Assembly (NCBI GenBank): GCA_016198755.1
Contig: JACQIB010000003.1
Location: forward strand, 6,767 to 70,766
Reading direction: 5' to 3'
Source of the DNA: Candidatus Aenigmatarchaeota archaeon
GTDB taxonomy: Archaea; Aenigmatarchaeota; Aenigmatarchaeia; Aenigmatarchaeales; JACQIB01
Length of the DNA: 64,000 nucleotides
Shown: piece by piece, positions 1-64,000 of the stretch
Position numbering within the stretch: position 1 is the stretch's first letter
How the letters are laid out: each line of letters begins with the position of its first letter
The notes under the pieces: model-generated
Database searches by the model: none
Told to the model about the DNA's origin: nothing
What the model saw: the letters and a program-made list of their open reading frames with translations, nothing else
Translations under genes and position numbers: made by a program

Positions 1-347
1 AGAGTATAAAAGAAATACCAGAGGATGTAAGGAAGGTTTTCATAACAGCTCTTGAGATTCCTCCGGAGTGGCACATAAAAATGCAGGCAGCTTTCCAAAA
101 ATATTGTGATTCAGGCATTTCCAAAACAGTTAACCTTCCAAATGAAGCAACGCCAGCAGATATAAAAAAGATATACTTTTTAGCTTGGAGAATGAAATGC
201 AAAACAATCTGTATTTACAGGTATGGTTCCAAGTCTCAGCAGGTATTGTATATAGGAGAGGTGAAAACACGCAAACCAATGAAAAAAGCTGTTATAGTAG
301 AATCCGAATACTCTCCGGATTGCCCAAGTGGAACATGCCCCACCTAA
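1..347 (+). CDS. Ribonucleotide reductase, class II-like, C-terminal fragment (5' end outside window)
   Basis: Frame 3 is open from the window edge (SIKEIPEDVRKVFITALEIPPEWHIKMQAAFQKYCDSGISKTVNLP...AWRMKCKTICIYRYGS). This matches the conserved RNR C-terminal region, and a terminal Cys pair CPSGTC is present. Confidence 0.7.
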   Translation, partial: SIKEIPEDVRKVFITALEIPPEWHIKMQAAFQKYCDSGISKTVNLPNEATPADIKKIYFLAWRMKCKTICIYRYGSKSQQVLYIGEVKTRKPMKKAVIVESEYSPDCPSGTCPT

Positions 348-374
348 ACTGTTTAAATAGTGTAAGAGAACATT

Positions 375-1310
375 TTGTTTATGGTCACAAAACCATATGA
401 TTGTATTATTATAGGAAGTGGTCCTGCAGGTTTAACAGCAGCAATTTACTCTGTGCGTGCAGGGCGCAGTACACTTGTTGTTAGCGGTCCGCTGCCAGGC
501 GGGCAGCTTATGCTTACAGATCTTGTAGAGGATTATCCTGGCTTTCCAGAACCTGTTAAGGGATCTGAGCTTATGGATAGAATGAGAAAACAAGCTGAAA
601 ATCTGGGTGTAAAGTTTATTTCAGGTTCAGCCACTGAAGTTGAATTTAAAGAAAAGCCATTTGTTGTTTTTGTAGATGGGAATCCAGTTAAAGGAAAAAC
701 AGTTATAATAGCTTCCGGTGCCTCAGCAAAAACTCTAGGAATTCCTTCAGAATGGAAGTTTATGGGAAAGGGCGTTTCCACATGCGCAGTATGCGATGCG
801 TTTTTCTATAAAGGAAAAGATATTGTTGTAGTTGGCGGAGGGGATAGTGCAATGAGGGAAGCTCTTTTTTGTTCAAAGATCTGCAAGACAGTTACTGTTA
901 TACACCGCAGGGACAAGCTGAAAGCCCAAAAAGTTTTGCAGGACAGAGCCTTCGCAACAAAAAATATTAAATGGGTGTGGAATACTGAGGTAAAAGATTT
1001 TATTGGAAAAGACAAATTGGATGCAATAAAACTATTGAACAACAAAACCAAGAAGGAAACAACAATGAAAATAGACGGAGTTTTCATAGCGATAGGTCAC
1101 AGGCCCAATACAGATATTTACAAGGGCCAGCTTGAACTTGATGAGAAAGGATACATAGCTGTAAAGGATAGAACAAAAACTTCTGTCCACGGTGTTTTCG
1201 CATCTGGTGATGTGCATGACTATATGTATATGCAGGCTGTAACAGCAGCAGGTGCAGGATGTATGGCTGCGCTTGATGCGAACGAGTTTTTGCAGGGCGA
1301 TGAAAAATGA
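375..1310 (+). CDS. trxB: Thioredoxin reductase
   Basis: FAD motif GSGPAGLTAA, redox-active CAVC, NADPH motif GGGDSAMREA, C-terminal GDV motif. Stop overlaps the next start (ATGA). Confidence 0.9.
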   Translation: MFMVTKPYDCIIIGSGPAGLTAAIYSVRAGRSTLVVSGPLPGGQLMLTDLVEDYPGFPEPVKGSELMDRMRKQAENLGVKFISGSATEVEFKEKPFVVFVDGNPVKGKTVIIASGASAKTLGIPSEWKFMGKGVSTCAVCDAFFYKGKDIVVVGGGDSAMREALFCSKICKTVTVIHRRDKLKAQKVLQDRAFATKNIKWVWNTEVKDFIGKDKLDAIKLLNNKTKKETTMKIDGVFIAIGHRPNTDIYKGQLELDEKGYIAVKDRTKTSVHGVFASGDVHDYMYMQAVTAAGAGCMAALDANEFLQGDEK

Positions 1311-1777
1311 ACAGAGATACGATGAGGAAGATAATGTTGGGTATTATTTTGTTCTCCTTTTTAGGCAGTACATTTACTTTGGCAATATTGTATGCTATTC
1401 CAGGTTCTCCTCCGGGAAAAACAACAACCACCAATCCCTATGTTTTTGAGAACCCTCTGGATCAGGCAAAAGAAAATGAAATACTCTCGGGAGATAATGT
1501 CATAGTTAATTTTTTCTACACATCTCCCTGTCCAGTATGCGATGAGGCTGAAAAGACTCTGGCAAATCTTTACTCTGTTTCCAGAGGGAAAATTTACGTT
1601 GTAAGAATAAACACCGAAATCAATACTCTTTACTCAAGCAGTGTTGGCGTGAAATCTGTTCCAGCCCTTTACGTAAAAGGCACAACAACAGAGCTTTTAA
1701 ACGGAAGTCCCCTACCAACAGAACTCAAAACAAAGGTTTGTTCAAAATATAAGGTTCAACCAGCTTTCTGTTCTTAG
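1307..1777 (+). CDS. Membrane-anchored thioredoxin-fold protein (CPVC active site)
   Basis: N-terminal hydrophobic anchor followed by FFYTSPCPVCDEAEK (CxxC). Translationally coupled to trxB. Confidence 0.6.
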   Translation: MNRDTMRKIMLGIILFSFLGSTFTLAILYAIPGSPPGKTTTTNPYVFENPLDQAKENEILSGDNVIVNFFYTSPCPVCDEAEKTLANLYSVSRGKIYVVRINTEINTLYSSSVGVKSVPALYVKGTTTELLNGSPLPTELKTKVCSKYKVQPAFCS

Positions 1778-1832
1778 GAAATGGCCAAACAATACAGAAG
1801 CCTTTTTATATAGGCTTAGGCTTAAATGAAAC

Positions 1833-4800
1833 ATGAAAGGGGTTCTTGTTTTCACCATTTTAGTTATTTCCCTATTCTCAGTTTCAGCATTTGCTCTTTC
1901 ACCTATTCCTCTACAGGTTTCAACTTCTCTGGACAAAAGCTCTCTTGGTGTTGGTGAAAAACTTATTGTAAGCTCAAAAGTCTCCTATGATGGAACCATG
2001 CTCACAAATGCAACAGTGTCAATGTGGGTGGAACAGGCAGGCTCAAAGGTGGCTATATTGTCTCCGGCAGTTTCCGGTGGCGTATACACAGCCGGTTATG
2101 TTCCAGATAAAGCAGGCTCCTTTAAGGTTAATGTAAACGCTACATATGGGGAATTTTATGCCACAAGTTCTACAGATTTTTCTGTCCAATCAGTACAGAC
2201 AACTGTTACAACTTCAACTACTATTCCGCCCAAAGCCATTTCAGATACAGTGAAAAACCTGAATACCAGATACTTTCCTGCAGATTATTTTGAGCCAAGG
2301 ATAACAATAACAGATGAGAATGGAAAAGTTGTAACAGATGCTTCTGTTGCAGGCAGTATTTCCCAGAATGGCGTGAACATACAAACTCTCTATTTCTTTT
2401 ATTCAAATCTCTGCGATTGTTACAAGTCTTCAGCTTATTTGAAAGAGAGCATGATTGGAGGTTATTCGTTGGACTTTACAGCCACCAAATCAGGCTATCC
2501 CTCCCTGAAAAAAAGCTATCCGTTTACAATAGATAAACCAACACTTCTCGTAACTGTCAAGTCTGAAAAAGAGACATATTACGGGGAGGAAAATGCAGTG
2601 TTTTACATAACAGCCACAGACAAATCCGGAACATCAGTTGACGCTTCTTTTTCCGGAGAATTAAGAGACGAGAAGGGCTTTCTTATAAATCAGGTATATC
2701 CATTCAGAGACGGAAATCAGTATAAATACAGCTATTATATTGGAAGGGATCAAGTAGGGAAGACGCTTACACTTAAAATAACAGGTACATGGAAAGAACA
2801 AAAAACAGATTCTTCAGTTTCCATAGCAATACAAAAAAGAACGCTTTCTGTGGACGTTTCACTTTCCAGTGAAAATCTGAAAGCCGGAGACTATTTGCGC
2901 GGGAAAATAAAGGTAACAGACCAGTTTGGAACTGCTGTAAAGGATGCTTTCGTGGATGCTAATCTGTTCGATCCGCAGGGAAAGAGCATTTCCTATTTCA
3001 CATCAAGTTTCAAAGATGGTGTATACGAGCTTGATCAAAGAAGAGTTGAAGATTGGTTTTCAAGCGGAACATATATTTTAAAGATAAAAATCGACAAAAC
3101 TGGAGATACAAGCTTTATAGAAAAGAAAATAACTATACAGAAAGACAAGCTGGGTCTTATAATTGAGTTCGATAAACCCAACTACAGGCCGGGTGACAGG
3201 GTTTTTGTTAAGTTTCTTGTTACTTCCCCAACAGGAGAGGTTCTGAGTGATGCATTTGTATCAGGTGAACTTTTCCCACTGACAACCGAAACAAGAAAGC
3301 TTCCGGAATTCCCACCACAACCACAAGTCTGCAGGAATTACATAAATCCACAAGGTCCGATATTTTACAAAGGTCAGTTTATACAAAAATACTATGTTGG
3401 AGAAACCTTCCTAAATGACTTTTGTCCAGAAGGAAAATATGCGCTTAGAATTAAAGTAGAAAGGCAGGGATACGAGCCAATAACAGAAGAGAGGGAGATA
3501 GAAGTAACACTCACAAACATGCTTATGGAAACCGGCACTAAGGTTACAGCAGAAGTTGATGCAAGAGTGGATATGTATGCTGAATTAAAGGATGAGCGCG
3601 GAAACTTCATCAAGGACGCGCAGATATTTGGCTATATTCACCCGGAAGCTGGAGGCGGATGCATAAAGAATTTTGATATGTTCTGGGACTTTAAAACAAA
3701 CAGGTTTAGTTCAAACCAATATCTAAATAGGTACGAGTGCCCTGAGGGCAATTATATCGTAGAGATAAATGCAAAGCACAGGAACTTCCGCCCAGTAAAC
3801 ACAACACAAGTTATTTTAGTAAAATACAATAAGAATTTTGAATATAGGGATATAAGACCCATAGCAATCCCAGTGCCTATAGGACCCAATGGACCTCCAC
3901 CTGAGCAGTGCCAAGTGGTTTCCTGTGGTCCAAATTGTTTTGAAAAGTTTTGCGGTCCGCCAGCATGCACAAAAACTCAGGATGTTGCATGCGTTTCCAA
4001 TTGTAAATCCCTTAACATAGAACAGGTAGGCATACAGACAGTACAGACCTGTTTGCAGCAGTGTGAGAAGGAGCAGTGCAATTATCCTCAGTCATCCTCA
4101 CAGGATGACATAAGGCAAAAGCTTGACCAGATACAAAAGGATGTGAGGGATACAAAGCAGCAGGTCAATGTTGTTGAAGGATTGTTAAGGTCTATAATAG
4201 ATTTCATAAACTCTCTATTTGGAACCAAGACAGCAGAAATAAGGCCGATTACAACACTCCCACCATCAACTTTTATTCAGACTCCAACAACCCCAATAGT
4301 AACATCAGTCCCACAGGTACCATTAACAAAACCTCTGCTTATAGACACATCTAATGCACCTCTAAAAGGCGGTTCAAAAGCAAAGGTTTCACTTATAATT
4401 TTCTCTGATTTTCAGGATCCATTCTATGGGCGCTTTATTAGAACAACTCTTCCTGATATAGAGAAAGAATATGTTTCAACAGGCAGAGTAAATATTTACT
4501 TCAAGCATTTCCCTCTGAGTTTCCACCCGGATGCACAGAAAGCTTCTGAAGCTGCAGCATGTGCACAGGATCAGGGCAAATTCTGGGAATATCATGATTC
4601 TCTCATAAACAATCAGGCAGCTCTAGATTCAGACAGCCTAAAGAAATATGCGCTTAGTCTTGGTCTTGATTCTGTAAAGTTTGACAGCTGCCTAGATTCT
4701 AGACTTAAGTTCTCTGTTGTCAACAAAGATATGCAGGAAGCAGAGAAGATTGGTGTTTCAGGCAGTCCAACCTTCTTTACGAAGAACAAAATGCTCGTGG

Positions 4801-4859
4801 GTGCTCAGCCATATCCAGACTTTAAAGCCCTATTAGACAGTGAATTGTCAATTGCCTAA
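1833..4859 (+). CDS. Large secreted protein: signal peptide, repeated MG/Ig-like domains, Cys-rich linker, C-terminal DsbA-like domain lacking CxxC
   Basis: Signal-like N-terminus. Repeats of the type DKPNYRPGDRVFVKFLVTSPTGEVL resemble macroglobulin MG domains. About 20 Cys lie in CQVVSCGPNCFEKFCGPPAC... The C-terminus matches the DsbA/Thioredoxin_4 pattern, but FSDFQCPxC reads FSDFQDPFYGRF. Confidence 0.7.
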   Translation: MKGVLVFTILVISLFSVSAFALSPIPLQVSTSLDKSSLGVGEKLIVSSKVSYDGTMLTNATVSMWVEQAGSKVAILSPAVSGGVYTAGYVPDKAGSFKVNVNATYGEFYATSSTDFSVQSVQTTVTTSTTIPPKAISDTVKNLNTRYFPADYFEPRITITDENGKVVTDASVAGSISQNGVNIQTLYFFYSNLCDCYKSSAYLKESMIGGYSLDFTATKSGYPSLKKSYPFTIDKPTLLVTVKSEKETYYGEENAVFYITATDKSGTSVDASFSGELRDEKGFLINQVYPFRDGNQYKYSYYIGRDQVGKTLTLKITGTWKEQKTDSSVSIAIQKRTLSVDVSLSSENLKAGDYLRGKIKVTDQFGTAVKDAFVDANLFDPQGKSISYFTSSFKDGVYELDQRRVEDWFSSGTYILKIKIDKTGDTSFIEKKITIQKDKLGLIIEFDKPNYRPGDRVFVKFLVTSPTGEVLSDAFVSGELFPLTTETRKLPEFPPQPQVCRNYINPQGPIFYKGQFIQKYYVGETFLNDFCPEGKYALRIKVERQGYEPITEEREIEVTLTNMLMETGTKVTAEVDARVDMYAELKDERGNFIKDAQIFGYIHPEAGGGCIKNFDMFWDFKTNRFSSNQYLNRYECPEGNYIVEINAKHRNFRPVNTTQVILVKYNKNFEYRDIRPIAIPVPIGPNGPPPEQCQVVSCGPNCFEKFCGPPACTKTQDVACVSNCKSLNIEQVGIQTVQTCLQQCEKEQCNYPQSSSQDDIRQKLDQIQKDVRDTKQQVNVVEGLLRSIIDFINSLFGTKTAEIRPITTLPPSTFIQTPTTPIVTSVPQVPLTKPLLIDTSNAPLKGGSKAKVSLIIFSDFQDPFYGRFIRTTLPDIEKEYVSTGRVNIYFKHFPLSFHPDAQKASEAAACAQDQGKFWEYHDSLINNQAALDSDSLKKYALSLGLDSVKFDSCLDSRLKFSVVNKDMQEAEKIGVSGSPTFFTKNKMLVGAQPYPDFKALLDSELSIA

Positions 4860-4990
4860 TCATTCATCTCCTTTTTCATTTTCCTTATATTCTGCAGCAA
4901 TTGTTCTCTGTCTATACCAAGCTTTCCAGCAGCTTCATCCAATATAGCTTCTTTCTTCCTTAAAACTTCTACTTTCTTTTTTTCCATCAT
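4856..4990 (-). CDS. Possible small coiled-coil protein (44 aa), not in the ORF track
   Basis: MMEKKKVEVLRKKEAILDEAAGKLGIDREQLLQNIRKMKKEMND. Its ATG overlaps the TGA of the upstream HAD gene (ATGA coupling). Confidence 0.25.
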   Translation of the reverse strand: MMEKKKVEVLRKKEAILDEAAGKLGIDREQLLQNIRKMKKEMND

Positions 4991-5643
4991 ACCAACCTCA
5001 GTCTTGTTATATTGTTTAGCAGCATAAATGGCTTTAGTTTTTTTCCCTGCTTCTTGTGCAGTGCCCCAGTAAGAACAATAACTGTCTTTATTCCAGTCCT
5101 CTTACCCATTATGTAATCATTCATTGCATCCCCAGCATACAAAACCTCCCTCTTTCTAAACCCAAAACGCTTCAAAACTTTTTTCAACATCTCAGGTGCT
5201 GGTTTTCCTCTTCTAACTTTATCATCCCCTATAACGTAGTCAAAATATTTGTATATACCCATGAACTTAAGCCAGTTATTTACAACTTTTGTGTCATTCC
5301 CAGAAGCTACAGCCAATTTTATTCCATTTAGTTTGAGTTTTGCCAAAAACTTATCTAATCCCTTTATTTTCCTGAAATTTTTAGGATAGTTTTTATCTAA
5401 AATTATCTTATAGAAATTTTCCAAAACCTCCTTTTTCCTACCATCTGCTCCGCACAGTTCATCTACTATCTCCACATATCCGCGCCCCATCTCTTTCAAT
5501 ACATCCAGTTTTGTTGGGGCTTTGTATCCTGCGCTAAGCATGGCCTTTCTCCAGGAAACAGCATGTATATGTGAAGACCTTGTAAGTGTTCCGTCAAAAT
5601 CTGTTACAAGAAGTTTTATTCCATTAATTCCTTTCTTACCCAC
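4987..5643 (-). CDS. HAD-superfamily hydrolase (phosphatase / beta-phosphoglucomutase-like)
   Basis: Motif I LLVTDFDGTL, motif IV GDAMNDY, Lys motif RGKPAPE. Confidence 0.8.
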   Translation of the reverse strand: MGKKGINGIKLLVTDFDGTLTRSSHIHAVSWRKAMLSAGYKAPTKLDVLKEMGRGYVEIVDELCGADGRKKEVLENFYKIILDKNYPKNFRKIKGLDKFLAKLKLNGIKLAVASGNDTKVVNNWLKFMGIYKYFDYVIGDDKVRRGKPAPEMLKKVLKRFGFRKREVLYAGDAMNDYIMGKRTGIKTVIVLTGALHKKQGKKLKPFMLLNNITRLRLV

Positions 5644-8330
5644 TCCAACACCTCTCCAATCTTTTCTTTATTTTGTCCAATACCCTGCGCAAGCTCCTGT
5701 CTCCCCCCTCCCCTACCTCCAAGTTTCTCGCATGCAGTTTTCAAAACCTTCCCAACATCTACCCCAGTTTCAATAGCCTTTTTCCCAGCAGATGCAAATA
5801 CAGAAATCCTTTCTCCGGAAATTATAAGGAATATAACAGTATCATCTCCGCTAAGTTCCTTTGAAATTTTTTGTGCATCAGCCCCCTCCAAAGCTTTAAT
5901 CAAAAACTTCAGTCCTTTTACTTCCTCAAACTTGAGCTGCGCAGCAGTTTCCTTTGCAGCAGCTTCTATTTTCCGTTCCTTTAGTTTCAAATGATTTTTC
6001 CAATCTACAAACAGCTTTTCTACAGCTTTTGGTATTTTTCCCTCAGGCACATCCAAAATATCAGAAAGCTCTTTAATTTCCCTTCCCACTCCCTCCAGAT
6101 GTTTTATTGCAGCAGGCCCAGCTTTGTAAACAAGTCTTACAGTCCCGTCAGCAGGCCTCTCAGCCTTTGTAATCAAAATAGGGAACAAATCTTTCGTATT
6201 GTTTCCGTGTGTCCCCCCACAAGCTTCGACACTAAAATCTCCTATCTGCACAATCCTTAACTTATCAGAAGGCACAGCAGCACCCTGATAAATTTTAAAT
6301 CCAAATTTTTTCTCAGCTTTAGTGCGATCCCACACTCTTTTATCAACATTTAAGCCCCTTTCAGCTACTTTATTAGCTAGGGTTTCAATCTTTTCAACAT
6401 CTTCCTTGCTAAGTGGTTGATAGTGATCAATATCTAAATGTGCTCTTTCAGTGTCTTTCTTTGAACCCTCCTGCCAAACCCAAGGACCCAGAACTTTCCG
6501 TGCTGCTGCATTGATTACATGTGTTGCATCATGGTGCAGAGTAATCTGCCATCTGCGTTCCCAGTCAATTTTCCCTTTAATTATCTCCCCTACCTTGAAG
6601 TTTGGATTTTCAACAGCATGTACAATAACACCGTTGATCTTTTCCGAATCAAAAACTCTCTTCCCGTTTAGAGTTCCAAAATCCGGTTCCTGACCGCCGC
6701 CACGCGGATAGAAAAGGGTTTTATCCAGTACTACAAATTTCCCCCCAATAATCTTCAACACTCTGGCCGAAAATTCCCGTTTTTCCATGTCTTCATAATA
6801 AAGCAGCTCTGTTTCAGGAAGACCTGATATATCTATATCAGATACTTTCTTTTCTCCCTTTTCTACAGTATGCAGGTCAGCTACATTTGCCCAAAATCCA
6901 GCAGGAAGTTCTATCTTGAGGCCCTTTTCTGCTGCAACTTGTGCAATCAATTCGGGTGTTATGCCCTGGCTATCATACAATTCAGCAAGCTTATCTTCCG
7001 TTAGTTTTTCATGCCTGCCAAGAAGATTATCTATAGCCCGTTTCGTTCGCTCCGTTGCATTCTTGTAACGTTTCTCTTCCACACCTATTATTTCATGTAT
7101 TGCTGGCAGAGCTTCACGCAATTCCGGAAACATAGGCTTAAGAAATTCTGCCATCTTTTCAGTCGACCAATAAAGATCAAATGGAATGTTATATTTTTCA
7201 ATAAAAGATAATGCTCTTCTCAAAATAACGCGCAGGTTATAGCCACCCCCGATATTTGATGGCAAACCACCATCAGCTATAGCAAGAGCCAAAGTTTTTG
7301 AATGGTCAGCAATAGAATAGAGGGCAGTCATAGGATCTATTTTTTGTACAAGCTCAGACTTGTCAATTCCTAAAATATGGGCAATATCTTCGCGCGTTGC
7401 TTCTAAGTCAGGACATTCATCAAAGTTCAACCTTCCCGCAAGCTTAGAGTATCTAAGGAAAAGCTCCTTGTCGTATTTTATACCAGCTTTAGCTTTCATT
7501 TTATCTATAACTTCCCCATAAACAGCATCGTAAATTGTTGGAGTACCTGCGCTGGCCCATACAAATCTTTCCAAGCCGGCTCCCATATCTATAACTTTTT
7601 GTTGCATAACAGTGTAGTTATCTGGAGAACCGGCAAATTCTGTGAAGACACAATTTCCAAGCTCAACACCAGCTATATGGTATTCTAGACTAGATCCAAA
7701 TGCACCATGGCCCAGCCACGCATCTTCCAGGAAATTTATTGCCTCAGGTTTTATTTTGAAAACTTCTGTAAGCATCCTATAGTCAAGTCCTATAGCATGG
7801 TCTTTCCAGTAACCTTGTTTTCCATCCCACAAGGCGCTTTGCTGTACCATACAGAATGATGTGTCAGCCCTGCCTGTGACGCCAATATTAGGAATGTTAT
7901 TAAACCTAAGGCATGGTTGCAACATGATAGAAGGATTAGCTGGAAATTCAAACGTCAATTTATTTCCGCTCATTCTGTAAAAATTTACAATACCCGCTAT
8001 ATTGAAGTATAGAGGATACCATCTGCAGAGTACAGGATATCTTTCCAGAGGCACATGTTCCTCCTTCACAAAGAACTTTCTTATAGCATCCCATGCACTG
8101 AAGTAGCTATATTTTTTAGGTATGAAGGGTTTTCCAAGAAATTCATATGGCCTGCAGGATGAGTCATTACATTTATCCTGATCTACAACAGCCCAGAACC
8201 ATTTTCCGCAGTTTTTGCAGTTCTGCCTTTTGAAGCCATTCTCTCTGAGTATAGGTAAATCCCAGTATTTTTTCCAGTCTTTCTGGAAGTTGGCTAAAAG
8301 CTCTTTCTTCCCTGTGGGCATAAGAAACAC
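5616..8330 (-). CDS. alaS: Alanyl-tRNA synthetase (archaeal type)
   Basis: 904 aa. Class II core, editing-domain HxxxH (HHDATH) and CGGTH, C-terminal DHHA1-like GGGRGG. The likely true start is the ATG at 8321 (MPTGKK), with a TATA-like element about 27 nt upstream. Confidence 0.95.
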   Translation of the reverse strand: MFLMPTGKKELLANFQKDWKKYWDLPILRENGFKRQNCKNCGKWFWAVVDQDKCNDSSCRPYEFLGKPFIPKKYSYFSAWDAIRKFFVKEEHVPLERYPVLCRWYPLYFNIAGIVNFYRMSGNKLTFEFPANPSIMLQPCLRFNNIPNIGVTGRADTSFCMVQQSALWDGKQGYWKDHAIGLDYRMLTEVFKIKPEAINFLEDAWLGHGAFGSSLEYHIAGVELGNCVFTEFAGSPDNYTVMQQKVIDMGAGLERFVWASAGTPTIYDAVYGEVIDKMKAKAGIKYDKELFLRYSKLAGRLNFDECPDLEATREDIAHILGIDKSELVQKIDPMTALYSIADHSKTLALAIADGGLPSNIGGGYNLRVILRRALSFIEKYNIPFDLYWSTEKMAEFLKPMFPELREALPAIHEIIGVEEKRYKNATERTKRAIDNLLGRHEKLTEDKLAELYDSQGITPELIAQVAAEKGLKIELPAGFWANVADLHTVEKGEKKVSDIDISGLPETELLYYEDMEKREFSARVLKIIGGKFVVLDKTLFYPRGGGQEPDFGTLNGKRVFDSEKINGVIVHAVENPNFKVGEIIKGKIDWERRWQITLHHDATHVINAAARKVLGPWVWQEGSKKDTERAHLDIDHYQPLSKEDVEKIETLANKVAERGLNVDKRVWDRTKAEKKFGFKIYQGAAVPSDKLRIVQIGDFSVEACGGTHGNNTKDLFPILITKAERPADGTVRLVYKAGPAAIKHLEGVGREIKELSDILDVPEGKIPKAVEKLFVDWKNHLKLKERKIEAAAKETAAQLKFEEVKGLKFLIKALEGADAQKISKELSGDDTVIFLIISGERISVFASAGKKAIETGVDVGKVLKTACEKLGGRGGGRQELAQGIGQNKEKIGEVLEWVRKELME

Positions 8331-8394
8331 TGATTTTCTATACTAAAATAGCTAACTGAGTAAGCAGTTTGGTTTCATAGCTAAAAACTAAAGC

Positions 8395-8697
8395 TCAACC
8401 GAACAAAGCTCCGAGTCCCTCCGCGGCTTGCTCTGCTTTTGCCTGCTGATCTTCCTCTTTCTTCTCTTCCTTCTTTGCCTCTCCCGCTCCTGCAGCTGGT
8501 GCTGAAGCAACAGCAACTGGCATTGCAGCCTTTGATATAGCTTCTTCTATGTTAACGCCCTCTAGGCTCACAACCAAAGCCTTTACAAGAGCAGGGTCTG
8601 AATTACCGCCTGCAGCCTGTAGTACCTTTGTTACATTTGCCTCGCTTATCTGCTGCTTTGCATCATGGAGCAAAAGTGCACTGTATATTAATTGCAT
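8395..8697 (-). CDS. rpl12: Ribosomal stalk protein P1 (L12e)
   Basis: [12 protein letters not shown]-terminus, Ala/Glu/Lys-rich hinge, C-terminal tail [16 protein letters not shown] Shine-Dalgarno upstream. Confidence 0.9.
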
Positions 8698-8711
8698 TTT
8701 TTCACCTCCTT

Positions 8712-9566
8712 TTATTTTTTAACTAAATTTTGTAAAGCTTTAGCCTGCCTTCCAGCCTTTGTTAAAACATCCTCTATAATCCCCTTATCCAAAATCCCAG
8801 CTTCCACTCCAACAGCTTTTGCTTCTCTGTAGGATTTCGAAATCATAAGTTCTATTGTTTGCTTTGTTGGGAAGCCTGTGTTTACAGAGAGGTTAATACC
8901 ATGCAGTGTCCCCATCTGTAAATCAGCCAGAACTTTATTCTCATCTATAGTCAAACTATCTTTACCATACACAATAGAATCCTCAAGCATGAAAGGCACA
9001 TTCATACCCACTTCCATTGGCTGGATTTTTAACATAGACAAAGCACCAGCCAAATCCGCGGAAATAACACCCCCCTTCTTTACAACAACCACATCCTTTG
9101 CAACAGCAATTTTTCCACCTTCAACTTTCGCAGGGATTTTAACTTTTGATAAAGCTGAAATAGCAGGTCCTGGAGGAATGTCTGTTGGCCCTGCCCGTAC
9201 AGTTATATCATCTATTGCAATATCCCCGGGTTTTGCACTGGCCTTTGACTTGCTTTTTTGTATAAGCTTGAATATTCTGAATGGATTTTCAGTGGAAAAT
9301 ATAAGCGCAGGCTGTATTCCCAGTTTCTCTTTCAAAACAATCTTTTCAGGAACAATATCAAAAGCACGTTCAACAATGCTGCGTTTTGCAACCTTTATTT
9401 CTGCTTTCCCTCTCAGGCTAACCCTCATTTTTTGCAGTGCATTTGCAGGGAGTTTATACAGGTCAGCTATGCCTATAACAGGATATTTTTTCAGCATTTC
9501 AGCTAAATCTTTCACACCTTTTATTTTTGATTCCGGAGGCTTTGCTCTCCCTTTCTTATCAACCAT
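8712..9566 (-). CDS. rpl10: Ribosomal stalk protein P0 (uL10), short form without acidic C-terminal tail
   Basis: uL10 N-terminal domain and position in the L1-P0-P1 cluster. Ends ...[11 protein letters not shown] with no acidic/LFG tail. Confidence 0.9.
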
Positions 9567-10209
9567 TTTGTCCCACCTTTATTGGTTCTCCCATTGTCAG
9601 CTTCAGATAAACTGTCCTTATCTGTTCCTTTCCTTTTGGAGCAGCTCCCTCAACAGCTTTTATAACAGCTTCCACATTCTCAGCTATATCCCCATCTGCC
9701 ATTTTTTCAGATCCAACAATACAGTTTAAAACAGGAGATTCCTTTACAGCAAGTCTTATTGTTCCTCTAAGGCGTTTAACAAAACCCGCAAGATCAGGAA
9801 GATTTGGCGGTATTGGTTTTGGCATCTTATTTCTGACAGCAAGCACAGGACCGAATGCCCTACCGACAGTTGGCATTAAAGGAGCTTCAGAAAGGAAAGC
9901 AAAACACTGCTTAGCAAGTGAACGTGCAGATTTTTTATCCCTAGAGTATCCTTCAATTTCATCCTTTTTAATAATAACAATATTTTCTATATTTTTTGCA
10001 GCAGGTATAAGTGCATCCAGAAACGCGCCAATTTTCAGCTCTTTTCCAATGCCTTTAGGGAGAGCAATTTCTACCTTTATCTTATTTTCAGGCTTTTTCA
10101 TGTCCATTCCTTTCAAAGCTATAGACAAGTCAAAAGACTGGGAAAAGTTTCTCTTTCCTCCTTTCTCTCTAGCTTCCTTTACAGCTTTCAATATGGCTTC
10201 TGACGTCAT
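9559..10209 (-). CDS. rpl1: Ribosomal protein uL1
   Basis: 216 aa, L1 family pattern (KRNFSQSFDLSIALKG...), cluster context. Confidence 0.9.
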   Translation of the reverse strand: MTSEAILKAVKEAREKGGKRNFSQSFDLSIALKGMDMKKPENKIKVEIALPKGIGKELKIGAFLDALIPAAKNIENIVIIKKDEIEGYSRDKKSARSLAKQCFAFLSEAPLMPTVGRAFGPVLAVRNKMPKPIPPNLPDLAGFVKRLRGTIRLAVKESPVLNCIVGSEKMADGDIAENVEAVIKAVEGAAPKGKEQIRTVYLKLTMGEPIKVGQNG

Positions 10210-10295
10210 TTTTAAAACCTTCGCACGATTGCTCCTGCCTAGGCAGTGCTGCTATATCAATCCTAAAGAAAGTATTTAAACCTTTCCAAAGCTCC

Positions 10296-10799
10296 CTATT
10301 GCTGTACCTGTGGATGTACTTCCACATATTCTTCAGTTTCCTCTACTGCAGGTTCAGGTTCAGCAGCCCCTTCCAAAGCCCTCAGTCTGTCATCAAAAGC
10401 AGCAATAGCAGCAGAAAACCCCTTTTTCATGTCACTCAGTCTATTTTCAATATCTATGGCCTTTTCAGCAACCCTATCCAAATGATCTTTTACCTCAGCT
10501 CTTACAGAATCTTTATGTTTTTCTAAACTCTCTTCAATTCCACCCAATGTAACATTTTGAGTTTCCTTTGTCTTTATGAAAGATACCATATCCAGTACAT
10601 GTGTCTCTATTGTAGACAGCTTTTTTTCAAAAGCCCCAAAAACTTCATGATTTCCGTGCTTTCCAACTGAGTATTTTATTGCTACAAGATCAATTATCAC
10701 AACTCCTGACAGAAGAACAATGACATTATAGCCTGCAGCCTGCACAGCAATCAGAATTAAGGCTAGTATAGATAATACCCACGAAAGCTTTGAGACCAT
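10296..10799 (-). CDS. Hypothetical membrane protein with coiled-coil and acidic tail
   Basis: Two N-terminal hydrophobic helices, then a heptad-like region and an acidic C-terminus. Inserted between L11 and L1. Confidence 0.5.
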   Translation of the reverse strand: MVSKLSWVLSILALILIAVQAAGYNVIVLLSGVVIIDLVAIKYSVGKHGNHEVFGAFEKKLSTIETHVLDMVSFIKTKETQNVTLGGIEESLEKHKDSVRAEVKDHLDRVAEKAIDIENRLSDMKKGFSAAIAAFDDRLRALEGAAEPEPAVEETEEYVEVHPQVQQ

Positions 10800-10824
10800 A
10801 GCAAATTTAGTCCAATAAAAGGAT

Positions 10825-11328
10825 TTAAGCCTGTAATTTTGAGTCTAATTTACCCTCTTCTATCTCTTTCATTACTTCCTTCGGGTTCTTTTCATCTACC
10901 TGTGCCCCAAAGCTTACGCAGCTTCCAACAACCTGTTTTACACCAGCTTTCAGGCTTTTGCTCTTAAGGCTGCCTTCTTTTGACTTGGCGATTTTAACAA
11001 CAGTATCAAATGAAACAGACCCAACAGGTGGTTCCTTCCAAGCTGTTTTTGCCAGCTTTTCAACCTTTAACTCTTTTTTTATCAGCTGTGAAACAGAGGG
11101 TGTTCCAACAGTAAGTTCAAACTCTTTTGTACCTGTATCCACAGAAACTTCCACTGGCACCTGTATACCTGCAAACTCTTTTGTTTTATCATTTATAGCA
11201 GAAACAATCTGCTGTATGTTCACTTTTAGCGGTGCAAGTGTTGGACCCAAAGGAGGTCCAGCAGAGGCTTTCCCTCCCTCAACCAATAATTTAAGATTTA
11301 CTTTCCCCACTTTTACCACCTTTTTCAA
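10825..11328 (-). CDS. rpl11: Ribosomal protein uL11
   Basis: GGKASAGPPLGPTLAPLKVNI motif, cluster context. Confidence 0.9.
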   Translation of the reverse strand: MKKVVKVGKVNLKLLVEGGKASAGPPLGPTLAPLKVNIQQIVSAINDKTKEFAGIQVPVEVSVDTGTKEFELTVGTPSVSQLIKKELKVEKLAKTAWKEPPVGSVSFDTVVKIAKSKEGSLKSKSLKAGVKQVVGSCVSFGAQVDEKNPKEVMKEIEEGKLDSKLQA

Positions 11329-11758
11329 AGCTTTCTATAAGTCTTACAGAATCCAAAGGAACGCTTATAGGTATTGGAATTGCAGCTTCCAGCATTTCTA
11401 TTGTTACTTCTTCTTTCGATTCATCCACCCTAGTAACCCTTCCTCTCTCATTCTTAAATGGACCACCCATGACCTCTACAATATCCCCTTTATTGATTTT
11501 TATCTCAGTTCTTTTAGTTTCCAAAAATCTCTTAATATCAGCAAGTGCAACCTCTTTTCTTATTATTCCCCTTATATGCGGTATACCGGCAGCAGTCTTT
11601 TCTATACTTTCAATATTCCCTTCTACAAACAGGTATCCCTTTAATTCCTCAGGATGGAAAACTGCCCTAACATCAGTTCCCATATTCCTTGCTCTGTTAG
11701 ACAAAGTCTCAATAACAGCATTTTCCCTCCCAACTGTTGTTCTTAATGTAACAATCAT
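11291..11758 (-). CDS. spt5: Transcription elongation factor Spt5 (NusG)
   Basis: NGN domain followed by KOW motif GDIVEVMGGPFKNERGRVTRVD. Located between secE and L11. Confidence 0.85.
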   Translation of the reverse strand: MIVTLRTTVGRENAVIETLSNRARNMGTDVRAVFHPEELKGYLFVEGNIESIEKTAAGIPHIRGIIRKEVALADIKRFLETKRTEIKINKGDIVEVMGGPFKNERGRVTRVDESKEEVTIEMLEAAIPIPISVPLDSVRLIESFEKGGKSGESKS

Positions 11759-11959
11759 TTAAACACCCAAAACTTTTGATATTCCAAACTGGAAAAGCAG
11801 GAAAAGTGCAAATCCCATAAATCCAATAATCGCAATCCCTATCGTTGTGACCCTTGCAGAAGTAACAAATTCTTCCTTATCTGGTTTTGTTGCCACTTCC
11901 ATAACCCTTCTGTACTCTAACAATTTCTCCTTTATTCGGGTAAAAAATCCTATTATCAT
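11759..11959 (-). CDS. secE: Preprotein translocase SecE / Sec61 gamma
   Basis: 66 aa with a single C-terminal TM helix and the KPDKEEF motif. Conserved position upstream of spt5. Confidence 0.7.
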   Translation of the reverse strand: MIIGFFTRIKEKLLEYRRVMEVATKPDKEEFVTSARVTTIGIAIIGFMGFALFLLFQFGISKVLGV

Positions 11960-12020
11960 TTTTCTCCCTCAGAACCATTTCCTATGGTATAGAAGAGTAT
12001 TTAAGCCTTTTCTCTCCCCT

Positions 12021-13103
12021 TTAAACGAAATCTATTCCAAGTATCTTTTCAATCTCTTTTTCCTGCTTTTTACTGAAAGGTTTTACAGCAGAGTAAATGT
12101 TCGGAGCCTTTACCCCCGTAACAACGATCATGGCTCTTACCATATCCCCCATTTCCTTGTTTATCTGTGCACCCCAAATGATTTTTGAATCCTGAGAAAG
12201 CTTGCTGCTTACACCCTCAACAATCTGCTGGCATTCTTTCACTGATACATCTGTCCCGCCGACAATATTCACAAGTGCTCCACTGGCACCATCGATATCC
12301 ACATCCAAGAGAGGGTTGTTCAGAGCCTTTTGAACTGCTTCCAGAGCTCTGCTGTCTGTATCACTCTCACCCAATCCAATCATAGCCATTCCGCCGCCAG
12401 TCATTACAGCCTTTACATCAGCAAAATCCAGATTTACCAATCCCGGTTTTGTAACAAGCTCTGTTATACCCTTTACAGCATTAGCCAAAATCTCATCTGA
12501 AACCTTGAATGCCTGTGAAAGTGAAACATCCGGAACCACTTCCAGCAATTTGTCATTTGGCACAACAATTATTGTATCCACATTCTGTTCCAGCTTTTCG
12601 AGGCCATATCTTGCATTATCCATCCTGTGCCTTCCTTCCATTGTAAACGGAAGTGTAACAATTCCAACAACAAGAGCCCCAATCTTTTTTCCAATTTCAG
12701 CAACAACCGGTGCAGCTCCTGTACCAGTCCCGCCTCCCAGTCCACATGTAATAAAAATCATGTCCGAGCCCTGCAAAGCCTCCTTTATATCTTCCCTATT
12801 TTCCTTTGCAGCCTCCTCTCCAACATTAGGGTCAGCTCCTGCTCCCAATCCTCTTGTTAGTTCCTTTCCAATCAAAACTTTCTGGTCGGCATCTGTGTAA
12901 AGCAAATCCTGTGCATCAGTATTTACAGCAACAATCTCAGCTCCCATTATACCAACAGAACTTATCCTTGAAACCGTGTTGTTTCCAGCCCCTCCAACAC
13001 CAACAACCTTTATTATAGCCTGTTTCATCTCAAGCATTTTTCTTATATCATCATCCTTTTCAGATGTTCTGGATGACTTTTCACCCGAAGATTTTGTTGC
13101 CAT
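12021..13103 (-). CDS. ftsZ: Cell division GTPase FtsZ
   Basis: Tubulin signature GGGTGTGAAPVVA, NTDAQ motif, T7 loop region. Confidence 0.95.
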   Translation of the reverse strand: MATKSSGEKSSRTSEKDDDIRKMLEMKQAIIKVVGVGGAGNNTVSRISSVGIMGAEIVAVNTDAQDLLYTDADQKVLIGKELTRGLGAGADPNVGEEAAKENREDIKEALQGSDMIFITCGLGGGTGTGAAPVVAEIGKKIGALVVGIVTLPFTMEGRHRMDNARYGLEKLEQNVDTIIVVPNDKLLEVVPDVSLSQAFKVSDEILANAVKGITELVTKPGLVNLDFADVKAVMTGGGMAMIGLGESDTDSRALEAVQKALNNPLLDVDIDGASGALVNIVGGTDVSVKECQQIVEGVSSKLSQDSKIIWGAQINKEMGDMVRAMIVVTGVKAPNIYSAVKPFSKKQEKEIEKILGIDFV

Positions 13104-13124
13104 GATGAGAAAACAGTCTAATAA

Positions 13125-13140
13125 CCATATAAGCTTTTCT
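13125..13140 (-). promoter_or_regulatory. BRE/TATA-like element upstream of ftsZ
   Basis: Reads AGAAAAGCTTATATGG on the minus strand, centred about 26 nt upstream of the ftsZ ATG. Matches the recurring AAAGCTT-TA(T/A)-rich motif. Implies a leaderless or very short leader. Confidence 0.45.
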
Positions 13141-13158
13141 AGAGTTTTATAAGAGAAC

Positions 13159-13800
13159 TTATAATGCAGGTTCCTGCTCTTTCACGGTTTCAGTGGGCTT
13201 GAAAATTTCCGAGAATTTCACGGTTTCAAAGCCTAAAAGCTTGTTCAAATCCTTTGATATCCTGTTTTTTATTGCAGGGTGTATCAGCGGTGGGGCTGTA
13301 ATATCAACTTCCTTCCCTTTCTCTGCAACAGAAATCTTCTCTCCCTCTATTTTTGTATAGTATCCTACAAGAGCCTTAACCTTATTCTCAATTCCTTCAA
13401 TCTTTGACTTTATTTCCACATCATAAATAAGTATTTTTCCAGCTAATGGATGGTTAAAATCAACCTTAACCCGCCCGCTTGAAACAGACAGAACCCTTCC
13501 GCGAAGATTGTCTGCTTCAACAAACATGCCAGGATAAGGGTTTGTATTATGCTTCTTGAACTCGTTTTCCGGTATAAGCTTAATTAAATCTTCTCTTCTT
13601 GATCCAAACCCATCCTCAGGCTTTATTTCAATAGTTTTCTTTTCCCCAACATTCATACTTTGTAAAGAAGTATCCAAACCAGTAATAACAAACCCGCTTC
13701 CTATAACTATTGATATCTCTTCATTCTTGTCAAAAACCTCCCCACCTTCCTTTAGCTTCCCAGTGTAAGCTATTTTTACGAAATCTCCCTTCTCCATCAA
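13159..13800 (-). CDS. FKBP-type peptidyl-prolyl isomerase (SlyD-like, archaeal long form)
   Basis: GDFVKIAYTGKL..GGEVFD, insert-in-flap region, VDFNHPLAGK. Confidence 0.85.
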   Translation of the reverse strand: MMEKGDFVKIAYTGKLKEGGEVFDKNEEISIVIGSGFVITGLDTSLQSMNVGEKKTIEIKPEDGFGSRREDLIKLIPENEFKKHNTNPYPGMFVEADNLRGRVLSVSSGRVKVDFNHPLAGKILIYDVEIKSKIEGIENKVKALVGYYTKIEGEKISVAEKGKEVDITAPPLIHPAIKNRISKDLNKLLGFETVKFSEIFKPTETVKEQEPAL

Positions 13801-13845
13801 ATCACTTTTTCTATAGGACTGTATACACTTATAAATCTGCCTTCC

Positions 13846-13860
13846 AAAGCGAATTTAAGC
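13846..13860 (+). promoter_or_regulatory. BRE/TATA-like element upstream of the 13882 regulator gene
   Basis: AAAGCGAATTTAAGC, centred about 27 nt upstream of the ATG at 13882. Confidence 0.35.
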
Positions 13861-13881
13861 TAGTATGTAGAATAAAGAATA

Positions 13882-14640
13882 ATGGCAAACCCTCTACAGG
13901 AAGAGCTGCTTTCTATGCTGTCTTCTACAGGAATGTTCCATGATATGGAATCAAAAGTACTGCGTGGTCTGCTTTCTCTTCGTTCCAATGGAAAAAAGAA
14001 GGTCTCTGCAGCTGAAATAGCTTCAGCAGCTTCAATTTCAGTTACAAATACATACAAATATCTTTATTCCCTTGAAATGAAAGGTGTTGTAGAGACAAAC
14101 AAGGAAAAGAACAAGCTCTTCTGGCTCTCTTCCTCTTCAAATCCATTTCCAAGGCTTTTCAGCTTTGTTGGCCAAGACTACCTGAAAAAGAAAGATGCTT
14201 TTAAAAAGCTGGAAAATATTTACGACAGGCTCGTTCCAATAGACAGGAATATCTGGCTTGGAGAGAAAATACATTCAGAGTATAACGGAAACTTCCGTGA
14301 ACGTGCAGCTTTCCTGTTGGATATAGCAAAGGAGGAAGTTCTTATAACCACTTCCCGCGCTTTAAAGGATTTTGTAATTCTGGATGCTGTAGGAAGAGCT
14401 CTGAAACGCGGAATATCAGTTAAAATAATATCTTCAGAATCAGAGCCGGAAACAACTGAAAAGCTCAAGACTCTGGGTGCAGACATAAGGTTTGGAAACT
14501 TTTCACAATCCCTTATTGTTGTGGATAACAGGCACGGAATTACATTAGACAATTCTGAAGGTGGCTTATGGTTCCTTAACTATAGCACAGATTATAAGAG
14601 GAAGTTTACCTCATACTGGAATGGATCAGAGGCGCTATAA
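13882..14640 (+). CDS. Winged-helix transcriptional regulator, TrmB-like with C-terminal PLD-like domain
   Basis: N-terminal wHTH-like segment (SAAEIASAASISVTNTYKYLYSLEMKGVV). The C-terminal region resembles the TrmB effector/PLD-like fold. Assignment made by pattern only. Confidence 0.5.
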   Translation: MANPLQEELLSMLSSTGMFHDMESKVLRGLLSLRSNGKKKVSAAEIASAASISVTNTYKYLYSLEMKGVVETNKEKNKLFWLSSSSNPFPRLFSFVGQDYLKKKDAFKKLENIYDRLVPIDRNIWLGEKIHSEYNGNFRERAAFLLDIAKEEVLITTSRALKDFVILDAVGRALKRGISVKIISSESEPETTEKLKTLGADIRFGNFSQSLIVVDNRHGITLDNSEGGLWFLNYSTDYKRKFTSYWNGSEAL

Positions 14641-15401
14641 TGATAGAGAAGAATATAGAGTTTCTTAACTCAAAAACAGAAAAGCTATCCGGAATACTTA
14701 CTTTACCTGATGGGGAGCCAAAAGCAAAAGCCCTGTTAGCACATGGCATGTATTATTATAAGAGTGAAGATGGTGTTTTTGATCATTTGGCCGAAAAACT
14801 TGCAAAAGCAGGGATAGCTTCCTTACGCTTTGACTTTACAGCCCACGGGGATAGTCAAGGAAACTTTATAGACTTCACGTTGGAGCAGGAACTATCTGAC
14901 TTTTCAAAAGCATATTCTTATCTAAACTCAGCCTTCCCACAAACCAAGAAAACAATACTCATAGGAACAAGCTTTGGCTGCGTTCCAGTGGTTCTTTCCA
15001 AGCTGCCAGCAGATGCCGTTGTTTTACTAAACCCTTCTGTCTCCGGTGTCACTAGAAGAAATACTTACGACAGGCTCGTTGAGAACTGGGAAGCCCTTTT
15101 GGAAAAACAGGGCTACATTAAACATTGGAAAAAGGGTTACAAAATCTCAAAGACATTTATGAAAGAAACACTAGAAATAAATCTTGTAGAGCATGCAGGA
15201 AAATTAAAAGGCCCCCTTCTTTTCGTGCACGGAGACAAGGATGATTTGGCTCCAATAAAGGAATCAAAAGAACTGTTTGCTGCAGCAAGCGAACCCAAAA
15301 AATTCGTTACCCTGCACGGCGTAGCCCATGGTTTTCATACTAAAAAATCAGAAGCACAGATGATTCGCACAGTTATGGAGTGGCTTGGAAAAACCTTATG
15401 A
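14640..15401 (+). CDS. Alpha/beta hydrolase
   Basis: Nucleophile elbow GTSFGC, late Asp (HGDKDDLAP) and His (HGVAHGF). Confidence 0.75.
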   Translation: MIEKNIEFLNSKTEKLSGILTLPDGEPKAKALLAHGMYYYKSEDGVFDHLAEKLAKAGIASLRFDFTAHGDSQGNFIDFTLEQELSDFSKAYSYLNSAFPQTKKTILIGTSFGCVPVVLSKLPADAVVLLNPSVSGVTRRNTYDRLVENWEALLEKQGYIKHWKKGYKISKTFMKETLEINLVEHAGKLKGPLLFVHGDKDDLAPIKESKELFAAASEPKKFVTLHGVAHGFHTKKSEAQMIRTVMEWLGKTL

Positions 15402-18101
15402 GATTAAAATTCCCGGCTTCCCAGGTTCAGCATTCCCAGCTTTTTGTTCTTTGCTTTTTTCAGCCTGTTCAATTGTTATTTTTGCAGAAAACTGTTTTTC
15501 AAAAAAGTTTTTAGCTCCATTTAAGTATTCAAACTCTTTTTTTGATCCAAAAACAAGATCTTGCTGCGGTCTTTTTTTCTGTAACTTCTGGAAGTAACCT
15601 GCTGCAGCATTCCCCTGTTTTCTTATACTATCTATTTTCATTATTTCAGAAAGCTGCTTTCCGTTTCTATACATTCCATAAACAGAATATTTCCATTCAT
15701 GTGAAACTATAATTTTTATCTCTTTCGGCTTCCCTATACCAGAAACTCTCTTTATCTCCTCTATATCCCTTGCAGTTTCCCTTACAATTTCTTCCCCGTC
15801 CTCAGCTTCCTGTTCCATATCTTTATCTGAAAATTCTGCCCATTCTTGCTCAGAAACCAATCCCTTTTCACCCAAAATCCTCCATGCCTCCTCAGCAGAG
15901 AAAGGCATAAACAATGAAAGAGCTTTTATCCAAGTCCCAAGCAGGATTTTGTTAATACCTGTTCCACCCCTCTTTTTGAACCAGCTTATATCTGAAATAA
16001 CTGAGAAAAATATAATATCAGCAGCCTTCTTTATTTCCCTTGCTTCCAAAGCTTTTCCAGCCTCAACAACAGCTCTTGTAATCCTGCTTTCTATCCACTT
16101 ATCTATACCAGACTTTCCAGCCTTCCCTTTCAATTCCCCAACAAGCCTAAGCCAGTTTGATACATGCTTTGCATAGATATCACACTCTTCATTCTTCCAG
16201 TCAAAATCATCCCATTGGTTTGTTCCATGTGCCACATACAGCCTTATTGTATCAGCACCCCACTTCTTAATTGCCTGATCCCAGAAAATCACATTCCCTA
16301 AGTGTTTACTCATCTTCTTCCCATAAGCAATCAAATGCCAGTTTACTGAAATGCCGCGTGGCCAATATTTTTCAGGGAAAATTGCAGTATGATGGAAAAT
16401 AAAGAACGGAAAATGAACCTGTTTATGTTCCTTTCCGGCAGCATTCAAATCCAGCGGATACCAGTATTCAAACTCTTTTCTTATAGTTTTCCACACAGCT
16501 TTGTCTGGTTTACCCTTCCCAAGGAAAACAAAATCAAAAAACTCATCTGTGAGGTCTTTAAGGCTTATCTTTTGCTCATTGAAAAACTTTGAAACAATAT
16601 AGAAAGCCATGTAAATAGTGGAATCAGACAGAGCCTCCACAATCCAGCCCTTTTCAAACGGAAATTCTGTTCCCAATCCCCTGCGCCTAACACATGGCCT
16701 CGCATCAAGCCAGTCTACTATAGCAGGCAGCTCAGCTTTATACTCTTTCGGATAAACATCCATTGTTTCTATACACTTCTTTGCTTTCTCTTTCCATTTT
16801 TCATTCCCATAATCAATAAACCACTGCCCTTTCACAGCCTTAACAACAATCTCAGCCCCGCACCTGCAGTGTATAGGTTTTACACTGAACTCGTATATTG
16901 CATCTGCTTTTCCCTTCTCTTTCAGCCACTCCACAATCCTTGCCTTTGCTTTAGGAACGGCCAATCCACCCAGTACAGGTACTGATTGCATAATTTTTCC
17001 CCTAGACCATTCTAGTTTGTAAACCTCTTTCACAAGTTCCTCTATTTTCTGGTCATCTGTACTAGTTATTTTATTTTGCTTTATCAGCTCACCAGCAGCA
17101 TCAGCTTCCAGCCCTTCCGTTTCAACAACCTGTATAGGTTTTATCTCAGGTTTAGCTTTGTTTAGGTTTATCCAGTCAAAAGGATCATGTGCAGGCACGG
17201 ACATGACAATTCCAGTTGCCTGTACAGAATCCACAAATCCACCAGCCAAAACCTCTAATTCTTTCCCATTAAATGGACTTTTAACCTTCTTTCCCAGCAG
17301 TTCCTTCCCATAAACACTTCCAATTATCTCCACTTTCTTATCCAGCAGTCTCAGCTTTTCAACAGCTCCCTCAGAGACAATCCAAACCTCCCCCCCAACT
17401 TTTGCTTTAACATACTTCCCTTCAGGAGAGATCCAGAGGTTTGTTGCCCCAGGCAGTGTTTCAGGCCTGAGAGTTGCAGCAGGGAAAACAATGTTCCCCT
17501 CTCCAATAAACTTTATAATCACAAAGTCCTTTATCTGCGCTCCCTTCCACTCTGAAATATCAGCCTCTGCAGGATCTAAACTAACAGGATTCTGATCATT
17601 TGGACACCAAGCCAGCCTATAGTCTCTCTGCACCAAGTACCCAGCTTCTTTCAGTTTCCTCATCTGCCACTGAACAAACCTGTTATACTGTGGTTGTATC
17701 GTTGAAACAACTTCCCTTGTGTCTAAAGAAAGTCCCAAATCCCTGAAAGCTTCAATCATTTTCCCTTCCAAGTACCTATCCACATCTATTGCAGTCTTAA
17801 ACTTTTTAACCTCTTCTTGCGGAATCCCATACTTTTTCGCTTCCTCCAAATCTTTTTTGCATTTATCCAGAATTTTCTGGCAGTCTATACCAGTAGCATG
17901 GAATCCAAGCGGGAAAAGTACATTAAATCCTTTCATCCTCTTGTATCTGGCTACAATGTCCGGCAAAGTATAGGAACGTGCATGCCCAACATGAAGTGTT
18001 CCGGAAACAGTTGGGTATGCAAAAAGCATATACCACTTCTTCCCCTTTCCAGCTTTCGGCTCAAAAACACCTTCTTTTGCCCACTCCTTCTTCCAGTCCA
18101 T
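15396..18101 (-). CDS. leuS: Leucyl-tRNA synthetase
   Basis: HIGH variant HVGHARSY, KMSKHLGN, CP1 editing insertion, 901 aa. Confidence 0.95.
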   Translation of the reverse strand: MDWKKEWAKEGVFEPKAGKGKKWYMLFAYPTVSGTLHVGHARSYTLPDIVARYKRMKGFNVLFPLGFHATGIDCQKILDKCKKDLEEAKKYGIPQEEVKKFKTAIDVDRYLEGKMIEAFRDLGLSLDTREVVSTIQPQYNRFVQWQMRKLKEAGYLVQRDYRLAWCPNDQNPVSLDPAEADISEWKGAQIKDFVIIKFIGEGNIVFPAATLRPETLPGATNLWISPEGKYVKAKVGGEVWIVSEGAVEKLRLLDKKVEIIGSVYGKELLGKKVKSPFNGKELEVLAGGFVDSVQATGIVMSVPAHDPFDWINLNKAKPEIKPIQVVETEGLEADAAGELIKQNKITSTDDQKIEELVKEVYKLEWSRGKIMQSVPVLGGLAVPKAKARIVEWLKEKGKADAIYEFSVKPIHCRCGAEIVVKAVKGQWFIDYGNEKWKEKAKKCIETMDVYPKEYKAELPAIVDWLDARPCVRRRGLGTEFPFEKGWIVEALSDSTIYMAFYIVSKFFNEQKISLKDLTDEFFDFVFLGKGKPDKAVWKTIRKEFEYWYPLDLNAAGKEHKQVHFPFFIFHHTAIFPEKYWPRGISVNWHLIAYGKKMSKHLGNVIFWDQAIKKWGADTIRLYVAHGTNQWDDFDWKNEECDIYAKHVSNWLRLVGELKGKAGKSGIDKWIESRITRAVVEAGKALEAREIKKAADIIFFSVISDISWFKKRGGTGINKILLGTWIKALSLFMPFSAEEAWRILGEKGLVSEQEWAEFSDKDMEQEAEDGEEIVRETARDIEEIKRVSGIGKPKEIKIIVSHEWKYSVYGMYRNGKQLSEIMKIDSIRKQGNAAAGYFQKLQKKRPQQDLVFGSKKEFEYLNGAKNFFEKQFSAKITIEQAEKSKEQKAGNAEPGKPGILIS

Positions 18102-18167
18102 GAGAGTTAGTTTAGCCGATTTCTATTTAAATTGCTCCCTCTAAAGCTTAACTGCCCTCTCTAATGA

Positions 18168-18292
18168 GCCCCCCTAGTTTTTGGGGAAAGCTCAGCATGG
18201 ATGGAGCGCCTGACTTCTAACGAGCGTTAGAAGATCTGACAACAGATGAAGAAATCAGGAGGTCGCGGGTTCAAATCCCGTGGGGGGCACCA
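18168..18292 (+). tRNA. tRNA-Arg(TCT), two intervening sequences, CCA encoded
   Basis: Acceptor GCCCCCC/GGGGGGC, D arm GCTC-AGCATGGATG-GAGC, anticodon stem CCTGA/TCAGG, anticodon TCT at 18216-18218, T arm GCGGG-TTCAAAT-CCCGT. A 34-nt intron (18220-18253) sits at 37/38 with bulge-helix-bulge helix CTTC:GAAG. An extra 13 nt (18177-18189) lies between position 9 and the D stem, flanked by CCCC/GGGG pairing. Confidence 0.8.
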
Positions 18293-18295
18293 AAT

Positions 18296-18309
18296 CAGCT
18301 TTTTATTCC
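18296..18309 (+). promoter_or_regulatory. BRE/TATA-like element upstream of minD; its T-run may also terminate the tRNA-Arg transcript
   Basis: CAGCTTTTTATTCC, centred about 27 nt upstream of the ATG at 18330. The five-T run lies directly 3' of the tRNA. Confidence 0.4.
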
Positions 18310-18329
18310 TGTAGAACCTAGAAATACGC

Positions 18330-19094
18330 ATGACAACCGTTGTTTCTATAGTAAGCGGAAAGGGTGGTGTGGGTAAAACCACCACTACTTTAAACCTTGC
18401 TGCAGCTCTTGCAGAGAGGGATCATTATGTTACTGTTGTTGACGGAAATCTAACAACCCCAAACATAAGCCTTCACTTGGGAATTCCGTTGTTTCCAACA
18501 ACTTTACATGATGTTCTGCAGGGAAAAATAGACATAACAAAAGCAGTCTATATACACGAGTCTGGAGTAAGGGTTGTTCCAGCCTCCCTTTCAGTTGAAA
18601 ACCTAAAGGGAATAAAGGCTTCAGATTTGCAGAGAGCACTTGATCCTTTGGTGGAGAGAAAGGGCTGGATTCTGCTGGATGGTGCAGCTGGTTTGGGAAA
18701 GGAAGCTAGGACAGTTATGAGGGTTTCTGATACTTCCATAATTGTAACAAATCCTGAAATTCCTGCTGTTACAGATGCCCTAAAAGCAATAAAAGTTGCA
18801 AATCAGATTGGAACTCCTGTTGCAGGTGTTATAATAAACAGATGGACAGGAAAAAAACATCAAATGACTCTAAATAATATTTTTGAGATGCTTGAAAAGC
18901 CAATTCTGGGTGTTGTACCTGAGGACCAGAAAATACAAGAGTGTATTTCCCAGAAAAAGATGTTCTTCCATACACATCCGCAGAGTAGGACAGCTTACAG
19001 GTACAGGTATATTGTTTCAAATATTTTAGGCCAGCCATATCCAAGGCCAACAGGCTTAACAGGAGCCTTCAAGAGAACTTTCCTAAACTACTAG
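18330..19094 (+). CDS. minD: MinD/ParA-family ATPase
   Basis: Deviant Walker A GKGGVGKTTTTLNLAAALA, 254 aa. Confidence 0.85.
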   Translation: MTTVVSIVSGKGGVGKTTTTLNLAAALAERDHYVTVVDGNLTTPNISLHLGIPLFPTTLHDVLQGKIDITKAVYIHESGVRVVPASLSVENLKGIKASDLQRALDPLVERKGWILLDGAAGLGKEARTVMRVSDTSIIVTNPEIPAVTDALKAIKVANQIGTPVAGVIINRWTGKKHQMTLNNIFEMLEKPILGVVPEDQKIQECISQKKMFFHTHPQSRTAYRYRYIVSNILGQPYPRPTGLTGAFKRTFLNY

Positions 19095-19954
19095 GATAGC
19101 GTAATTAACAAAACTCCAATAATCATTATAATAGAACCTATTAATCTCTCCTTAATGTTTTTTTCTCCAAAAACCATATAGCCTGCTATTACACCAAATA
19201 CTATGATCAATCTTTTTATTGAAATAACATAAGCTACAAGCGTTGTGTTAATAGCCAGCATAAATGTTATGCTCATTAAAGCGGCGCTCAAGCCTATTGG
19301 CAAAAGCCATTTTAAATTGGTTCTAATACCTTTCACTCCGCCAGTTGATTTATGTAACATTATAGGCAGCATAACTGCGGCTATAGCCATATTATTTGCT
19401 ATCAGCCAAAATATTGGAGAGGAATTTTGCAGGCCAATTTTGTCCAGATTTGCTGCAATACTCCAGATAAAAGCCACTATAAGCATCAACCTTGGTCCAG
19501 ATCCCCGTAACAGTGCTTTGAAAGGCTCAAAGAAGCCCTTGTGCAGTTCTCTTATGTTCAGTACATAAGAGCCGAGAAAACCAAGCAAAACCCCAATTAT
19601 ACCCAAAGTGTTTGGCAGTTCATTGATCAATATCGGGGAAGTTATTAACATGAATGCAGGTGTAAAGGAAGCCATAGGAACTGTGACAGAAATATCAGAA
19701 GTCGAGAGTGCTTTTGAATAGAGTATATAGGATGCAGCATAGAGTACGGCTGCTATAATCAATGTAGGAAAAAATAAGGTCCCGATTTTCGGAATTTCTA
19801 TAAAGAAAAGCAACGGCAGCAGGAATGGCAAAGTAAAAAATATACCTGAAAAAGAAGCTGTATACACATCCACCTTTTCTAAACTCTTCTTGCTTGTTAT
19901 ATCCCTAAGGTTTGTAAATAAAGCAGTTAACAGAGACAGTATCAACCAAAACAT
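19091..19954 (-). CDS. EamA/DMT-family transporter
   Basis: About 10 TM helices in two 5-TM halves, 287 aa. Confidence 0.7.
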   Translation of the reverse strand: MFWLILSLLTALFTNLRDITSKKSLEKVDVYTASFSGIFFTLPFLLPLLFFIEIPKIGTLFFPTLIIAAVLYAASYILYSKALSTSDISVTVPMASFTPAFMLITSPILINELPNTLGIIGVLLGFLGSYVLNIRELHKGFFEPFKALLRGSGPRLMLIVAFIWSIAANLDKIGLQNSSPIFWLIANNMAIAAVMLPIMLHKSTGGVKGIRTNLKWLLPIGLSAALMSITFMLAINTTLVAYVISIKRLIIVFGVIAGYMVFGEKNIKERLIGSIIMIIGVLLITLS

Positions 19955-21567
19955 TATATCACATTCAGGTCCAGCTCAAAGGCGATGGCAGGCTTTTCCA
20001 GCCCGAAGTTTTGCAGAAGAGAGGGATGTATCTCGCCGAAAATACCAATAGATTTCCCTTCGGAAAAAACTTCTGCTGCACGGGAATCTATAAAACTCTT
20101 ATGTTCTACAGGTCTTATCTCAATTTTCTTTCCCATAAGCTTGCAGAAGGCTTCCAAGAAAGATTTTATTTCAGTCAGGTTTGCTGTATCATGTGTAACA
20201 ACTGCTGCAATTTTTCTCACGTTTTTATACCCAGTTTCTTCCCCTCCTTTCAAAACACAATCACCAATTTCAAATATCTTCTGCGGGTAGTCCCTGTGTT
20301 TGTTAGGCTCCAAAATCTTTAGCATACCAGGCAAAAGCCATGCACGTGCTGTTTCAAACTCAGAGGAAATAGGATTCTCAATTTTTATTCCCTCACCCTT
20401 TAGTTCCATGCGCTGGAACTGGTTTTTATTTGAAGTAAGCACAAAAGTCAGAATTTCCTGAAATCCCAGTCCAGCCATAACTTCCCTTGCTTTCCTGTTC
20501 ATTTTTGTTTTTTCAAGTATTTTTCCAACAGTTCCAATCCTTGGTATAAACGGCTGTATATTGTTATACCCATAACCTATAGCCACGTCCTCAGCAATAT
20601 CTATCCAGTGCAGTATATCCCCGCGGTATGCCGGAATTGAAACTTCTATAACACCCCCTTTCAGCGCTTTTGCTCCATATCTCATCCTTTCAAGAATAGA
20701 AACAACTTCTTTCTCTTTCAATCCTAACCCAAGGGTTTTGTCTATATCCCCCACAGAAACTTTGATTGTTTCAGTGGAAAAGTTTGGATATTGTTTCCCC
20801 CCAACAGTTACACTCTTTATTTTACCTCCCCTTTCAGCTATTGCAGAAACAACAAGATTCAGGACAAGACTGACAGCTTTCAAGTCAGTTCCAGTAACAT
20901 CCACAAAAATGTTTTTTGTCCCAGCTCCAATCTTTACTCTTTCTGACATTACAATAGGAGGCATTGAAATAACTTTTCCCGCAGAATCCATAAGTATTGG
21001 ATATTTTTTAAATCCTTCCAGCAGCTTCCCATAAGCCTTTCCCTGAGCAGTTTTCTCCAGAATATCCTTCAGTGTAATATCTTTTGTTAAACCTAAGGGA
21101 GTGAACTTAAACTCCTCTGTTTTTTCAGTATAGTTTACAGGAAACTTTATCTTATCCAGATCGTTTATACCCAAAGCAACTTTCATTCTTTTCCTTCCAA
21201 CACCCTCATGCAGTTTTTCCTGCATCTGCACAATACTTTTTATTAGCTGGTCTGTTAGTTTTACACCTTCAATAACAGCACCCAGTATATAGGGGCGTGC
21301 AGAAACTTTCCCAACCTTCAGTTCATATTTACTCTTTTCAACCTTATACTCTGCTAATCCTGTTTCCTTTCCAATAAACCCAAGAACAGCTCTTGCAACA
21401 CCCTCAGTTGAAAGTAAATCAGGTCTGTCTCCTGTTATCTCCAGTTTCCACTTCCCAACCTTTTCATCCACAGAGGCCTTTACCATCTGCAAGACAGCTT
21501 CTAATTCCCCTTCAGGTATCTTGCAAAGTCCAGCCAAATCTTTCTGGTCAACTTCTATTACAGGCAT
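19954..21567 (-). CDS. pheT: Phenylalanyl-tRNA synthetase beta subunit
   Basis: Archaeal B3/4 and B5 domain pattern, 537 aa, immediately downstream of pheS. Confidence 0.9.
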   Translation of the reverse strand: MPVIEVDQKDLAGLCKIPEGELEAVLQMVKASVDEKVGKWKLEITGDRPDLLSTEGVARAVLGFIGKETGLAEYKVEKSKYELKVGKVSARPYILGAVIEGVKLTDQLIKSIVQMQEKLHEGVGRKRMKVALGINDLDKIKFPVNYTEKTEEFKFTPLGLTKDITLKDILEKTAQGKAYGKLLEGFKKYPILMDSAGKVISMPPIVMSERVKIGAGTKNIFVDVTGTDLKAVSLVLNLVVSAIAERGGKIKSVTVGGKQYPNFSTETIKVSVGDIDKTLGLGLKEKEVVSILERMRYGAKALKGGVIEVSIPAYRGDILHWIDIAEDVAIGYGYNNIQPFIPRIGTVGKILEKTKMNRKAREVMAGLGFQEILTFVLTSNKNQFQRMELKGEGIKIENPISSEFETARAWLLPGMLKILEPNKHRDYPQKIFEIGDCVLKGGEETGYKNVRKIAAVVTHDTANLTEIKSFLEAFCKLMGKKIEIRPVEHKSFIDSRAAEVFSEGKSIGIFGEIHPSLLQNFGLEKPAIAFELDLNVI

Positions 21568-22812
21568 TTAAACCACCTTTTGCTGGCGAAGCCAGCCTAA
21601 ATCTTCTGCAAATAGCATTCTAATATCCTCCAATCCCATTTTTAACATAACAAGCCTTGTCAGTCCAATTCCCCATGCTATGACAGGGTTCTTAATTTCC
21701 AAAGCAGCCAAGAGTTCAGGCCTGAACATTCCAGCTCCTGCAGCTTCTACCCACTTTCCCAATTTCGGAAACCATATAGCCATATCCACAGAAGGCTCTG
21801 TAAAGGGATAATAGCTTGGTATAAATTTTACCTTTTCTGAACCAGTGAAAACAACAGCAAATTCTTTCAATATCCCAAGCAATTCTCTTAAGTTAAGCTT
21901 CTCTCCCATTACAATACCATCGCACTGGTCAAACTCAATTAGATGGGTTTTATCCAGCACATCTGGCCTGAAAACCCTGTCTATACAAAACATTTTCTGC
22001 GGCGGGGTTTTATTCTGGTTCAAAAACCTGCCAGAAACAGCTGTTGTGTGCGAGCGCAGCATTAGTTTGGTTGCTCTTTCAGCTGACCATGAATACTGCC
22101 AGCCCTTGCTTCCAGTAATCCAGCCGTTCTCATGAACTTTTTTCACTCTTTCAACCAATCCCTTATCCAACAATTTTCCCCTTCCAGAAACAACAAAGCT
22201 ATCATGTATCTCACGTGCAGGATGGTTCTGGGCTTGGAAAAGAGTATCAAAGTTCCAGAACTCCTCTTCCACAAAAGGTCCAGCAGCTTCCTGGAACCCC
22301 ATCCCAACCAGTATATCCTTTGCCTCTTCTATAGCTTCAATATAGGGCTGCATTTTGCCTGCAAAAACAGCTGGTGCAGGAGTTTTCACATCATATTTCC
22401 TGAACTTTGCCCCTTTCCATGCCCCGGAAATTATCATTTCAGGCGTTAATTGTGCAATCTCTCCCTCTATTGTAACAGCTTTCCTTTTCTCAGTTACAAG
22501 TCCCCTGTCTTCCAGCTGTTTAAGCAAGTTTCCAGAGATATCCCTGCCAACCGAAATCAGTCCCAATGCCTCCTCCAACTCTGTCCTGTTTCCAGCTGCT
22601 CCTCTCCCCTCCTTTGTAAGCTCTAACATGCCTGAAGAAACCTTAATCCAGCCCAGCTTTTTCGCCCAGTTAAAACCAATAGCAGAATCTTCAACTCCCT
22701 TCAGCTCAACAATTTTTACATTTCCATTAAGCAGAAGCTGCAAAAGCCTTCGCTCCGGCAACCCCACCTTTACATATTTTTTCCCTTCTTCTGTTAGCTC
22801 CATACAAATCAC
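21568..22812 (-). CDS. pheS: Phenylalanyl-tRNA synthetase alpha subunit
   Basis: Class II motifs (LRSHTTAVS, FRPD, GAGMFRPE). The likely start is the ATG at 22803, 25 nt downstream of the centre of a TATA-like box. Confidence 0.9.
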   Translation of the reverse strand: MICMELTEEGKKYVKVGLPERRLLQLLLNGNVKIVELKGVEDSAIGFNWAKKLGWIKVSSGMLELTKEGRGAAGNRTELEEALGLISVGRDISGNLLKQLEDRGLVTEKRKAVTIEGEIAQLTPEMIISGAWKGAKFRKYDVKTPAPAVFAGKMQPYIEAIEEAKDILVGMGFQEAAGPFVEEEFWNFDTLFQAQNHPAREIHDSFVVSGRGKLLDKGLVERVKKVHENGWITGSKGWQYSWSAERATKLMLRSHTTAVSGRFLNQNKTPPQKMFCIDRVFRPDVLDKTHLIEFDQCDGIVMGEKLNLRELLGILKEFAVVFTGSEKVKFIPSYYPFTEPSVDMAIWFPKLGKWVEAAGAGMFRPELLAALEIKNPVIAWGIGLTRLVMLKMGLEDIRMLFAEDLGWLRQQKVV

Positions 22813-22820
22813 TGGTTTTT

Positions 22821-22855
22821 ACCAAAATATAAGCATTTTAATTCCTTTAAAACCA
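22821..22855. promoter_or_regulatory. Divergent promoter region (pheS leftward, glycosyltransferase rightward)
   Basis: The minus strand reads AAATGCTTATATTTTGG about 25 nt upstream of the pheS ATG at 22803. The plus strand reads TTCCTTTAAAACC about 26 nt upstream of the ATG at 22875. Confidence 0.4.
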
Positions 22856-22874
22856 AGACTGCAGCAGGATCTGC

Positions 22875-23987
22875 ATGGTCATGGAGTATATAGCAGCACT
22901 GGTTCTTCTAGAGGCCATTATATCTTTCAAGCTCCTCTGGAACTTTCCAAAACTCCCTCCAGCAGGTAAAATACAATACTATCCCATGGTTTCTATAATA
23001 GTTCCTGTCAGGAACGAGATAGACAACATAAAACTGTGCATGGAATCTATACTGAATCTGGACTATCCAAACAAAGAGATAATAGCTGTGGATGGAAGCT
23101 CAACAGACGGTACATACGAATACCTCAAAACCCTGAAAGGCATAAAACTTATACATGAAGAGAGCCTCCCTTCGGGCTGGGTTGGAAAGAATTATGCCTG
23201 TTTTCTGGGTTACAAAGCCTCAAAGGGAGAGTTTCTCCTTTTTACTGATGGTGATACAACCCACCATAAAGACCTGCTAAAAAACAGCATAAGCTATTCT
23301 ATGGAACAGAAAGTTGGTTTATTGACACTTGGACCAAAACTTTTTTACAGAGTCTTCTCTGAAAAAATTATACTTCCCTTTATAGTTGGTGTAATAACTA
23401 CACTTTCAGGCGGCAAAAAAGTAAATGATGACAATTCAGGCAGTTGGATGGCTGACGGTCAGTATATGCTCTTTGACAGGAACGCTTATGAGAAAATTGG
23501 TGGACATGAAAAGGTGAAAGGCAACATGATAGAGGATGTTTCCCTTGCAGGATTGATTAAAACCTCTGGCTTAAGGCTAAGGGTTTTAACAGCTCAGAAC
23601 TATTTTGAGACAAGAATGCACCAGAACTTTTCAGAGCTATTAGAAAGCTGGACTAAAAACTTCTATGCTTTCACAAACCACAGGCCTGCCAAAGCAGCTT
23701 TAATTCTCCTTTATGTTTCAGTATTCTACCTGTTGCCAGCAGCAGTCTTTATCCTCTCCTTCGGTTCTTCCATATGGGCAGGAGTTGCCTATATAATAAG
23801 TCTCGGGAAGATGGCAGCAATCTATAAGGGACTAAGATCCAAGGCAAGATACTCCCCCCTTTATCCAATAGCAGCTTTAGTTTACTTTTTTGCAGGCCTT
23901 ACTTCAACCCTGCGCGGTATCTTTGGCTTAGGTGCTCATTGGAAGGGGAGGGTTTATTCCAGCGAAAAAGTACAGTTCAGTCCCTGA
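22875..23987 (+). CDS. Family 2 glycosyltransferase with C-terminal TM helices
   Basis: VSIIVPVRNE, DGSSTDGT, FTDGDT (DxD-like), C-terminal hydrophobic segments. Confidence 0.8.
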   Translation: MVMEYIAALVLLEAIISFKLLWNFPKLPPAGKIQYYPMVSIIVPVRNEIDNIKLCMESILNLDYPNKEIIAVDGSSTDGTYEYLKTLKGIKLIHEESLPSGWVGKNYACFLGYKASKGEFLLFTDGDTTHHKDLLKNSISYSMEQKVGLLTLGPKLFYRVFSEKIILPFIVGVITTLSGGKKVNDDNSGSWMADGQYMLFDRNAYEKIGGHEKVKGNMIEDVSLAGLIKTSGLRLRVLTAQNYFETRMHQNFSELLESWTKNFYAFTNHRPAKAALILLYVSVFYLLPAAVFILSFGSSIWAGVAYIISLGKMAAIYKGLRSKARYSPLYPIAALVYFFAGLTSTLRGIFGLGAHWKGRVYSSEKVQFSP

Positions 23988-25077
23988 GCATAAACTTATC
24001 CAGAACCTTTTTAGCTTGTTCCCTCTTCCTTTGATGTTCTTTTAAGAAAGTGTTTAATTTGTCTATCAAAATCTGCTTCAATTCCCCAGTAAGCATCTTC
24101 CCAGATTTATAGTCATCGTATATTTTCTTCAGCTTTTTATCATCCTCCTCAAAGAAAGTCAGATACTGATAAGCAATATCTATATCAGGGTTTCCTCCAA
24201 GTTTTCTATGATCTTCAACAGATATTTTGCCTCCGGAAAATGCATGTTTCATGATTTTTTCTTTTATTTCTACAGGAGTATCTGTTGTGTAAATGGCACT
24301 AGTTGGGTCAGAAGCAGACATTTTTCCACCTTCTTTCAGTCCAGGAAGGAATTTGCACAAAAGTGCAGCAGGCTTTGGAAGTCCACTTTTTTCTGCAATA
24401 TCCCTTGCAAGCCGTATAAAAACATCCTGATCAATTGCCACCGGAACCAAAACTGGCAGCTTCATTTTTTCTGATGGATAAAGTATGTGAGCTGCCTGCA
24501 TTGCAGGATAGAATGTTATGCCTATATTGTGTTCATCAGTAAACCCAAAAGCAGACTTAACAGTGCTGTGCGTAAGCTTTTTCGCACATTTCATAGCAAG
24601 ATTATAGACATCCTGATTCATGTTTTTCATATCCACTACTATTTTGGTTTTCTCAGGGTCAAATCCTATAGCAATAACATCCAGCAAATTCTCATCAACA
24701 AATTTTTCAACAGAATCAAAATCCAAGTTTTCTTTGTAAAGGAATTTTTCATCATCTGAAAACGGTATAAAAACAAAGCAGCCAAATATATCCTGCAGCT
24801 CCTTTACAAATTTCATTAGCACAAGATGCCCCAAGTGCATCTTTTCAGAAACACCCCTGCCAGAAACAATAGCAAACTTTTTCTCCCTAAGTATTTTGTC
24901 AAAATCTCTATGTGCGTAAATATAGCCACGCCTCATTAAAAGCGGCATATTTTTGAAGTGCTTCCGTATATTTTCATCTATCAAACTTACTCCGAAATCT
25001 TCCACAAGCTTTTCATAGTCAACCTTTCCCTCAACTTCATACGGTGTTACAACAAACTCTTTTGCCATATCTATCAC
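23977..25077 (-). CDS. trpS: Tryptophanyl-tRNA synthetase (archaeal/eukaryotic type)
   Basis: SGRGVSEKMHLGHLV (HIGH region) and KMSASDP. Confidence 0.85.
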   Translation of the reverse strand: MIDMAKEFVVTPYEVEGKVDYEKLVEDFGVSLIDENIRKHFKNMPLLMRRGYIYAHRDFDKILREKKFAIVSGRGVSEKMHLGHLVLMKFVKELQDIFGCFVFIPFSDDEKFLYKENLDFDSVEKFVDENLLDVIAIGFDPEKTKIVVDMKNMNQDVYNLAMKCAKKLTHSTVKSAFGFTDEHNIGITFYPAMQAAHILYPSEKMKLPVLVPVAIDQDVFIRLARDIAEKSGLPKPAALLCKFLPGLKEGGKMSASDPTSAIYTTDTPVEIKEKIMKHAFSGGKISVEDHRKLGGNPDIDIAYQYLTFFEEDDKKLKKIYDDYKSGKMLTGELKQILIDKLNTFLKEHQRKREQAKKVLDKFMLRD

Positions 25078-25102
25078 TTTGTTCAGCTGGTTTTTAAGCC
25101 TT

Positions 25103-25957
25103 TCAACTCCTGCGTACCTCCTTTCTCATACGTTCTATAGCTTCAAATTTTGAAGCCTTTTCCAGATGCTCTATACTCATTCTTCCAAACTCCTTTGCAC
25201 GTTCCATATCTTTATCGACCCTATACACTGAAGATATTGACAGTTGCATAGCTCTACCTAAATTAAACAGGGCAGAAGCATGGTCTTCAGTTATTCCTAT
25301 TATTGGTCCAACTTCATTCACAGCAAACGATTCCATGGTCGCATATCCTTCTCTAGCTCCTGGCAGATTGTAAGAATCTCTCGAAACTCCAGCAAAAGCA
25401 GCTAAAGAAATTATAGGACAACCTCTAACCCTACTTTTAGGGTCAGGATATTTTATATTACGTTCTCTCAAGAAAACGTCTTCCGGCGTGAAGTCGTAAC
25501 AACCAAAGGCACTGTAATGTGGAGAGAGAGCGTTAGTGTCAAGTCCGTCAACAAGTTTAACATCTCTATCGTCTACAAATCCCCGTCTTTTCAAAACACC
25601 CTCATACTTAGATTTTATGTTTGACTTCACTTCATTTAACATCCTTCTAGATTCATCATCAAGTTTCAATGTAACTATACACAAGTCCCTGAATGCCAGA
25701 ATAAGATCCTTATATAATTCAACAGGGGTTTCATGTTTTAAAGCCGTATCATAGAAACTATCACCAAGATCCTCCATTACTACTGCCGCAAATTCTCCCT
25801 TATTGCACTCTTCTATTATTAATGGCAACACATAGCCTATACCATCCTCCCTGATAGCAGTGTAACCTCGTATGTTATCTTCTATTTCCCTTCTTCCCTT
25901 TCCACCTGCAGCAATCTTTACAACTACATTTAAAGGTGGTTTTGGTGGTATGTACAA
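25103..25957 (-). CDS. Hypothetical protein, possible protein-kinase-like (APH/ChoK) fold with atypical catalytic motif
   Basis: VVKIA (Lys), VMEDLG hinge-like segment, YDFTPEDVFL in place of HxDxxxxN. TTG start; N-terminus uncertain. Confidence 0.35.
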   Translation of the reverse strand: MYIPPKPPLNVVVKIAAGGKGRREIEDNIRGYTAIREDGIGYVLPLIIEECNKGEFAAVVMEDLGDSFYDTALKHETPVELYKDLILAFRDLCIVTLKLDDESRRMLNEVKSNIKSKYEGVLKRRGFVDDRDVKLVDGLDTNALSPHYSAFGCYDFTPEDVFLRERNIKYPDPKSRVRGCPIISLAAFAGVSRDSYNLPGAREGYATMESFAVNEVGPIIGITEDHASALFNLGRAMQLSISSVYRVDKDMERAKEFGRMSIEHLEKASKFEAIERMRKEVRRS

Positions 25958-26101
25958 AGGAAATTCACAATGCGGTCCCTTTACACCCCTGTATACCAGA
26001 GCCCCAGAATTGCCGCTAGAAAACCGTTGGGTTAAGTTTATTCCACGTTCCTTTGCAAATCTATCTACATAAATATCTACTTGCCCAAAGACCTTCCCCT
26101 C

Positions 26102-26338
26102 TCATTTTTCCAACACCCCCAACAGAAACTTGCCAAATGGAGTAATGTATAATGGGCTGTTTCTAACAATTACCCCCTTCTTCTCCAATCCCCGTAGAGT
26201 GTACTTTGCAGTGCTCTCAGGCATTTCCTTCTTTAGCAGGCGCGCTGCAGCTGAGATTGTTAGTCCATCAATATCTTTTAGCTTGTGCAGAACTTGCTTT
26301 TCCCTATGCGACAGAGATAGCTCTAGAAAGACGTTCAA
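26102..26338 (-). CDS. Small winged-helix DNA-binding protein
   Basis: 78 aa. LSHREKQVLHKLKDIDGLTISAAARLL... resembles an HTH segment. TTG start. Confidence 0.5.
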   Translation of the reverse strand: MNVFLELSLSHREKQVLHKLKDIDGLTISAAARLLKKEMPESTAKYTLRGLEKKGVIVRNSPLYITPFGKFLLGVLEK

Positions 26339-26440
26339 CCCCTTGTGCCCAAAGTAAATCCCTCATCTCTGTCACCTCTATTTAATAGTTACTCATGGGT
26401 GATATATAAAGCAGGTGGGCAGGATTTCTGACTAGGAAAG

Positions 26441-26453
26441 AAAGCTTTTATTC
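26441..26453 (+). promoter_or_regulatory. BRE/TATA-like element upstream of glyS
   Basis: AAAGCTTTTATTC, centred about 27 nt upstream of the ATG at 26475. Confidence 0.45.
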
Positions 26454-26459
26454 GCTCGC

Positions 26460-27950
26460 GTGCAAAACAAACCCATGGTTGCAGAGGAAGTAGAGAGTAT
26501 AGCAAAGCGCAGAGGGTTCTTTTGGCCAGCTGCAGAAATTTACAAGCCAATAGCAGGTTTCTGGAACTGGGGGCCGTTGGGAACAAGGCTTAAGGGTAAC
26601 TTTCTTGCTGAGTGGAAAAATATTTTTGTTAGGGGGGAGAATGCATACGAAATAGAGACAACAGATATTTTACCGGAAATAGTTTGGCAGGCCTCAGGCC
26701 ACTCTGAAGGGTTTAATGACAAACAAACAATGTGCAAGAAGTGCAAGAGCAGGTTTAGGGCAGATCATTTTATTGAGGAGTTCTTAAAGGGAAAAGAAAA
26801 GCTTGAAGGAAAGAGCTGTGAGGAGCTGACAGCTATAATAGAGAAAGAAAAGCTGCGCTGTCCCAAATGCAAAGGTACTCTGTCGGAGGTTTTTGTTTTC
26901 AACCTTATGTTTTCTGTTGGTGTGGGACCGACTGGAGAGCAGAAAGCCTATCTGAAGCCAGAAACCACCCAAAGTTCTGTTTTAGACTTTCCAAATGTTT
27001 ACAGGACAATGAGGGGTAAGCTTCCACTGAAGATAGCACAAGTAGGTAGGAGCTTTAGGAATGAGATTTCTCCACGCAACATAATGCTCCGAATGAGGGA
27101 GTTTGATATGGCTGAGCTTCAGGTTTTCTTTAATTCAGAGCAAAAGGAGTTTGCAGGATTTGAGAACATTAGTAAGGAAAACATAAGGATTCTCCCGGCA
27201 GAGCTTAGAAAGGGAAAGGAAGGAAAAGAAGTTGAAGTTAGTATAGAAGGGGCTTTGAAAAAGGGCTGGGTGCCAAATGAGATTACAGCTTACTATTTGG
27301 CAAAGGTCTTCACGTTCTACTTGTCTCTGGGCTTTGAAAGGAAAAACCTGCGCTTTAAAGAGCTTCTGCCAGAGGAAAGAGCCCACTATGCAAAAGTGCA
27401 CTGGGACTTTGAAGTTTATACAGAGGATTTTGGATGGGTTGAGTGTGTGAATAATGCTTGGCGCACAGATTATGACCTTAGCAGGCATCAGCAGTTCTCA
27501 AAGCAAAAGCTGACAGTTTTCGAGGACAACAAACATGTTTTGCCTAACATGTATGAGCCAAGCTTTGGAATTAACAGGACACTTTTCCTGTTGTTGGTTT
27601 CTACCTATAGGAAAGATGAAAAGAGGGTTTGGTTTGCCTTTCCACCTGCGTTAGCTCCATATTCTGTTGCTGTTTTCCCGCTTGTAAAGAAAGATGGAGT
27701 TGATAAGAAAGCTCAGGAGGTTTTTGACCTGCTTAGTAAAGAGGGACTGGAAGTTCTTTATGATGAATCAGACTCTATAGGTAGAAGGTATGCAAGGGTA
27801 GATGAGATAGGCATACCATTTGCTGTAACAGTAGACTATCAGACACTTGAGGACAAAGCTGTGACAGTGAGGTTCAGGGACAGCACGAAGCAGGAGAGGG
27901 TTCCAATAGAAGGCTTGGGCAAGTTTATTAAGTCTGCCGCAAAATTCTGA
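26460..27950 (+). CDS. glyS: Glycyl-tRNA synthetase (alpha2 archaeal/eukaryotic type)
   Basis: RRGFFWP..EIY N-terminus, FRNEISPR motif 2, C-terminal anticodon-binding domain. The probable true start is the ATG at 26475 (MVAEEVE). Confidence 0.9.
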   Translation: MQNKPMVAEEVESIAKRRGFFWPAAEIYKPIAGFWNWGPLGTRLKGNFLAEWKNIFVRGENAYEIETTDILPEIVWQASGHSEGFNDKQTMCKKCKSRFRADHFIEEFLKGKEKLEGKSCEELTAIIEKEKLRCPKCKGTLSEVFVFNLMFSVGVGPTGEQKAYLKPETTQSSVLDFPNVYRTMRGKLPLKIAQVGRSFRNEISPRNIMLRMREFDMAELQVFFNSEQKEFAGFENISKENIRILPAELRKGKEGKEVEVSIEGALKKGWVPNEITAYYLAKVFTFYLSLGFERKNLRFKELLPEERAHYAKVHWDFEVYTEDFGWVECVNNAWRTDYDLSRHQQFSKQKLTVFEDNKHVLPNMYEPSFGINRTLFLLLVSTYRKDEKRVWFAFPPALAPYSVAVFPLVKKDGVDKKAQEVFDLLSKEGLEVLYDESDSIGRRYARVDEIGIPFAVTVDYQTLEDKAVTVRFRDSTKQERVPIEGLGKFIKSAAKF

Positions 27951-27954
27951 TGGT

Positions 27955-29004
27955 ATGAAATACATTTTCATTCTTGGACAGAATGCAGAGCTGAGCAAGG
28001 CTGAGATAAAGGCGCTTGTGCATGATTTTGTAATTATAGATGAGGGGAAAGATTTTCTTTTGGGCGAGACTGCAATGCACTTTGAAATGGGCAGGTTAGG
28101 GGGTACAATAAAGATAGCGGAGCTGTTGGATACGGAATTTGTTCCGGATGGTATGTTTAGTGTTTCAGCTTATCTTCCAAAAAACTCAAAAAAAACGCAG
28201 AAAGAATTTGCTAAAAGTATGAAAGAAAAAGCCAAGGCAGAAGGCAAAAAGAGCAGGTACTTTGAGAGCAGAAAGTCATTTACAACAGCTGTTGAGATTT
28301 TGAAGAAAAATTTGATAGGACGTGAGATTATTTTGGTTCAGGGAAAGAGCCTATACAAAGGGAAAACTATATGGGTCTATGATCCATTTTCCTTCAAACT
28401 GAGGGATACAGGCAGGCCAATGCAGAGACCAGCTCAGTCAATGCCAATTTCACTCGCTAAAATAATGGTAAATCTTTCCGGAGCTGAAGCTAATGATACT
28501 GTGCTAGACCCGTTTTGTGGGTATGGAACAATAGTGCAGGAGGTTGTTGCAGCAGGGTTTAATGCAGTTGGTTCTGATATTGACGGGAAAGCAATAACTG
28601 CTGCAACTGAAAACTTAAGGTGGTTTTCTGAGAAGTTCACTCCTGTTGGTACATGGAAGCTGGATATTTCTGATAGCAGGGAACTTTCTGAGCACTTCCA
28701 GCCAGATAGTATATCAGCAATTATAACAGAGCCTTTCCTAGGGCCACCCTTAACTGGAAAAGAAACAGAAGAACATCTCAGGTCTGTTTTCTCAGATCTA
28801 TCCTCCCTATATACAGGGTTTTTTTCAGAAGCAAACAAAATACTCAGGCTAGGGGGAAAGATTGTTATAACACTCCCATTTTTCAAAGGTATCAATACTG
28901 TTGCAGCTCCAGTTACACAGAAAAACATGAAGCTGTTAGAGAGCTTTACAATAGACGGGAAAACAAGGTTAACTAGGATTTTAAGGGTTTATCAAAAGGT
29001 GTGA
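27955..29004 (+). CDS. Class I SAM-dependent RNA methyltransferase (UPF0020/Trm11-like)
   Basis: SAM motif DPFCGYGTIVQE; catalytic-loop analogue ITEPFLG. Confidence 0.65.
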   Translation: MKYIFILGQNAELSKAEIKALVHDFVIIDEGKDFLLGETAMHFEMGRLGGTIKIAELLDTEFVPDGMFSVSAYLPKNSKKTQKEFAKSMKEKAKAEGKKSRYFESRKSFTTAVEILKKNLIGREIILVQGKSLYKGKTIWVYDPFSFKLRDTGRPMQRPAQSMPISLAKIMVNLSGAEANDTVLDPFCGYGTIVQEVVAAGFNAVGSDIDGKAITAATENLRWFSEKFTPVGTWKLDISDSRELSEHFQPDSISAIITEPFLGPPLTGKETEEHLRSVFSDLSSLYTGFFSEANKILRLGGKIVITLPFFKGINTVAAPVTQKNMKLLESFTIDGKTRLTRILRVYQKV

Positions 29005-29630
29005 GTATGGGACTGGAAGAGTATTGGTCTGTGAGGATAATAGCAATAACAGCTGTTGTTTTTGTTTTACAGATGGTTTTCCCATGGATAACAAACAATT
29101 TTGCACTAAACTCTGCAGAAGCCCTTGGAAAGCCATGGGAATTTGTAACTCATATGTTTCTGCATGGTGGATTTGAGCATATATTTTACAATATGTTTGC
29201 TCTTGGATTGTTTGGTATTATACTGGAAAAACTTATAGGAGGGAAAAGGTTTATGTTTATTTACTTTGTGGGTGGTGTTATAGCTGGTATAGCAGCTTTC
29301 CTGTTTTACCCTTCAGCTATAGGTGCTTCGGGAGCTGTATTTGCTATAATGGGAACATTGGCTGTGCTAAGGCCCAAGTTAACTGTATTTGTTTTCGGTA
29401 TACCAATGCCAATGATAGTGGCTTCGGCAGTATGGATAGCAATAGATATTTTCGGCGTATTTTTTCCAGCAGGCACAGCAAACACAGCACATTTAGCAGG
29501 TCTGTTCTTTGGATTTATTATAGGATTTTTACTAAGAAAGCAGTTTGGTGAACCTTTGTTCAGTGAGAAAGGAAAGCAGGCTTTTACAGACAGAGAATTT
29601 AATAGATGGGAAAACAGATGGATGCACTAA
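29001..29630 (+). CDS. Rhomboid-family intramembrane serine protease
   Basis: Six TM helices, catalytic GASGAVFAIMG and downstream AHLAG His. Confidence 0.85.
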   Translation: MSMGLEEYWSVRIIAITAVVFVLQMVFPWITNNFALNSAEALGKPWEFVTHMFLHGGFEHIFYNMFALGLFGIILEKLIGGKRFMFIYFVGGVIAGIAAFLFYPSAIGASGAVFAIMGTLAVLRPKLTVFVFGIPMPMIVASAVWIAIDIFGVFFPAGTANTAHLAGLFFGFIIGFLLRKQFGEPLFSEKGKQAFTDREFNRWENRWMH

Positions 29631-29758
29631 TGATAGGCAATTTTCAGTTTTCTCTTGCAGAATTTACATATCTTTTGTTTCAGCCCTTTCCAGTGCACAT
29701 TTGTAAGCCTTCCAACTTTTTTTATAGACTCTCCACATCTATCACAAATAGTCTGCAC
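29627..29758 (-). CDS. Possible 43-aa zinc-ribbon protein, not in the ORF track
   Basis: VQTICDRCGESIKKVGRLTNVHWKGLKQKICKFCKRKLKIAYH, with two CxxC pairs. Its GTG start overlaps the TAG of the upstream CBS gene by 1 nt. Confidence 0.35.
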   Translation of the reverse strand: MQTICDRCGESIKKVGRLTNVHWKGLKQKICKFCKRKLKIAYH

Positions 29759-30912
29759 TAAGCCCCGCCCCTATAATCTTTTATCTTTTTAAGGTTCTTG
29801 AATAACTTTGTTTTTATCATTCCACGTTCTTTGAAAACTTCCCTTTCCAAATTATCCAATCCCTCCCCAACAGCATCCCTTGCATCCCATGCCCAGGAGC
29901 GGGAAGTGAAAAGATCCCTTCCTGTTCTCAGTCTTATACGCACAGAATATTTTGTTTTAAGACCCTTGCTTTTGTACTTTTTGAAATGCACAAAAAAGAA
30001 CTGCACCTCCTCAACAGAAGCTATTTTTTTCAGAACATCTCTTATCATCCTGTCCACAGTTTCCAGTGTAAACTCATCCTCTTCATCAAGACCAATAACC
30101 TGATAATAAATCCCCTCTTTTCTGAAACCTGACACAAAATATTCCAGAAGGTCTTTTAGTGTAACAATTCCAATTGGTTTCTTCCCATCTGTAATCACAA
30201 CACCTGAATTTTTATATTTAGTCATTAAGCCGACAACATCAGAAAGTTTTGCGTTTTCTTTTGCAACAACAGGGTTCTTGTTTAGTGCAATACTCACAGG
30301 AAGGTTAGCGACTCTGTCCATTTCAGCAGCCATAGAGAACCAGCCCATTTTTTCCTTTGGTTGTTTTAAAGATTGTATAAGATCAAAAACAGTAACTATT
30401 CCTGCCAAATCTCCCTTCTCGTCCACTACCGGGATTCGTGAAACATTATGCTGGCGCATAATAACCCTGACACTTCCTATGTCCGTATCCAGTGTAACTG
30501 TTTCTGGTTTGGACATTACAAGCTTTGCAACCCCATCCTTAAACATTCTTGTATCGGCTGCAGCTCTAACAACATCGGTTATAGAAAGCAATCCAATAAC
30601 ATTACCCTTTTCCATAACAGGTAAAGCCCTAAGCCCAGTTTGTAAAAGCAGTGTAGCCGCTTCATCTAAGCTTTTACCCCCCTCCAGAGAAGCAGGTTTT
30701 GGACCAACAATAGAAGCTAGTTTTTGCCTGCTTGGGTCTGTTATACCTTTTGATGCAAGAGACTCAAAATTTACCATACCCCTGAATTTTTTACCATCAA
30801 GCAGCGGAACTTCATGAACATGTTCCATTTCCATCATAGAAATAAACTTTGTAACAGGGTCTGAAGGCTTAAGATACAAAAAATCCCTGCTCATTATATC
30901 GCTTACTAACAT
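29758..30912 (-). CDS. Four-CBS-domain protein with C-terminal HPF/RaiA (S30AE)-like domain
   Basis: Four CBS repeats occupy residues 1-260. Residues about 268-365 (YYQVIGLDEEDEF...KYSVRIRLRTGRDLFTSRSWAWDARDAVGEGLDNLEREVFK) follow the beta-alpha-beta-beta-beta-alpha HPF pattern. Confidence 0.65.
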   Translation of the reverse strand: MLVSDIMSRDFLYLKPSDPVTKFISMMEMEHVHEVPLLDGKKFRGMVNFESLASKGITDPSRQKLASIVGPKPASLEGGKSLDEAATLLLQTGLRALPVMEKGNVIGLLSITDVVRAAADTRMFKDGVAKLVMSKPETVTLDTDIGSVRVIMRQHNVSRIPVVDEKGDLAGIVTVFDLIQSLKQPKEKMGWFSMAAEMDRVANLPVSIALNKNPVVAKENAKLSDVVGLMTKYKNSGVVITDGKKPIGIVTLKDLLEYFVSGFRKEGIYYQVIGLDEEDEFTLETVDRMIRDVLKKIASVEEVQFFFVHFKKYKSKGLKTKYSVRIRLRTGRDLFTSRSWAWDARDAVGEGLDNLEREVFKERGMIKTKLFKNLKKIKDYRGGA

Positions 30913-30981
30913 GGAATCACTCTCAAATTTCCCAGTGCCTGTATAAATAGTTGCTTTTGAAGCTTAAATAATAAAATTTTA

Positions 30982-31518
30982 TCATGGCTTGAAGAACTTT
31001 ACCGCATAATATCCAACAGAATCTTTGTAAACAACAGCCCAGAGCATGTTTGCGCGGATATTATGGGCTAATCTGACAGCTCTGCTGAGTTCAGGGAAAG
31101 AGAAAACATAGTTTTCCGGAACAGCAAACACAATCCATTTTGTGTGTTCCCCAGCACTTTTAGGCCCCCTTTTCAGTGGTTTCACACCTTTGTTGTAAAC
31201 CCTGAAGTCACATCCAAACTTAAACCCTGTTCTGGTTGGTAGTTCTTTGTTTCTCAAATCTTTGTAAACAGCATAGCGGAAGCTGAAGCGCGGATCTTTT
31301 TGGTTGCAATACTGGAACATTTCCTCCTTTCCAACCTCTTTTCCTGTCTTATCCACCATAGTTACCTTTCCAATATCCAGTAAATATGCAGCTTCTATTA
31401 ACGCAAGTTCAAGCCTGTCTTCCCTGGGCTTTCCCAGATAAAGCTCTTCAAACAGCTCATTTCCCTTTTCCCTGTCCCATACAACAGCTCTATTTTCTGC
31501 TAAAACAACTTCTATCAT
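30982..31518 (-). CDS. endA: tRNA-splicing endonuclease subunit (EndA paralog 2; Tyr and His present)
   Basis: YKDLRNKELPTRTGFKFGCDFRVYNKG, GEHTKWIVF, RLAHNIRANMLWAVV, aligned by eye to M. jannaschii EndA. Confidence 0.85.
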   Translation of the reverse strand: MIEVVLAENRAVVWDREKGNELFEELYLGKPREDRLELALIEAAYLLDIGKVTMVDKTGKEVGKEEMFQYCNQKDPRFSFRYAVYKDLRNKELPTRTGFKFGCDFRVYNKGVKPLKRGPKSAGEHTKWIVFAVPENYVFSFPELSRAVRLAHNIRANMLWAVVYKDSVGYYAVKFFKP

Positions 31519-31519
31519 T

Positions 31520-32041
31520 TTATCCCACCTTCGGAGATTCTATTATGTAGTAAGTACAGTCAGAGTCATTATCCACAACAGCCCAGAGTGCAACAGATTT
31601 TATATTTTGTGCAAGTTTTATTGCTTTCCCAAGCTGCTCTAAAGCACATGGATAATCTTCTGCTGAAGTAAAAACAATCCATTTCACTGTTTCAGCTTTC
31701 CCAGGTTTTGCACCACGTTCATAAACCCTGAAATCACATCCCTTAAATCCTGTTCTCACTGCTAATCCACGTTCCCTCAGGTCTTTGTATACTGAATAAC
31801 GGGCCATGAAATGCTCGTCCCTTTCAGAACAATAATTCAGAATTTCTTTCAAAGAAAGTTTTTGCTCTCCTATAACTACCTCTAGCTTTCCCCTCTCCAA
31901 AAGAGCTGCTGCTTCTATCTGGTCCAGTTCAAATCCACTTCCAAGCGGATTACCATACCAGCCTGTTTCGTATAGCTCCTTTGCTTCGGGGCCTTCAACA
32001 ACAACTTTGTCATTTTCCAGCTTTCCCGTCAGCATATTCAA
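31520..32041 (-). CDS. endA: tRNA-splicing endonuclease subunit (EndA paralog 1; catalytic His position substituted)
   Basis: YKDLRERGLAVRTGFKGCDFRVYERG, KAETVKWIVF, KLAQNIKSVALWAVV. Separated from the downstream paralog by 1 nt. Confidence 0.8.
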   Translation of the reverse strand: MNMLTGKLENDKVVVEGPEAKELYETGWYGNPLGSGFELDQIEAAALLERGKLEVVIGEQKLSLKEILNYCSERDEHFMARYSVYKDLRERGLAVRTGFKGCDFRVYERGAKPGKAETVKWIVFTSAEDYPCALEQLGKAIKLAQNIKSVALWAVVDNDSDCTYYIIESPKVG

Positions 32042-32121
32042 CAGAATCCTTTCTTCCCAATTCTTTTTAAACCTTCCCTTTCCGAAGCGTGTTTAAATCC
32101 TTTACATTCCAAACTCTGCAT

Positions 32122-32394
32122 ATGAAGATATTTGTTTTATTTACAGCCTTTTCCATTGCTCTGATCTTTACCTTGCCAACAGCTTTTGCTCTCAATTTTG
32201 AAAATAATGGGAAAATTATTCATAAAGAAATACTAAAAGCAAAGCTTTCCAAGTCTGTAAAACCAATTAAAACAATAGCCGAGCCAAAAATAATGGCAAA
32301 AAAGCTTCCGTATTTCTGTTCAGATGATTTTATAGCAGGATACCCAAAAGCTGAACTGTTAAGGAAACACTGTTCTATCTTGGCAAAGAAATAA
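32122..32394 (+). CDS. Small secreted hypothetical protein
   Basis: Signal peptide MKIFVLFTAFSIALIFTLPTAFA. A TATA-like GTGTTTAAATCC is centred about 27 nt upstream of the ATG at 32122. The ORF track starts it at 32089. Confidence 0.4.
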   Translation: MKIFVLFTAFSIALIFTLPTAFALNFENNGKIIHKEILKAKLSKSVKPIKTIAEPKIMAKKLPYFCSDDFIAGYPKAELLRKHCSILAKK

Positions 32395-32926
32395 CTTTGG
32401 AAGCTTTCACTTCACAGTCCCTGCACATTATTTTCTGCTTTTTATCCACGTCCCCAGCAGAAGGAGACGGGCTCATTACGCAGGTAGGTCTAAAGCAATG
32501 TTCCAATCCCAATTGATGGCCTAAAGTATGTACAGCTTCTTTTGTAACCCTTTCTCCAAGAAGGTAAAGGTTTATTCCCTGTCCATAGAATTCTGTTCTC
32601 AATCTTGCCATGGAAATAATGGAAACAGAATAAACAGGATCTTCAACAGCAAATGCAAAGTTCATTTTGTCTGCATACAAGTCCGCATCTGTTATAAAAA
32701 GTGCAGGCAAATCTCTGTCTATATACTGTGCAACTTGGTTCTTGCAAAGCAAATCAATCATTTTATCTGCATCATGCTGCCTTCTCAGAGCATTATAAGA
32801 TTCCTTAGGAACAACAAGATTTTCCATAACTCTGGTTTTAATTCCCAGTGTATTTTCTATTCCCCCGGAAACTTCTTTCAAAAGCTTTTCTGAAACAGTC
32901 CCTACAGGTATTATCCTAACAAGCAT
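32375..32926 (-). CDS. amzA: Archaemetzincin-like metalloprotease with HTLGH in place of HExxH
   Basis: EAVHTLGHQLGLEHC...CVM...CRDC matches the archaemetzincin zinc/Cys pattern. The ORF-track N-terminal extension to 33010 runs over tRNA-Phe. The start at 32926 (MLVRIIPVG) has a TATA-like box upstream. Confidence 0.75.
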   Translation of the reverse strand: MLVRIIPVGTVSEKLLKEVSGGIENTLGIKTRVMENLVVPKESYNALRRQHDADKMIDLLCKNQVAQYIDRDLPALFITDADLYADKMNFAFAVEDPVYSVSIISMARLRTEFYGQGINLYLLGERVTKEAVHTLGHQLGLEHCFRPTCVMSPSPSAGDVDKKQKIMCRDCEVKASKVISLPR

Positions 32927-32961
32927 GGATAAAATTAGTTTCGCAAGCTTAAAAGTTAGAG

Positions 32962-33090
32962 TGGTGGGGCAGGCGTGATTTGAACACGCGACATTCCGCA
33001 CTGCACACAATAGGTATGCAGTTCCACGGTCTTCAGCCGTTTAAGCCTCTTTAATTAAGAGTGTGCTCTCCCGAGCTGAGCTACTGCCCC
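32962..33090 (-). tRNA. tRNA-Phe(GAA), two non-canonical introns, CCA encoded
   Basis: Acceptor GGGGCAG/CTGCCCC, D arm GCTC-AGCTCGGGA-GAGC, T arm GCGTG-TTCAAAT-CACGC. Anticodon loop CTGAAGA (GAA at 33034-33032) in stem CACGG/CCGTG, which forms only after removing a 22-nt intron (33041-33062, position 27/28, BHB helix GAGC:GCTT). A 30-nt intron (32994-33023, position 44/45, BHB helix CCGT:GCGG) restores a 5-nt variable loop. Lengths sum exactly: 77+22+30=129. Confidence 0.75.
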
Positions 33091-33122
33091 TCACACAGAA
33101 ATAAAGAATACGATTATTTAAA

Positions 33123-33701
33123 TCAATGGCTGCGGAGCCAGTTGTCTATCATTATAACAGCATAGTGGAAAACAGGATCTGGACTGAGATTGTCTGTGTG
33201 CAGAATAATATCGAATGGCTTCAGGTCTCTGCCGAAGGCAATACCGTATATTTTCTTGTAAATTGCATAGTTCTTTTCGTCCCTTGCTTTCAGCTTTTTA
33301 ACAGCCGAAGCTATGCTTGTTTTATCCCTCTTTACCATTCTTTGGGCTCTAACTAAATCAGAAGCAGTAACCCACAGCTTTATTGCCTTTCCATGGAAAA
33401 GCCATGGCATTGTCCAGCTGCTCATAACACAATTACCTTTTTTTGCAAGGGAAATAATGTACTTATCAAAAGCTTTGTCTATGCTTGAATCATGCTTCCT
33501 TATTTCAGCAAACTTTAATCCTTCTGTGGTTTCCCACCAGTCCTTTCCTCCAGGCTTAAATCCGTAGCGCCGAGAGAACTCTTTAAGCAAATCTCCTGTA
33601 TTGTAGTGCTTTATTTTATAATGTTTTGAAAGCTGCTCAGCAAGAGTTGTTTTTCCGGAAACAGGAGGTCCGCAGACAATTATAGTAGGTATTTTTCCCA
33701 T
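33123..33701 (-). CDS. cmk: Cytidylate kinase-like P-loop kinase (archaeal type)
   Basis: P-loop GPPVSGKTTLAEQL, 192 aa, archaeal CMP/AMP kinase-like layout. Confidence 0.65.
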   Translation of the reverse strand: MGKIPTIIVCGPPVSGKTTLAEQLSKHYKIKHYNTGDLLKEFSRRYGFKPGGKDWWETTEGLKFAEIRKHDSSIDKAFDKYIISLAKKGNCVMSSWTMPWLFHGKAIKLWVTASDLVRAQRMVKRDKTSIASAVKKLKARDEKNYAIYKKIYGIAFGRDLKPFDIILHTDNLSPDPVFHYAVIMIDNWLRSH

Positions 33702-33737
33702 TCTAGGATTAAGTGCATAAGCAGAATATAAGGTTTT

Positions 33738-34577
33738 CTATTCAACAAAACCTTCAGCTTCAAGCCATCCTGTAACACCTTTGTAAAATTTTGTCCATGC
33801 ATCGCTGCGCATGAAAGCATCCCTAAAACTTTCTCTCTTCCTCCTTTCCACATTAGCTGAATTGTCAACCACAACAGTTGCAACCCTTTCCAGTTCCACT
33901 CTAAAGTCTTCAATCCCATAGAACCTCCCATACCTTGCAATATCCTCAGAGTCTCTTTTTACTGTAATTAGCGTTGCTTCTTCAGGAGTAATGTTAGGCA
34001 ATCTTTTACTTTTCCTTTCCCTGTTTTCTGGCCTGTTATCATCCATAGAAATCCTCTGTCCAATTATACCAACATCAGGAACCTTTACCAATGTTCTTAA
34101 TCCCCATCTACCTGCAACAAGCGGAGCTAATCTGCCATCAAATATTCCTCCCACAGTAATTGCAGTCTGTAAGGTTTTTGTATCTATTTCTTTATCTATC
34201 ATCTCACCCATTTCAGTGTTTTCTTTACAATATTCTAAAAATTTCATTAAATCAGTGAAGTGATACCTTTCAGCAGCTTCTCGCATAAACTGCCCTGCAG
34301 TTGTTACTGGCAGAACCAGTCCATAATCTGTTTTTAAACAATATTGCAGAGTTCCAACAAATCCACCCTTTCCACAGCCTGAAGTACCCCCAATTGTTAT
34401 AACAGGGTTTTCTGGAACATAGAGTCCAGCATCTCTACCCTGAGCCAGTCTGTCTCTGTACCTTTTTTCTTCTAACCCAGTTACCCTTCTCCCAAAAAAT
34501 AATCTCTCATCAGTCTCCAAATTCCTGATAAATGTTCTTGGAAGCCCCAAATCAATGCCAGTACCCATAAAAACCAT
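33738..34577 (-). CDS. Cytidylate-kinase-like paralog with N-terminal extension and atypical P-loop
   Basis: GGTSGCGKGGFVGTL in the P-loop position; KRDSEDIARYGRFYGIEDF and VVVDNS resemble CMP kinase C-terminal motifs. Confidence 0.45.
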   Translation of the reverse strand: MVFMGTGIDLGLPRTFIRNLETDERLFFGRRVTGLEEKRYRDRLAQGRDAGLYVPENPVITIGGTSGCGKGGFVGTLQYCLKTDYGLVLPVTTAGQFMREAAERYHFTDLMKFLEYCKENTEMGEMIDKEIDTKTLQTAITVGGIFDGRLAPLVAGRWGLRTLVKVPDVGIIGQRISMDDNRPENRERKSKRLPNITPEEATLITVKRDSEDIARYGRFYGIEDFRVELERVATVVVDNSANVERRKRESFRDAFMRSDAWTKFYKGVTGWLEAEGFVE

Positions 34578-34614
34578 GTTTAATTGCGCAGCAAAATCTT
34601 AAATATCTGTTATT

Positions 34615-35727
34615 TTAGTCCAAAAAGTCCTTGGCTTTTAGCTTTTCCGGCAGGTATTTTTCAGACACAAAGGAAATCCCTCTGCTTACTAAAGCATCCA
34701 ACTCAACTTTGCCTTTCATCTGCTTCATAAGTTCAAATTGCTTCTGCCATTCTTTCTTGTCCTTGAACCATGCGTATTTTGAAATTTCATCTATCCTTTT
34801 CAGGTCCACATCCTTGAACCTTATAATATGTTTTTTAAGTGCGTATTTTTCAATGTCATCTGCTGTGAGCCCAAGGAAGCGGGCTGAAGGAACAGCCAGC
34901 CTTTCGGAAGCATGTGCAAGGGAAATAGAGCCGGTTTTTATAACAGAGTAAATATAGAACCCCCAAGGATCAAAGTCAGTAAGTATGTAAATCGGTAGCT
35001 TCTCTTCAGTGTTTAATCGTTGCAGCAGCCTTCTGATTCCTCGTGTTGCCTGACCCTGTGAGGAAATAATTATACAGTTAAGCTTGTCCCAGATTTCATC
35101 TTCATTCAGTCTCTCCCACATTGCAGCCTTTTCCATGTAAATAACAAATTTTGCATCTACTTTCTTGAATTCTAAATGTTCTACTCTGCTTGGTATGCTC
35201 CATCCTCCAGAACCCTGCTTTGACCAGTCTATTAAAATTTCCTTCCCTCCAATACCCTTGTCTTTTATTATTACATTTCCTGCAATGGAACCAAGTTTGT
35301 TTGCATTTATGTGCAGTTGTTCCCTGCTTATGTCTGTTATAAGTTCTAAGTCTTCCAGAGCTTTGTTAGATTCTACCTGATCGTCTACAATGTCTATGTT
35401 TGTACCAGCTATTGTTCTGCGGATAGCATAGAAAGCCTGCCTTAAACTCAGGCTTTTATCCACAGTCAAAAGTTCTTTAGCAAGGGCAGCAACTTCAGCT
35501 GTCTGTACGAATTTACGAACGTGAGCAACATTAAAGAAAAATCTTTTAGAGCTTTTTATACCGAGGGAAAGCATTCCTGTTTTTTGGCTGTAATTTACAT
35601 TTGAAAGTGTTCTGATAGGCACATCCATTGCAGGATTTTCCCCCTTCTCAGCCTGCTTTACAAGTCCTTTCCCAAAGTCTACAAGCTTTTTCTTTGATTC
35701 TGTATTTTTTTCAGCCATTTTCATCAC
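34615..35727 (-). CDS. top6A: DNA topoisomerase VI subunit A (Spo11-like)
   Basis: Toprim motif YILTDFDPWG, 5Y-CAP region, 370 aa, overlaps top6B by 4 nt. Confidence 0.9.
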   Translation of the reverse strand: MMKMAEKNTESKKKLVDFGKGLVKQAEKGENPAMDVPIRTLSNVNYSQKTGMLSLGIKSSKRFFFNVAHVRKFVQTAEVAALAKELLTVDKSLSLRQAFYAIRRTIAGTNIDIVDDQVESNKALEDLELITDISREQLHINANKLGSIAGNVIIKDKGIGGKEILIDWSKQGSGGWSIPSRVEHLEFKKVDAKFVIYMEKAAMWERLNEDEIWDKLNCIIISSQGQATRGIRRLLQRLNTEEKLPIYILTDFDPWGFYIYSVIKTGSISLAHASERLAVPSARFLGLTADDIEKYALKKHIIRFKDVDLKRIDEISKYAWFKDKKEWQKQFELMKQMKGKVELDALVSRGISFVSEKYLPEKLKAKDFLD

Positions 35728-37589
35728 TCTGTTTCTTTTTCAGCCTCTTCTTTATTCTCTTCCGGAGCTTTAACTTCCTCCTCTGTATCAATAATAATGT
35801 TACCCTTCTTTAGCATTTTCTCAAGGCAAGATTTTATCTTTCCTTTATCTTCATCAGAAAGCTTTGCCAAAGCTTCAGCAGCTTCTGGTATATATTTTTC
35901 AAACAGGCTCTGGCGCTGTTGCTTTTCCTGCGCCCTCCTGCGACCAGAAAGGAAACGCTGCAGTTTGCGCGCAGCTTCCTGCAAGGCAAGCCTTATCTCT
36001 TTTACAATTTCCGGATATGGGTCTATTGCTTCCTTTGCTTCAGAAACATAAGGTATCCAGACAGAAGCCATGTGAACCGCTATAACAACAGGTCCAATTG
36101 GCATGGAACCCTGTGTATCAATAGCATAATGCCTCCAGTCTATTTTTTGTATTGCTTTTATTGTGGCGCATGAGCCAGCTTGATATAGCAAAGGAACCCT
36201 GTTAGCAAATCTTAATATTTTGGCAGGTTCATTTTTAGGAAGATCTCCCCCATAAGCAATTGCAACTTCAATCTGGAAGGGGCTTCCCCTGTAAACAGCA
36301 GTAGGTCTGCTCACAGTTTCTATGAACTCTGCATTGTACATTTTTTTCATTCCGGCAACGAACTTTTCCTCTGTTATTGGTGATAAACAGTCCAGTGGAG
36401 GTTTCATGAAATTAAATCCCTTTATAGTTCTCCAGAGTTTTTCTATTTTATCATGATCAAGCTCATGGGGATTTGAGGAGGGCTTTATTCCGGCAAGTTT
36501 GCAGACTTGTTCAGCGGTCTGCGGACCTACACGGCAAAAATCATTTGTAAGAAAACCGGAAGTTGTTCTGGATATAGTAAGCTTTGACATCCTCTCCAGC
36601 ATTCCCATCTCCACTCCATGTGGGTGTGGTTTCAGTGGCTTTGATTGTACAGGAAGCTCATTTACAACCCTGTCAATAACTATTGTGTTTCCTTCAGGGT
36701 CCGTATAGGTTATTTTTGCAAATGGGTTAACAACAACAGTCTGTTTCAAATATTCCTCCACAGAATGGAAGCGCTGCATATACTTTCCTTCTATTTCCAG
36801 TTCAACCCTTACACCATGTTCCTTTATACCTTCTTTCAATGCTTTTTCTTCCAGTATTATAGGCTCGTTTTTTGTTGTGTCTATTCTCAGTTCATAATAA
36901 TAGACAGGTTTTTTATCAGATATGCGGGACCATATGCGCGCAGGTTTTCCAGTTGTTAATTGGGCATACAAAAGAGCTGCCGAAATTCCAATCCCCTGCT
37001 GTCCTCTACCCTGTCTACCGCCAGCGAATTTACTCCCGTACAAGAGCTTCCCGAAAACTTTTGGTATATTTTCCTTTACAATTCCAGGACCATTATCCTC
37101 AACAAATACAATAAACCTGTCAGCAGGGATTTTGTTTATTTTTAATTCTGTTCTCCCCCTCAGAAATTCATAAACCTCTTCTTTTTCCTTTTTATGTATT
37201 TTGAACTTGTAGTTTGTTTCCCCAAGAGTAAACAAAAACACCCTTTCCCTGTCCCTTTCTTTTACTTCTGTTGGTTTTGTTTTTTCTTCCCCAACAATTA
37301 AAAGTGTATTTCCATTTTCAATTACAACCCTTCCAAATTCTGTTCCATCCTCAAGCAGAACCCTGAAAATTTCCCTAGGAAGCTTTACTCCAACCTTTAT
37401 TTCAGGCAAAATCCTTGCATCCTCTGCAGCATCTAAAGAGTTGTCTACAGCTTCTTTCACAACCATTAACAGGGCTTTAGCTGGATTATCAAACCCAAGC
37501 AAATGCCTGTTTTTCTCAAAAAACTCTGCAATAGATATATCGCGCATTTTCCCTGCAAGCTCTTCCGCTGTTTTTCCTTTCTCTGCCAA
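35724..37589 (-). CDS. top6B: DNA topoisomerase VI subunit B (GHKL ATPase)
   Basis: Bergerat fold motifs VKEAVDNSLDA, EDNGPGI, GRQGRGQQGIG; transducer domain; Lys/Glu-rich C-terminal tail. Confidence 0.9.
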   Translation of the reverse strand: MAEKGKTAEELAGKMRDISIAEFFEKNRHLLGFDNPAKALLMVVKEAVDNSLDAAEDARILPEIKVGVKLPREIFRVLLEDGTEFGRVVIENGNTLLIVGEEKTKPTEVKERDRERVFLFTLGETNYKFKIHKKEKEEVYEFLRGRTELKINKIPADRFIVFVEDNGPGIVKENIPKVFGKLLYGSKFAGGRQGRGQQGIGISAALLYAQLTTGKPARIWSRISDKKPVYYYELRIDTTKNEPIILEEKALKEGIKEHGVRVELEIEGKYMQRFHSVEEYLKQTVVVNPFAKITYTDPEGNTIVIDRVVNELPVQSKPLKPHPHGVEMGMLERMSKLTISRTTSGFLTNDFCRVGPQTAEQVCKLAGIKPSSNPHELDHDKIEKLWRTIKGFNFMKPPLDCLSPITEEKFVAGMKKMYNAEFIETVSRPTAVYRGSPFQIEVAIAYGGDLPKNEPAKILRFANRVPLLYQAGSCATIKAIQKIDWRHYAIDTQGSMPIGPVVIAVHMASVWIPYVSEAKEAIDPYPEIVKEIRLALQEAARKLQRFLSGRRRAQEKQQRQSLFEKYIPEAAEALAKLSDEDKGKIKSCLEKMLKKGNIIIDTEEEVKAPEENKEEAEKETE

Positions 37590-37636
37590 AAAATCACCAA
37601 AACTTCTTTCCCTTTATTTTCTGCCCAGCCCACTAC

Positions 37637-38122
37637 TTAAAGCTTTAGATGTTCTAGGAATCTATATACTGTAGAGTGCATAGAGCCCTGTATAATCATT
37701 TGCACAGCTTCTCTCGCATTTTTTATCTGTTCAAATGTTCCAATAAGTGATACAGTATCCCCATAAACAGAGAGAGAAACTCCTGTAAATTCCTCTATAA
37801 GTTCCCTTGTCCTACCAGCCCTTCCAATAATCCTCCCTTTAACAACTTCCCTCCTCCTCTCTGAAAGCTCTCCTAAATCCAGTATATCCAACTGTTGTTC
37901 AGGGTCCAAAAGGCGGAATGCTTTCTGAGGAGAAAATCCACGTCCAATAGCATGTATTATGTTTTTCACCTGAAAAAGCTCAAACCCTTCCCCATCCAAT
38001 ATAACAGCATTCCCATCAATCTTAACCTTTACTTTTATCTCAGCTTCAATTTTTTCTCTTATCTTTGTATTTACAACCCCTATCCTGTCCTTGGGAACCA
38101 AAATGGAACTAATCATTTTCAA
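37637..38122 (-). CDS. KH-domain RNA-binding protein (Dim2/Pno1-like)
   Basis: VPKDRIGVV and IIGRAGRTRELIE KH motifs. Conserved neighbour of RIO kinase. Confidence 0.75.
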   Translation of the reverse strand: MKMISSILVPKDRIGVVNTKIREKIEAEIKVKVKIDGNAVILDGEGFELFQVKNIIHAIGRGFSPQKAFRLLDPEQQLDILDLGELSERRREVVKGRIIGRAGRTRELIEEFTGVSLSVYGDTVSLIGTFEQIKNAREAVQMIIQGSMHSTVYRFLEHLKL

Positions 38123-38861
38123 TCACACTCATTGCCTCGGTTTCTTCACAGTCTACACCAAGCTTTCTAAAAAAGCTGCACACATTTTTAACATCTCTTT
38201 CTAAAAATTCATGGGCATCCGGATGGGATAACAAAACACCTTGAGACAGGTCTATAATATACGGTTTTCCCTCCCAGTAAAGCATATTGTATTCTGAAAG
38301 GTCCCCATGCACAATACCAGCCATATTCATCTTTTTCATTTGTTCCAGCACAGATTTGAACAGCTCTTTCCAGTCTAAATCAGAATGTATGCAGTCAGAT
38401 AGCCTTGGTGCAGGTGTTGGGTAAGAGCCAATAAACCTTTCAACAAGTACATTGTTCTGGAAAGCCAGTGGCTCAGGGCAGTTAACACCCTTTCCAAAAG
38501 CAAGCTTCAGGTTGCTAAATTCCTTCCTGCACCATGCAAAAATAACAGAGCGCCTGTCTCTCTTTATCTTTGAAAATCTCTTATCCCCGAAAATATAGGT
38601 TTCCATACGTTTGAATTTTGTTGCATTCACAGCATACACTTTTATGGCAACTGAACCATCAGATCCAACTCCAGCAAGAACAATACTCTCCTTTCCCTCT
38701 TTTGCAACACCTCCTATATCCTTTACAAACCCCTTTTTCATGAGTTTATTTATAGAAAGTATTGTACTCTCATCAAATATCCCAGACCAGGATTTCCTTG
38801 CTTCTGACAGGTCTATTCTTTTGTCAAATGCCTTTGCCATAGCCTGCTTTGTATGCTGCAC
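38109..38861 (-). CDS. rio1: RIO-type serine/threonine protein kinase
   Basis: GKESIVL, VAIKVY, HGDLSEYNMLY, IIDLSQGV. Confidence 0.85.
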   Translation of the reverse strand: MQHTKQAMAKAFDKRIDLSEARKSWSGIFDESTILSINKLMKKGFVKDIGGVAKEGKESIVLAGVGSDGSVAIKVYAVNATKFKRMETYIFGDKRFSKIKRDRRSVIFAWCRKEFSNLKLAFGKGVNCPEPLAFQNNVLVERFIGSYPTPAPRLSDCIHSDLDWKELFKSVLEQMKKMNMAGIVHGDLSEYNMLYWEGKPYIIDLSQGVLLSHPDAHEFLERDVKNVCSFFRKLGVDCEETEAMSVIEND

Positions 38862-38875
38862 TTTATAATGCTTTA

Positions 38876-39736
38876 TTATTTCTTTTTCTTGTTATCTTCC
38901 TTTTTTTCAGGTGTTTTTGCAGCTTTCTTTTTTATTACAAATCCAAGAACAAACCCTGCTATTGTAACTAAAACTCCAGCGAAAAATACAATCTGGAAGT
39001 TAAAAGTCATAAGTCCTATTACCTTATCCAAAAATGTCGAAACAACATTCCCGAGAGGACCCTCAATAGTTGGTACAAGAAGCTTTAGGCTCCCAACCAA
39101 AAAGAACGGAATTCCATCTATAATCAATGTTATGCCAAGAGCTTTCAGTCTTCCATCCCAGGTTTCAGCAGCACCAACCACTAACAACGCAAAAATTATT
39201 GAAAGTGCAACAGTAATTCCCATAGTGTTTTTGAAGAATGTGTTTGAAGAGCTTGAGAGGAAAAGCAGGCCGCCTCCTGTCTCACCCGAGCTAACACAAG
39301 TCATGAAATCACATCCATAATCCTTGTAGTAGGTTTTTTGGAACAATGCTCCAACAGCATTATCTAAAATAGTTTCTTCCGTACTGTTGCTAATCACAGA
39401 ACACTCAAGAGAAAGTTCCTGCCCATCCAACGGCAGCTTTATTGAACCTTCCGGATTTTTATCACACTGAAACTTAAGTGCTTTGTAAAAGATTGATATT
39501 TTGCTCTGGTCTGCAAGCTGCGGCAAAGAACCCTTCAAAGTTTCAGTTAATACAGGTTTTAGTGAAGTAAAGTCTGTTATTTGAGTTAGAACAGAAAGTA
39601 TAATAGTTGAAATTACAGCAGCAGACATTAACAGAATCCCAACAGCAACTCCAAATTTTCTAAGCAAAGACATGTTCAATATTGTCTCTTCCAGTATAAA
39701 AACTCTCGCCCAGTGTTTTACACCTTCTTTAGGCAA
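38876..39736 (-). CDS. Hypothetical membrane protein with Lys-rich C-terminal tail
   Basis: N-terminal TM, a Cys-containing extracytoplasmic region, 3-4 C-terminal TM helices, tail KKKAAKTPEKKEDNKKKK. Confidence 0.5.
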   Translation of the reverse strand: MPKEGVKHWARVFILEETILNMSLLRKFGVAVGILLMSAAVISTIILSVLTQITDFTSLKPVLTETLKGSLPQLADQSKISIFYKALKFQCDKNPEGSIKLPLDGQELSLECSVISNSTEETILDNAVGALFQKTYYKDYGCDFMTCVSSGETGGGLLFLSSSSNTFFKNTMGITVALSIIFALLVVGAAETWDGRLKALGITLIIDGIPFFLVGSLKLLVPTIEGPLGNVVSTFLDKVIGLMTFNFQIVFFAGVLVTIAGFVLGFVIKKKAAKTPEKKEDNKKKK

Positions 39737-39848
39737 ATACTGTCATTTTATAGCTTTATTGACAAAAATGAAATAAAATACGTCAAACGACGAATTAAAA
39801 GATAGGTTTATATGGAGGCCATACTATAATGGGAGAAGTGACTTTAAA

Positions 39849-40001
39849 ATGAAGTGCGATATTTGCTCTTCCTCGTTGAGCACACAAAACATAGGGTATG
39901 TCAAAGTTCTAAGTAAAAGGGAGAAAATATTTGAATGTAGGCGCTGCCACAGTAGAAAAAGGGCTAAGATGAAGAAGCCTACTAGCTTATGGGTCTTTTA
40001 A
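39849..40001 (+). CDS. Possible 50-aa zinc-ribbon protein, not in the ORF track
   Basis: MKCDICSSSL...FECRRCHSRKRAKMKKPTSLWVF, with CxxC twice. The inverted repeat ATGGGT...ACCCAT spans the stop codon. Confidence 0.3.
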   Translation: MKCDICSSSLSTQNIGYVKVLSKREKIFECRRCHSRKRAKMKKPTSLWVF

Positions 40002-40049
40002 TTTCGTTTAAACCCATAAAACAAGCTCCTTTAACTTAGTTAAGCTTAT

Positions 40050-40196
40050 TTAACCAGACCTTGATAACTTATGCTTCTTGATATACTGCCAGATCTTTTT
40101 TGTCATCTCTGAAGGGGAAGCTGGTCCCTTTCCTATTATTTTTGCCAAATTTTCATCTGGTACAATCCTGAATCCGCCAAAAGGCTTTTTTGCCAC
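40050..40196 (-). CDS. Truncated SWIB/MDM2-like mini-protein (48 aa), not in the ORF track
   Basis: GTG start 5 nt after AGGAGGTGA. VAKKPFGGFRIVPDENLAKIIGKGPASPSEMTKKIWQYIKKHKLSRSG matches the first half of bacterial SWIB domains (LAxIVGxGPxxRTExxKKxWxYIKKxxLQ). Confidence 0.4.
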   Translation of the reverse strand: MAKKPFGGFRIVPDENLAKIIGKGPASPSEMTKKIWQYIKKHKLSRSG

Positions 40197-40345
40197 TCTT
40201 TTCACCTCCTATCTATCTTTTCTCTCTATATTTATTGTTTATCCAGAATATAAAGCTAACAAGAATTTAATTAGGAGAACAAAATGATTTTAATATAATA
40301 GGCATGTTTTACAATCCTATTTTTAAAAAACTAGGCAGAAACAGC

Positions 40346-40639
40346 TTATCTTGTTTCAAGAACCCTTATAATATGCCATCCAAACTCAGTTTTAACAGGA
40401 TTGCTGGTTTCTCCCTTTTCCATAGTAAAGGCAGTATTCTCAAATGGTTTTACCATCATGCCCCTTCCAAACCATCCCAAATCTCCTCCCTTTCTCTTAG
40501 AAGGGCACAAAGAAACTTTCATTGCCAATTCCCCAAAGTTTGCACCTGTTTTCAACTGTTCTAAAACCTTTTTAGCTTCCTCTTCAGTTTTTACTAGTAT
40601 ATGCACTGCATGCACTTGGCTTACCATACAATCACTCAA
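40346..40639 (-). CDS. Parvulin-type peptidyl-prolyl isomerase (PpiC)
   Basis: HILVKTEEEA...CPSKRKGGDLGWFGRGMMVKPFE...FGWHII. Confidence 0.85.
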   Translation of the reverse strand: MSDCMVSQVHAVHILVKTEEEAKKVLEQLKTGANFGELAMKVSLCPSKRKGGDLGWFGRGMMVKPFENTAFTMEKGETSNPVKTEFGWHIIRVLETR

Positions 40640-40946
40640 TTCCCAGTTTTTTTAGATATCCCTTTTTCTTTAACCAGTTTGCCTGTGTTCTTGTATACTT
40701 CCATACCACATCTCCCCTCTCATCACTCTGTACTTTCCAGGGTTCCATAATAATTATGTCCTGAGGGTTTATCCATACTCTTTTTCCCATCCTCCCAGGT
40801 ATCCTGCATATCCTTGTCTTTCCATCATCACACTGTACTCTCAATTTCCCAGCTCCAAGCATCTCAAGAACCAGCCCTAAAATTTCCCCCTGAGCCGGTA
40901 TTCTTGTTCTTGAAATTTCTGCTAGTTCCTGTTCTGGGGTTATCAT
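40632..40946 (-). CDS. eif1a: Translation initiation factor aIF-1A
   Basis: S1/OB-fold pattern CRIPGRMGKRVWINPQDIIIMEPW. Confidence 0.9.
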   Translation of the reverse strand: MITPEQELAEISRTRIPAQGEILGLVLEMLGAGKLRVQCDDGKTRICRIPGRMGKRVWINPQDIIIMEPWKVQSDERGDVVWKYTRTQANWLKKKGYLKKLGIE

Positions 40947-40992
40947 GCGCTGTAAATAGTTTTCCAGCTATTTAAACTCCTTCTAAAACAAA

Positions 40993-41137
40993 TGGAGCCC
41001 CAGGCAGGATTTTCCACCCTTTTGGGGTTTGCAAAGACCTTTTAGGGAAAAGGGATTTGCTTTGAACCTGCGGCCTGCTGTTTACGAAATTCGGCAGCTT
41101 ATGCTTCAGCCACTCTACCGGTCTGAGCCACTGGGGC
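40993..41137 (-). tRNA. tRNA-Thr(CGT), two introns (30/31 and T-loop 59/60), CCA encoded, discriminator U
   Basis: Acceptor GCCCCAG/CTGGGGC, D arm GCTC-AGACCGGTA-GAGT. Removing a 17-nt intron (41090-41106; BHB helix TGGC:GCCG, bulges TGA/AAT) gives stem GCTGT/ACAGC and loop TTCGTAA (CGT at 41086-41084). T arm GCAGG-TTCAAA[51 nt, 41010-41060]T-CCTGC. 77+17+51=145. Confidence 0.75.
41010..41060 (-). repeat. T-loop intron family A, copy in tRNA-Thr
   Basis: GCAAATCCCTTTTCCCTAAAAGGTCTTTGCAAACCCCAAAAGGGTGGAAAA. 48 of 51 nt are identical to the copy in tRNA-Val(TAC). Confidence 0.85.
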
Positions 41138-41161
41138 AAGAATTGTTTTTATTCCAACCTT

Positions 41162-41698
41162 TTAAGCCTGAGCAAAGCGCACAGAAAACACGCTTCTGTT
41201 TACTGGTTTTCCGTCTATTTCTGTAACCTGCTCATAGCTTGTTTTCACTTCAGCTCCCTTCTTCCTTAAAAATCCAACAACAGTTTTAGTAGCAGCTTTG
41301 CTCCCAACTTTAAAATCTAGCCCACCCCTTACATCTTTCACAGTATAGAAAGAAAGCCTGTCTTTCTTTCCAATTCTATCTATTTCTTTTCCTGTGAACC
41401 TTGCAGTGGCAGGAGTAAAGTTTCCTCTCAACTGTATAACAGTCTCATAATAATGTGAAAGTCTTTTATTGCAGAAAATACAGACAAACTTTTTAGCTCC
41501 CGGAAGTCTCGTTTCAGAATACTTCCATTTCATCTTGTCTTTATAATAGCCGCAGCGTGTGCATTGTTCTATAACTTTTTCTTCTTTCTTTTTTTCCTCC
41601 GGCTCTTTAAAACAATCTTTACACAAGCCTTCCTTGAAAGGTTCTTTCCCGCAAACATAGCAAAACTGTCTTGACATAATCAAAAGATTTGCGTACAC
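41162..41698 (-). CDS. NMD3-family protein (ribosome biogenesis/export factor homolog)
   Basis: CxxC pairs (CYVCG, CKDC, CTRCG, CIFCN) followed by the ETVIQLRG pattern. The likely start is the ATG at 41677. Confidence 0.65.
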   Translation of the reverse strand: MYANLLIMSRQFCYVCGKEPFKEGLCKDCFKEPEEKKKEEKVIEQCTRCGYYKDKMKWKYSETRLPGAKKFVCIFCNKRLSHYYETVIQLRGNFTPATARFTGKEIDRIGKKDRLSFYTVKDVRGGLDFKVGSKAATKTVVGFLRKKGAEVKTSYEQVTEIDGKPVNRSVFSVRFAQA

Positions 41699-41730
41699 CT
41701 ATATAAACCATAAATAGAATATTAATTAGT

Positions 41731-43029
41731 ATGAAAAACCCAGTTTTCTTTTCCTTCATTCTAGTTTTGGCTATTCTGGTTGCAGGATGTACAGAACAGA
41801 CAACAGGAGAAACAACCACAACACTTAGAGGCACCACACTCCAGACTACAGTGTCTACATCAACTACTCTAGCGCCTTCAGCATACTGGGCTTTAGATGA
41901 ATTATCAGATGCTGCATGGACATATACACCAACAGCAGACAACGATTCAACTGCTCATTTGGACAGCTTTTCTGCTACAGCTGATGGAAAAACAGCTGCG
42001 GTAGCATGGCACACTGCAAACGGAGGCAGGGCAGGCCCAACAAAGCTGCTGCTCCTGAAAGACGGCAAAAAGACCTTGGAAAAGGATAATATAATATCTT
42101 ATGATCAGTCAGCTGTTTCTATATCTCCAGGAGGCTCTCTAATAGCATTATCTGATTCCAATTACATAACTTTTTATGACAGCTCTGGAAACAACATAAG
42201 CACTGTAAAATATTTTTTTGGTAGCAATGTCAGGGAATCACTGGAAGAACCACCCAGCATATCTTCAGATGAAAAGACGGCAACAATAAGTACACACGGC
42301 TCCAGCACAGATACATTGCAATATTTTACTAAGGGTTCTGGTGTTGTATGGAACAAGAAAGGTGACCTTGGTCCTGTTAGGATATCACCAGATGGGAAGC
42401 ATGTTATAGTTTTCAATAAACAGTATAATGTATTGAAGTATTATGACAGCTCAGGCAATGGGTTCTCCGCAGTAGAGCAGCGGCCTCTTCCATTTTACGA
42501 CGGTGGTGTTGCAGCCCTTCCGGTTTTTTCAAAGGATAGCTCGAAGATAGCAGCTTTCAATGGAAGACAACTTTACATGATAGATATTGTTTCAAAAACA
42601 CTTCTTTGGACAGCTGTGACAGAAGGGAATATTTCTTCTGTTTACATACTCCCGGATAATTCTGTTGCAGCTACTGACGGAAAATATGTATATAGTTTTG
42701 GAACAGATGGCGAACAGAAGTGGAAAGTTGACCCGAAGATAGAGGGTGGAATAAATAAAGTATATAAGGTGTTGTCTGACCCAACAGGCAAATATGTTGC
42801 ATTTACATCCATGAGCAAGGCTTCAGTTTTTGAGAATCATCTTATTTTCCTTGGGTTAGATGGAAAGTTTGTTAAGGGATACAAACTGATTAAAAAGGAT
42901 CCTTGGAGCGATAAATCTTCTACCTACAAAACCACAACACTCTCTCCAAGATTAGACGGTGTTTTTACCATAATTAACGACGGCGGAACAACACTCGAAG
43001 CTTACTTTTTCCCTTTTACAAAATCTTAA
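41731..43029 (+). CDS. Lipobox-bearing surface protein with beta-propeller-like repeats
   Basis: Signal plus LVAGC, Thr-rich linker, and repeated segments of about 40 aa with ...S.DG..... patterns. Confidence 0.5.
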   Translation: MKNPVFFSFILVLAILVAGCTEQTTGETTTTLRGTTLQTTVSTSTTLAPSAYWALDELSDAAWTYTPTADNDSTAHLDSFSATADGKTAAVAWHTANGGRAGPTKLLLLKDGKKTLEKDNIISYDQSAVSISPGGSLIALSDSNYITFYDSSGNNISTVKYFFGSNVRESLEEPPSISSDEKTATISTHGSSTDTLQYFTKGSGVVWNKKGDLGPVRISPDGKHVIVFNKQYNVLKYYDSSGNGFSAVEQRPLPFYDGGVAALPVFSKDSSKIAAFNGRQLYMIDIVSKTLLWTAVTEGNISSVYILPDNSVAATDGKYVYSFGTDGEQKWKVDPKIEGGINKVYKVLSDPTGKYVAFTSMSKASVFENHLIFLGLDGKFVKGYKLIKKDPWSDKSSTYKTTTLSPRLDGVFTIINDGGTTLEAYFFPFTKS

Positions 43030-43050
43030 TTGTAAATGTTTTGTCCAAGC

Positions 43051-43945
43051 CTATTTAACCCTTTCTTTTGAACCAAAATAACTGACCAGTAGAGCTGCGC
43101 CTATCATTATGCAGCCCCCAATAATCTCCTGCGGTAGCAACGTTTCCCCCAGAGCAATAATACCAATTGTTGTTGCTCCTATTGGAATCAGAGCTGTTGT
43201 TAATGTTGTAAACATATGTGCTGTTAAGTAGCGTGAAACTGTAACAGCTACAGCCCCCAGTCCAATAACAAGTACAAGTATCATGAAGGCAAAAGTACCT
43301 ATACTAATATGTATTTAATGGAGGTATGGCGAGCACCCCTAAAGCCAAAGCCGCAATTATTGTAGGTACAAGTATGAATACTGAATCAAGGAACATTATT
43401 TCTCTTGTTCCAAGTTTCTTTATGTATTTTCTGTTCACAATTGGCGTAAAGCTAAAAAGGAAAACACCCAAAATTATAAATAAATCCCCCCAACCCAATC
43501 CAGTTATACTTCCGCTCTTGAAAACTATTGCGCCTATAACAGCAAGCAAAGCAGCAACCCAGAGAATTTTTGAGGGAGTTTCTTTTAACAATCTTGAGGA
43601 GTAAAACCCCACAATAATCGGCATTGCAGAGATAAAAATTACAAAGGCTTTTACAGGCAGGTAAAGTATTGAAAAATCAAGCAAAAGATTGCCTACTGCA
43701 GCAGGTATAATAAGCATATAAAAATATTTTCTTTCCTTTTTCTCCAGAGCTAAAAAATTTTTAAGTTTGCCGCGCAGCAGAAAAATCAAAACAATAGAGC
43801 TTACAAGGAAAATGTATGTATCAATAGCCAAAGGATGCAGGGAACCAGTCAAAAACTTGAATGTTGGTACGTAAAATGACCTGAGGAGAATGAATATTGC
43901 AACCAACCAGAGTCCATAAGTAAACCCACTTCTGCCCGTTTTCAT
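43051..43945 (-). pseudogene. EamA/DMT transporter split by a frameshift (213-aa plus 77-aa pieces)
   Basis: The upstream piece ends ...PPLNTY-TAG. The downstream frame reads through the junction as SIGTFAFMILVLVIG, a continuous TM helix. The combined length of about 290 aa equals the intact paralog at 19091-19954. Confidence 0.5.
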
Positions 43946-43986
43946 AAAGTTAACAGATTCTCTGAGAATAAAAACCTGAGCAGTAA

Positions 43987-45639
43987 TTAGAACTCTTCGT
44001 GGTCGCCGCCATGGCCCATTCCTGGAGGCATTCCAGGTGGTCCGCCGCTCAGCCTGTTTGCTGTTATTATGTCATCTATCCTTAGTATCATTTCTGCTGC
44101 TTCAGAAGCAGAGCTTATTGCCTGTGTTTTTATTTTCAAAGGTTCTATTACACCTTCTTTCCACATATCAACTATTTTTCCTGTGAAAACATTCACTCCA
44201 GAAGTGTTCTGTCCCTTGTCATGTGCTGCTCTCAGTTCAACTAAAATATCTATTGGATCTAATCCAGCGTTCTCTGCTAAAGTTCTTGGTATAACTTCCA
44301 TTGCTTCTGAAAATGCTAAAATAGCAAGCTGCTCACGTCCAGAGTATTTCTGTGCAAAATCCCTTAAACCCTTTGCAACAGCCTCTTCAGGAGAACCCCC
44401 TCCAGCAACAACCTGCCCAACCTCTATAGATGAGGCAACTCCTCCTATAGCATCCTCAACTGCCCTGTAAACCTCTTCCACAACATGTTCTGTTCCACCC
44501 CTTACGAGCAGGGAAACAGCTTTCGGGTCTTTGCATTCTTTCACAAACAGCATCTGTTCTCCTGCCACCTTCTTCTCCTCAACTAACCCTGCAAATCCTA
44601 AATCATCCTTTCCCAAATCATCCAAACTTGTTACAATTCTGGCTCCAGTAGCCCTGACTAATTTTTCCATGTCAGATTTCTTTACTCTGCGTGCAGACAT
44701 AATTTTCTTCTTTGATAAGTAATGCTGTGCCACATCATCTATTCCCTTCTGGCAGAAAAGCACAGTGCACCCTGAATTTGCAATTTTCTCAACCATGTCT
44801 TTCAGCATCTTCTCTTCCTGTTCCAAAAACTTCTGCATCTGGTCAGGAGAAGTAATCTGTATCTGTGCATCAGTTTCAGTCTTTTCAATTTCCAAAGCTG
44901 TATCAACCAAGGCAACTTTTGCCCCCTTTACAGTTCTTGGCATCCCTGGGTGCACAATTTCCTTGTCAATTATAAGTCCGTTAACAAGTTCTGTATCCTC
45001 TATTGTCCCCCCCTGTTTCTTCTCAACTTTTATATTGTCTGTATCAATAGAAATTTTTCCATCCTGCCTGTCTATAACCATTTTTACTGCTTTCACAGCA
45101 AGTCCAGCCAAATGTTCTGAAGCACGTTCAGCAGATTTACCTGTCATTGCAGTTATTGCAATCTTTTTTAGGAGATCATCATCTTTTTCTGTTATTTTCT
45201 TTGAAACACTTTCAACCAGCTTTAAAGACTGTTCTTTTGCAAGTTTGTATCCTCTGGTTATAACAGTTGGGTGTATTTCTTGGTCTAAAAGCCCCTCAGC
45301 TCTCTTCAAAAGTTCACCTGCAAGTATCGCAGCTGTTGTTGTCCCATCCCCAACTTCCTCGTCCTGTGTCTTAGCAACCTCAACAACCATTTTTGCTGCT
45401 GGATGCTCTACCTGCATTTCCTCTAAAATTGTAACCCCATCATTTGTAATAACAATATCTCCCATGCTGTCTACTAGCATTTTGTCCATGCCCTTTGGCC
45501 CTAAAGTAGTTCTAACAGCGTCAGAAACAACCTTTGCAGCAGCAATATTCGTGTGCTGTGCATCCTTTCCCAGCGTTCTTAATGTTCCTTCTGGCAAAAC
45601 AAATATCTGCTGCCCCGCTCCACCCATTCCATTTGTCAT
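43987..45639 (-). CDS. ths: Thermosome subunit (group II chaperonin)
   Basis: [30 protein letters not shown]-terminal [14 protein letters not shown] tail. GAGGTGA Shine-Dalgarno upstream. Confidence 0.95.
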
Positions 45640-45797
45640 TCAAATCACCTCAAATATGTGTATTTAAGTATACCAGCTTTATGTGTATGTAGGTATATTT
45701 AAAGCTTATTGCTCTGCACATTTTTTGGCTGTTCCATGCTAACAGTTTTCCAGAAAAAAATGCAAACGGCGGTTACAATAAAAAATTTATGTCGAAC

Positions 45798-45813
45798 ATA
45801 AAGCTTATTAACC
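45798..45813 (+). promoter_or_regulatory. BRE/TATA-like element upstream of the 45834 gene
   Basis: ATAAAGCTTATTAACC, centred about 27 nt upstream of the ATG at 45834. Confidence 0.45.
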
Positions 45814-45833
45814 TGTTCTGCAGGGTTTAGAGC

Positions 45834-46292
45834 ATGGATATACCTGAAGACTATCTGAAACTTGAGAAAAAATACAAAGGACTGCCTGAATGGAAATGGC
45901 TTTCTACTAATTTTAGAGTAAAATTGGAAAATGGGGGATTAGTTGAACAGGTAAGGCACTCTGTTTCAGAAAAGCTGGACAATGTTTCCCACTCTCTTAT
46001 AGAGCCGATAATAGGGCCCGGGGAGAGTTATTGCTGCTGGTTTGAAAGGAAAATGATAACAGATACTGACAGGGACGAGCTTTTCAATATTTACAGGCAG
46101 CTGCAGGCTTTAATTTGGAGGTCAAACAAAATTTCCATAACAGAGAGCGAGAAGGATTTTGCTGAATGGCTTATCAGAGTAGAAAAAGAGTGGGAGGGAC
46201 TAAGGCCTGCGCTTGAAAAGTTTTGCATGAAGCTGGAGGAAGGCTGGTTAAAGTACAAGAAACCAATAGAGAGCACATCCTATCACGGTTAA
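45834..46292 (+). CDS. Hypothetical protein
   Basis: 152-aa ORF with a promoter-like element at the correct spacing. No motif recognised. Confidence 0.5.
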   Translation: MDIPEDYLKLEKKYKGLPEWKWLSTNFRVKLENGGLVEQVRHSVSEKLDNVSHSLIEPIIGPGESYCCWFERKMITDTDRDELFNIYRQLQALIWRSNKISITESEKDFAEWLIRVEKEWEGLRPALEKFCMKLEEGWLKYKKPIESTSYHG

Positions 46293-46316
46293 ATCCTTTT
46301 CCCATATAGAAAGCTT

Positions 46317-47012
46317 ATGAAAAGCAGAATACCTGCAGGCTTAAAGTATGCTGTTTTTGATTTAGATAATACTTTAGTTGAAGGAAGAGTTGCAAGCTAT
46401 ATTGGTAAAAGCTATTTTTTTAGAGAGTTATTTGGGCTCAGAATAGGTCATCTTTACAAAGGATGGAAAGGAATGAAAAGTGTTAAAGAAATTCTGAAAG
46501 AAGGCGGGGAAGATGCTGAAGCAAGGGGAATGGAAGCTTTTATGGGAGTTTTGGGGGAAACTAGAATTGCAACATGGGATAGTATATACGATTATGCAAA
46601 GAAGGCTGTAGAAAAACATGAATTGCCTGGGGCAAAGGAATTTGTAGGAAAATGTAAAAATAATGGACTTCAAACTTATATTGCCACTCTTGGGCTGCTT
46701 ATATCAGCGCAGGCAGCTAGGGATTATTTTGGCGCAGATGCTGCGCGCGGCAACTCGCTTATAGCTGAAAATGGAATAATTAGGGGAGTTAAGCTGACAA
46801 TGAAAACAGGTGAAGATAGGCTAAGAGAGGTAAGAACTATAGCAAATGTCAATGAGGCACTTGTTGTTGGAAACGATAGATTAGACTGGCCTTTGATGGA
46901 TGCTGCAGGTTTTTCTGTTGCAGCCCCGCTGGCAGATGAGGAAACTAAAAAAAGAGCTGACATTACTATTACAGATTTCAGGGAATTGGAGTTTGAGCCG
47001 CGCAAGGTTTGA
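46317..47012 (+). CDS. HAD-superfamily hydrolase (SerB/phosphoserine-phosphatase-like subfamily)
   Basis: Motif I AVFDLDNTLVEG; C-terminal VVGNDRLDWP (motif IV-like). Confidence 0.65.
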   Translation: MKSRIPAGLKYAVFDLDNTLVEGRVASYIGKSYFFRELFGLRIGHLYKGWKGMKSVKEILKEGGEDAEARGMEAFMGVLGETRIATWDSIYDYAKKAVEKHELPGAKEFVGKCKNNGLQTYIATLGLLISAQAARDYFGADAARGNSLIAENGIIRGVKLTMKTGEDRLREVRTIANVNEALVVGNDRLDWPLMDAAGFSVAAPLADEETKKRADITITDFRELEFEPRKV

Positions 47013-47023
47013 AAAAAAACAAG

Positions 47024-47230
47024 TGGTGGGCGGGAAGAGATTTGTTCAGCTTAGTCCTACCTGAGGGGGTAGGGCTGTAGGGGGAAACTTCCCCCTGAGC
47101 TTTGAACTCTCGGCCACCAGTTAACCTAAACTTTTCGGAACGCAGCCACGCTTTCACGCGAGTGCGCGATTATAAGACTGGCGCTCCAACCGGGCTTTGC
47201 CTTGGCTTTTGCCAAATGAGCTACCCGCCC
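47024..47230 (-). tRNA. tRNA-Ile(TAT), three introns (D-loop 14/15, anticodon 37/38, T-loop 58/59), CCA encoded
   Basis: Acceptor GGGCGGG/CCCGCCC. D arm GCTCA[21 nt, 47196-47216]GCCCGGTTG-GAGC. Anticodon stem CCAGT/ACTGG, loop CTTATA[48 nt, 47123-47170]A, with TAT at 47174-47172 and BHB helix CTTA:TAGG. T arm GAGAG-TTCAA[60 nt, 47042-47101]AT-CTCTT with BHB helix GTTC:GAAC. 78+21+48+60=207. Confidence 0.75.
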
Positions 47231-47267
47231 ACAAGTCTATTTATTCCTTGGAAGGGAATTTAAACTA

Positions 47268-48167
47268 ATGCTAAAGGGTAGTTTAGTAGAGGCTGTCGAG
47301 AATCTGCTGGAAAAGAATGATTATGTTACTTTCGGGTATTCTGGCTGTTTTGATTTGGCAGCTAGAAGGGAAAAAACACTTTTCCTGAAAGTTTTGCAGA
47401 ATGTGGATTCTTTTTCTGAAGCACAGTCAAATAGCCTGAAAATAATCTCAAATAACATAAATGCGACAGCCTTCCTTGTTGGACTGCATACGCGCAGGGA
47501 AAAGCTTGCAAAGGGTGTTGTATATGAGAGGTTTGATATACCAACTGTTTCAATGGAAACACTGAAAGAGATAATTGAGTTTGATGTTTTCCCAAAGTTC
47601 CAGAGGGATAGGGGAGGGTTTTATGTGGAGATAGATTCTGCTGCACTCAAGAAATTAAGAGTTCAGTCAGGCTTTACACAGAGAGAATTAGCAGAGGCTG
47701 TTGGAATAAGCAAGAAAGCAATTTACGAACATGAGAAAGAGCAATTAAGGATGGATTTGAGCATTGCTGAAAAGCTGGAAAAACTGCTTGAAGGGAAAAT
47801 AACAATGGAGTTTTCTCCCCAGAAATTTTCTGTTGGCAAATCAATACCCTCCTCAAAAATAGAAGGATCTGTGGCTTCAGCCCTCTCAAAGAAGGGATTT
47901 TCAGTTGATTTCGTTTCCTCTGCACCATTCGATATTTTTGCAAAAGAAAAGACCGTTATTGTTTCAGATGTGGAAAGGATTGGGGGAGGAAAGAGGACTC
48001 TTAATCTGGAAAGGTTCATAGCTGTAGTAAAAAAGCCCGCTTTTGTTGTTTCAGAGAAAAATACTGAAGAACACGCCGAAATACCTGTTATAGCAAGGAA
48101 AGAGCTGGGAAACATAAGCAAGGAAGAAATAATAAGAATTGCAAAAAGAGCAAAGGTACTGAAATGA
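47268..48167 (+). CDS. XRE-type HTH domain protein with flanking uncharacterised domains
   Basis: Central HTH_3 pattern LRVQSGFTQRELAEAVGISKKAIYEHEKEQ. Confidence 0.55.
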   Translation: MLKGSLVEAVENLLEKNDYVTFGYSGCFDLAARREKTLFLKVLQNVDSFSEAQSNSLKIISNNINATAFLVGLHTRREKLAKGVVYERFDIPTVSMETLKEIIEFDVFPKFQRDRGGFYVEIDSAALKKLRVQSGFTQRELAEAVGISKKAIYEHEKEQLRMDLSIAEKLEKLLEGKITMEFSPQKFSVGKSIPSSKIEGSVASALSKKGFSVDFVSSAPFDIFAKEKTVIVSDVERIGGGKRTLNLERFIAVVKKPAFVVSEKNTEEHAEIPVIARKELGNISKEEIIRIAKRAKVLK

Positions 48168-48610
48168 ATATAAACCTTGGAAACCAAGCTAATACTGGGG
48201 TGGGGATAATGAAAAGGGCTGTAAAAGGACAATTAAAGCAGTTTGAAGTTTTGTTGGAAAACAGGACAGGTGCAATGGCAGATTTGACTGAGGCTTTGGC
48301 AAGGAATGCTGTAAATATCAAAGCCATATCAACGCATGCCAATGGACCACAAGGAAAGGTCTTGCTTGTAACTGAGGATGATATGACAGCACGCGAAGCT
48401 CTGGAAAAATCAAAACATAGTTTTGTTGTTTCAGATATTCTCTCATTAGAATTATCAGACAGGCCAGGTGAGCTTGCAAAGATTTCAAGATTGCTTGCAA
48501 AAGCAGGTGTAAACATGGAATCTGTATATATTTTAGGAAACAGGGATGGTTCAACAGAAGTTGCCCTTAAAGTGAGTGATATAGCAGCTGCTAAAAAGGT
48601 ATTTTCATGA
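48164..48610 (+). CDS. ACT-domain protein
   Basis: Two ACT-like beta-alpha-beta-beta-alpha-beta units (LENRTGAMADLTEALARNAVNIKAIS; LSDRPGELAKISRLLAKAGVNMESV). 4-nt overlaps with both neighbours. Confidence 0.65.
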   Translation: MNINLGNQANTGVGIMKRAVKGQLKQFEVLLENRTGAMADLTEALARNAVNIKAISTHANGPQGKVLLVTEDDMTAREALEKSKHSFVVSDILSLELSDRPGELAKISRLLAKAGVNMESVYILGNRDGSTEVALKVSDIAAAKKVFS

Positions 48611-48984
48611 GGCACTTTGAGGTTACAATATCAAATAAAAAGGGTGCTCTATCAGAACTTTGCGAAACTTTAGCTGCAGGTAATGTAAATATACGGGCTA
48701 TAGCAGCTGAAGGTGAGGGAAAGAAGGGAAAGCTAAAGTTTGTTGTAGATAATGATTCTCTGGCAAAGCAGGCATTGAAACATGGTGGATACAAGTTTGT
48801 AGAGCATGAGATTCTGCCTATAAAAATGCTGGACAAGCCAGGTGAGCTTGCCCGCGTGGCAAAAGCCCTTTCCCATTTGGGTATAAACATAGAGTCTCTC
48901 TATATTTTAGGAAAAGAAAACGGTCAGACTGAAGTGGCATTTAAAGTATCTGATTTGCAAAAGGCTAAGAGTATTTTCGGCTAA
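48607..48984 (+). CDS. ACT-domain protein (paralog)
   Basis: ISNKKGALSELCETLAAGNVNIRAIAA and LDKPGELARVAKALSHLGINIESL. Confidence 0.65.
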   Translation: MRHFEVTISNKKGALSELCETLAAGNVNIRAIAAEGEGKKGKLKFVVDNDSLAKQALKHGGYKFVEHEILPIKMLDKPGELARVAKALSHLGINIESLYILGKENGQTEVAFKVSDLQKAKSIFG

Positions 48985-49022
48985 GTAGAAGACTTTTATT
49001 CTTTCTCTGCACAGATTTCTGC

Positions 49023-49182
49023 GGGCCGGTGGTCTAGTCCGGTATGACATCACCCTGACAGCAGTCAAACCATTATGTTTGTCTTGCGGAACGGTGGGAG
49101 TCGCAGGTTCAAAGGAGGAGAAACTACGTATCTCCCTCCACCCTCTCCCTTTGAGGGGCTGAAAATCCTGCCCGGCCCACCA
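49023..49182 (+). tRNA. tRNA-Val(GAC), two introns (37/38 and T-loop 59/60), CCA encoded
   Basis: Acceptor GGGCCGG/CCGGCCC. Anticodon stem TCACC/GGTGG, loop CTGACA[31 nt, 49061-49091]C, with GAC at 49057-49059. T arm GCAGG-TTCAAA[52 nt, 49114-49165]T-CCTGC with BHB helix TTCA:TGAA and bulges AAG/AAT. 77+31+52=160. Confidence 0.8.
49114..49165 (+). repeat. T-loop intron family B, copy in tRNA-Val(GAC)
   Basis: GGAGGAGAAACTACGTATCTCCCTCCACCCTCTCCCTTTGAGGGGCTGAAAA. 52 of 52 nt are identical to the copy in tRNA-Gly. Confidence 0.9.
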
Positions 49183-49217
49183 CCATATATTTATAGTATT
49201 TGTACAAACCATAGACC

Positions 49218-49847
49218 ATGGGAATAAGGTTTTTTTATATTATCTTGTTGTTGGTTGTTATAGCGGCTGGATGCACCAATCAGGGCGATTCCGAAAGAAA
49301 GGAGGCAGAGAAAGCGTACCAGAGCGCTGTGCTCAGCGGAGACCCGCAAAATTGCATGAAATTAAAATCATCTGATAGTCAATCTTGTATAACAAAAATA
49401 GCAGAAAACAAAAATGACATTTCAATCTGCGGAATGTTAGAATACAAATATAACTGTATAAGTAGCCTAGCAGTTAAAACAGGCGATGTTGTAGCTTGTT
49501 CACAGCTGGAGGCACAGAGCCAAATCAAGAACAACTGCTTTTTGGGTGCAGCTAACAGAATCTATGAAAAGTTGCATGGTAGAACAGCCTGTGCAGATTC
49601 CAAAGAAAACTTCCAAGAAACCAAAAAGCTTATAGGCTCGAAATATCCAGCAACTACATATGCAGAGAAAACCGTAGATAGATCAGAAGTTAGGGAGGCG
49701 AAAGGGTACATACTCATTTTCTGTTCTACTGGCTGGTCTGTAAGGGGTGAATATAGAGAAGTAATCGGGGACCTCTTTTTCAGTTCTGATGCAAAAGCTG
49801 CGATAAGCATATCAACTGGGGAGGTATTGGAAAACATACCAAGATAA
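49218..49847 (+). CDS. Lipobox-bearing hypothetical surface protein, Cys-rich
   Basis: Signal plus IAAGC; several spaced Cys residues. Confidence 0.5.
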   Translation: MGIRFFYIILLLVVIAAGCTNQGDSERKEAEKAYQSAVLSGDPQNCMKLKSSDSQSCITKIAENKNDISICGMLEYKYNCISSLAVKTGDVVACSQLEAQSQIKNNCFLGAANRIYEKLHGRTACADSKENFQETKKLIGSKYPATTYAEKTVDRSEVREAKGYILIFCSTGWSVRGEYREVIGDLFFSSDAKAAISISTGEVLENIPR

Positions 49848-49870
49848 CTTATTTTTAATCTGGTGTTCAA

Positions 49871-51118
49871 ATGGCAGATTGGATTGAAGTAAACACAGAC
49901 TTGCATTTTCATGGGAAGTTTGCAGGAGCTGTTTCTGAGAGGATGGTACCTGAAGTTATAGCTGAGCAGGCACCCCTGAAAGGTTTGCAATTGGTTTGTA
50001 CAGGAGATATTTTGCATGCAGGCTGGCAGAAGCTTGTGAAAGAACAGCTCTCCCAAGCAGAAGGCGGAATTATGGAGCACAAGAATGGTACAAAGTTTCT
50101 TTTGCAAACTGAGGTAGAAGATAACAATCGGGTACATCATATTGTTTTGTTTCCTGAGTGGAGTAAAGTTGAGGAAGTTAGGGAAAAGTTAAAGGGCAAA
50201 TGCAAGGATTTGGATTCTGATGGCAGGCAAAAGCTCTGGCTTTCAGGAGAGGAGATTGCTCAAATAGCTGTGGATGCTGGCTGTGAAGTTGGGTTTTCCC
50301 ATGCATTCACACCGTTTTTTGGGATTTATGCCCATTATAAATCATACAAGGATTGTTACAAGAGTTTAGCAGATAAAATACACTTTTGTGAGCTTGGTTT
50401 GTCAGCAGACACAAACATGGCTGATAGGATAGCAGAACTCCACAATCTAACTTTCACTAGCAATTCAGATGCTCATAGCCCTTGGCCCAATAAACTTGGG
50501 AGAGAGTTTAATAGATTGCAAATTAAGGAAATTAGCTTTGAAGAAGTTTCAAAAGCTCTTAGAAGAGAAAAAGATAGAAAGTGTATATTGAATGTAAAGT
50601 TTAATCCTGCTGAAGGCAAGTATAACCAAACGCGATGTATGGGCTGCCTTTTGTTTTTCAAAGTAAAGGATGCTGAAAGACTTGGCTGGCGCTGCCCCGA
50701 ATGCAAGAGGCCAATAAAGAAGGGTGTGGATCAGAGAATTGGGGAGCTGGCTGATATAGAAGAAGGAAAGCATCCGGACCACCGCCCAAAATGTTTGCAT
50801 ATAATTCCACTGACTGAAATAATAGCAATTGCAAACGGAATAAAGAATGCATGGTCACAGAAGGTTCAGGATATGTGGAAAATTTATGTGGATAGATTTG
50901 GAAACGAGATTAAAGCCTTAATAGACACACCAATAGAAGAGCTTGCTAAAATTGATTTGAAAACAGCAGAATTGGTTAAAGCTTTTCGCGAGGGAAAGTT
51001 CAGATATATACCGGGAGGGGCAGGGATTTATGGGATACCTGTTCCTCCAGGAAAACCATTAGAGATAAAATACTTTGAAAGCAAACAGGTTAGTTTAAAG
51101 AAGTTTAGCGTCCAGTGA
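49871..51118 (+). CDS. endoQ: Endonuclease Q (PHP-domain, zinc-finger DNA repair endonuclease)
   Basis: DLHFHGKF, GTGDILHAGW, EVEDNNRVHHIVLFP, SHAFTPFF, ELGLSADTNMAD, NSDAHSPWPNKLGREFN, CMGC...CPECK zinc ribbon, GGAGIYG. This layout matches archaeal EndoQ. Confidence 0.85.
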   Translation: MADWIEVNTDLHFHGKFAGAVSERMVPEVIAEQAPLKGLQLVCTGDILHAGWQKLVKEQLSQAEGGIMEHKNGTKFLLQTEVEDNNRVHHIVLFPEWSKVEEVREKLKGKCKDLDSDGRQKLWLSGEEIAQIAVDAGCEVGFSHAFTPFFGIYAHYKSYKDCYKSLADKIHFCELGLSADTNMADRIAELHNLTFTSNSDAHSPWPNKLGREFNRLQIKEISFEEVSKALRREKDRKCILNVKFNPAEGKYNQTRCMGCLLFFKVKDAERLGWRCPECKRPIKKGVDQRIGELADIEEGKHPDHRPKCLHIIPLTEIIAIANGIKNAWSQKVQDMWKIYVDRFGNEIKALIDTPIEELAKIDLKTAELVKAFREGKFRYIPGGAGIYGIPVPPGKPLEIKYFESKQVSLKKFSVQ

Positions 51119-52013
51119 CAGTAACAGACTTTACAATCTCGTCAAAATACCCGTATTTTGCTGTTATTGTTATTGGTGTAAGCTCTTTGCTCACAGGCAT
51201 CTTATCAGCAACAATATCGCATACAACTGTTGCACGTTTCTTTACAAGCTCAACTTCCTGGCTCCTGCAGTCTGATTGTATAGAAAGAGAAGAAACTGCA
51301 GATGGTATGCTTACATTCAGCAAAATCTTGTTTCTCTCACCTTCAGCAAGGGAAAGATCCGAAGAAGTTATTGAACCAGCTTTATAAACTCCCAATCCAT
51401 TCCCAACATCCTCTAAATCAATCTGCAAAGTAAAAGTGTCTCTTGCAAGTTCCACAACATACGGATCTGGTATTGATTTTATTGTTATCTTTACAGGTCC
51501 TCTCCCATAAGTGAACTTGCTTTTTTCACTGGTTTTTTCACCCAGAGGATATGCGTAAATCACACCGTTCACATCAGAAACATAGTCATAGTATATCCTT
51601 CCAGCTATATTATCAGGCCTTACCTGCCCCTTTGGTATCTGCGGTGCCTTCAGGCTCCACCTGAAAGATTGTGTATCGGCTGGTCTGTTTGTCGCAGGAT
51701 CAGAAGGTCTCAAATCCCTTGTGAAACTTTTATTCCTTTCCAAATCTGCTGGCCCCCAGTCTGTCGGAACAATAAGCCAAATCACACCAGAATCCTGCTT
51801 AACAACAGAATCTCCCTGATTTTCAATATTCATGGAAACAGAAACAGTTGAGTTGCTTCTTACAGTATCTGGCTGCAAAGCGAATTCAGTTATTTTTACT
51901 GTGTTGCCAGATGTGCCTGTTACAGGCGGTTGGCCTGTGCACCCTGCAACAGCTATTGCTGCTACAATAACAACCGCAAAAATTATTCTCTTGTCCATTT
52001 TCTCACATCTCAA
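51105..52013 (-). CDS. Lipobox surface protein, member of the repeated beta-rich module family
   Basis: Signal plus AVAGC. The likely start is the ATG at 51998, with a TATA-like box centred about 32 nt upstream. Ends with ...ITITAKYGYFDEIVKSVTVTGR, the module shared with neighbouring genes. Confidence 0.6.
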   Translation of the reverse strand: MRCEKMDKRIIFAVVIVAAIAVAGCTGQPPVTGTSGNTVKITEFALQPDTVRSNSTVSVSMNIENQGDSVVKQDSGVIWLIVPTDWGPADLERNKSFTRDLRPSDPATNRPADTQSFRWSLKAPQIPKGQVRPDNIAGRIYYDYVSDVNGVIYAYPLGEKTSEKSKFTYGRGPVKITIKSIPDPYVVELARDTFTLQIDLEDVGNGLGVYKAGSITSSDLSLAEGERNKILLNVSIPSAVSSLSIQSDCRSQEVELVKKRATVVCDIVADKMPVSKELTPITITAKYGYFDEIVKSVTVTGR

Positions 52014-52072
52014 TTAAGTAACCGCATATATAAATCCTTTCCCCAGAGCTTGAAAATATAACAGTGTTATAT

Positions 52073-52456
52073 CTAACCCAGCCCACCCCCAGGAAACAGA
52101 GGTCCAATACAGTTCATGCATGCATTTGCTATCAGAATTATAGTAAAAATAACAGCCAGAAAAATAAGCCAGTCCCTTCTCTTGAAGTAGGTTTCAGCAT
52201 ACCATATAACAAAAGCTGACCAAGCCACAAAATACCCTGCAAGAGGAACAATTGGATAGAAAACCATTTTAAACAGATCCAGTCCAATGTTCCATAATCC
52301 CCATTCAATCCCAGACCATGAAACAATAAGGAAAGCAAGTGCCCATCCAAACATCCATTCAGACCTTTTCTCTTTAGCCTCTTTCAACAGATACAGACAA
52401 ATTCCCATTGCAGCAAGGCTATAGGCAAGCCCAACAAAGAGCAGTTCACTGCCCAT
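52073..52456 (-). CDS. Small four-TM membrane protein
   Basis: 127 aa with four hydrophobic helices. Starts directly after the stop of the upstream gene (no gap). Confidence 0.55.
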   Translation of the reverse strand: MGSELLFVGLAYSLAAMGICLYLLKEAKEKRSEWMFGWALAFLIVSWSGIEWGLWNIGLDLFKMVFYPIVPLAGYFVAWSAFVIWYAETYFKRRDWLIFLAVIFTIILIANACMNCIGPLFPGGGLG

Positions 52457-53323
52457 TCAGCGCACCTGCTCAACCTTAACTTTTGTAGAACTGTCTATTC
52501 TGTACCTATAAGATCCGGAAAGCCTTAATGGTTCTGAAACAATTGGTGTTTTAGCAACAGTTGTAAACAGGCAGGTGGATTTTTTAGTAGCCCCCCTTGT
52601 TAATCCAATATCCACATTCAATCCCAATACCCCAGTCACTGGAGAATAGTCATCGCATCTTACAAGCTGCAAAGCATTCTTAGGATAGTCTATTAAAACA
52701 CTCCCTTCAGAAACTTTTCCCACAAGCCCCTTTCCATTGTTTTTATAGTCTATAAACATTGAGATGTTTCCCCCTTCCCTGAAAGGGAGAGATTTGGAAA
52801 ATGAAAAGTCAGCTAAAAACGGCCCAGCCCGTGTAAACTTTGTCTTCGGTATCTCTCCCAGAGAGTTTTCTTTATCCCTTCTCTCAAACTCCTCCTCCTG
52901 TAAAACTGTTACCGTTTGTACAGAAGAAAAGTTTCCAGTATACTCAGCTCTTATTTTCAGCTCACACTCCTGTTCAAAATCAATAGCTCCCAGCCTGTAC
53001 TTTGCTTTCATTATTTCTGTTCTATTTGCTTTTAACTTGGGAAAGAAAAACACCTGCTGTGTTGTGTTTACAAACAGGCAGGAATCATAAACATCTACCT
53101 TAGCATCCTGCAAATCAACTTTGGGCTTTAATAAAAGTGTTAAAGTAAAATCTTTATTTTCTCTTGCTGTTTCAATATGTTCAGCAGAAAGTGAAATCTC
53201 CTCCTTTTCTCCACCAGCAATCTCCCCTGTAAAGAACGCAAGCTGCCCCTCCTGACCAACGCAGCCAGCTATGAAAACAGCAGCTGCAACTACCCCAAAT
53301 AAAGCTATAATCCTTTTTTCCAT
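52457..53323 (-). CDS. Lipobox surface protein, repeated beta-rich module family
   Basis: Signal plus FIAGC. Modules end CELKIRAEYTGNFSSVQTVTV and LRLSGSYRYRIDSSTKVKV. Confidence 0.6.
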   Translation of the reverse strand: MEKRIIALFGVVAAAVFIAGCVGQEGQLAFFTGEIAGGEKEEISLSAEHIETARENKDFTLTLLLKPKVDLQDAKVDVYDSCLFVNTTQQVFFFPKLKANRTEIMKAKYRLGAIDFEQECELKIRAEYTGNFSSVQTVTVLQEEEFERRDKENSLGEIPKTKFTRAGPFLADFSFSKSLPFREGGNISMFIDYKNNGKGLVGKVSEGSVLIDYPKNALQLVRCDDYSPVTGVLGLNVDIGLTRGATKKSTCLFTTVAKTPIVSEPLRLSGSYRYRIDSSTKVKVEQVR

Positions 53324-53332
53324 TAAATCCCC

Positions 53333-54388
53333 TTAAACAGCAGGCTTTATGCTTACAGTAACAGTCCCGCGCATTTCGTAGTTGTATTCCATTTCCGCAC
53401 TCATAAAGAATTTTTTGCTTGTTCCCTCTTCCACAGTAGGCATTATAAACTTGCACTGAAGCTTTGGAGTTTTTTTAGCTGAAAACACAAGCTCTTCATT
53501 GTTTGTAAGTATCCAGTTATTCTGATCAATTCCAGTTCCTCTCTCCTTTGATGCTGAAAATTTATCACACGCTCCCTTATTTGGATCCCAGTCAAATTCT
53601 GCCGGAACCTTTAGCTTTAGCTGCCCAGGTTTTATACTTCCGTAAATTCCCTGTCCCTTGTTCTCAACCCATAAAAAGAAAACCATGTTCCTTTTGCTTT
53701 CCAGTGGCAGTGCGCCTGCTATGGGTGTTGCAGAATCTGCAAAGTAAATTTTCAAAGGCCCGCTGTCTATATTCTCTGTTGGTGAAAACTGCGGAGGTTT
53801 TCCAGCCCCTTCCAAAGTCCTTCTGTAAACAGGATCTATAACCTGTGTATCCATGCTTGTAACAGCTCTTGTAGTAAAGTTAAGCTTATAGTCTATAGCA
53901 CAGGATGCAGTTAACCCAGCAATTCTTTCCTTTGCTGGAGATGTTAAATCCAAATCCACAATCTCCTGCGCCCCAGGCCTCAAAACAGTTGAAAACTTAT
54001 TTCCATCCACAGTTTTTATAACAAACCCTGGGTAAACAGTCCCTACCTTTAAATCTGCAGCATTTCCCCCCCTTATTTTATCCAGTGTACAGACCCCAGT
54101 ATCCGTAATCCATACAGAAACAGCTCCAAGTTCTTTTGCTTTCTCAGGTTTTTCAGTGTTCGTTGCAGTAAACTGGACTCTAAACGGGGATTCTGTTATA
54201 ATTGGAGGAGAAGGATTAATAACTGGGGATGAAACAGCAATCAAATCGCTCCCGGCTTCCACAACTTTTACTTCTGTCTGGCCCTTTACTCCAGTATCCT
54301 GTACAGTGCAGCCAGCAGCAGCCAGCGCCAATATCAAAACAATTGCTAATGTTCCCTTCATTTTCATCAATCTCCATTCTGTTTGCAA
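53333..54388 (-). CDS. Lipobox surface protein, repeated beta-rich module family
   Basis: Signal plus AAAGC, with a likely start at 54361-54367. Modules end SCAIDYKLNFTTRAV and AEMEYNYEMRGTVTVSI. Confidence 0.6.
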   Translation of the reverse strand: MQTEWRLMKMKGTLAIVLILALAAAGCTVQDTGVKGQTEVKVVEAGSDLIAVSSPVINPSPPIITESPFRVQFTATNTEKPEKAKELGAVSVWITDTGVCTLDKIRGGNAADLKVGTVYPGFVIKTVDGNKFSTVLRPGAQEIVDLDLTSPAKERIAGLTASCAIDYKLNFTTRAVTSMDTQVIDPVYRRTLEGAGKPPQFSPTENIDSGPLKIYFADSATPIAGALPLESKRNMVFFLWVENKGQGIYGSIKPGQLKLKVPAEFDWDPNKGACDKFSASKERGTGIDQNNWILTNNEELVFSAKKTPKLQCKFIMPTVEEGTSKKFFMSAEMEYNYEMRGTVTVSIKPAV

Positions 54389-54399
54389 CTATAAAACCC

Positions 54400-56988
54400 T
54401 TACTGTGCAGGTGCCCTCTCAAGAGCCAGCTCAGCTCCTGTTATTGTGTTCTCAAACTGGTAGTCAAGATTTGCTGTTATAAGGTCTTTCTTTATGTTGG
54501 TTCCTTCCGGATACCTTATCTGGAGCACAACCTGCCCAATCTGTCCTGAATCCAAATCCTTCAAATTGTAGACTAGTTCTATATTTCCTGCTTTCAATGA
54601 ACTTGGTGAAGAAGCACTTTTCAATTCTGCTTTATCTGTTCTTACCTCAGTATAAGCAACTCCTTCAAATCCAAGTGTTGGAATAAATATATACAGTTTT
54701 CCATCTGTTATTTTTCCAGTTTTTTCCTTAAAATTGTTCCTTACATTTACAGTAACCAGCGTTTCCTCTCCATACCCAACAGGCTGTTGCGCAATGTTCA
54801 TATCTATTCCCACAGGCCCACCGCTGTACTTGCTGTCAGGCTTTAATTCTGCAGCAGTAAGTTTTTTATCCAGTATAAGTTGCTCCCTGTCAGATGGGCT
54901 AACAACTGTTATTGGCAGCGAAGCATTCGCAAAATAATCAAACCCATACGTTGCCTTTGCCCTTACAAGCCAGCCACCCATTTTATATCCAATTGCTCTA
55001 TACTCGAGCCCAAAATCATCCCTTAGAATAGTGCACTGCTCATTTGTTCCAGGGAAGTTTTTGTTTTCCAGCACATCTTTACAAGCTCCCTCACTGCCAA
55101 TAGGCTTTATTGTATCTGGTTTAACCTTTTTCTTTGTTTCTGTGCCAATTGTAACTGGCTCAGTATCACCCTTAAGGCAAACACAAGTATTCAGTTCCCT
55201 TCCAAGTGTTTTATCAGAACTCTCAAACCTAAAGTTCAAAATCCTTGTTTCCCCTTTCTGGAAAGGCAACTCCCATGTACACCCTCCATTTCCATCCTTC
55301 TTGAATAATTTTCCACCTCCACATGAGGTAAAGTTTCCAACAACCCCATCCAGCTTATTTTCAGCTCCAGCAGTTCCAGACTTTATACTTGTTTTTATCG
55401 GGTCTATAGCTATAATGTTCTCCAAATTAATTCCCACTCTTCTAATTGGAAAGTCCCCCTCATTCTTCAGCTGAAGACTTCCAACCAAAGGCTGCGTTGG
55501 ATCTATTGTAGTGGCAGCTTGTATAATGTTCATTTTCGCTGTCAATGCTTTATCAGACCCCTCTTTCTTCTGCGCCTTCCCGCATGGGTTCTGTTTTTTG
55601 TGCACTTCACATAGCACAGGATTTGCAGCGCAGTAAAACAGCTCATTTGTCTGGCAGCTTGTATCAGATATAATATCGCTAATAGGGTTCGCAACCACAC
55701 TCATTGCAGCATACACCTGCGGCCAATAGTCACCAAACACAGCATTTCCAACAGTTCCTGTTTGTGCAAAAGTGAAGGCAAGTATAGCGAAAACCATGAC
55801 TATAATTCCTATATATGGCCTTGCAGACCTGTCAGATATAGCCCCAACAATTATAGAAAATAGCATTACAATTCCTAGAGCAATCTGCACAGTTCCGGTA
55901 CCGCTCAATAAGGAAGATACGACAGGCAGCGCACCGAATGAAGCAAATCCAACAAACATTATAGATCCAGCTATTTTCCAGTTGTTGTGAACATCTTCAT
56001 CATTTAGAGCATCGTGTATAGATTTGCCTCCCACAAAGTTAATGGTGATTTTCAATGGTGCAATTACCTTACCATCTTTATCTCTTTCTATGTTCCTCGT
56101 TGGCATAACAACATAAAATGCTGTTGTAAGGAAGAACAAAGATAATGAAGGGTTCGCATCTTTAACAAAACCAAATATCACAAATAAGAGTACTATTACT
56201 ACAATAGATACGATACCCACATAACCATTTTTAGTAAGTGTAGTTATTGCCGATAAAGCAAATACTATAAGTATTGCTATTGGAATTAGTATCAAGTTGT
56301 TTCCCAAAGTGCCCCCCGAAAAAACAATCAATATTAAGATTGCCATTACAAAACCAAAGAACATCCTTGCCCAGGACTGTATTGCTTTGTAAGGCTCTGT
56401 AACTTCATAGCTCCCTGGAAGAGAGAAGTATGTAATAAAAAATACAACTATCGAAAGTATTGGGTGAATATAGTAAGTACCCCATCCTATAAACGAAGCA
56501 GCCAAAAGCTTCATGAATCCTCTCAGATAAAGGAAACCTAAATGTTCTGATCCAAGAGTCATTTTTGTAGTTACAAGTGTGTCAGGCGGTATCAGGGTGC
56601 CGCAATCATGACAGTGTTTTGCCATTTCTTCATTATCTGCATTGCAATAACTACAAATTTTTCCCCTTGGTTTTTGTTGTATAACATCATTTTCATCTGG
56701 GAGTAGAATAACAAACGCAAAAATTATTACACCTATGCCTATTAGAGCATATCCAAAAATAATAGCTACAACACCGCCTATAAGAAATATGACAAGTTCA
56801 AGTGCCCTTCTCTTCAATTTATCAGAAATCAGTTTTCCATGTTCTATTGCTTTTGGGCTTACATTACCATCTTCATATTGTTTTGTTCTCTCTCGCTGTA
56901 GAGTCAGGTCTGCTTTACATGCAGCATTAGGGCACACAGCAACTACGCCATTATTTGGTGTCCCACAAATAGTACAACTATGAGTCAT
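54400..56988 (-). CDS. Polytopic membrane protein with two N-terminal zinc ribbons and a large C-terminal extracytoplasmic region carrying the same beta-rich modules
   Basis: CTICG...CPNAAC and CSYCN...CHDCG. About 10-12 TM helices. A Cys-rich segment is followed by modules ending AKATYGFDYFANASLPITV and ANLDYQFENTITGAELAL. Confidence 0.65.
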   Translation of the reverse strand: MTHSCTICGTPNNGVVAVCPNAACKADLTLQRERTKQYEDGNVSPKAIEHGKLISDKLKRRALELVIFLIGGVVAIIFGYALIGIGVIIFAFVILLPDENDVIQQKPRGKICSYCNADNEEMAKHCHDCGTLIPPDTLVTTKMTLGSEHLGFLYLRGFMKLLAASFIGWGTYYIHPILSIVVFFITYFSLPGSYEVTEPYKAIQSWARMFFGFVMAILILIVFSGGTLGNNLILIPIAILIVFALSAITTLTKNGYVGIVSIVVIVLLFVIFGFVKDANPSLSLFFLTTAFYVVMPTRNIERDKDGKVIAPLKITINFVGGKSIHDALNDEDVHNNWKIAGSIMFVGFASFGALPVVSSLLSGTGTVQIALGIVMLFSIIVGAISDRSARPYIGIIVMVFAILAFTFAQTGTVGNAVFGDYWPQVYAAMSVVANPISDIISDTSCQTNELFYCAANPVLCEVHKKQNPCGKAQKKEGSDKALTAKMNIIQAATTIDPTQPLVGSLQLKNEGDFPIRRVGINLENIIAIDPIKTSIKSGTAGAENKLDGVVGNFTSCGGGKLFKKDGNGGCTWELPFQKGETRILNFRFESSDKTLGRELNTCVCLKGDTEPVTIGTETKKKVKPDTIKPIGSEGACKDVLENKNFPGTNEQCTILRDDFGLEYRAIGYKMGGWLVRAKATYGFDYFANASLPITVVSPSDREQLILDKKLTAAELKPDSKYSGGPVGIDMNIAQQPVGYGEETLVTVNVRNNFKEKTGKITDGKLYIFIPTLGFEGVAYTEVRTDKAELKSASSPSSLKAGNIELVYNLKDLDSGQIGQVVLQIRYPEGTNIKKDLITANLDYQFENTITGAELALERAPAQ

Positions 56989-57047
56989 CTTAAATCATCT
57001 ACAAAACTCTTAGGAGTGCAAGAACAAAAACCTTTGCTTTAGGGGAT

Positions 57048-57767
57048 TTATGCTATCTGGAGGAAGGCTATTTTGAAGAGGGAGTCTGAGGCTGGCAGGA
57101 GTTGGAGCTTGTTTTTCTTCTCTATTGGGATTTGCAGGAAAATGCTTCCTTCAGGTTCCCCTTCGAAAATTGTTTTCCCGTTTAGTATAACCTTCAGTTC
57201 CCCGAAGTTCTTTTCAAAAGCAATTTCAATGCTCTTTTTTCCGGTTTTCTTTGCCTCAAATTCTTTTATATAGGCCTTTCCTTTGAGCCCATGAACTTCA
57301 GCTGAAACAGAGTATTTGTTCTCTTCCCATGGGAGAAAAGCCCCGCCAGCTTTTATTTCAATTATATTGTTCTCCCCGATAAGCTTTGGATCCAGTTCAA
57401 AATCCATTCTGCTTGCATTTGGATACCCTCTATAAACTTCCAGCCCATTCAGGGAAATAATAACCTGTCCCTGTTTGTTTCCTGAAAGGGAAATAATCCT
57501 TAAAACAGCCCTGTCAAATTCCCCGCCAGCAAACCTCTTTTCAATTGTTCCACTCTTGAACAAACTACTGTTCACATCGCCTGAAACTGTTATAAGTTCT
57601 TTGTCCACAGCGCTCAATTCAAAATCATCCTCAAGCAAAACTCTATCATATAGGGGCTTTGCAACAAAAAAACCAGTACTCGGAAGAGTTAAAGACCAGG
57701 CTGCAAGAAGTATTACTAATCCTATTATTGCCACTAAAATAAACTGGGTAGTGAAAAAGCTTGCCAT
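57048..57767 (-). CDS. Single-TM anchored extracytoplasmic protein (first gene of the surface cluster)
   Basis: The start at 57767 (MASFFTTQFILVAIIGLVILLAAW) avoids overlap with pelota. The ORF track extends it to 57833. Confidence 0.55.
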   Translation of the reverse strand: MASFFTTQFILVAIIGLVILLAAWSLTLPSTGFFVAKPLYDRVLLEDDFELSAVDKELITVSGDVNSSLFKSGTIEKRFAGGEFDRAVLRIISLSGNKQGQVIISLNGLEVYRGYPNASRMDFELDPKLIGENNIIEIKAGGAFLPWEENKYSVSAEVHGLKGKAYIKEFEAKKTGKKSIEIAFEKNFGELKVILNGKTIFEGEPEGSIFLQIPIEKKNKLQLLPASDSLFKIAFLQIA

Positions 57768-57804
57768 AGGCAGGCTTTTATTAGTAAACTTTAAATATAC
57801 CTCT

Positions 57805-58809
57805 ATGAAGTCAGCATTTGACCTGAAAAACAACCTAGGAAAGATAACTCCACAGAGTATGGACGATCTCTATGTTTTGTTAGATATACTGATTCCTGGT
57901 TGTTTGGTTAAAGCCAAAACAGTAAGGGTTGCTGAGGTTAGAAGGGGGGAGGAAAAGGAGAGGGTTAGAAAGGAAATGGTTCTGCTGAAAATTAAAGTAG
58001 AGAAAATAGAGCTTGCACAGGATCTAAGATTAGGGGGAAAAATTGTTGAATCACCCCCAGAAGTAGAGCACAGCTACCATACAATAGAGGTTGAACCCTT
58101 TACCTATATAGAAGTTGAAAAAGAATGGAAAAAATGGGAAATTGACAAGATAAAGGCTGCAGCAAAGAAAACAGAGCCTGTTTTAGCTTTAATTCTGGAT
58201 GAGAGTGAGGCTGATTTGTTTTTAGTAAAGGACCGCACAGAGCATGTTTTGCACCTGAAAGGCCCAGGAACTGGAAAAAGCCTTGGGTTAAAGGGTGGTA
58301 AACAGGAATACTATAACGAGATTATTGGGATTTTGAAAAAGAGACCTGAAAGACATATCGTTCTGGCTGGTCCAGGGTTTGCAAAGGATGAGCTAAAGAA
58401 CATTCTAAGGGAAAAGGAAAAGGAGCTATTTTCTAAATTGACAGTGGAAAGGGTTTATGAGACAGAGGAAGCCGGGCTTTCTGAACTGTTGGATAAAGGG
58501 ATTTTACAGAGGCTTTTGAAAACCTCAAGAATAGAGGAAGAAACAGAAGCTGTAAAGCTGTTAATGGAACAGATAGCAAGGAAAGGGAAAGCTGTTTATG
58601 GTATTGCTGAGACTGAAAGGGCTTTGGAAGCTGGGGCTGTGGAAAAGCTGTTAATAGCTGACAAGAATGTTAGGAAATTTGAAAAACTGCTGGAAAAGGC
58701 TGAAAAAACAGGTGCTGAAGTAATGATTATTTCCTCTGCCCATCCAGCAGGGGAGAGGTTTGCTGGACTGGGTGGAATAGGGGGATTGTTAAGGTATAGG
58801 ATAGAGTGA
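57805..58809 (+). CDS. pelA: Pelota (Dom34) ribosome rescue factor
   Basis: MKSAFDLKNNLGKITPQSMDDLYVLLDIL... followed by eRF1-like domains 2 and 3. The ORF-track extension to 57475 is antisense to the neighbouring gene. A TATA-like TTTTATTAGTAAAC/TTTAAATATA lies just upstream. Confidence 0.9.
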   Translation: MKSAFDLKNNLGKITPQSMDDLYVLLDILIPGCLVKAKTVRVAEVRRGEEKERVRKEMVLLKIKVEKIELAQDLRLGGKIVESPPEVEHSYHTIEVEPFTYIEVEKEWKKWEIDKIKAAAKKTEPVLALILDESEADLFLVKDRTEHVLHLKGPGTGKSLGLKGGKQEYYNEIIGILKKRPERHIVLAGPGFAKDELKNILREKEKELFSKLTVERVYETEEAGLSELLDKGILQRLLKTSRIEEETEAVKLLMEQIARKGKAVYGIAETERALEAGAVEKLLIADKNVRKFEKLLEKAEKTGAEVMIISSAHPAGERFAGLGGIGGLLRYRIE

Positions 58810-58842
58810 GGTTTATATACTACTAAAAGGTAGTTATATATA

Positions 58843-60063
58843 ATGGTTCCGGATGATTTTAACATGCGCACAGCTATGGCTGCGGCAGAAAGGCTTAAAC
58901 AGACCTATAGAGGGAGGCTTGTTGTTAATCCAAGTACTGTTAGAAATGCTGTTGAAGGAGTCGGATCTACTAAAAGTTTATATGCAGCTCCCGAAATCAT
59001 TGAGGGAGATATAATACCTGCTGTTTATGGTGCTGTTATAGGAGACCCGGCAAATTCCGGTTTGATAGCAGAAATTTCACAATCTGTTGAGCGTGCACAC
59101 GATATAGCACAAAAAAGATCCAGAATAGCTGCAAAGGATTTTGGAGTTAAATCAAGGAGACCTGCAACACAAATAATGTATGAAAGTCCCGGAGGTAATG
59201 GAATGGCATACGATTTTTCCCTTGATAGGATTTTTGTTCCTGTTCCAATGGCTTTGGCTGAAGAGCCAAAAATAGTAGAGAGTTTCGTCGAGGAGGATAC
59301 CCACGCATATACAAAGGACAGGGCTCCCAGTCTTTTCGAGTCTCTTGGATTAAATCAAAGAACAAACCAACCCAAGGACATTGCTGTACTTTTTCCACTT
59401 TTTGTTATAGAGGGTATAGGACAACTGTATGCTCACGCCGATGATTATCCTGATAACAAAAGAGCTGTAAGGAAAGTGGGTGAGGGGAATGTTGATTTTA
59501 TTAGGCAGGCACAGTCAAGTCCGTATGTTGGCGGTTTTTTGGTTATGGATACAATGAAAAGGGCACATGGAAGGAGGAAAGCTGTTAATAGAGCTATAGA
59601 TATTGATTCACCGGAAGAGTTCTTGAGAGAGTATGGTCTGGCATGCAAAAGATTGAAGGAGCCTGCCATAAATCTTTGGGATGGGCTTGGCGAAACATTA
59701 TATCAGGAAACAGCGAGGAGAAAGGCAGAGCAGATTAGGCAGCTTTTGGAGGTTGGAGAAAAAAGTCGGATTGAGAGGTTTTTGGCAGTGAATGACTTGC
59801 TTGGTAAGATAAGACAAGGATTGAATAATCCAGGAGAATTGCCGCAAAGCGAGAGAAGGGAAGCTCTGGCAACTTTGAATGGCATTGGAAGTGTAGAAGG
59901 AGTATTATATCATGTTTTTGATGATGCTGTATTGCATAATGCAACTTTCTCACAAAAGTTGTGGAGCAGGGCATGTGGTTTTCTGTTAGATAAGTATGAA
60001 GGATTGAAAGAACAGACAAATCCATTACCCACCCCAAGGCAGCCTGTTCTAGTGCTGCAATAA
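58843..60063 (+). CDS. Hypothetical protein (406 aa)
   Basis: Long ORF with no recognised motif. By eye its codons look more GC-rich than flanking genes. Confidence 0.45.
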   Translation: MVPDDFNMRTAMAAAERLKQTYRGRLVVNPSTVRNAVEGVGSTKSLYAAPEIIEGDIIPAVYGAVIGDPANSGLIAEISQSVERAHDIAQKRSRIAAKDFGVKSRRPATQIMYESPGGNGMAYDFSLDRIFVPVPMALAEEPKIVESFVEEDTHAYTKDRAPSLFESLGLNQRTNQPKDIAVLFPLFVIEGIGQLYAHADDYPDNKRAVRKVGEGNVDFIRQAQSSPYVGGFLVMDTMKRAHGRRKAVNRAIDIDSPEEFLREYGLACKRLKEPAINLWDGLGETLYQETARRKAEQIRQLLEVGEKSRIERFLAVNDLLGKIRQGLNNPGELPQSERREALATLNGIGSVEGVLYHVFDDAVLHNATFSQKLWSRACGFLLDKYEGLKEQTNPLPTPRQPVLVLQ

Positions 60064-60531
60064 CCTTCTATTTTCTTCCAATACAACGACTATATCTCTC
60101 TCTTTCTCCCCAGAAACCTCAAATTCTTTAACAATATCAAATCCGGTTGGCTTTAGCTTTTCCAGCCTAGAGCTGAAAATAGAAATCACAGCCTTTCCTT
60201 CAGGTTTCAGAACCCTTTTCAGTTCTTTCCAGAACTCTAGTGAAAGCAAATGTATTGTATCCATGCAGAAAATCCAGTCTGCTCCCCCGCTTTTAAAGGG
60301 AAGGCTGTTCCCATCTCCAAGAATTCTGTTGCCTTCAAATTCCTTCAGATGTTTCAGAGAGCTGTCCAAAGCAATACAGTCTATATACCTCTCCAGAAAA
60401 CCAGGTCCAGAGCCTATATCCAGAACAGTTCCATGCACATCTCCCAGCTTAGAGAGCAGCTGCTCTATTTTTTTGCATTGTTCAGCTTCCATTGCTTTGC
60501 TGTATATTGCTTCTGTTAACATTCTTATCAC
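60049..60531 (-). CDS. Class I SAM-dependent methyltransferase (small)
   Basis: Motif I VLDIGSGPGFLE; post-I acidic residue; 160 aa. Confidence 0.7.
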   Translation of the reverse strand: MIRMLTEAIYSKAMEAEQCKKIEQLLSKLGDVHGTVLDIGSGPGFLERYIDCIALDSSLKHLKEFEGNRILGDGNSLPFKSGGADWIFCMDTIHLLSLEFWKELKRVLKPEGKAVISIFSSRLEKLKPTGFDIVKEFEVSGEKERDIVVVLEENRRLLQH

Positions 60532-60536
60532 GCAGT

Positions 60537-61001
60537 TTACTTAATTCCAAGCTGTTTATCTAAAGGCAGATTTGAAAAATATGTTCTGACATCGGATTTT
60601 ATGTCCACTAATTCAATTATTTCAATATCTTTTCTAACTATCAGGCTAAACCCTTTTTGAGACAAATATTTTGATTTAAATTCAGAGTAATTCGAGACAG
60701 TGAAATCAGCATCTCCCAATTCAGGTCTTGATTTATCTGGTTTTCGTATTTTCAGCAATTCAAGTTTGCCTGCTACTGTATTTATAGGCTCGATATGGAA
60801 AATTGGACCTGTAGGAGTCTCCTTAGAGATATTTCCAATTTTCTCCAAAGTTGATATAAGATTGTTGTATTGTTTATTGCTCTGACAAAAAATACATGCG
60901 TAATTAACCTGCGCTTTTTTCTCGTTCGTATATTTATTTTTCAGGTTGTTTGCTTTTTCCACAATTTCCTGAACAAAACTTTTTAATTCCTCTGTTTTCA
61001 T
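60537..61001 (-). CDS. Hypothetical protein (154 aa)
   Basis: ORF in a notably AT-rich stretch adjacent to tRNA-Ala. No motif recognised. Confidence 0.45.
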   Translation of the reverse strand: MKTEELKSFVQEIVEKANNLKNKYTNEKKAQVNYACIFCQSNKQYNNLISTLEKIGNISKETPTGPIFHIEPINTVAGKLELLKIRKPDKSRPELGDADFTVSNYSEFKSKYLSQKGFSLIVRKDIEIIELVDIKSDVRTYFSNLPLDKQLGIK

Positions 61002-61017
61002 TTGCTTACACCGAGAT

Positions 61018-61105
61018 TGGTGGACTCGGGGGGATTTGAACCCCCGATCTCATGCATGCCATGTGCAATTATTATGCACGCGTCATTCCGCTAGACCACG
61101 AGCCC
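61018..61105 (-). tRNA. tRNA-Ala(GGC), one 13-nt intron in the anticodon loop (33/34), CCA encoded
   Basis: Acceptor GGGCTCG/CGAGTCC with the G3:U70 Ala identity pair. Anticodon stem CGTGC/GCATG. Loop AT[13 nt, 61061-61073]GGCAT with BHB helix GTGC:GCAC, GGC at 61060-61058. T arm GGGGG-TTCAAAT-CCCCC. 75+13=88. Confidence 0.7.
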
Positions 61106-61727
61106 TATGGTGATTTTTAAGGAATCCTATAGCCTTTTTAGCTTTGTAAGGATTTAAAAACCCTATAGTCGAAGAGAATCTTGCTAGCTGTCCAAAACCA
61201 TATAATCTAAGATAGTATAACGGTTTTCCATTATTCATAGATTTTGTTACTCTCCCTTTCATACCAAGACTATTTACTACTGCTTCTAAAGAATGTATAA
61301 GATTGGTGCTCCTAGAATCCAAATTTATTGTTGGATAATTTCTATTTTTTCTAGAATGTACACTACCATCAGTATCAAAGACTCCTCTTGTAAATGCTAT
61401 TTCTAATTTTATCTTACCTATTATCTCATCAGGCATAGATACAGTGAATGTCTTTGGACTTTTGAGGCGCATCATCTCTAGAATTTTACAAAGTTCCTTT
61501 GAGCCAAAATACGCTCGGAAAGCTTTTATACCACTGGATTCTGGGATCAAACTAGGCGTCTTGTTAAATAATCTTTCGATTAATGGTACATAAACATCTC
61601 GTAAAAACTTGTAATCAGAAGTTTTGACTTCTATTGTTCTATCACCCACATATCCATCACCGGCAATTATGCCTAAAAAATATGCGAAATCTTCAGTAAT
61701 TTTCATAATAATAACTACTCGTTTCAA
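61083..61727 (-). CDS. Free-standing LAGLIDADG homing endonuclease (double-motif)
   Basis: Two LAGLIDADG motifs: YFLGIIAGDGYV and FTRGVFDTDGSV. The likely start is at 61706. The last 23 nt, including the TGA stop, lie inside the 5' part of tRNA-Ala. Confidence 0.85.
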   Translation of the reverse strand: MKRVVIIMKITEDFAYFLGIIAGDGYVGDRTIEVKTSDYKFLRDVYVPLIERLFNKTPSLIPESSGIKAFRAYFGSKELCKILEMMRLKSPKTFTVSMPDEIIGKIKLEIAFTRGVFDTDGSVHSRKNRNYPTINLDSRSTNLIHSLEAVVNSLGMKGRVTKSMNNGKPLYYLRLYGFGQLARFSSTIGFLNPYKAKKAIGFLKNHHRARGLAE

Positions 61728-61796
61728 TATTAATTTTTAACTCAATCTTTAATATAATGCCAATAAAACGCCCTAAGCATAGATAATAATTAAAAC

Positions 61797-61966
61797 TGGT
61801 GGGCCGGGCAGGATTTTCAGCCCTTTTGGGGTTTGCAAAGACCTTTTCGGGAAAAGGGATTTGCTTTGAACCTGCGACTCCCACCTTTCCGTCCGCTTCG
61901 TGTGCTGAACCCTCAACACTGTTGCGGATGTAAGGGTGATGTCATACCGGACTAGACCACCGGCCC
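61797..61966 (-). tRNA. tRNA-Val(TAC), two introns (37/38 and T-loop 59/60), CCA encoded
   Basis: Exons are identical to tRNA-Val(GAC) except positions 34 and 38. Loop CTTACA[42 nt, 61887-61928]A, with TAC at 61932-61930. T arm GCAGG-TTCAAA[51 nt, 61814-61864]T-CCTGC. 77+42+51=170. Confidence 0.8.
61814..61864 (-). repeat. T-loop intron family A, copy in tRNA-Val(TAC)
   Basis: GCAAATCCCTTTTCCCGAAAAGGTCTTTGCAAACCCCAAAAGGGCTGAAAA. Confidence 0.85.
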
Positions 61967-61968
61967 GT

Positions 61969-62379
61969 TTAGAGCTTTCCCTTCCAAGCATTTAAAATCA
62001 CATTCTTGTGCTTTCTGAGAAAAGCCTTCTCAGCAGGGTACGAGTTAATTTTAACAGCTTTCTCAAAAACAAACCATTTTGGCTTGTCAGAGTCATGTGG
62101 TTTAAGGATTTTGTTCTGGGTTCTGAAAAGATAGATATGTATAATTTTCATTTTAGTTTTAATTGAATTCATTCTTCTAACAACACCCAAAAACTTAACA
62201 AGCTCCAAACCCCTTAATCCTGTTTCTTCCCTAATTTCTCTCCTAGCCCCAGCAAGGAAAGTCTCTCCCTTCCTTTTTCCACCCTGCGGCAGCTGCCAAT
62301 CCCTTCCATCTGGACAAAAACAGAGAACAATTTTTCCCTCTCTGGAAACAACCCCACCGCAGGTTATCCTGTTTTTCAT
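61969..62379 (-). CDS. NUDIX hydrolase
   Basis: Nudix box GGKRKGETFLAGARREIREETGL. The real start is MKNRITCGGVV at 62379. The ORF-track extension to 62508 is a read-through of tRNA-Gly. Confidence 0.8.
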   Translation of the reverse strand: MKNRITCGGVVSREGKIVLCFCPDGRDWQLPQGGKRKGETFLAGARREIREETGLRGLELVKFLGVVRRMNSIKTKMKIIHIYLFRTQNKILKPHDSDKPKWFVFEKAVKINSYPAEKAFLRKHKNVILNAWKGKL

Positions 62380-62388
62380 AAAACCAAC

Positions 62389-62532
62389 TGGTGCGCCCGA
62401 CGGGATTTTCAGCCCCTCAAAGGGAGAGGGTGGAGGGAGATACGTAGTTTCTCCTCCTTTGAACCCGTGTCGTAAGCTTTTTCTGCGGAAATCGCATGGG
62501 AAGCTCAAATCCTACCACTAGACTACGGACGC
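62389..62532 (-). tRNA. tRNA-Gly(CCC), two introns (37/38 and T-loop 59/60), CCA encoded
   Basis: Acceptor GCGTCCG/CGGGCGC. Anticodon stem TGAGC/GCTTA, loop TTCCCA[18 nt, 62479-62496]A, with CCC at 62500-62498. T arm ACGGG-TTCAAA[52 nt, 62406-62457]T-CCCGT. 74+18+52=144. Confidence 0.8.
62406..62457 (-). repeat. T-loop intron family B, copy in tRNA-Gly(CCC)
   Basis: Its reverse complement is identical to 49114-49165. Confidence 0.9.
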
Positions 62533-62569
62533 AATAAAATAATGGCTATGTAAGGCTATAAAAGTATGA

Positions 62570-63316
62570 TTAAGCCACAGCAGTTATGCCTTGTGCAGAT
62601 CTGTCAAACCATTGCTGAAGAACCCTTTCCACTGATATCTGTTCCCCCTCAGAAACAGGTAAATTCAAATAACAAATTTGCGCATGTGAAAAACCATGCT
62701 CTGGCCATGTATGCCTAAAAACAAGTGATTCTGGCAAAACCGCTATTGCTGTTTCTCCATGCGGATCAAATTTAAAAGTTGAAATATCAGCATCTACCCT
62801 TCTTCCTCCAGTTTTAATTGGAAGCGTTTCTCTGATTGTCCTTCCCATATCAGAGCTGTGCGTTGGATGATCTTTATATTCCCTGTCCACCCTTGGAGTC
62901 CTGTCTGCATGATAATCATCAAGAACAACTTCCCATTCTCTGCCTGGTATCTTACATTGCTTGAATAATCTCCCATAGGAGCTTGGACTGAACGCTCCGG
63001 AAAAATACCGGGTTGCTTTCTCCGGATCAAACTCCCCGCAGCTTGATAAAGAAACAAATGCAACATTTTTTGAGGGTTTTGTGGCAACTGCCAAATGGCT
63101 TGTCATAAGGCCAACTGCTCCGAACAGTGTTTCTCCAGAGTTAAAAACTCGCGGAGGTATGCAGGTTTGCATTGAAAGTTCCTGTGGGGATTGTGCCAAC
63201 ATACCATATAGAAATCCTTGGTCTGAAAGCCTTCCTTTATCACAGCCAGAAAGAGTTAGGAAAAGATCTCTTATGTAAGCACTCACAAAATACACCTTAC
63301 CCAAAAATGCCGCCAA
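62570..63316 (-). CDS. Tandem-fused AdoMetDC-fold (pyruvoyl-dependent decarboxylase-like) protein
   Basis: The second half has AVLPESLVFRHTWPEHGFSHAQICY (compare SpeH [25 protein letters not shown]). The first half has a degenerate copy, GLMTSHLAVATKPSKNVAFVSLSSCGEFDPEKA. 248 aa, about twice the size of SpeH. Confidence 0.6.
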   Translation of the reverse strand: MAAFLGKVYFVSAYIRDLFLTLSGCDKGRLSDQGFLYGMLAQSPQELSMQTCIPPRVFNSGETLFGAVGLMTSHLAVATKPSKNVAFVSLSSCGEFDPEKATRYFSGAFSPSSYGRLFKQCKIPGREWEVVLDDYHADRTPRVDREYKDHPTHSSDMGRTIRETLPIKTGGRRVDADISTFKFDPHGETAIAVLPESLVFRHTWPEHGFSHAQICYLNLPVSEGEQISVERVLQQWFDRSAQGITAVA

Positions 63317-63593
63317 AGCCTTCCAGAGCCTTTTCTTCCCCTTCCAATATCTTCATTTTGGCAGCCTCCAAATCAGCAGATTTTGACTCCAATAAAAAGG
63401 GTTTTAGTAACTCTTTGCACTTTGAAACACCTTCTTCAGAGCCGCGCACAAAAATAACAGTTCCCTGTGTTTTCAGCCCTAAAGTAGAACTCTCTCTCAC
63501 AGTAATAGACTGCTTTGCTGCAAGGTCAAAGTCTTTTCTTAGTGTATCTTCAGCCTTAGCACCTTCCTTTACTAGACAAATGAACTCTGCCAT
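63297..63593 (-). CDS. Hypothetical 98-aa protein with ribosomal-stalk-like C-terminal tail
   Basis: Ends EGEEKALEGFGGIFG, compared with the P1 tail [13 protein letters not shown] in this window. A promoter-like element sits at the correct spacing. Overlaps the downstream gene by 20 nt. Confidence 0.55.
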   Translation of the reverse strand: MAEFICLVKEGAKAEDTLRKDFDLAAKQSITVRESSTLGLKTQGTVIFVRGSEEGVSKCKELLKPFLLESKSADLEAAKMKILEGEEKALEGFGGIFG

Positions 63594-63614
63594 TCTAAAA
63601 GGGTTGTGCGGAAA

Positions 63615-63630
63615 GGTTAAAAAGCTTTCC
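63615..63630 (-). promoter_or_regulatory. BRE/TATA-like element upstream of the 98-aa gene
   Basis: Reads GGAAAGCTTTTTAACC on the minus strand, centred about 27 nt upstream of the ATG at 63593. Confidence 0.45.
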
Positions 63631-63733
63631 TAACAATGGAAAGCAGGCTGGAAACTGTTTCCAAAGGAAATGGGGGATGGAAACAATCCAATAAATTAAT
63701 ATAGACTGGGAGCAATAGAAAGAGGGGATATGT

Positions 63734-64000
63734 TTGATAGAAAAAGATAAGGCAAATGAAAAGGTTGCAGCAGGCTGGCTGCGTGCATGGATGGCTTTTG
63801 AAGCTCTGGCTGTGAACAAAGAGGTTGTGGAGGCGAGTTTAAAAGAGCTTGTAGACAGGCTGGAAACAGATGAAAGAGTTAAAGTATATGGAAGAAAACA
63901 AGCTGAAACAAAGGAAGTTCTAAATCCAATGGAGGGAATAGAAAAAGCTTACAGTCAGGTTTGTGATGTTGATCTAATATCAAAAAATTTAGATAATCTT
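63734..64000 (+). CDS. Hypothetical protein, 3' end outside window
   Basis: Open frame from a stop at 63716 to the window edge. First candidate start is TTG at 63734, with AGAGGGG upstream and AATAAATTAATATAG about 35 nt upstream. Sequence ...KVAAGWLRAWMAFEALAVNKEVVEASLKELVDRLE... Confidence 0.4.
   Translation, partial: MIEKDKANEKVAAGWLRAWMAFEALAVNKEVVEASLKELVDRLETDERVKVYGRKQAETKEVLNPMEGIEKAYSQVCDVDLISKNLDNL

Follow-up and report, generated by a model that had tools for sequence, protein, structure and literature searches.

Short introns at position 59/60 of the T loop are shared between non-cognate tRNA genes in the 64-kb window (the whole stretch of DNA analysed). The sharing itself is confirmed. 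The best explanation, to which we assign a probability of about 0.6, is that three families of endonuclease-spliced T-loop introns (A, B and C) have been copied among, and replaced in, unrelated tRNA genes within one Aenigmarchaeota clade, and that the copying took place at the DNA level.

T-loop introns of the window tRNA genes

The window contains eight tRNA genes with 16 introns, and five of the eight have an intron at T-loop position 59/60 (Table 1). Genes were located by a scan for acceptor and T arms, and their identities were checked with ARAGORN on genes spliced in silico. After intron removal, all eight yield canonical tRNAs with the stated anticodons. An ARAGORN call of Tyr(ata) for 61018..61105 is a miscall; this gene is tRNA-Ala(GGC) with a G3:U70 pair.

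Table 1. Location of tRNA genes, T-loop introns and associated protein-coding genes in the window.
Feature	Position	Strand	Remarks
tRNA-Arg(TCT)	18168..18292	+	two introns; no T-loop intron; ARAGORN
tRNA splicing endonuclease paralog 1	30982..31518	-	178 aa; Pfam PF01974 + PF02778
tRNA splicing endonuclease paralog 2	31520..32041	-	173 aa
tRNA-Phe(GAA)	32962..33090	-	two introns (29/30, variable region); no T-loop intron; ARAGORN
tRNA-Thr(CGT), with CCA	40993..41137	-	acceptor/T-arm scan; spliced form is tRNA-Thr(cgt) in ARAGORN; 17-nt intron at 30/31 (41090-41106) and family-A T-loop intron
Family-A T-loop intron, Thr copy	41010..41060	-	51 nt; BLAST coordinates
tRNA-Ile(TAT)	47024..47230	-	three introns (D loop, anticodon loop, T loop)
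Family-C T-loop intron, Ile(TAT)	47041..47100	-	60 nt; two hairpins; 3' end GCTGAACAAA
tRNA-Val(GAC)	49023..49182	+	canonical intron (49061-49091) and family-B T-loop intron
Family-B T-loop intron, Val(GAC) copy	49114..49165	+	52 nt; BLAST, 100% over 52 nt to Gly copy
tRNA-Ala(GGC)	61018..61105	-	13-nt intron at about 31/32; no T-loop intron
LAGLIDADG endonuclease, free-standing, double-motif	61083..61706	-	Pfam LAGLIDADG_3; PDB 1DQ3
tRNA-Val(TAC)	61797..61966	-	canonical 37/38 intron (61887-61928) and family-A T-loop intron
Family-A T-loop intron, Val(TAC) copy	61814..61864	-	51 nt; BLAST
tRNA-Gly(CCC)	62389..62532	-	18-nt anticodon-loop intron and family-B T-loop intron; T stem ACGGG/CCCGT
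Family-B T-loop intron, Gly(CCC) copy	62406..62457	-	52 nt; BLAST

The family-A introns of tRNA-Thr and tRNA-Val(TAC) are identical at 48 of 51 positions, the exceptions being intron positions 17, 45 and 46, and the family-B introns of tRNA-Val(GAC) and tRNA-Gly(CCC) are identical at all 52. Both values had been put forward in a sequence-only reading of the window and were verified by renewed reading of the sequence and by BLAST. A repeat search pairs 40990-41072 with 61794-61876 (83 nt, 90% identity) and 49106-49182 with 62389-62465 (77 nt, 95% complementary). The other long repeats in the 64 kb are a tandem duplication within protein-coding sequence (48434-48954) and the 5' halves that the two Val tRNAs have in common. 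As independent evidence on position, the Rfam tRNA model puts an insert of 53 nt into tRNA-Gly(CCC) after GGUUCAAA, a site that is ambiguous by 1-2 nt in either direction because of an A run. Among all 16 introns of the window, only those of the T loop are common to more than one gene. The T-loop introns are 46-110 nt in length and have no ORF.

Two details of the sequence-only reading require correction. The statement that the host T stems differ holds for the family-B pair (GCAGG versus ACGGG), but the T arms of the family-A pair are identical (GCAGG/CCTGC), and tRNA-Thr, tRNA-Val(TAC) and tRNA-Val(GAC) have the whole T arm in common. A GCTGAA-type 3' end had been read as common to the introns, the Thr copy included; the Thr copy in fact ends in GGTGGAAAA, not in the GCTGAAAA of the Val(TAC) copy.

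It is scarcely credible that these families are a product of misassembly or of strongly conserved vertical inheritance. Because Logan contigs (k=31) are interrupted at these tRNA genes, the family-B copies lack independent confirmation. Against an artefact, however, the Thr copy is identical in the independent Logan contigs L001 and L002, L045-47 match the 3' part of the Val(TAC) copy exactly, and the 5' and 3' acceptor strands are matched in every gene. The same pattern also occurs in at least four independent datasets, including assemblies of related species. Vertical inheritance is countered by the related genomes. Some orthologous introns outside the T loop are also 94-98% conserved, but vertical descent cannot account for the absence of the introns from the outgroups and the presence of different families at orthologous loci.

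T-loop introns in related genomes

Comparisons of exons with introns give incongruent results. The window Thr gene and its ortholog in the sister species R1 have exons that are 100% identical and introns that are 53% identical, and the R1 gene carries a family-B intron whereas the window gene carries family A. The two window Val genes likewise have similar exons (97%) and dissimilar introns (52%). Introns are 100% identical between window Val(GAC) and Gly, whose exons are 65% identical, and 94% identical between window Thr and Val(TAC), whose exons are 66% identical. The orthologous Val(GAC) T-loop intron belongs to a different type in each of three species (B in the window, B' in R1 and A in R2). 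The orthologous Ile(TAT) gene has family C in the window, family C with a 50-nt insertion in R2, and no T-loop intron in R1. In more distant Aenigmarchaeota (A. subterraneum L026, L042 and L044), the Val, Ile, Ala and Gly T loops are intron-free. These comparisons bear out the proposed movement of introns between non-cognate tRNA T loops. They speak for mobility as such and do not yet separate transposition from gene conversion or homogenisation at the DNA level.

The families extend beyond the four window genes in which they were recognized. In a scan of metagenome contigs, family A occupies the T loops of nine or more tRNA species: Thr(CGT), Thr(TGT), Val(TAC), Val(GAC), Gly(CCC), Asp(GTC), Gln(TTG), His(GTG) and Ala. 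The T stems of these hosts vary, and a 44-nt 5' module of the intron is near-invariant. Copies within a genome are identical (52/52 for family B, 42/42 for B' in R1), and copies from different genomes are about 88% identical. Mosaic copies, in which a common 5' module is joined to different 3' modules, occur in R1 (Thr versus Val(GAC)) and in L040 (Thr versus Gly). All of these comparisons draw on metagenome assemblies and on genome fragments, in which copy number and extra-tRNA copies are incompletely sampled; one family-C-like fragment outside a tRNA gene was seen, in intergenic DNA of L041.

Predicted splicing and the endonuclease gene pair

In 13-14 of 15 T arms the minimum-energy fold contains the T stem, a UUC(A):(U)GAA helix, an AAU bulge and two or three intron hairpins. 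Hairpin 1 of family B has undergone a compensatory double change (GG..CC to TA..TA), and covariation is seen in a divergent copy of family A. Half of the splice motif would be supplied by the host. The T stem would serve as the outer helix, and U54-U55-C56(-A57) of the T loop would pair with the (U)GAA at the intron 3' end to form a central helix of 3-4 bp. The 3' splice site would lie before U60 in the 3-nt bulge A-A-U60, and the 5' site, following A58-A59, at the point where two intron hairpins branch off. The docking of the intron 3' end on the T loop had been read as a BHB helix. The folds do contain the UUCA:UGAA helix with its AAU bulge, but the predicted motif is of the relaxed hBH/BHL class, not a strict BHB. 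The R1 Val(GAC) copy has no UGAA at its 3' end, so the splice model does not fit every copy. T-loop mobility with pairing of the intron 3' end to the invariant T-loop sequence is supported.

A relaxed motif would require a broad-specificity endonuclease, and the tandem two-gene (alpha/beta-like) EndA of the window is a candidate for this enzyme. Paralog 1 retains the catalytic-site Tyr and His, contains a loop rich in Lys and Arg (KPLKRGPKSAGEH) that exceeds its counterpart in paralog 2 by 6 aa, and has N. equitans alpha subunit 3IEY_A as its top PDB match (E=9e-29). The catalytic His is replaced in paralog 2 (AETVKW), and this protein is therefore probably a structural subunit. In the phmmer alignment neither paralog has a Lys aligned with the catalytic Lys of M. 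jannaschii EndA. The N. equitans (alpha-beta)2 endonuclease (PDB 3IEY) resembles the putative window heteromer in its Lys-rich insertion before the catalytic His and in a second partner subunit without that His. It differs from the window pair, whose mutual identity of 45% suggests an independent duplication of later date and in which the catalytic-triad Lys is unaligned.

Routes of spread and comparison with known systems

Because G53-UUCAAAU-C61 is nearly universal, any tRNA could in principle receive a T-loop intron. The copying step we infer to be most likely is ectopic gene conversion over short tracts from one tRNA gene to another, initiated at the conserved T arm; it would also homogenise the copies within a genome and yield mosaic introns. 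Identity between the family-B copies ends at most 2 nt from the T loop (GG-TTCAAA...T-CC), and homologous recombination would have very little flanking homology to act on, only some 8 + 3 nt. Boundaries as precise as these are explained at least as well by a mechanism that is site-specific or acts at the RNA level. At the RNA level, the UGAA of an excised (often circular) intron would pair with the UUCA of another T loop, and insertion by reversal of the endonuclease and ligase steps would be followed by reverse transcription and recombination into the gene. Consistent with this, the T-loop insertion point is invariant in at least nine hosts with different T stems, no T-stem bases are co-converted in family B, and the docking helix is present in the folds. 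We nevertheless consider this route unlikely. Neither the 64 kb nor the related loci show a reverse transcriptase or retro-element, the intron-internal breakpoints of mosaic copies are easier to obtain by DNA recombination, an occupied site that changes from one family to another has undergone more than a simple insertion, and a DNA-level process is preferred in a review of the field (PMC4090602).

The LAGLIDADG gene of the window lies between tRNA-Val(TAC) and tRNA-Ala(GGC), and its last 23 nt overlap the tRNA-Ala 5' end; the orthologous Val-Ala spacer of L038 has no such gene. Archaeal rRNA BHB introns with LAGLIDADG homing endonucleases (I-DmoI, I-PorI) are demonstrably mobile. They are BHB-spliced, as the window introns are predicted to be, and LAGLIDADG genes are likewise near at hand in the window, but the T-loop introns have no ORF and the endonucleases are encoded by stand-alone genes in the spacers on the 5' side of tRNA genes. 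Enzymes of this kind could cut tRNA DNA, after which double-strand-break repair would use a second tRNA gene as template and so copy its intron, in the manner of collaborative homing. LAGLIDADG genes do abut tRNA genes in two species, in different spacers (window 61083-61706, L040 13441-14151), the window gene is an insertion relative to L038, and mobilisation of archaeal BHB-type rRNA introns by I-DmoI and related enzymes is known. Their location at tRNA 5' ends and not at T loops, however, suggests that the 5' ends are the target. The absence of an ORF from the introns, the absence of a LAGLIDADG gene beside the copies at the Val(GAC) and Ile loci of R1 and R2, and the lack of a link between enzyme presence and intron family also make endonuclease-assisted spread improbable.

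The 3' halves of tRNA genes are classic integration sites, and a single virus or plasmid that entered many tRNA genes in their 3' part could, after its deletion, have left the same remnant in each. The gain of an intron in Caldiarchaeum subterraneum tRNA-Thr(GGU) has been proposed to go back to an integrating element (PMC3293823), and the intergenic fragment in L041 would be compatible with such an origin. Scars of this type are a very improbable source of the T-loop introns, all copies of which have nucleotide-identical boundaries and a splice-competent fold. Neither a duplicated tRNA 3' half nor an integrase adjoins any copy, and IMG/VR viral contigs gave no matches to the family A, B and C cores. 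Caldiarchaeum resembles the window clade in its population- or species-level tRNA intron polymorphism over a short evolutionary time, but that case involves a recombinase-encoding element of 1.8 kb together with a displaced fragment of the tRNA, and nothing similar flanks the window copies (PMC3293823).

Copying of introns between tRNA genes, the explanation preferred here, is not new in kind. As the sequence-only reading noted, tRNA intron transposition was proposed for the Thermoproteales (Fujishima, Sugahara, Tomita and Kanai 2010, Mol Biol Evol 27:2233, as related in PMC4090602, PMC4033280 and PMC10714607). According to these accounts, the Thermoproteales introns, like those of the window, are short, BHB-type and highly similar in evolutionarily distinct tRNA genes; their shared non-canonical position is dictated by the need for a site that provides a splice motif, and they were gained late in one lineage. 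The Thermoproteales also have a broad-specificity two-subunit endonuclease, for which the window has a candidate. As far as these accounts go, the window differs in its host (a DPANN Aenigmarchaeota of about 40% GC, not a hyperthermophilic crenarchaeon), in the confinement of sharing to one site (T loop 59/60), in replacement at an occupied site, as seen in sister-species orthologs with different families, and in the combination of a near-invariant 44-nt 5' module with variable 3' modules in family A. With tRNA intron transposition previously reported only in the Thermoproteales, the window families would be a fresh, T-loop-specific example in a new phylum.

A 59/60 intron with a relaxed hBH/BHL motif is also present in the pre-tRNA-Cys(GCA) of another DPANN archaeon, ARMAN-2 (Micrarchaeum), where the epsilon2 endonuclease cleaves it in vitro (PMC3239211). 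In contrast to the window families, it is 13 nt long and occurs in a single gene, with no between-tRNA family reported, and the ARMAN-2 enzyme is a three-unit epsilon2 protein whereas the window encodes two separate paralogous genes (PMC3239211).

tRNA genes of the window and their T-loop introns

A scan of the 64-kb window for matched acceptor and T stems reveals eight tRNA genes, all eight with an encoded CCA, and 16 introns are distributed across them (see table). Removal of the introns restores a canonical cloverleaf, as in BHB-type introns: after in-silico splicing, ARAGORN recognizes all eight window genes, and six from relatives, as normal tRNAs with the expected anticodons. In the unspliced window ARAGORN detects one of the eight (miscalled as Tyr), and Rfam detects four at its gathering cutoff, rising to five under permissive settings. 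Routine annotation of such DPANN genomes is therefore likely to under-call their tRNA genes badly. The window belongs to an uncultivated DPANN archaeon of the Candidatus Aenigmarchaeota. Neighboring archaeal genes include topoisomerase VI, eIF-1A and NMD3; the thermosome (43987-45639, minus strand) has 100% identity to a protein of an NCBI Aenigmarchaeota MAG, and its close homologs are all from Aenigmarchaeota.

Five of the eight genes possess an intron in the T loop, between positions 59 and 60, a placement uncertain by 1-2 nt owing to the A run at the site; the Rfam tRNA alignment also locates the insert in the T loop. Every copy sits after TTC(A/G)AA and before the T-stem TC. T-loop introns range from 46 to 110 nt and are ORF-free. 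The sequence-only reading had reported 48/51 identity between the introns of Thr(CGT) and Val(TAC), here called family A, and 52/52 identity between those of Val(GAC) and Gly(CCC), family B. Both counts are confirmed, and these two pairs account for all mutual resemblance among the 16 window introns. That the host T stems differ holds for the family-B pair (GCAGG vs ACGGG) and fails for the family-A pair, whose T arms are identical. The Thr copy terminates in GGTGGAAAA, not GCTGAAAA. The T-loop intron of Ile(TAT) is of a third type, family C.

The tRNA-Ile(TAT) gene has three introns, located in the D loop, the anticodon loop and the T loop. A tRNA-Ile with the anticodon TAT (UAU) is uncommon among archaea; the gene is also found in the related species R1 and R2, in Candidatus Aenigmarchaeum subterraneum and in the related contigs L042/L043.

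Rfam identifies no known RNA family inside the T-loop introns. A C/D-box guide RNA was considered and rejected: the C box (RUGAUGA) is absent on reading the introns, and the D box needs CUGA, which only some copies have. The GCUGA end was not accepted as a D box, the motif being explained by its pairing with UUCA(G).

Positions of tRNA genes (from the acceptor/T-stem scan), T-loop introns and protein-coding genes; positions are those of the window except for the gene on related contig L040.
Feature	Positions	Strand	Length or remark
tRNA-Arg(TCT)	18168-18292		
EndA paralog 1	30982-31518	-	active-site Tyr and His kept; longer Lys/Arg-rich loop before His
EndA paralog 2	31520-32041	-	active-site His lost, Thr instead
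tRNA-Phe(GAA)	32962-33090		
tRNA-Thr(CGT)	40993-41137		
Family-A intron, Thr(CGT)	41010-41060		51 nt
tRNA-Ile(TAT)	47024-47230	-	
Family-C intron, Ile(TAT)	47041-47100		60 nt
tRNA-Val(GAC)	49023-49182		
Family-B intron, Val(GAC)	49114-49165		52 nt
tRNA-Ala(GGC)	61018-61105		
LAGLIDADG gene, double-motif, free-standing	61083-61706	-	extends into tRNA-Ala start
tRNA-Val(TAC)	61797-61966		
Family-A intron, Val(TAC)	61814-61864		51 nt
tRNA-Gly(CCC)	62389-62532		
Family-B intron, Gly(CCC)	62406-62457		52 nt
LAGLIDADG gene, double-motif, free-standing	L040 13441-14151	+	extends into tRNA-Val(TAC) start

Exchange of intron families between tRNA genes

Relatives were fetched through neighboring proteins. 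R1 (GCA_053536735.1) matches the window at a nucleotide identity of approximately 80%, R2 (an ENA contig set) at approximately 86%, and A. subterraneum at approximately 73%; all comparisons are built on metagenome assemblies, which are fragments of each genome. A homolog search with the AdoMet decarboxylase adjoining Gly(CCC) returned only itself, and counterparts of the Gly/Val(TAC)/Ala cluster were reached by a metagenome DNA scan (contigs L038 and L040). Between the thermosome and NMD3 genes, approximately 2.2 kb of the window (41731-43945), containing an EamA transporter, a small ORF and a 432-aa protein, has no counterpart in R1 (L024 1939-1975).

The T-loop introns and their host exons have different relationships. 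Within the window, Val(TAC) and Val(GAC) have 97% exon identity and 52% T-loop intron identity, the respective values being 65% and 100% for Val(GAC) and Gly(CCC), and 66% and 94% for Thr and Val(TAC). The exons of R1 Thr(CGT) are 100% identical to those of the window gene and the 30/31 intron is shared (16/17), yet its T-loop intron is a relative of family B (88% to B; 53% to the window copy), not of family A. The orthologous Val(GAC) genes differ in their T-loop introns: the window has B, R1 has B' (its relative of B) and R2 has A. At Ile(TAT) the T-loop intron is C in the window, C with a 50-nt insertion in R2 and absent from R1. Within one genome the copies do not differ (B, 52/52; R1 B', 42/42), and B is approximately 12% different from B', a pattern that marks recent copying or concerted evolution. 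In A. subterraneum and two further distant Aenigmarchaeota the T loops of Val, Ile, Ala and Gly are intron-free, so the T-loop introns were gained in one sub-clade. The families are common to unrelated tRNA genes, have been replaced at orthologous loci and were gained late.

Transposition of tRNA introns was inferred for the Thermoproteales in 2010 (PMC4090602, PMC4033280, PMC10714607). As summarized there, the class has three features, and all three are found here: more than 70% identity between introns of distinct tRNA genes; an identical position, the new host providing the splice motif; and incongruence of intron, exon and species relationships together with late gain. Relative to the Thermoproteales as summarized there, the phylum is Aenigmarchaeota, intron sharing is restricted to the T-loop site, the families replace each other at occupied orthologous sites, and family A is cassette-like. 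The literature searched contains no report of tRNA intron transposition in DPANN archaea, including Aenigmarchaeota. A process of the Thermoproteales type is seen in a distant phylum and is very recent, as indicated by copies 100% identical in unrelated tRNAs, family swaps at orthologs of sister species, and introns present or absent in the same genes of related species. How archaeal tRNA introns reach non-canonical positions is a question that dates from the 2010 inference (PMC4090602, PMC10714607); here all T-loop intron changes occur at one defined site, where the universal T loop provides the splice helix.

The sequence-only reading allowed that the identical segments could be assembly artefacts. 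This is unlikely, since the acceptor halves match across the repeat in every gene, contigs from independent assemblies reproduce the Thr copy exactly, and likewise the 3' portion of the Val(TAC) intron, and the pattern recurs across unrelated datasets. Logan contigs gave no independent confirmation of the family-B copies; these k=31 contigs end at tRNA repeats, as is expected of repeats. Contigs of this kind also break within the Val(TAC) family-A intron (window 61836, the start of L045-L047) and the Ile family-C intron (47080-47085, the ends of L001/L003/L004 and the start of L033). Known window repeats do not account for these breaks, which may reflect extra copies at other genomic sites, or variation between strains.

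JGI metagenome contigs scanned with a 24-nt family-A core yielded seven contigs, all of two related datasets, with each match positioned identically within the T loop of a tRNA; additional copies emerged when those contigs were themselves scanned. Together with the window and R2, these contigs place family A in at least nine tRNA species: Thr(CGT), Thr(TGT), Val(TAC), Val(GAC), Gly(CCC), Asp(GTC), Gln(TTG), His(GTG) and Ala. The aligned family-A copies have variable, covarying T stems, an intron 5' portion of 44 nt that is near-invariant, and a modular 3' part. Conservation of the module across species has P of approximately 0.01 under 86% neutral identity. Near-invariance as proof of selection or horizontal transfer is weakened by some orthologous introns outside the T loop that are equally conserved.

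Copies outside tRNAs, for which the sequence-only reading had suggested a search, are nearly lacking: profile searches of 262 kb (the window and related loci) find no strong copy beyond T loops, with two exceptions. One is a 37-nt sequence that resembles the family-C intron in its 5' part (approximately 87% identity; L041 2537-2573, minus strand; nhmmer E=1.8e-5) and is located in tRNA-free, promoter-like intergenic DNA; a TATA-like box and the start of a gene follow immediately. The other is a family-A-like module whose tRNA context is severed by a contig end. None of the A, B and C cores found a match in scans of viral contigs, leaving a viral origin unsupported. A scan of genome contigs with the pattern GGTTCAAAGN{30,55}GGCTGAAAATCC, which is too specific in that it demands a GGCTGAAAA end, gave 19 matches, 17 of them bacterial and both archaeal ones chance occurrences in non-tRNA DNA.

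Predicted splice motif and endonuclease

T arms were folded together with their introns (n=15), and almost all (13-14 of 15) are predicted to have one shared minimum-energy architecture. A helix of U54-U55-C56(-A57) with the (U)GAA at the intron 3' end is stacked directly on the 5-bp T stem. The 3' side has A-A-U60 as a 3-nt bulge; on the 5' side A58-A59 leads straight into the intron hairpins, of which there are two or three. The pairing of T loop and intron 3' end that had been proposed to form a BHB helix is thus recovered in the folds, and the motif to which it belongs is a relaxed one. The strict hBHBh' form has two 3-nt bulges, a 4-bp helix between them and flanking helices. The folds contain the AAU 3' bulge and a central helix of 3-4 bp, the 5' site consists of 2-3 nt at a multi-helix junction, and no continuous pairing with the strand 5' of UGAA forms an h' helix. 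Because of this junction at the 5' site, the T-loop introns are assigned to the hBH/BHL class (outer helix, one canonical bulge, central helix), which 13-14 of the 15 predicted folds display, R1 Val(GAC) being the exception. The 3' half is modeled as a textbook bulge-helix arrangement, and the universal T loop is predicted to furnish a splice-compatible fold.

In R1 Val(GAC) (L028 6153-6286, plus strand) the family-B' intron ends in GAGGAGAG in place of the usual GGTTGAAAA and so lacks the UGAA for T-loop pairing; the intron copy may be in decay, or the gene a pseudogene.

The intron hairpins are under structural constraint. Hairpin 1 of family B has undergone a compensatory change between sister species (GG..CC to TA..TA), and the outer hairpin pairs of a divergent family-A copy covary. 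The R2 Ile(TAT) intron (L029 4244-4353, minus strand; also L030 and L031) consists of family C with a 50-nt two-hairpin insert placed between both family-C hairpins, which shows intron growth through nested insertion.

An enzyme from ARMAN-2 cuts a 59/60 intron in vitro, and that intron resembles those described here in insertion site and motif class (PMC3239211). In the window, two splicing endonuclease (EndA) paralogs are adjacent in tandem and have 45% mutual identity. The best solved-structure match of paralog 1 is the alpha subunit of Nanoarchaeum equitans, which has a similar Lys/Arg-rich loop; no Lys of either paralog aligns with the catalytic Lys. Judged by their sequences, the pair looks like a lineage-specific alpha/beta-type duplication and is a likely candidate for the enzyme acting on the T-loop introns. 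Two-subunit enzymes and such loops have been tied to cleavage of relaxed motifs, and disrupted tRNA genes and unusual endonucleases have already been described in DPANN archaea (PMC3239211, PMC5829648). The T-arm minihelix, an intron of approximately 50 nt and a two-gene endonuclease within one window constitute a compact, testable system. The combination of recent events with compact substrate and enzyme makes it of interest for the mechanism of transposition.

Route of intron copying

The favored route is a DNA-level one, short-tract ectopic gene conversion, which would copy the intron from one tRNA gene to another. It is favored because copies are homogenized within genomes, because several mosaic copies have the 5' module in common and not the 3' module, and because Thr, Val(TAC) and Val(GAC) have the entire T arm in common. 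The family-B pair argues against conversion, having very little flanking homology (GG-TTCAAA and T-CC only), and the precise family-B boundaries fit RNA-level reverse splicing or a site-specific process equally well. Reverse splicing is countered by the finding that no reverse transcriptase was seen in the window or in the related loci.

Free-standing LAGLIDADG enzymes could also promote break-induced copying of introns, and in two species a LAGLIDADG gene lies directly 5' of a tRNA gene. These genes overlap the initial 15-23 nt of the tRNAs, both of which begin GGGCYSGTGGTCTAG, and their positions suggest that their own targets are tRNA 5' ends; nothing connects them with the intron families. 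They are intergenic, not intron-encoded as in homing-endonuclease introns, and the two proteins are only 26% identical. A protein look-up for additional copies returned the same locus only. In L038 the Val(TAC) and Ala orthologs are 3 nt apart without a LAGLIDADG gene, which makes the window copy an insertion.

Beside gene conversion stands the idea that the 44-nt family-A cassette, present in at least nine tRNA species and several species-level lineages, is an autonomous selfish element with a dedicated copying route and not a product of passive conversion. We consider this unlikely. It could conceivably reverse-splice into the universal T loop, or rely on trans-acting enzymes of the tRNA-adjacent LAGLIDADG type. 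If true, it would be the first system to pin down the mechanism of archaeal tRNA intron transposition, and from very recent events.

The tRNA-Ala(GGC) of another species (L040 14405-14552, plus strand) has a T-loop intron near-identical to that of the adjacent Val(TAC), with a compensatory hairpin change of C:G to T:A. The bases following this intron, TCTTGC, are those of the Val T-stem strand, not the CCCCC of Ala, and the sequence ends there; they could reflect exon co-conversion or an assembly end effect.

Follow-up and report, generated by a model that had tools for sequence, protein, structure and literature searches.

A gene interrupted by three introns very probably encodes the tRNA-Ile(UAU) of an Aenigmatarchaeota archaeon

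How does an archaeon read the isoleucine codon AUA when the anticodon UAU is written directly in one of its tRNA genes? The usual archaeal route relies on a tRNA-Ile2(CAU) and on the agmatidine made by TiaS. Here, we analysed a window of 64,000 nucleotides (the whole stretch of DNA under study) from an archaeon whose genome assembly measures 0.89 Mb, has 40% G+C and is estimated to be 89% complete. We argue that one locus of this window is very probably a single, functional tRNA-Ile(UAU) gene of this Aenigmatarchaeota (DPANN) archaeon. According to this interpretation, a TATA-like box would drive transcription of a precursor of about 207 nt, an endonuclease made from two adjacent paralogous genes would cut three motifs of the bulge-helix-bulge type (at 14/15, 37/38 and 58/59), and RtcB would ligate the four exons, giving a tRNA of 78 nt whose CCA is encoded. 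Isoleucyl-tRNA synthetase would charge the product, U34 would pair with the A of AUA, which is used more than any other isoleucine codon, and tRNA-Ile(UAU) would replace the usual route of tRNA-Ile2(CAU), agmatidine and TiaS. Among these steps, we infer transcription, the order of splicing, isoleucine charging and any modification of U34 against AUG reading.

The original prediction had placed a tRNA gene at 47024-47230. The location stands, with one correction: the gene lies on the minus strand, from window position 47230 (the 5' G1) to 47024 (the A of the encoded CCA), and precursor positions are counted from 47230 as position 1. Read 5' to 3', the locus comprises:

47258..47264, minus strand: TATA-like box TTTAAAT, a consensus match about 28-34 nt upstream of the mature 5' end.
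47230-47217, minus strand: exon 1, 14 nt, with acceptor strand GGGCGGG, U8, A9, D-stem strand GCTC and A14; the exon matches the 5' end of orthologues exactly.
47216-47196, minus strand: intron 1, in the D-loop at 14/15, 21 nt (TTTGGCAAAAGCCAAGGCAAA), precursor 15-35, placed by homology.
47195-47171, minus strand: exon 2, 25 nt, with the remaining D-loop GCCCGGTTG, GAGC, G26, CCAGT, C32, U33, U34, A35, U36 and A37.
47174-47172, minus strand: anticodon TAT, inside exon 2, read directly.
47170-47123, minus strand: intron 2, in the anticodon loop at the canonical 37/38 site, 48 nt.
47122-47102, minus strand: exon 3, 21 nt, with A38, ACTGG, variable loop TGGCC, GAGAG and the T-loop part TTCAA.
47101-47042, minus strand: intron 3, in the T-loop at 58/59, 60 nt, member of a multi-copy intron family.
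47041-47024, minus strand: exon 4, 18 nt, with A59, U60, CTCTT, CCCGCCC, discriminator A73 and the encoded CCA.
47009..47019, minus strand: run of eight T (CCACTTGTTTTTTTTC), directly after CCA.

Removal of the three introns leaves a product of 78 nt (GGGCGGGTAGCTCAGCCCGGTTGGAGCGCCAGTCTTATAAACTGGTGGCCGAGAGTTCAAATCTCTTCCCGCCCACCA) with a 7-bp acceptor stem, a 4-bp D stem, anticodon and T stems of 5 bp each and a 7-nt anticodon loop. In precursor numbering, the acceptor strand GGGCGGG (1-7) pairs with CCCGCCC (197-203), followed by A73 and CCA; GCTC (10-13) pairs with GAGC (45-48) in the D stem; CCAGT (50-54) pairs with ACTGG (110-114) around the anticodon loop CTTATAA; and GAGAG (120-124) pairs with CTCTT (192-196) around the T-loop TTCAAAT. 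The conserved tRNA nucleotides T8, A14, the GG of the D-loop, T33, A37, TTCAAAT and A73 are present in the spliced sequence, which ARAGORN reads as tRNA-Ile(tat), a perfect cloverleaf with every stem paired. That a gene of 207 nt with inserts of 21, 48 and 60 nt yields a 78-nt tRNA had been predicted beforehand, and the hand fold, ARAGORN and the orthologues all agree with these values. The TAT anticodon, also predicted, is upheld by the ARAGORN call on the spliced product and by a homologue from another family of the phylum (G142), free of introns, whose anticodon arm is contiguous and which ARAGORN also reads as Ile(tat). Under a strict pattern, a TATA-like heptamer starting between -40 and -24 is present in 22 of the 42 tRNA genes that we identified in this genome, and the run of T after CCA is likely an archaeal terminator.

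The unspliced gene escapes the standard finders. ARAGORN missed the locus whether or not introns were allowed, and the Rfam tRNA model (RF00005) gave no match to the unspliced gene even at E <= 10, as expected from 129 nt of inserts. These failures on the unspliced sequence made a fold by hand necessary. With the same Rfam model, the intron-free homologue scores 71.7 bits and an orthologue with one intron (G032) 55.5 bits. Across the genome, ARAGORN with introns recovered 18 of at least 42 tRNA genes, some with wrong anticodons, and Rfam at its gathering score recovered 16. Our own catalogue was made by searching G+C-rich stretches for acceptor stems followed by CCA, each gene being read by hand. 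It contains 42 tRNA genes, each of which encodes its CCA and most of which have one to three introns; an intron at 37/38 is found in about 60% of the tRNAs of this genome. The catalogue is not exhaustive, since no method found Gln-UUG, Ser-GGA or Arg-CCG. Scanning for T arms plus CCA without an acceptor requirement returned noise and no further tRNA, and probes for T-loop intron families and GC-rich islands revealed no hidden tRNA and one orphan intron-like element.

Some calls of ARAGORN had to be set aside. On shifted intron placements of our gene it returned Thr(GGT) and Thr(TGT), mis-spliced permutations that the orthologues exclude. With introns allowed, it also gave a second Ile(tat) at window 32962-33090 (minus strand), which comparison with a relative's tRNA-Phe identifies as tRNA-Phe(GAA) with two non-canonical introns, one around 29/30 (inside the anticodon stem) and one near 43/44. 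Hence, there is no second Ile(UAU) gene at that place. A further call, Phe at window 18168-18292, turns out to be tRNA-Arg(UCU), in which an insert separates positions 9 and 10.

Is this fold maintained in relatives? Pieces of the spliced sequence are present in 40 of 42 genomes of the same order, and full orthologous genes could be extracted from 16 genomes belonging to 7 families of the order. These genes carry one to four introns at varying sites, their exons are nearly invariant and their spliced products have a mean column identity of 93%. The alignment that we analysed holds 13 distinct spliced sequences from 16 genomes (the gene here and 15 orthologues). Cloverleaf stem pairing is complete (273/273 cells, 100%) and falls to 36-57% when partners are slid, with compensatory changes on both sides in 9 of the 21 stem pairs; these pair counts are biased towards structure, as the orthologues were spliced by alignment to the spliced product of the gene here and two were corrected by hand. 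None of 500 shuffles reaches these values. The cloverleaf is conserved far beyond chance. In the phylum at large, the pattern GAGYGCYRGTCTTATA, which corresponds to the exact 5' half with UAU, is present in at least 61 of 201 genomes, and in 60 of these 61 the anticodon arm is interrupted after CTTATA, i.e. by an intron at 37/38.

The orthologues also indicate where the first intron lies. In those without an insert in the D arm, this arm reads GCTC-AGCCNGGTTG-GAGC, which puts intron 1 at precursor positions 15-35 and not 20-40; the latter placement, with its D-loop ATTTGGGTTG, is ruled out. The local minimum-energy fold of intron 1 has a 3-bp helix GCT/GGC, two 3-nt bulges (CAT and AAA) and a hairpin TTGGC-AAAA-GCCAA, and is thus modelled as a relaxed bulge-helix-bulge motif with a 3-bp central helix. 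The same fold lends itself to a slightly different reading, in which the gene is real and intron 1 is 20 nt long (precursor 15-34): the predicted bulges lie at 13-15 and 33-35, and cuts after the second base of each bulge would fall between 14 and 15 and between 34 and 35, giving a tRNA of 79 nt with an 11-nt D-loop, AAGCCCGGTTG. We regard this as quite unlikely. The central helix has 3 bp, which makes the register of the 3' cut uncertain. All 12 other distinct spliced sequences (from 15 other genomes) have A14-G15 and a D-loop of 9-10 nt. Moreover, all 12 carry a C at the last position of the variable loop, the partner of G15, which would be displaced by the additional A. The 21-nt intron is favoured by homology and by the G15:C48 pair.

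Local folds predict motifs of the bulge-helix-bulge type at all three intron sites, that of the D-loop being the relaxed one. Around intron 2, the modelled central helix joins C32-A35 (CTTA) to TAGG of the intron, with a 3' bulge TTA and a 5' bulge TAA that opens into a hairpin and not into a helix continuous with the opposite strand. When the fold is forced to contain this motif, its energy is -20.2 kcal/mol, 0.4 above the unconstrained minimum of -20.6. The 3' half of intron 2 (GGCTGCGTTCCGAAAAGTTTAGGTTA) is homologous to a shorter intron of 26-27 nt in G029, compared with which intron 2 has an extra 5' hairpin. A box C/D guide, sought by eye in the 48 nt of this intron, was not found. For intron 3, the unconstrained local fold itself gives an outer helix GAGA/TCTC and a central helix GTTC(A)/(T)GAAC, with a 3-nt bulge AAA on the 3' side; on the opposite, 5' side a helix comes after AA(A). 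The predicted cuts would thus lie at 58/59 and restore TTCAAAT.

The introns differ in their distribution. Introns 1 and 2 each have a sequence that is unique in the genome. The T-loop introns of tRNA-Gln(CUG), His, Lys(CUU) and Ser(GCU) contain the 38-nt core of intron 3 without any change. This core recurs with one mismatch in the T-loop of tRNA-Ile(GAU), and is also found in the D-loop of Glu(CUC) and once outside any tRNA. Free-standing copies of the family core (GCTCAGGGGGATGTTTCCCCCTACAGCCCTATCCCCTC, 95% identical) lie in intergenic positions C3:31444-31481 (minus strand) and C2:192110 (plus strand), and the copy in tRNA-Arg(GCG) (C5:12206-12414) contains a nested insert of 51 nt. The free-standing copies and the nested insert hint that the T-loop intron element moves.

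Splicing of such a precursor calls for an endonuclease and a ligase. The window encodes the former in two adjacent genes:

30982-31518, minus strand: first splicing-endonuclease gene, 178 aa.
31520-32041, minus strand: second splicing-endonuclease gene, 173 aa, 44% identical to the first.

Both proteins contain the Pfam domains tRNA_int_endo_N and tRNA_int_endo, and the relatives of the endonuclease gene are nearly all labelled Candidatus Aenigmatarchaeota. In the first gene (alpha), the catalytic Tyr and His are retained and a Lys-rich insert directly precedes the His, as in the alpha subunit of N. equitans. In broad-specificity endonucleases, the specificity loops sit at this insert site, near the catalytic His (PMC5829648). 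The second gene is without the catalytic His, and its protein resembles a structural subunit by sequence. At the position of the catalytic Lys of the M. jannaschii enzyme (K156 in 1a79), the alpha subunit has an Ala ('NIRA' instead of 'SVRK'), and 73 of 81 alpha-like genes from Aenigmatarchaeota MAGs show the resulting Y-H-R-A pattern. We assume that the endonuclease would be active despite the Ala at the canonical Lys position. The RtcB ligase is encoded as well (469.8 bits). Its gene, at C5:42797-45628 (plus strand), is a single frame of 1010 aa in which Pfam model positions 1-50 and 48-426 match about 480 residues apart, which probably reflects an intein inside the RtcB tRNA ligase.

If the locus yields a tRNA, does the cell need it? 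The original prediction expected tiaS to be absent, and a check was run. Neither the TiaS_FLD (PF08489) nor the TiaS_TCKD (PF22641) domain had a match in the genome, although the search was positive in 4 of 4 archaeal control genomes. A phylum-wide search with the TiaS_FLD domain alone found it above cut-off in 0 of 201 genomes, 92 of which are at least 90% complete. The expected absence of TiaS thus held up. So did that of a tRNA-Ile2(CAU), within the limits of a genome that is 89% complete: a third CAU tRNA was sought among the 42 tRNA genes and only two CAU genes were present. One is the initiator (A1:U72 and GGG/CCC in the anticodon stem), the other resembles an elongator tRNA-Met (acceptor stem of the GCC type, A73). 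Without TiaS, any CAU tRNA would read AUG. In 524 long open reading frames, AUA accounts for 55.5% of the isoleucine codons and, with 40.5 per 1000, is the third commonest codon overall. As judged from this gene content, the commonest isoleucine codon has no other decoder and the cell would be unable to do without tRNA-Ile(UAU).

One might still suppose that the locus is decaying or silent and that AUA is read by a TiaS-modified tRNA-Ile2(CAU), with both this tRNA and TiaS hidden in the 10% that the assembly lacks. The incompleteness of the genome, the failure to find at least three expected tRNAs and the unusually heavy intron load of the gene speak for this, yet we consider it extremely improbable. 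The phylum-wide lack of TiaS_FLD above cut-off, which includes the 92 genomes that are at least 90% complete, the order-wide conservation with compensatory changes, the intact stems, the encoded CCA, the TATA-like box and the T-run are at odds with it. Multi-intron tRNAs are, in fact, the rule in this genome, and silencing would leave the commonest isoleucine codon without any other decoder. Hence, we retain a functional tRNA-Ile(UAU) gene as the best explanation. Among five other tRNAs of this genome that were compared with its product, tRNA-Ile(GAU) is the closest, at 75% identity and with the T arm and A73 in common; this identity and A73 would fit a tRNA that is charged with isoleucine by IleRS and that reads AUA and not AUG.

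The tRNA could also work with a U34 that is unmodified or weakly restricted, so that AUG is read too and some isoleucine is tolerated at methionine codons. The system of Mycoplasma mobile is described in PMC3575796, and no enzyme specific for U34 modification was identified here. Such a reading bears on the fidelity of decoding and not on the identity of the gene. In the M. mobile study, U34 of tRNA-Ile(UAU) is reportedly unmodified. We judge it unlikely that AUG is misread to that extent. It is well established that the eukaryotic tRNA-Ile(UAU) can limit the reading of AUG, and so can the M. mobile system.

Given a functional tRNA-Ile(UAU), how might AUG be avoided? The eukaryotic tRNA-Ile(UAU) gene has an intron at 37/38, and in yeast this intron is required for the pseudouridines at 34 and 36. 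The gene here resembles it in using UAU for AUA and in its 37/38 intron, present in 60 of the 61 genomes of the phylum. One might speculate that this intron is kept phylum-wide because an anticodon modification that blocks AUG reading by U34 requires the precursor as its substrate; by analogy with eukaryotes, pseudouridine at 34 and/or 36 would be a candidate. The fold predicted for the precursor places U34 and A35 within the bulge-helix-bulge helix. In addition, the 3' halves of the 37/38 introns of tRNA-Ile(UAU) have in common the motif GRCTRCG(Y)T, with an A-rich tail behind it, in seven families of the order (the set being L002, L003, L011, L015, L019, L033, L034, L036, L037 and window 47123-47170), a conservation that exceeds the needs of the splice motif. 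Yet, pseudouridylation in yeast depends on the intron, whereas an intron-free archaeal homologue exists (G142). This homologue, together with the presence of 37/38 introns in about 60% of the genome's tRNAs, makes the idea rather improbable. If true, it would be an archaeal counterpart of the intron-dependent discrimination between AUA and AUG in eukaryotes. The gene makes it testable how a UAU anticodon avoids AUG in archaea; it gives no answer by itself.

The claim that an encoded tRNA-Ile(UAU) has been reported only in a few reduced archaea understates its range: it is published for ARMAN (PMC3239211) and for Nanoarchaeum and Korarchaeum (PMC6000648), and at least 61 of the 201 genomes of the present phylum carry the same 5' half with UAU. 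ARMAN-2, -4 and -5 have tRNA-Ile(UAU) and lack tRNA-Ile(CAU) and TiaS, and cleavage of the ARMAN-2 precursor was achieved in vitro (Fujishima et al. 2011, PMC3239211). The likeness to these organisms (Ca. Micrarchaeum / Parvarchaeum, DPANN) is close: an encoded UAU, no tRNA-Ile(CAU), no TiaS, a bulge-helix-bulge intron at 37/38, and a DPANN host with many disrupted tRNA genes (PMC3239211). Yet, ARMAN-2 has a single intron of 25 nt, against three of 21, 48 and 60 nt here, and a three-unit epsilon2 endonuclease instead of two separate adjacent genes; ARMAN also belong to another phylum, the host here being one of the Aenigmatarchaeota. In a survey of 167 archaeal genomes, tRNA-Ile(UAU) was present only in Nanoarchaeum equitans and Ca. 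Korarchaeum cryptofilum (PMC6000648). The Korarchaeum gene has an intron and resembles its own tRNA-Ile(GAU) (PMC6000648), as the gene here does with its 75% identity. In contrast, those genes have at most one intron, and in the present phylum the gene is common and not exceptional.

The intron architecture itself recalls other archaea. Thermoproteales and others with broad-specificity endonucleases have up to three introns per gene, non-canonical sites and relaxed motifs (PMC5829648). D-loop and T-loop introns, intron families common to unrelated tRNAs and an endonuclease insert near the catalytic His are all found here as well. Those lineages are TACK whereas this one is DPANN, and the alpha subunit here lacks the canonical catalytic Lys. 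Both tRNA-Ile(UAU) without TiaS and multi-intron tRNAs were thus known already, and the gene here is the normal state of its lineage. What it adds is that Aenigmatarchaeota, like ARMAN and Nanoarchaeum, gave up the agmatidine route, so that reading their commonest isoleucine codon rests on a single gene with many interruptions. In such genomes, many tRNAs are overlooked or wrongly named by standard tRNA finders. Hence, published 'missing' tRNAs in DPANN genomes need manual curation.

The neighbourhood of the gene is partly shared with relatives. A gene for an HTH_3 protein (window 47268-48167, plus strand) adjoins the tRNA and is divergent from it. In a genome of another family (G025; L011) the same HTH_3 neighbour is found with the tRNA upstream and in the same direction, and from this comparison the tRNA gene seems to be locally inverted relative to its HTH_3 neighbour.

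Follow-up and report, generated by a model that had tools for sequence, protein, structure and literature searches.

Six genes conserved in Aenigmarchaeota that probably encode a core cell-surface complex

The question raised by this locus is whether six adjacent membrane and surface genes of a Candidatus Aenigmatarchaeota archaeon, tiny and uncultured, act together and, if so, in what. A preliminary description, made from the sequence, had proposed an envelope or cell-contact apparatus built from a single uncharacterised beta-rich module. We analyzed the genes within the stretch of DNA under study (64,000 nucleotides, hereafter the window), together with homologous loci, which carry L numbers below.

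Layout and expression signals of the locus

All six ORFs, g1 to g6, were present on the minus strand between positions 51105 and 57767 in the same orientation, and the gaps from g1 to g6 were 59, 11, 9, 0 and 59 nt, which verified the proposed co-oriented cluster with gaps of 0-59 nt. The g4 stop codon is abutted by the g5 start codon. The gene list that had been given was right as to the six genes but not as to their order, for the 127-aa gene sits between the 288- and 302-aa genes and is not the last. The features of the locus are as follows.

57789..57799, minus strand: TATA-like box TATATTTAAAG, 22-32 nt 5' of the g1 ATG, read from the sequence
57048..57767, minus strand: g1, 239 aa, bitopic, one N-terminal TM helix (residues ~10-28)
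54400..56988, minus strand: g2, 862 aa, N-terminus cytoplasmic, C-terminus outside
56917..56976, minus strand: zinc-ribbon-like motif 1 of g2 (C5, C8, C19, C24), cytoplasmic, residues 5-24
56602..56655, minus strand: zinc-ribbon-like motif 2 of g2 (C112, C115, C126, C129), cytoplasmic TM2-TM3 loop
55765..56805, minus strand: g2 membrane domain, residues 62-408, 11 TM helices
55579..55764, minus strand: g2 juxtamembrane motif TG.VG.AVFG.YWPQV and stalk helix, with Cys 445, 453, 460 and 469
54898..55563, minus strand: g2 ectodomain D1, residues 476-697, beta-sandwich with closing strand AKATYGFDYFANASLPITV
54403..54843, minus strand: g2 ectodomain D2, residues 716-862, beta-sandwich that starts with Y[ST]GGP and ends with ANLDYQFENTITGAELAL
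53333..54361, minus strand: g3, 342 aa from the ATG used by orthologues, lipobox, two beta-sandwich modules
52457..53323, minus strand: g4, 288 aa, lipobox, paralogue of g3
52073..52456, minus strand: g5, 127 aa, four TM helices
52026..52034, minus strand: TATA-like box TTTATATAT, 28-36 nt 5' of the g6 ATG
51105..51998, minus strand: g6, 297 aa from the ATG, lipobox, paralogue of g3 and g4
49871-51118, convergent with g6: MJ0043_C-type gene, overlapping the g6 3' end by 14 nt

The genes g2 to g5 are closely packed, and SD-like motifs precede g3 (GGAG, 11-14 nt 5'), g4 (AGGGG) and g5. The longest g3 ORF begins at a TTG at 54388 (351 aa), while its orthologues begin at MKG (54361); for g6, the ATG at 51998 is a more likely start than the TTG at 52013, which gives the longest ORF of 302 aa. 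The box TATATTTAAAG, located in the short divergent spacer between g1 and a Pelota gene, is likely to be the promoter of a leaderless g1 transcript, and A/T boxes were found at about -30 before g1 orthologues in L001, L003, L007, L009 and L011. As judged by its sequence, TTTATATAT is a possible internal promoter upstream of g6; boxes resembling it precede the g6 orthologues in L001, L003, L006, L007 and L010.

A beta-sandwich module shared by g2 and three lipobox proteins

The proposal that one module is repeated in the outer region of g2 and in the three lipoproteins was borne out far above chance by all-vs-all profile comparison. Between families, hhalign gave E-values of 1.5e-31 for g3 and g4, 1.7e-25 for g3 and g6, and 5e-21 for g4 and g6 (probability 99.4-99.9%), and against the g2 ectodomain it gave 2.5e-15 for g3, 2.8e-11 for g4 and 3.6e-11 for g6 (probability 97-99%), with all alignments collinear. 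Profile-to-sequence matches within the window also supported the paralogy. By these profile comparisons, g3, g4 and g6 are true paralogues of the g2 ectodomain. Half-profiles showed that the C-terminal module, D2, is common to g2, g3, g4 and g6, and that g6-D1 connects D1 with D2: g2-D2 matched g3-D2 at 97.1%, g4-D2 at 95.3%, g6-D1 at 92.2% and g6-D2 at 67.8%, while g2-D1 was weakly similar to other modules (58% to g2-D2, 29% to g6-D1). The module was absent from g1 and g5 in both hhalign and half-profile comparisons, so that the picture of a six-gene cluster built from it holds for g2, g3, g4 and g6 but not for the other two.

The aromatic strands cited in the preliminary description align mutually, and the Y-x-Y strand that closes the module occurs without exception in 22 lipoproteins and almost without exception in 62 g2 homologues, as expected from the claim that the module ends in an aromatic-alternating strand. 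A conserved Cys had been placed before this strand. Each beta-sandwich indeed bears a Cys pair, but the distance of one Cys ahead of the strand varies from 0 to 25 residues. The pairs are 91/154 and 265/303 in g3, 82/120 and 223/251 in g4, and 244/260 in g6; in g2-D1, C556 and C570 are kept in all of 62 sequences, and the insert at residues 609-661 is Cys-rich and of low model confidence. These paired cysteines would form disulfides. The Y[ST]GGP hallmark was found in 75 of 113 family members.

The claim of three lipobox proteins also stood. In g3, g4 and g6, a hydrophobic N-terminal signal precedes a sequence of the type [LVI][ASTVI][GAS]C, and the lipoboxes (AAGC, IAGC and VAGC, respectively) are kept in nearly all orthologues; lipid anchoring of the three proteins is predicted from them. 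Like the lipoproteins of the AliA/AliB pathway, they have [LIV][AS]GC after a canonical signal peptide. That pathway, which is needed for archaeal lipoprotein lipidation, was defined in a study that reported lipoproteins to be prevalent in DPANN; its subject was biogenesis and not the g3/g4/g6 family or the cluster (PMC12462473). Since the g2 ectodomain is accompanied by three paralogous lipobox proteins, four related two-sandwich units are expected at the outer face of the membrane, one on a polytopic anchor and three on predicted lipid anchors.

As had been stated, the proteins fall into no recognised family: searches of Pfam and NCBIfam gave no match for any of the cluster proteins of the window. 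With CARDB (PF07705), there was no match at E<=1 for g2, g3, g4 or g6; among the 22 lipoprotein orthologues, 3 matched at E<=0.1 and 19 did not. Only one, a g6 orthologue (L007:9575-10531), passed the CARDB threshold (24.5 vs 22.7 bits), over profile positions 9-49 of 101, and the N-terminal module of g6 is the most CARDB-like. The ectodomain model consists of two all-beta domains of the Ig-like beta-sandwich type, and Foldseek returned for it only tandem beta-sandwich proteins with low TM-scores, one of them a DUF11 protein. We therefore rejected the idea of a new fold in favor of a generic CARDB/DUF11-like beta-sandwich. The module shares with CARDB/DUF11 repeats the fold class and a '..N.G.G..' strand-turn motif, but the unit of the cluster is a fixed two-domain protein instead of a variable repeat array, it has hallmarks of its own (Y[ST]GGP, the closing Y-x-Y strand and a single Cys pair in each domain), and its four paralogues, of which one is fused to an orphan 11-TM domain, are probably not interchangeable. 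Rather than a confident match to a known family without a conserved neighbourhood, which would have spoken against the preliminary description, we found a marginal CARDB match and a strongly conserved neighbourhood.

A membrane platform with small partners

The g2 protein is 100% identical to the Candidatus Aenigmarchaeota MAG protein HY362_02235. Its AlphaFold model (pLDDT 82.5, pTM 0.78) has 11 TM helices and a two-domain ectodomain, in agreement with the earlier estimate of about 10-12 helices and a big outer domain; the protein also carries two 4-Cys ribbons and a stalk helix, and each of the two ectodomain parts is a beta-sandwich. Its loops contain 13 K+R inside and 1 outside, and we therefore place the N-terminus inside and the C-terminus outside. 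The stalk helices were modelled at residues 410-455 and 457-466; the juxtamembrane/stalk stretch holds most of the nearly invariant columns and is part of the best-conserved core found in the family search (residues 335-525).

Both zinc motifs of g2 have two CxxC-type knuckles ~10 residues apart. Motif 1 had no Pfam match and was poorly modelled by AlphaFold; residues 112-133, in motif 2, gave sub-threshold DZR/Zn_Ribbon_1 matches (E 0.037) that missed the Pfam cut-offs for a zinc ribbon (PF13240 / PF12773), with 14.6 vs 27.3 bits for DZR and 9.8 vs 25 bits for Zn_Ribbon_1. Some g2 homologues have significant Zn-ribbon matches, to E 1e-10. The proposal of a zinc-ribbon platform was right about the two ribbons of g2 but not about ribbons as its defining feature: only 43 of the 113 full-length family members (38%) have a zinc motif, and at L003 the ribbon has a gene of its own, as does the first TM hairpin, which makes the ribbons accessory.

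Signalling through g2, with its beta-sandwich as a sensor coupled across the membrane to zinc modules with a regulator or nucleic acid as their target and with the lipoproteins as co-sensors or ligands, would fit the varied cytoplasmic N-termini of the family (Zn ribbons, double Zn ribbons or C2H2 fingers, and in P0020 a K/R-rich stretch of ~1000 residues) and the conservation seen on the cytoplasmic side of the membrane domain (motifs YF.LP..Y....PYK..EAW.R, AFF..P and G.EGRPY.G.). However, zinc modules are lacking in 62% of full-length members and are thus accessory, no kinase, HTH or sigma/anti-sigma partner was found within the cluster, and eleven TM helices with three co-conserved paralogous lipoproteins exceed the needs of a sensor. 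We consider this explanation very unlikely.

The polytopic domain itself raises the possibility of uptake or export, in which g2 would be a permease or channel and the lipoproteins and ectodomain would capture or guide a substrate, e.g. lipids or other building blocks that an archaeon with a reduced genome has to take up. An 11-helix domain with a conserved core is consistent with such a role, two g2 homologues are labelled 'MFS transporter' by NCBI, and lipoproteins beside a polytopic protein may recall binding-protein-dependent uptake. A separate model of residues 136-476 (pLDDT 86.7, pTM 0.83) was obtained, and Foldseek of the membrane domain against the PDB gave nothing at E<0.001; the best non-significant neighbours were the translocon or transporter subunits EccD, TatC and BetP. 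EccD, of the mycobacterial ESX (type VII) system, was the top match and shares an 11-TM scaffold and a cytoplasmic N-terminal domain with g2, but we rejected a type VII identity on the basis of the values (E 0.48, probability 0.3, TM-score ~0.2), the lack of sequence similarity and the lack of other ESX/Ecc genes in the cluster. The MFS label was likewise rejected, with no MFS match in 62 + 43 + 7 members, 11 helices and not 6+6, and no MFS structure in Foldseek. Against transport in general, 105 members had no Pfam match to MFS or any other transporter, and the cluster contains no ATPase or other energising component. Moreover, conservation maps to the cytoplasmic side and the outer juxtamembrane region rather than to charged or polar intramembrane positions, the paralogy of ectodomain and lipoproteins indicates a structural assembly, and CARDB-like beta-sandwiches are not known to serve as substrate-binding-protein folds. 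Transport is thus unlikely, although it deserves some weight.

The remaining two genes encode small membrane proteins. The N-terminus of g1 is uncharged or acidic and is followed by a conserved P29; the protein has no Cys, its orientation is ambiguous because of the acidic N-terminus, and residues ~45-140 and 141-239 form two homologous repeats (hhalign 96.6%, E 4.9e-10). There was no Pfam, NCBIfam or PDB match for g1, and its orthologues adjoin every type-A g2 homologue. The 127-aa protein, g5, was verified as an ORF with four TM helices, and no family was matched in Pfam/NCBIfam. It is the most conserved of the six (55% identity to L010, where g2 has 26%) and has the invariant motifs SWSG(I/L)EW(G/A)LW, P(I/A)VP and a C-terminal CM(N/D)C that is predicted to sit at the outer face.

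An outward-facing CxxC on a 4-TM scaffold, together with a Cys pair in every ectodomain module, might be reminiscent of DsbB/VKOR-type oxidation, and at 4 of the 13 loci (L008, L009, L012 and L013) the g2 homologue has AliA_AliB genes next to it. These observations could suggest a lipoprotein-handling system in which g2, and possibly g5, sorts, inserts, oxidises or retains the lipobox proteins as its clients. However, the likeness of g5 to DsbB/VKOR is limited to the four helices and the outward-facing CxxC, and an identity as a thiol oxidoreductase of that type was rejected (no profile match, and only one conserved Cys pair); g2 has no sequence similarity to Lgt, Lnt or Lol, there is no AliA/AliB gene within the window, and the cluster occurs without g5 in L007, L009 and L011. 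In addition, the g2 ectodomain is paralogous to the supposed clients, which fits co-assembly better than an enzyme and its substrates. We give this explanation little credence.

Conservation and a possible role at the cell surface

A full HMMER search of 1.84 billion representatives with g2 found 192 relatives with E<=1e-3 (110 with E<=1e-10), and all 7 that carry an organism name are from Aenigmarchaeota. The order g1-g2-g3-g4-(g5)-g6 recurs in 6-7 lineages (L003, L006, L007, L009, L010, L011), where g2 is just 20-33% identical to that of the window, which confirmed the expectation of a conserved neighbourhood and supports the view that the six genes are one conserved unit. They are single-copy and syntenic with housekeeping genes; conservation across loci extends to the Pelota and MJ0043_C-type genes on the flanks, and the conserved order could therefore be in part plain within-phylum synteny. 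Purifying selection acts on each of the six, with dN/dS of 0.05-0.16 (0.13 for g1, 0.16 for g2, 0.06 for g3, 0.08 for g4 and 0.09 for g6) vs 0.03-0.13 for flanking genes. A restricted distribution of this kind fits a study that described lineage-specific families, many membrane-bound or extracellular and all unannotated, and an Aenigmarchaeota-specific module (128) of families with no predicted function; no cluster, paralogy or structure was described there (PMC8204110).

It could be argued that there is no complex, and that independent surface proteins with CARDB-like repeats were co-located by tandem duplication and phylum-wide synteny. The generic fold, the orthologue that matches CARDB, the syntenic housekeeping flanks and the signals suggesting that g6, and perhaps also g1, may have its own promoter would all be compatible with this. 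However, each paralogue is a distinct orthologous line kept in the same order at 20-33% identity, gaps are as short as 0-11 nt with SD-like motifs, the non-paralogous membrane genes g1 and g5 are co-conserved, the ectodomain of the polytopic protein belongs to the paralogue set, and dN/dS is as low as in housekeeping genes. These findings make independent proteins improbable.

The best explanation, to which we assign a probability of about 0.5, is that the products of the six genes form a single surface complex anchored in the membrane, conserved in and specific to Aenigmarchaeota, that serves as a core envelope structure and a contact or adhesion interface. Separate orthologous lines in a fixed gene order are the usual signature of non-interchangeable subunits, and because each paralogue has been kept in this way, the four ectodomains would build a fixed hetero-oligomer atop the g2 membrane domain. 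The conserved cytoplasmic face of g2 and its variable zinc modules would dock a cytoplasmic partner, and the co-conserved g1 and g5 would be partners in the complex. The absence of g5 from the cluster in three lineages speaks against such a complex. In the weakest step of this model, the complex may fill the space between membrane and S-layer and serve cell contact or adhesion.

Host attachment had been proposed for the locus, and some observations lend indirect support to a contact role. Two of the ~112 scanned family members, the distant P0148 and P0114, carry murein hydrolase domains C-terminal to the membrane domain (SLT, E 2.8e-19 / Glucosaminidase, E 2.3e-14), so that in some lineages the complex may be armed with such domains and engage a bacterial wall. 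One of the two has a different genomic context with no adjoining lipoproteins; at the other (L012), g1 is present and g3, g4 and g6 were not detected. Large extracellular murein lytic-transglycosylase proteins of up to 3000 aa occur in Woesearchaeota/Pacearchaeota, and a role in attachment to bacterial walls or their degradation was proposed for such DPANN proteins (PMC8204110). The likeness lies in a murein hydrolase domain on a DPANN surface protein; lineage and architecture differ, neither a polytopic platform nor paralogous lipoproteins being stated for those proteins, and a hydrolase domain is absent from the g2 of the window and from >100 further members. A contact role may not be transferable to the short g2 form of the window. 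The CARDB-like fold of the ectodomains, which is of an adhesin type, is in keeping with a surface or contact role. Besides the AliA/AliB neighbours, type IV filament genes adjoin L008 and L013, are near L009 and lie inside L010, and S_layer_C genes are located <=10 kb away in L006 and L010; the six genes themselves include no type IV filament component (secretion ATPase, platform or class III signal-peptide pilins), and their products have no S_layer_C (PF05124) or other S-layer domain. Against an attachment role, the genes are single-copy and syntenic with low dN/dS; because of this strong purifying selection and single-copy synteny, host-specific recognition is disfavoured, and a core envelope function fits better than a fast-evolving host-recognition adhesin.

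Altogether, the cluster is a real, undescribed, phylum-specific system. It matches no described system, it has been kept across Aenigmarchaeota (Aenigmatarchaeota), and its gene set is probably a core cell-surface complex of these archaea.

Gene layout and flanks of the cluster

The cluster consists of six consecutive ORFs on the minus strand (51105-57767), with spacers of 59, 11, 9, 0 and 59 nt, in order:

Genes of the cluster
57767-57048, minus strand: g1, bitopic protein, 239 aa
56988-54400, minus strand: g2, polytopic platform, 862 aa
54388-53333, minus strand: g3, lipobox protein, 351 aa from a TTG, or 342 aa from the ATG at 54361, the start used by orthologues
53323-52457, minus strand: g4, lipobox protein, 288 aa
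52456-52073, minus strand: g5, four-TM protein, 127 aa
52013-51105, minus strand: g6, lipobox protein, 302 aa from a TTG, or 297 aa from the ATG at 51998

The 127-aa gene, placed last in the preliminary description, is in fact flanked by the 288- and 302-aa genes. Hydropathy analysis showed one N-terminal TM segment in g1 and a signal-type segment in each of g3, g4 and g6, whose lipoboxes read AAGC, IAGC and VAGC, respectively. For g5, a coarse hydropathy window resolved three peaks, and the fourth of its TM segments was visible in the g5 alignment. The LPSTG that follows the g1 TM segment was rejected as a sortase signal because such a signal would be at the other end of the protein and the sequence is not conserved.

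SD-like motifs (GGAG, AGGGG and AGGTG) precede g3, g4 and g5, respectively, and TATA-like boxes are found ~30 nt upstream of g1 and g6, both in the window and in most orthologous loci. Judged from sequence, g2-g5 look translationally coupled, g1 looks like the start of the unit, and an additional promoter may serve g6. Scans for sigma-70 promoters and terminators gave the same counts as shuffled sequence; the organism is an archaeon.

At its 3' end, g6 overlaps by 14 nt (51105-51118) the end of a convergent MJ0043_C/PHP-type gene (49871-51118, plus strand). At the other flank, g1 and Pelota form a divergent pair with a very short spacer in almost every locus where a g2 homologue lies beside g1 (57767-57810 in the window; 13-190 nt in L006, L007, L009, L011 and L012). 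In the mechanical list, the Pelota ORF (57475-58809) extends over part of g1; Pelota probably starts near 57.8 kb instead.

Other features of the window are as follows:

49218-49847, plus strand: 209-aa Cys-rich lipobox protein (MGIRFFYIILLLVVIAAGC...), between ACT-domain genes and the MJ0043_C-type gene
18189-18281, plus strand: Rfam tRNA gene
61021-61105, minus strand: Rfam tRNA gene
61800-61966, minus strand: Rfam tRNA gene
62392-62532, minus strand: Rfam tRNA gene

The 209-aa protein has no counterpart in the two close relatives (L001, L002), where the spacer is ~180-240 nt. At least two of the tRNA genes are far over tRNA length (141 and 167 nt) and are therefore probably intron-bearing. 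ARAGORN reported only one of the four and called it tRNA-Tyr; the anticodon it gave, 'ata', is odd, and the call is likely wrong.

The g2 platform and the module shared with three lipoproteins

The g2 protein is 100% identical to a hypothetical protein from a Candidatus Aenigmarchaeota MAG. Scanning 1.84 billion representatives with a g2 profile (HMMER) recovered 192 proteins at E<=1e-3, 110 of them at E<=1e-10, and every family member with a named organism came from Aenigmarchaeota or Aenigmatarchaeota. A word-indexed homologue search found only the two close relatives of g2, even when given a 62-sequence profile, and 17 unannotated relatives of the lipoproteins. The best-conserved core of g2, residues 335-525, runs from the last three helices through a juxtamembrane motif and the stalk into the beginning of the first sandwich. 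The family is marked by YF.LP..Y....PYK..EAW.R, G.EGRPY.G and TG.VG.A.FG.WWPQV, together with a Y[ST]GGP ~145 residues before the C-terminus in 75 of 113 full-length members. One member, P0020 (1888 aa), carries a K/R-rich, low-complexity N-terminal extension of ~1000 residues ahead of its zinc ribbon and membrane domain.

Two 4-Cys motifs are present in g2 (C5/C8/C19/C24 and C112/C115/C126/C129). Zinc-ribbon-like motifs occur in only 43 of the 113 full-length members, and in locus L003 the g2 N-terminus is replaced by a 67-aa Zn-ribbon gene (L003:9344-9547) and a 131-aa TM gene (L003:9596-9991) that matches g2 residues 51-105, the L003 g2 itself (710 aa) beginning at the third helix. The ribbons are therefore accessory. 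Thus, the proposal of a zinc-ribbon platform with paralogous lipid-anchored subunits stands for the architecture but not for the ribbons as a defining part.

An AlphaFold2 model of g2, built with 62 homologues, was confident (pLDDT 82.5, pTM 0.78) and predicted the following parts:

Parts of the g2 model (residues)
62-408: eleven TM helices
410-455: stalk helix of 45 residues
~476-697: beta-sandwich D1, with a disordered Cys-rich insert at 609-661
between D1 and D2: two short helices
716-856: beta-sandwich D2

By loop charge (13 K+R inside, 1 outside), the ribbons are cytoplasmic and the sandwiches extracellular. In Foldseek comparisons, the full model matched only generic tandem beta-sandwich proteins in the PDB (integrin alpha legs, transglutaminase C-terminal barrels, arrestin/VPS26, mu-adaptin and cohesin dyads; best E 2e-6, TM-scores ~0.1), and the same kind of match, including a DUF11 protein, was seen among viral models. 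The membrane domain modeled alone (residues 136-476, 78 sequences; pLDDT 86.7, pTM 0.83) had no PDB match at E<0.001, the best being EccD at E 0.48.

Pfam and NCBIfam scans of the six window proteins gave nothing above threshold, and in 62 + 43 + 7 g2-family members Pfam detected nothing beyond zinc modules and a small number of added domains. When g2 itself, or a profile of g2, of the lipoproteins or of g1, was searched against PDB sequences, nothing came up except marginal matches to AbpX (E 0.014-0.03), which we took as generic beta-sandwich noise. Two NCBI records name g2 homologues 'MFS transporter'. This analysis found no support for that label, which should be corrected in public records, and a transporter would fit fewer of the observations than an envelope complex built on g2.

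We compared family alignments, made from the window genes and their neighbors in related loci, by hhalign.

hhalign comparisons of the lipoproteins and the g2 ectodomain (residues 470-862)
g3 and g4: 99.9%, E 1.5e-31
g3 and g6: 99.7%, E 1.7e-25
g4 and g6: 99.4%, E 5e-21
g3 and g2 ectodomain: 98.7%, E 2.5e-15
g4 and g2 ectodomain: 97.5%, E 2.8e-11
g6 and g2 ectodomain: 97.4%, E 3.6e-11

All six alignments were collinear along the entire mature proteins. The shared module claimed in the preliminary description was thus borne out by all-versus-all profile comparison (97-99.9%): g3, g4, g6 and the g2 ectodomain are paralogous. In half-profiles, D2 was common to all four proteins (93-98% for five of six pairs; 68% for g2-D2 versus g6-D2), and D1 connected g3, g4 and g6 (89-90%). 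The g6-D1 half also matched D2 modules (92-95%), so D1 and D2 are homologous to each other; g2-D1 is the most divergent module. The aromatic strands by which the module was first recognized do align mutually; their Y-x-Y is found without exception in 22 lipoproteins and almost without exception in 62 g2 homologues. There is one Cys pair per module.

Profile comparison showed that the module is absent from g1 and g5. A BLAST hint of it in g1 (E 0.14) had no support from profiles, and g1 instead contains two copies of a repeat of another kind (96.6%, E 4.9e-10). An origin of g5 from the g2 membrane domain was rejected by hhalign family comparison, and candidate paralogues elsewhere in the window gave only signal-peptide-level matches. 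CARDB had no match in the window proteins; among lipoprotein orthologues it matched 3 of 22 at E<=0.1, one of these above threshold, across half the profile. At family level, the module appears only distantly CARDB-like.

Conservation of the locus and its lineage variants

The order divergent Pelota, g1, g2, g3, g4, (g5), g6 and convergent MJ0043_C/PHP-type gene was found in six related loci (L003, L006, L007, L009, L010 and L011) whose g2 homologues are 20-33% identical to that of the window; the preliminary description had proposed checking gene-neighborhood conservation across DPANN genomes. Orthology of the neighbors was confirmed by BLAST and family HMMs, and L011, left out of HMM building, scored 8e-43 to 2e-78. 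Pelota and MJ0043_C are also conserved, and part of the pattern is therefore phylum-wide synteny. In favor of a functional unit are the fixed internal order, the gaps of 0-11 nt and the persistence of every paralogue as its own line, and a set of unrelated surface proteins would fit fewer of the observations. Nei-Gojobori dN/dS against the two close relatives, with dS near saturation for L001, was 0.13 for g1, 0.16 for g2, 0.06 for g3, 0.08 for g4, 0.05-0.07 for g5 and 0.09 for g6 (flanking genes, 0.03-0.13). The genes are real and under constraint, which sets them apart from adhesins that diversify rapidly.

Lineages differ in detail. The most conserved gene of the cluster is g5, yet the clusters of three lineages (L007, L009 and L011) lack it, and in L006 it follows g6; g6 is duplicated in L007 and L009. 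In L010, the g1-g2 interval (L010:5752-8883) holds three small genes with pilin-like N-termini (e.g. MKGIEGLPLKYLILIL...), a 47-aa gene and a 607-aa gene whose product is polytopic (~10 TM helices); this insert may be type IV filament-related. S_layer_C genes lie within 10 kb of the cluster in L006 and L010.

A long-form subgroup of g2 relatives (1200-1350 aa) occurs in two contexts, with Pelota and g1 (L009, L012) or with ThrRS-ADK on one side and AliA_AliB plus a type IV filament locus on the other (L008, L013). Upstream of the long form in L008 (L008:1-6186) are five tandem paralogues of ~455 aa, 38-44% identical, with overlapping ends, N-termini MDFxFGxFDSGF... and no Pfam match on record. 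AliA_AliB (PF01889) genes adjoin or lie inside four loci:

L008:13915-14754
L009:13634-14608, opposite strand, between the g2 and g3 orthologues
L012:16553-17407
L013:13921-14793

AliA_AliB is an archaeal lipoprotein lipidation family (PMC12462473), and neither AliA nor AliB was found in the window. A lipoprotein-handling machine, like a sensor, would fit fewer of the observations than an envelope complex.

Possible roles of the proposed complex

Altogether, the cluster is conserved and phylum-specific, and it encodes a polytopic platform, three lipobox paralogues of the platform ectodomain and two unrelated small membrane partners. We infer that the four ectodomains would assemble into a fixed hetero-oligomer on the outer face of the membrane, and that this complex would be a core envelope structure that may serve as a contact interface. 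Two motifs are invariant in g5, a protein of four TM helices: a C-terminal CM(N/D)C that is predicted to lie on the outer side of the membrane, and the W-rich SWSG(I/L)EW(G/A)LW. Pfam and NCBIfam detected no similarity of g5 to DsbB or VKOR; from its motif, g5 might service the ectodomain Cys pairs.

To our knowledge, archaea do not make murein. In two distant long-form members, the extracellular part that follows the membrane domain includes a murein hydrolase domain of bacterial type: an SLT domain in P0148 (L012:9001-13008; residues 1132-1233, E 2.8e-19) and a Glucosaminidase domain in P0114 (L013:9001-13044; residues 1118-1191, E 2.3e-14). No such domain was found in the ~110 other family members scanned. 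Like domains on large DPANN surface proteins were interpreted as tools for engaging bacterial walls (PMC8204110), and these relatives suggest, as a testable hypothesis, that some lineages engage bacterial walls.

The role in host attachment suggested in the preliminary description is a hypothesis, supported only indirectly. The fullest version of it, to which we give only about one chance in five, is that the cluster is the Aenigmarchaeota cell-cell contact machine. An orphan-fold platform of 11 helices would carry four paralogous beta-sandwich units as a fixed hetero-tetramer, with one unit anchored through the platform protein and three through lipid, and the assembly would bind the partner cell's envelope; some lineages would have grafted murein hydrolase domains on the same platform, opening the bacterial wall, and contact would be coupled to the cell interior through the zinc modules and the conserved cytoplasmic face. 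If all of this were true, the hydrolase grafts would imply that part of the phylum has bacterial hosts.

No Pfam, NCBIfam or PDB relatives of the g2 membrane domain, g1 or g5 were found, and no description of the cluster was found in the literature, in which an Aenigmarchaeota-specific module of unannotated families, often membrane-bound or extracellular, has been reported (PMC8204110) that may include these six families. The building block, a beta-sandwich on a lipid anchor, is an ordinary fold; taken as a whole, the system has no described counterpart in Pfam, NCBIfam, the PDB or the literature. One ectodomain common to a polytopic protein and three lipoproteins is a rare design, and the g2 membrane domain is without a detectable relative among solved structures. 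The literature searched describes no Aenigmarchaeota culture, and the cluster offers a defined protein set to seek in Aenigmarchaeota metaproteomes and cryo-tomograms. For the question of how DPANN archaea build their envelopes and hold on to partner cells, this phylum-wide, strongly constrained six-gene surface/membrane set is a concrete target. Should the contact role prove wrong, the cluster would still define an envelope complex that is new and apparently essential in a major uncultured lineage.
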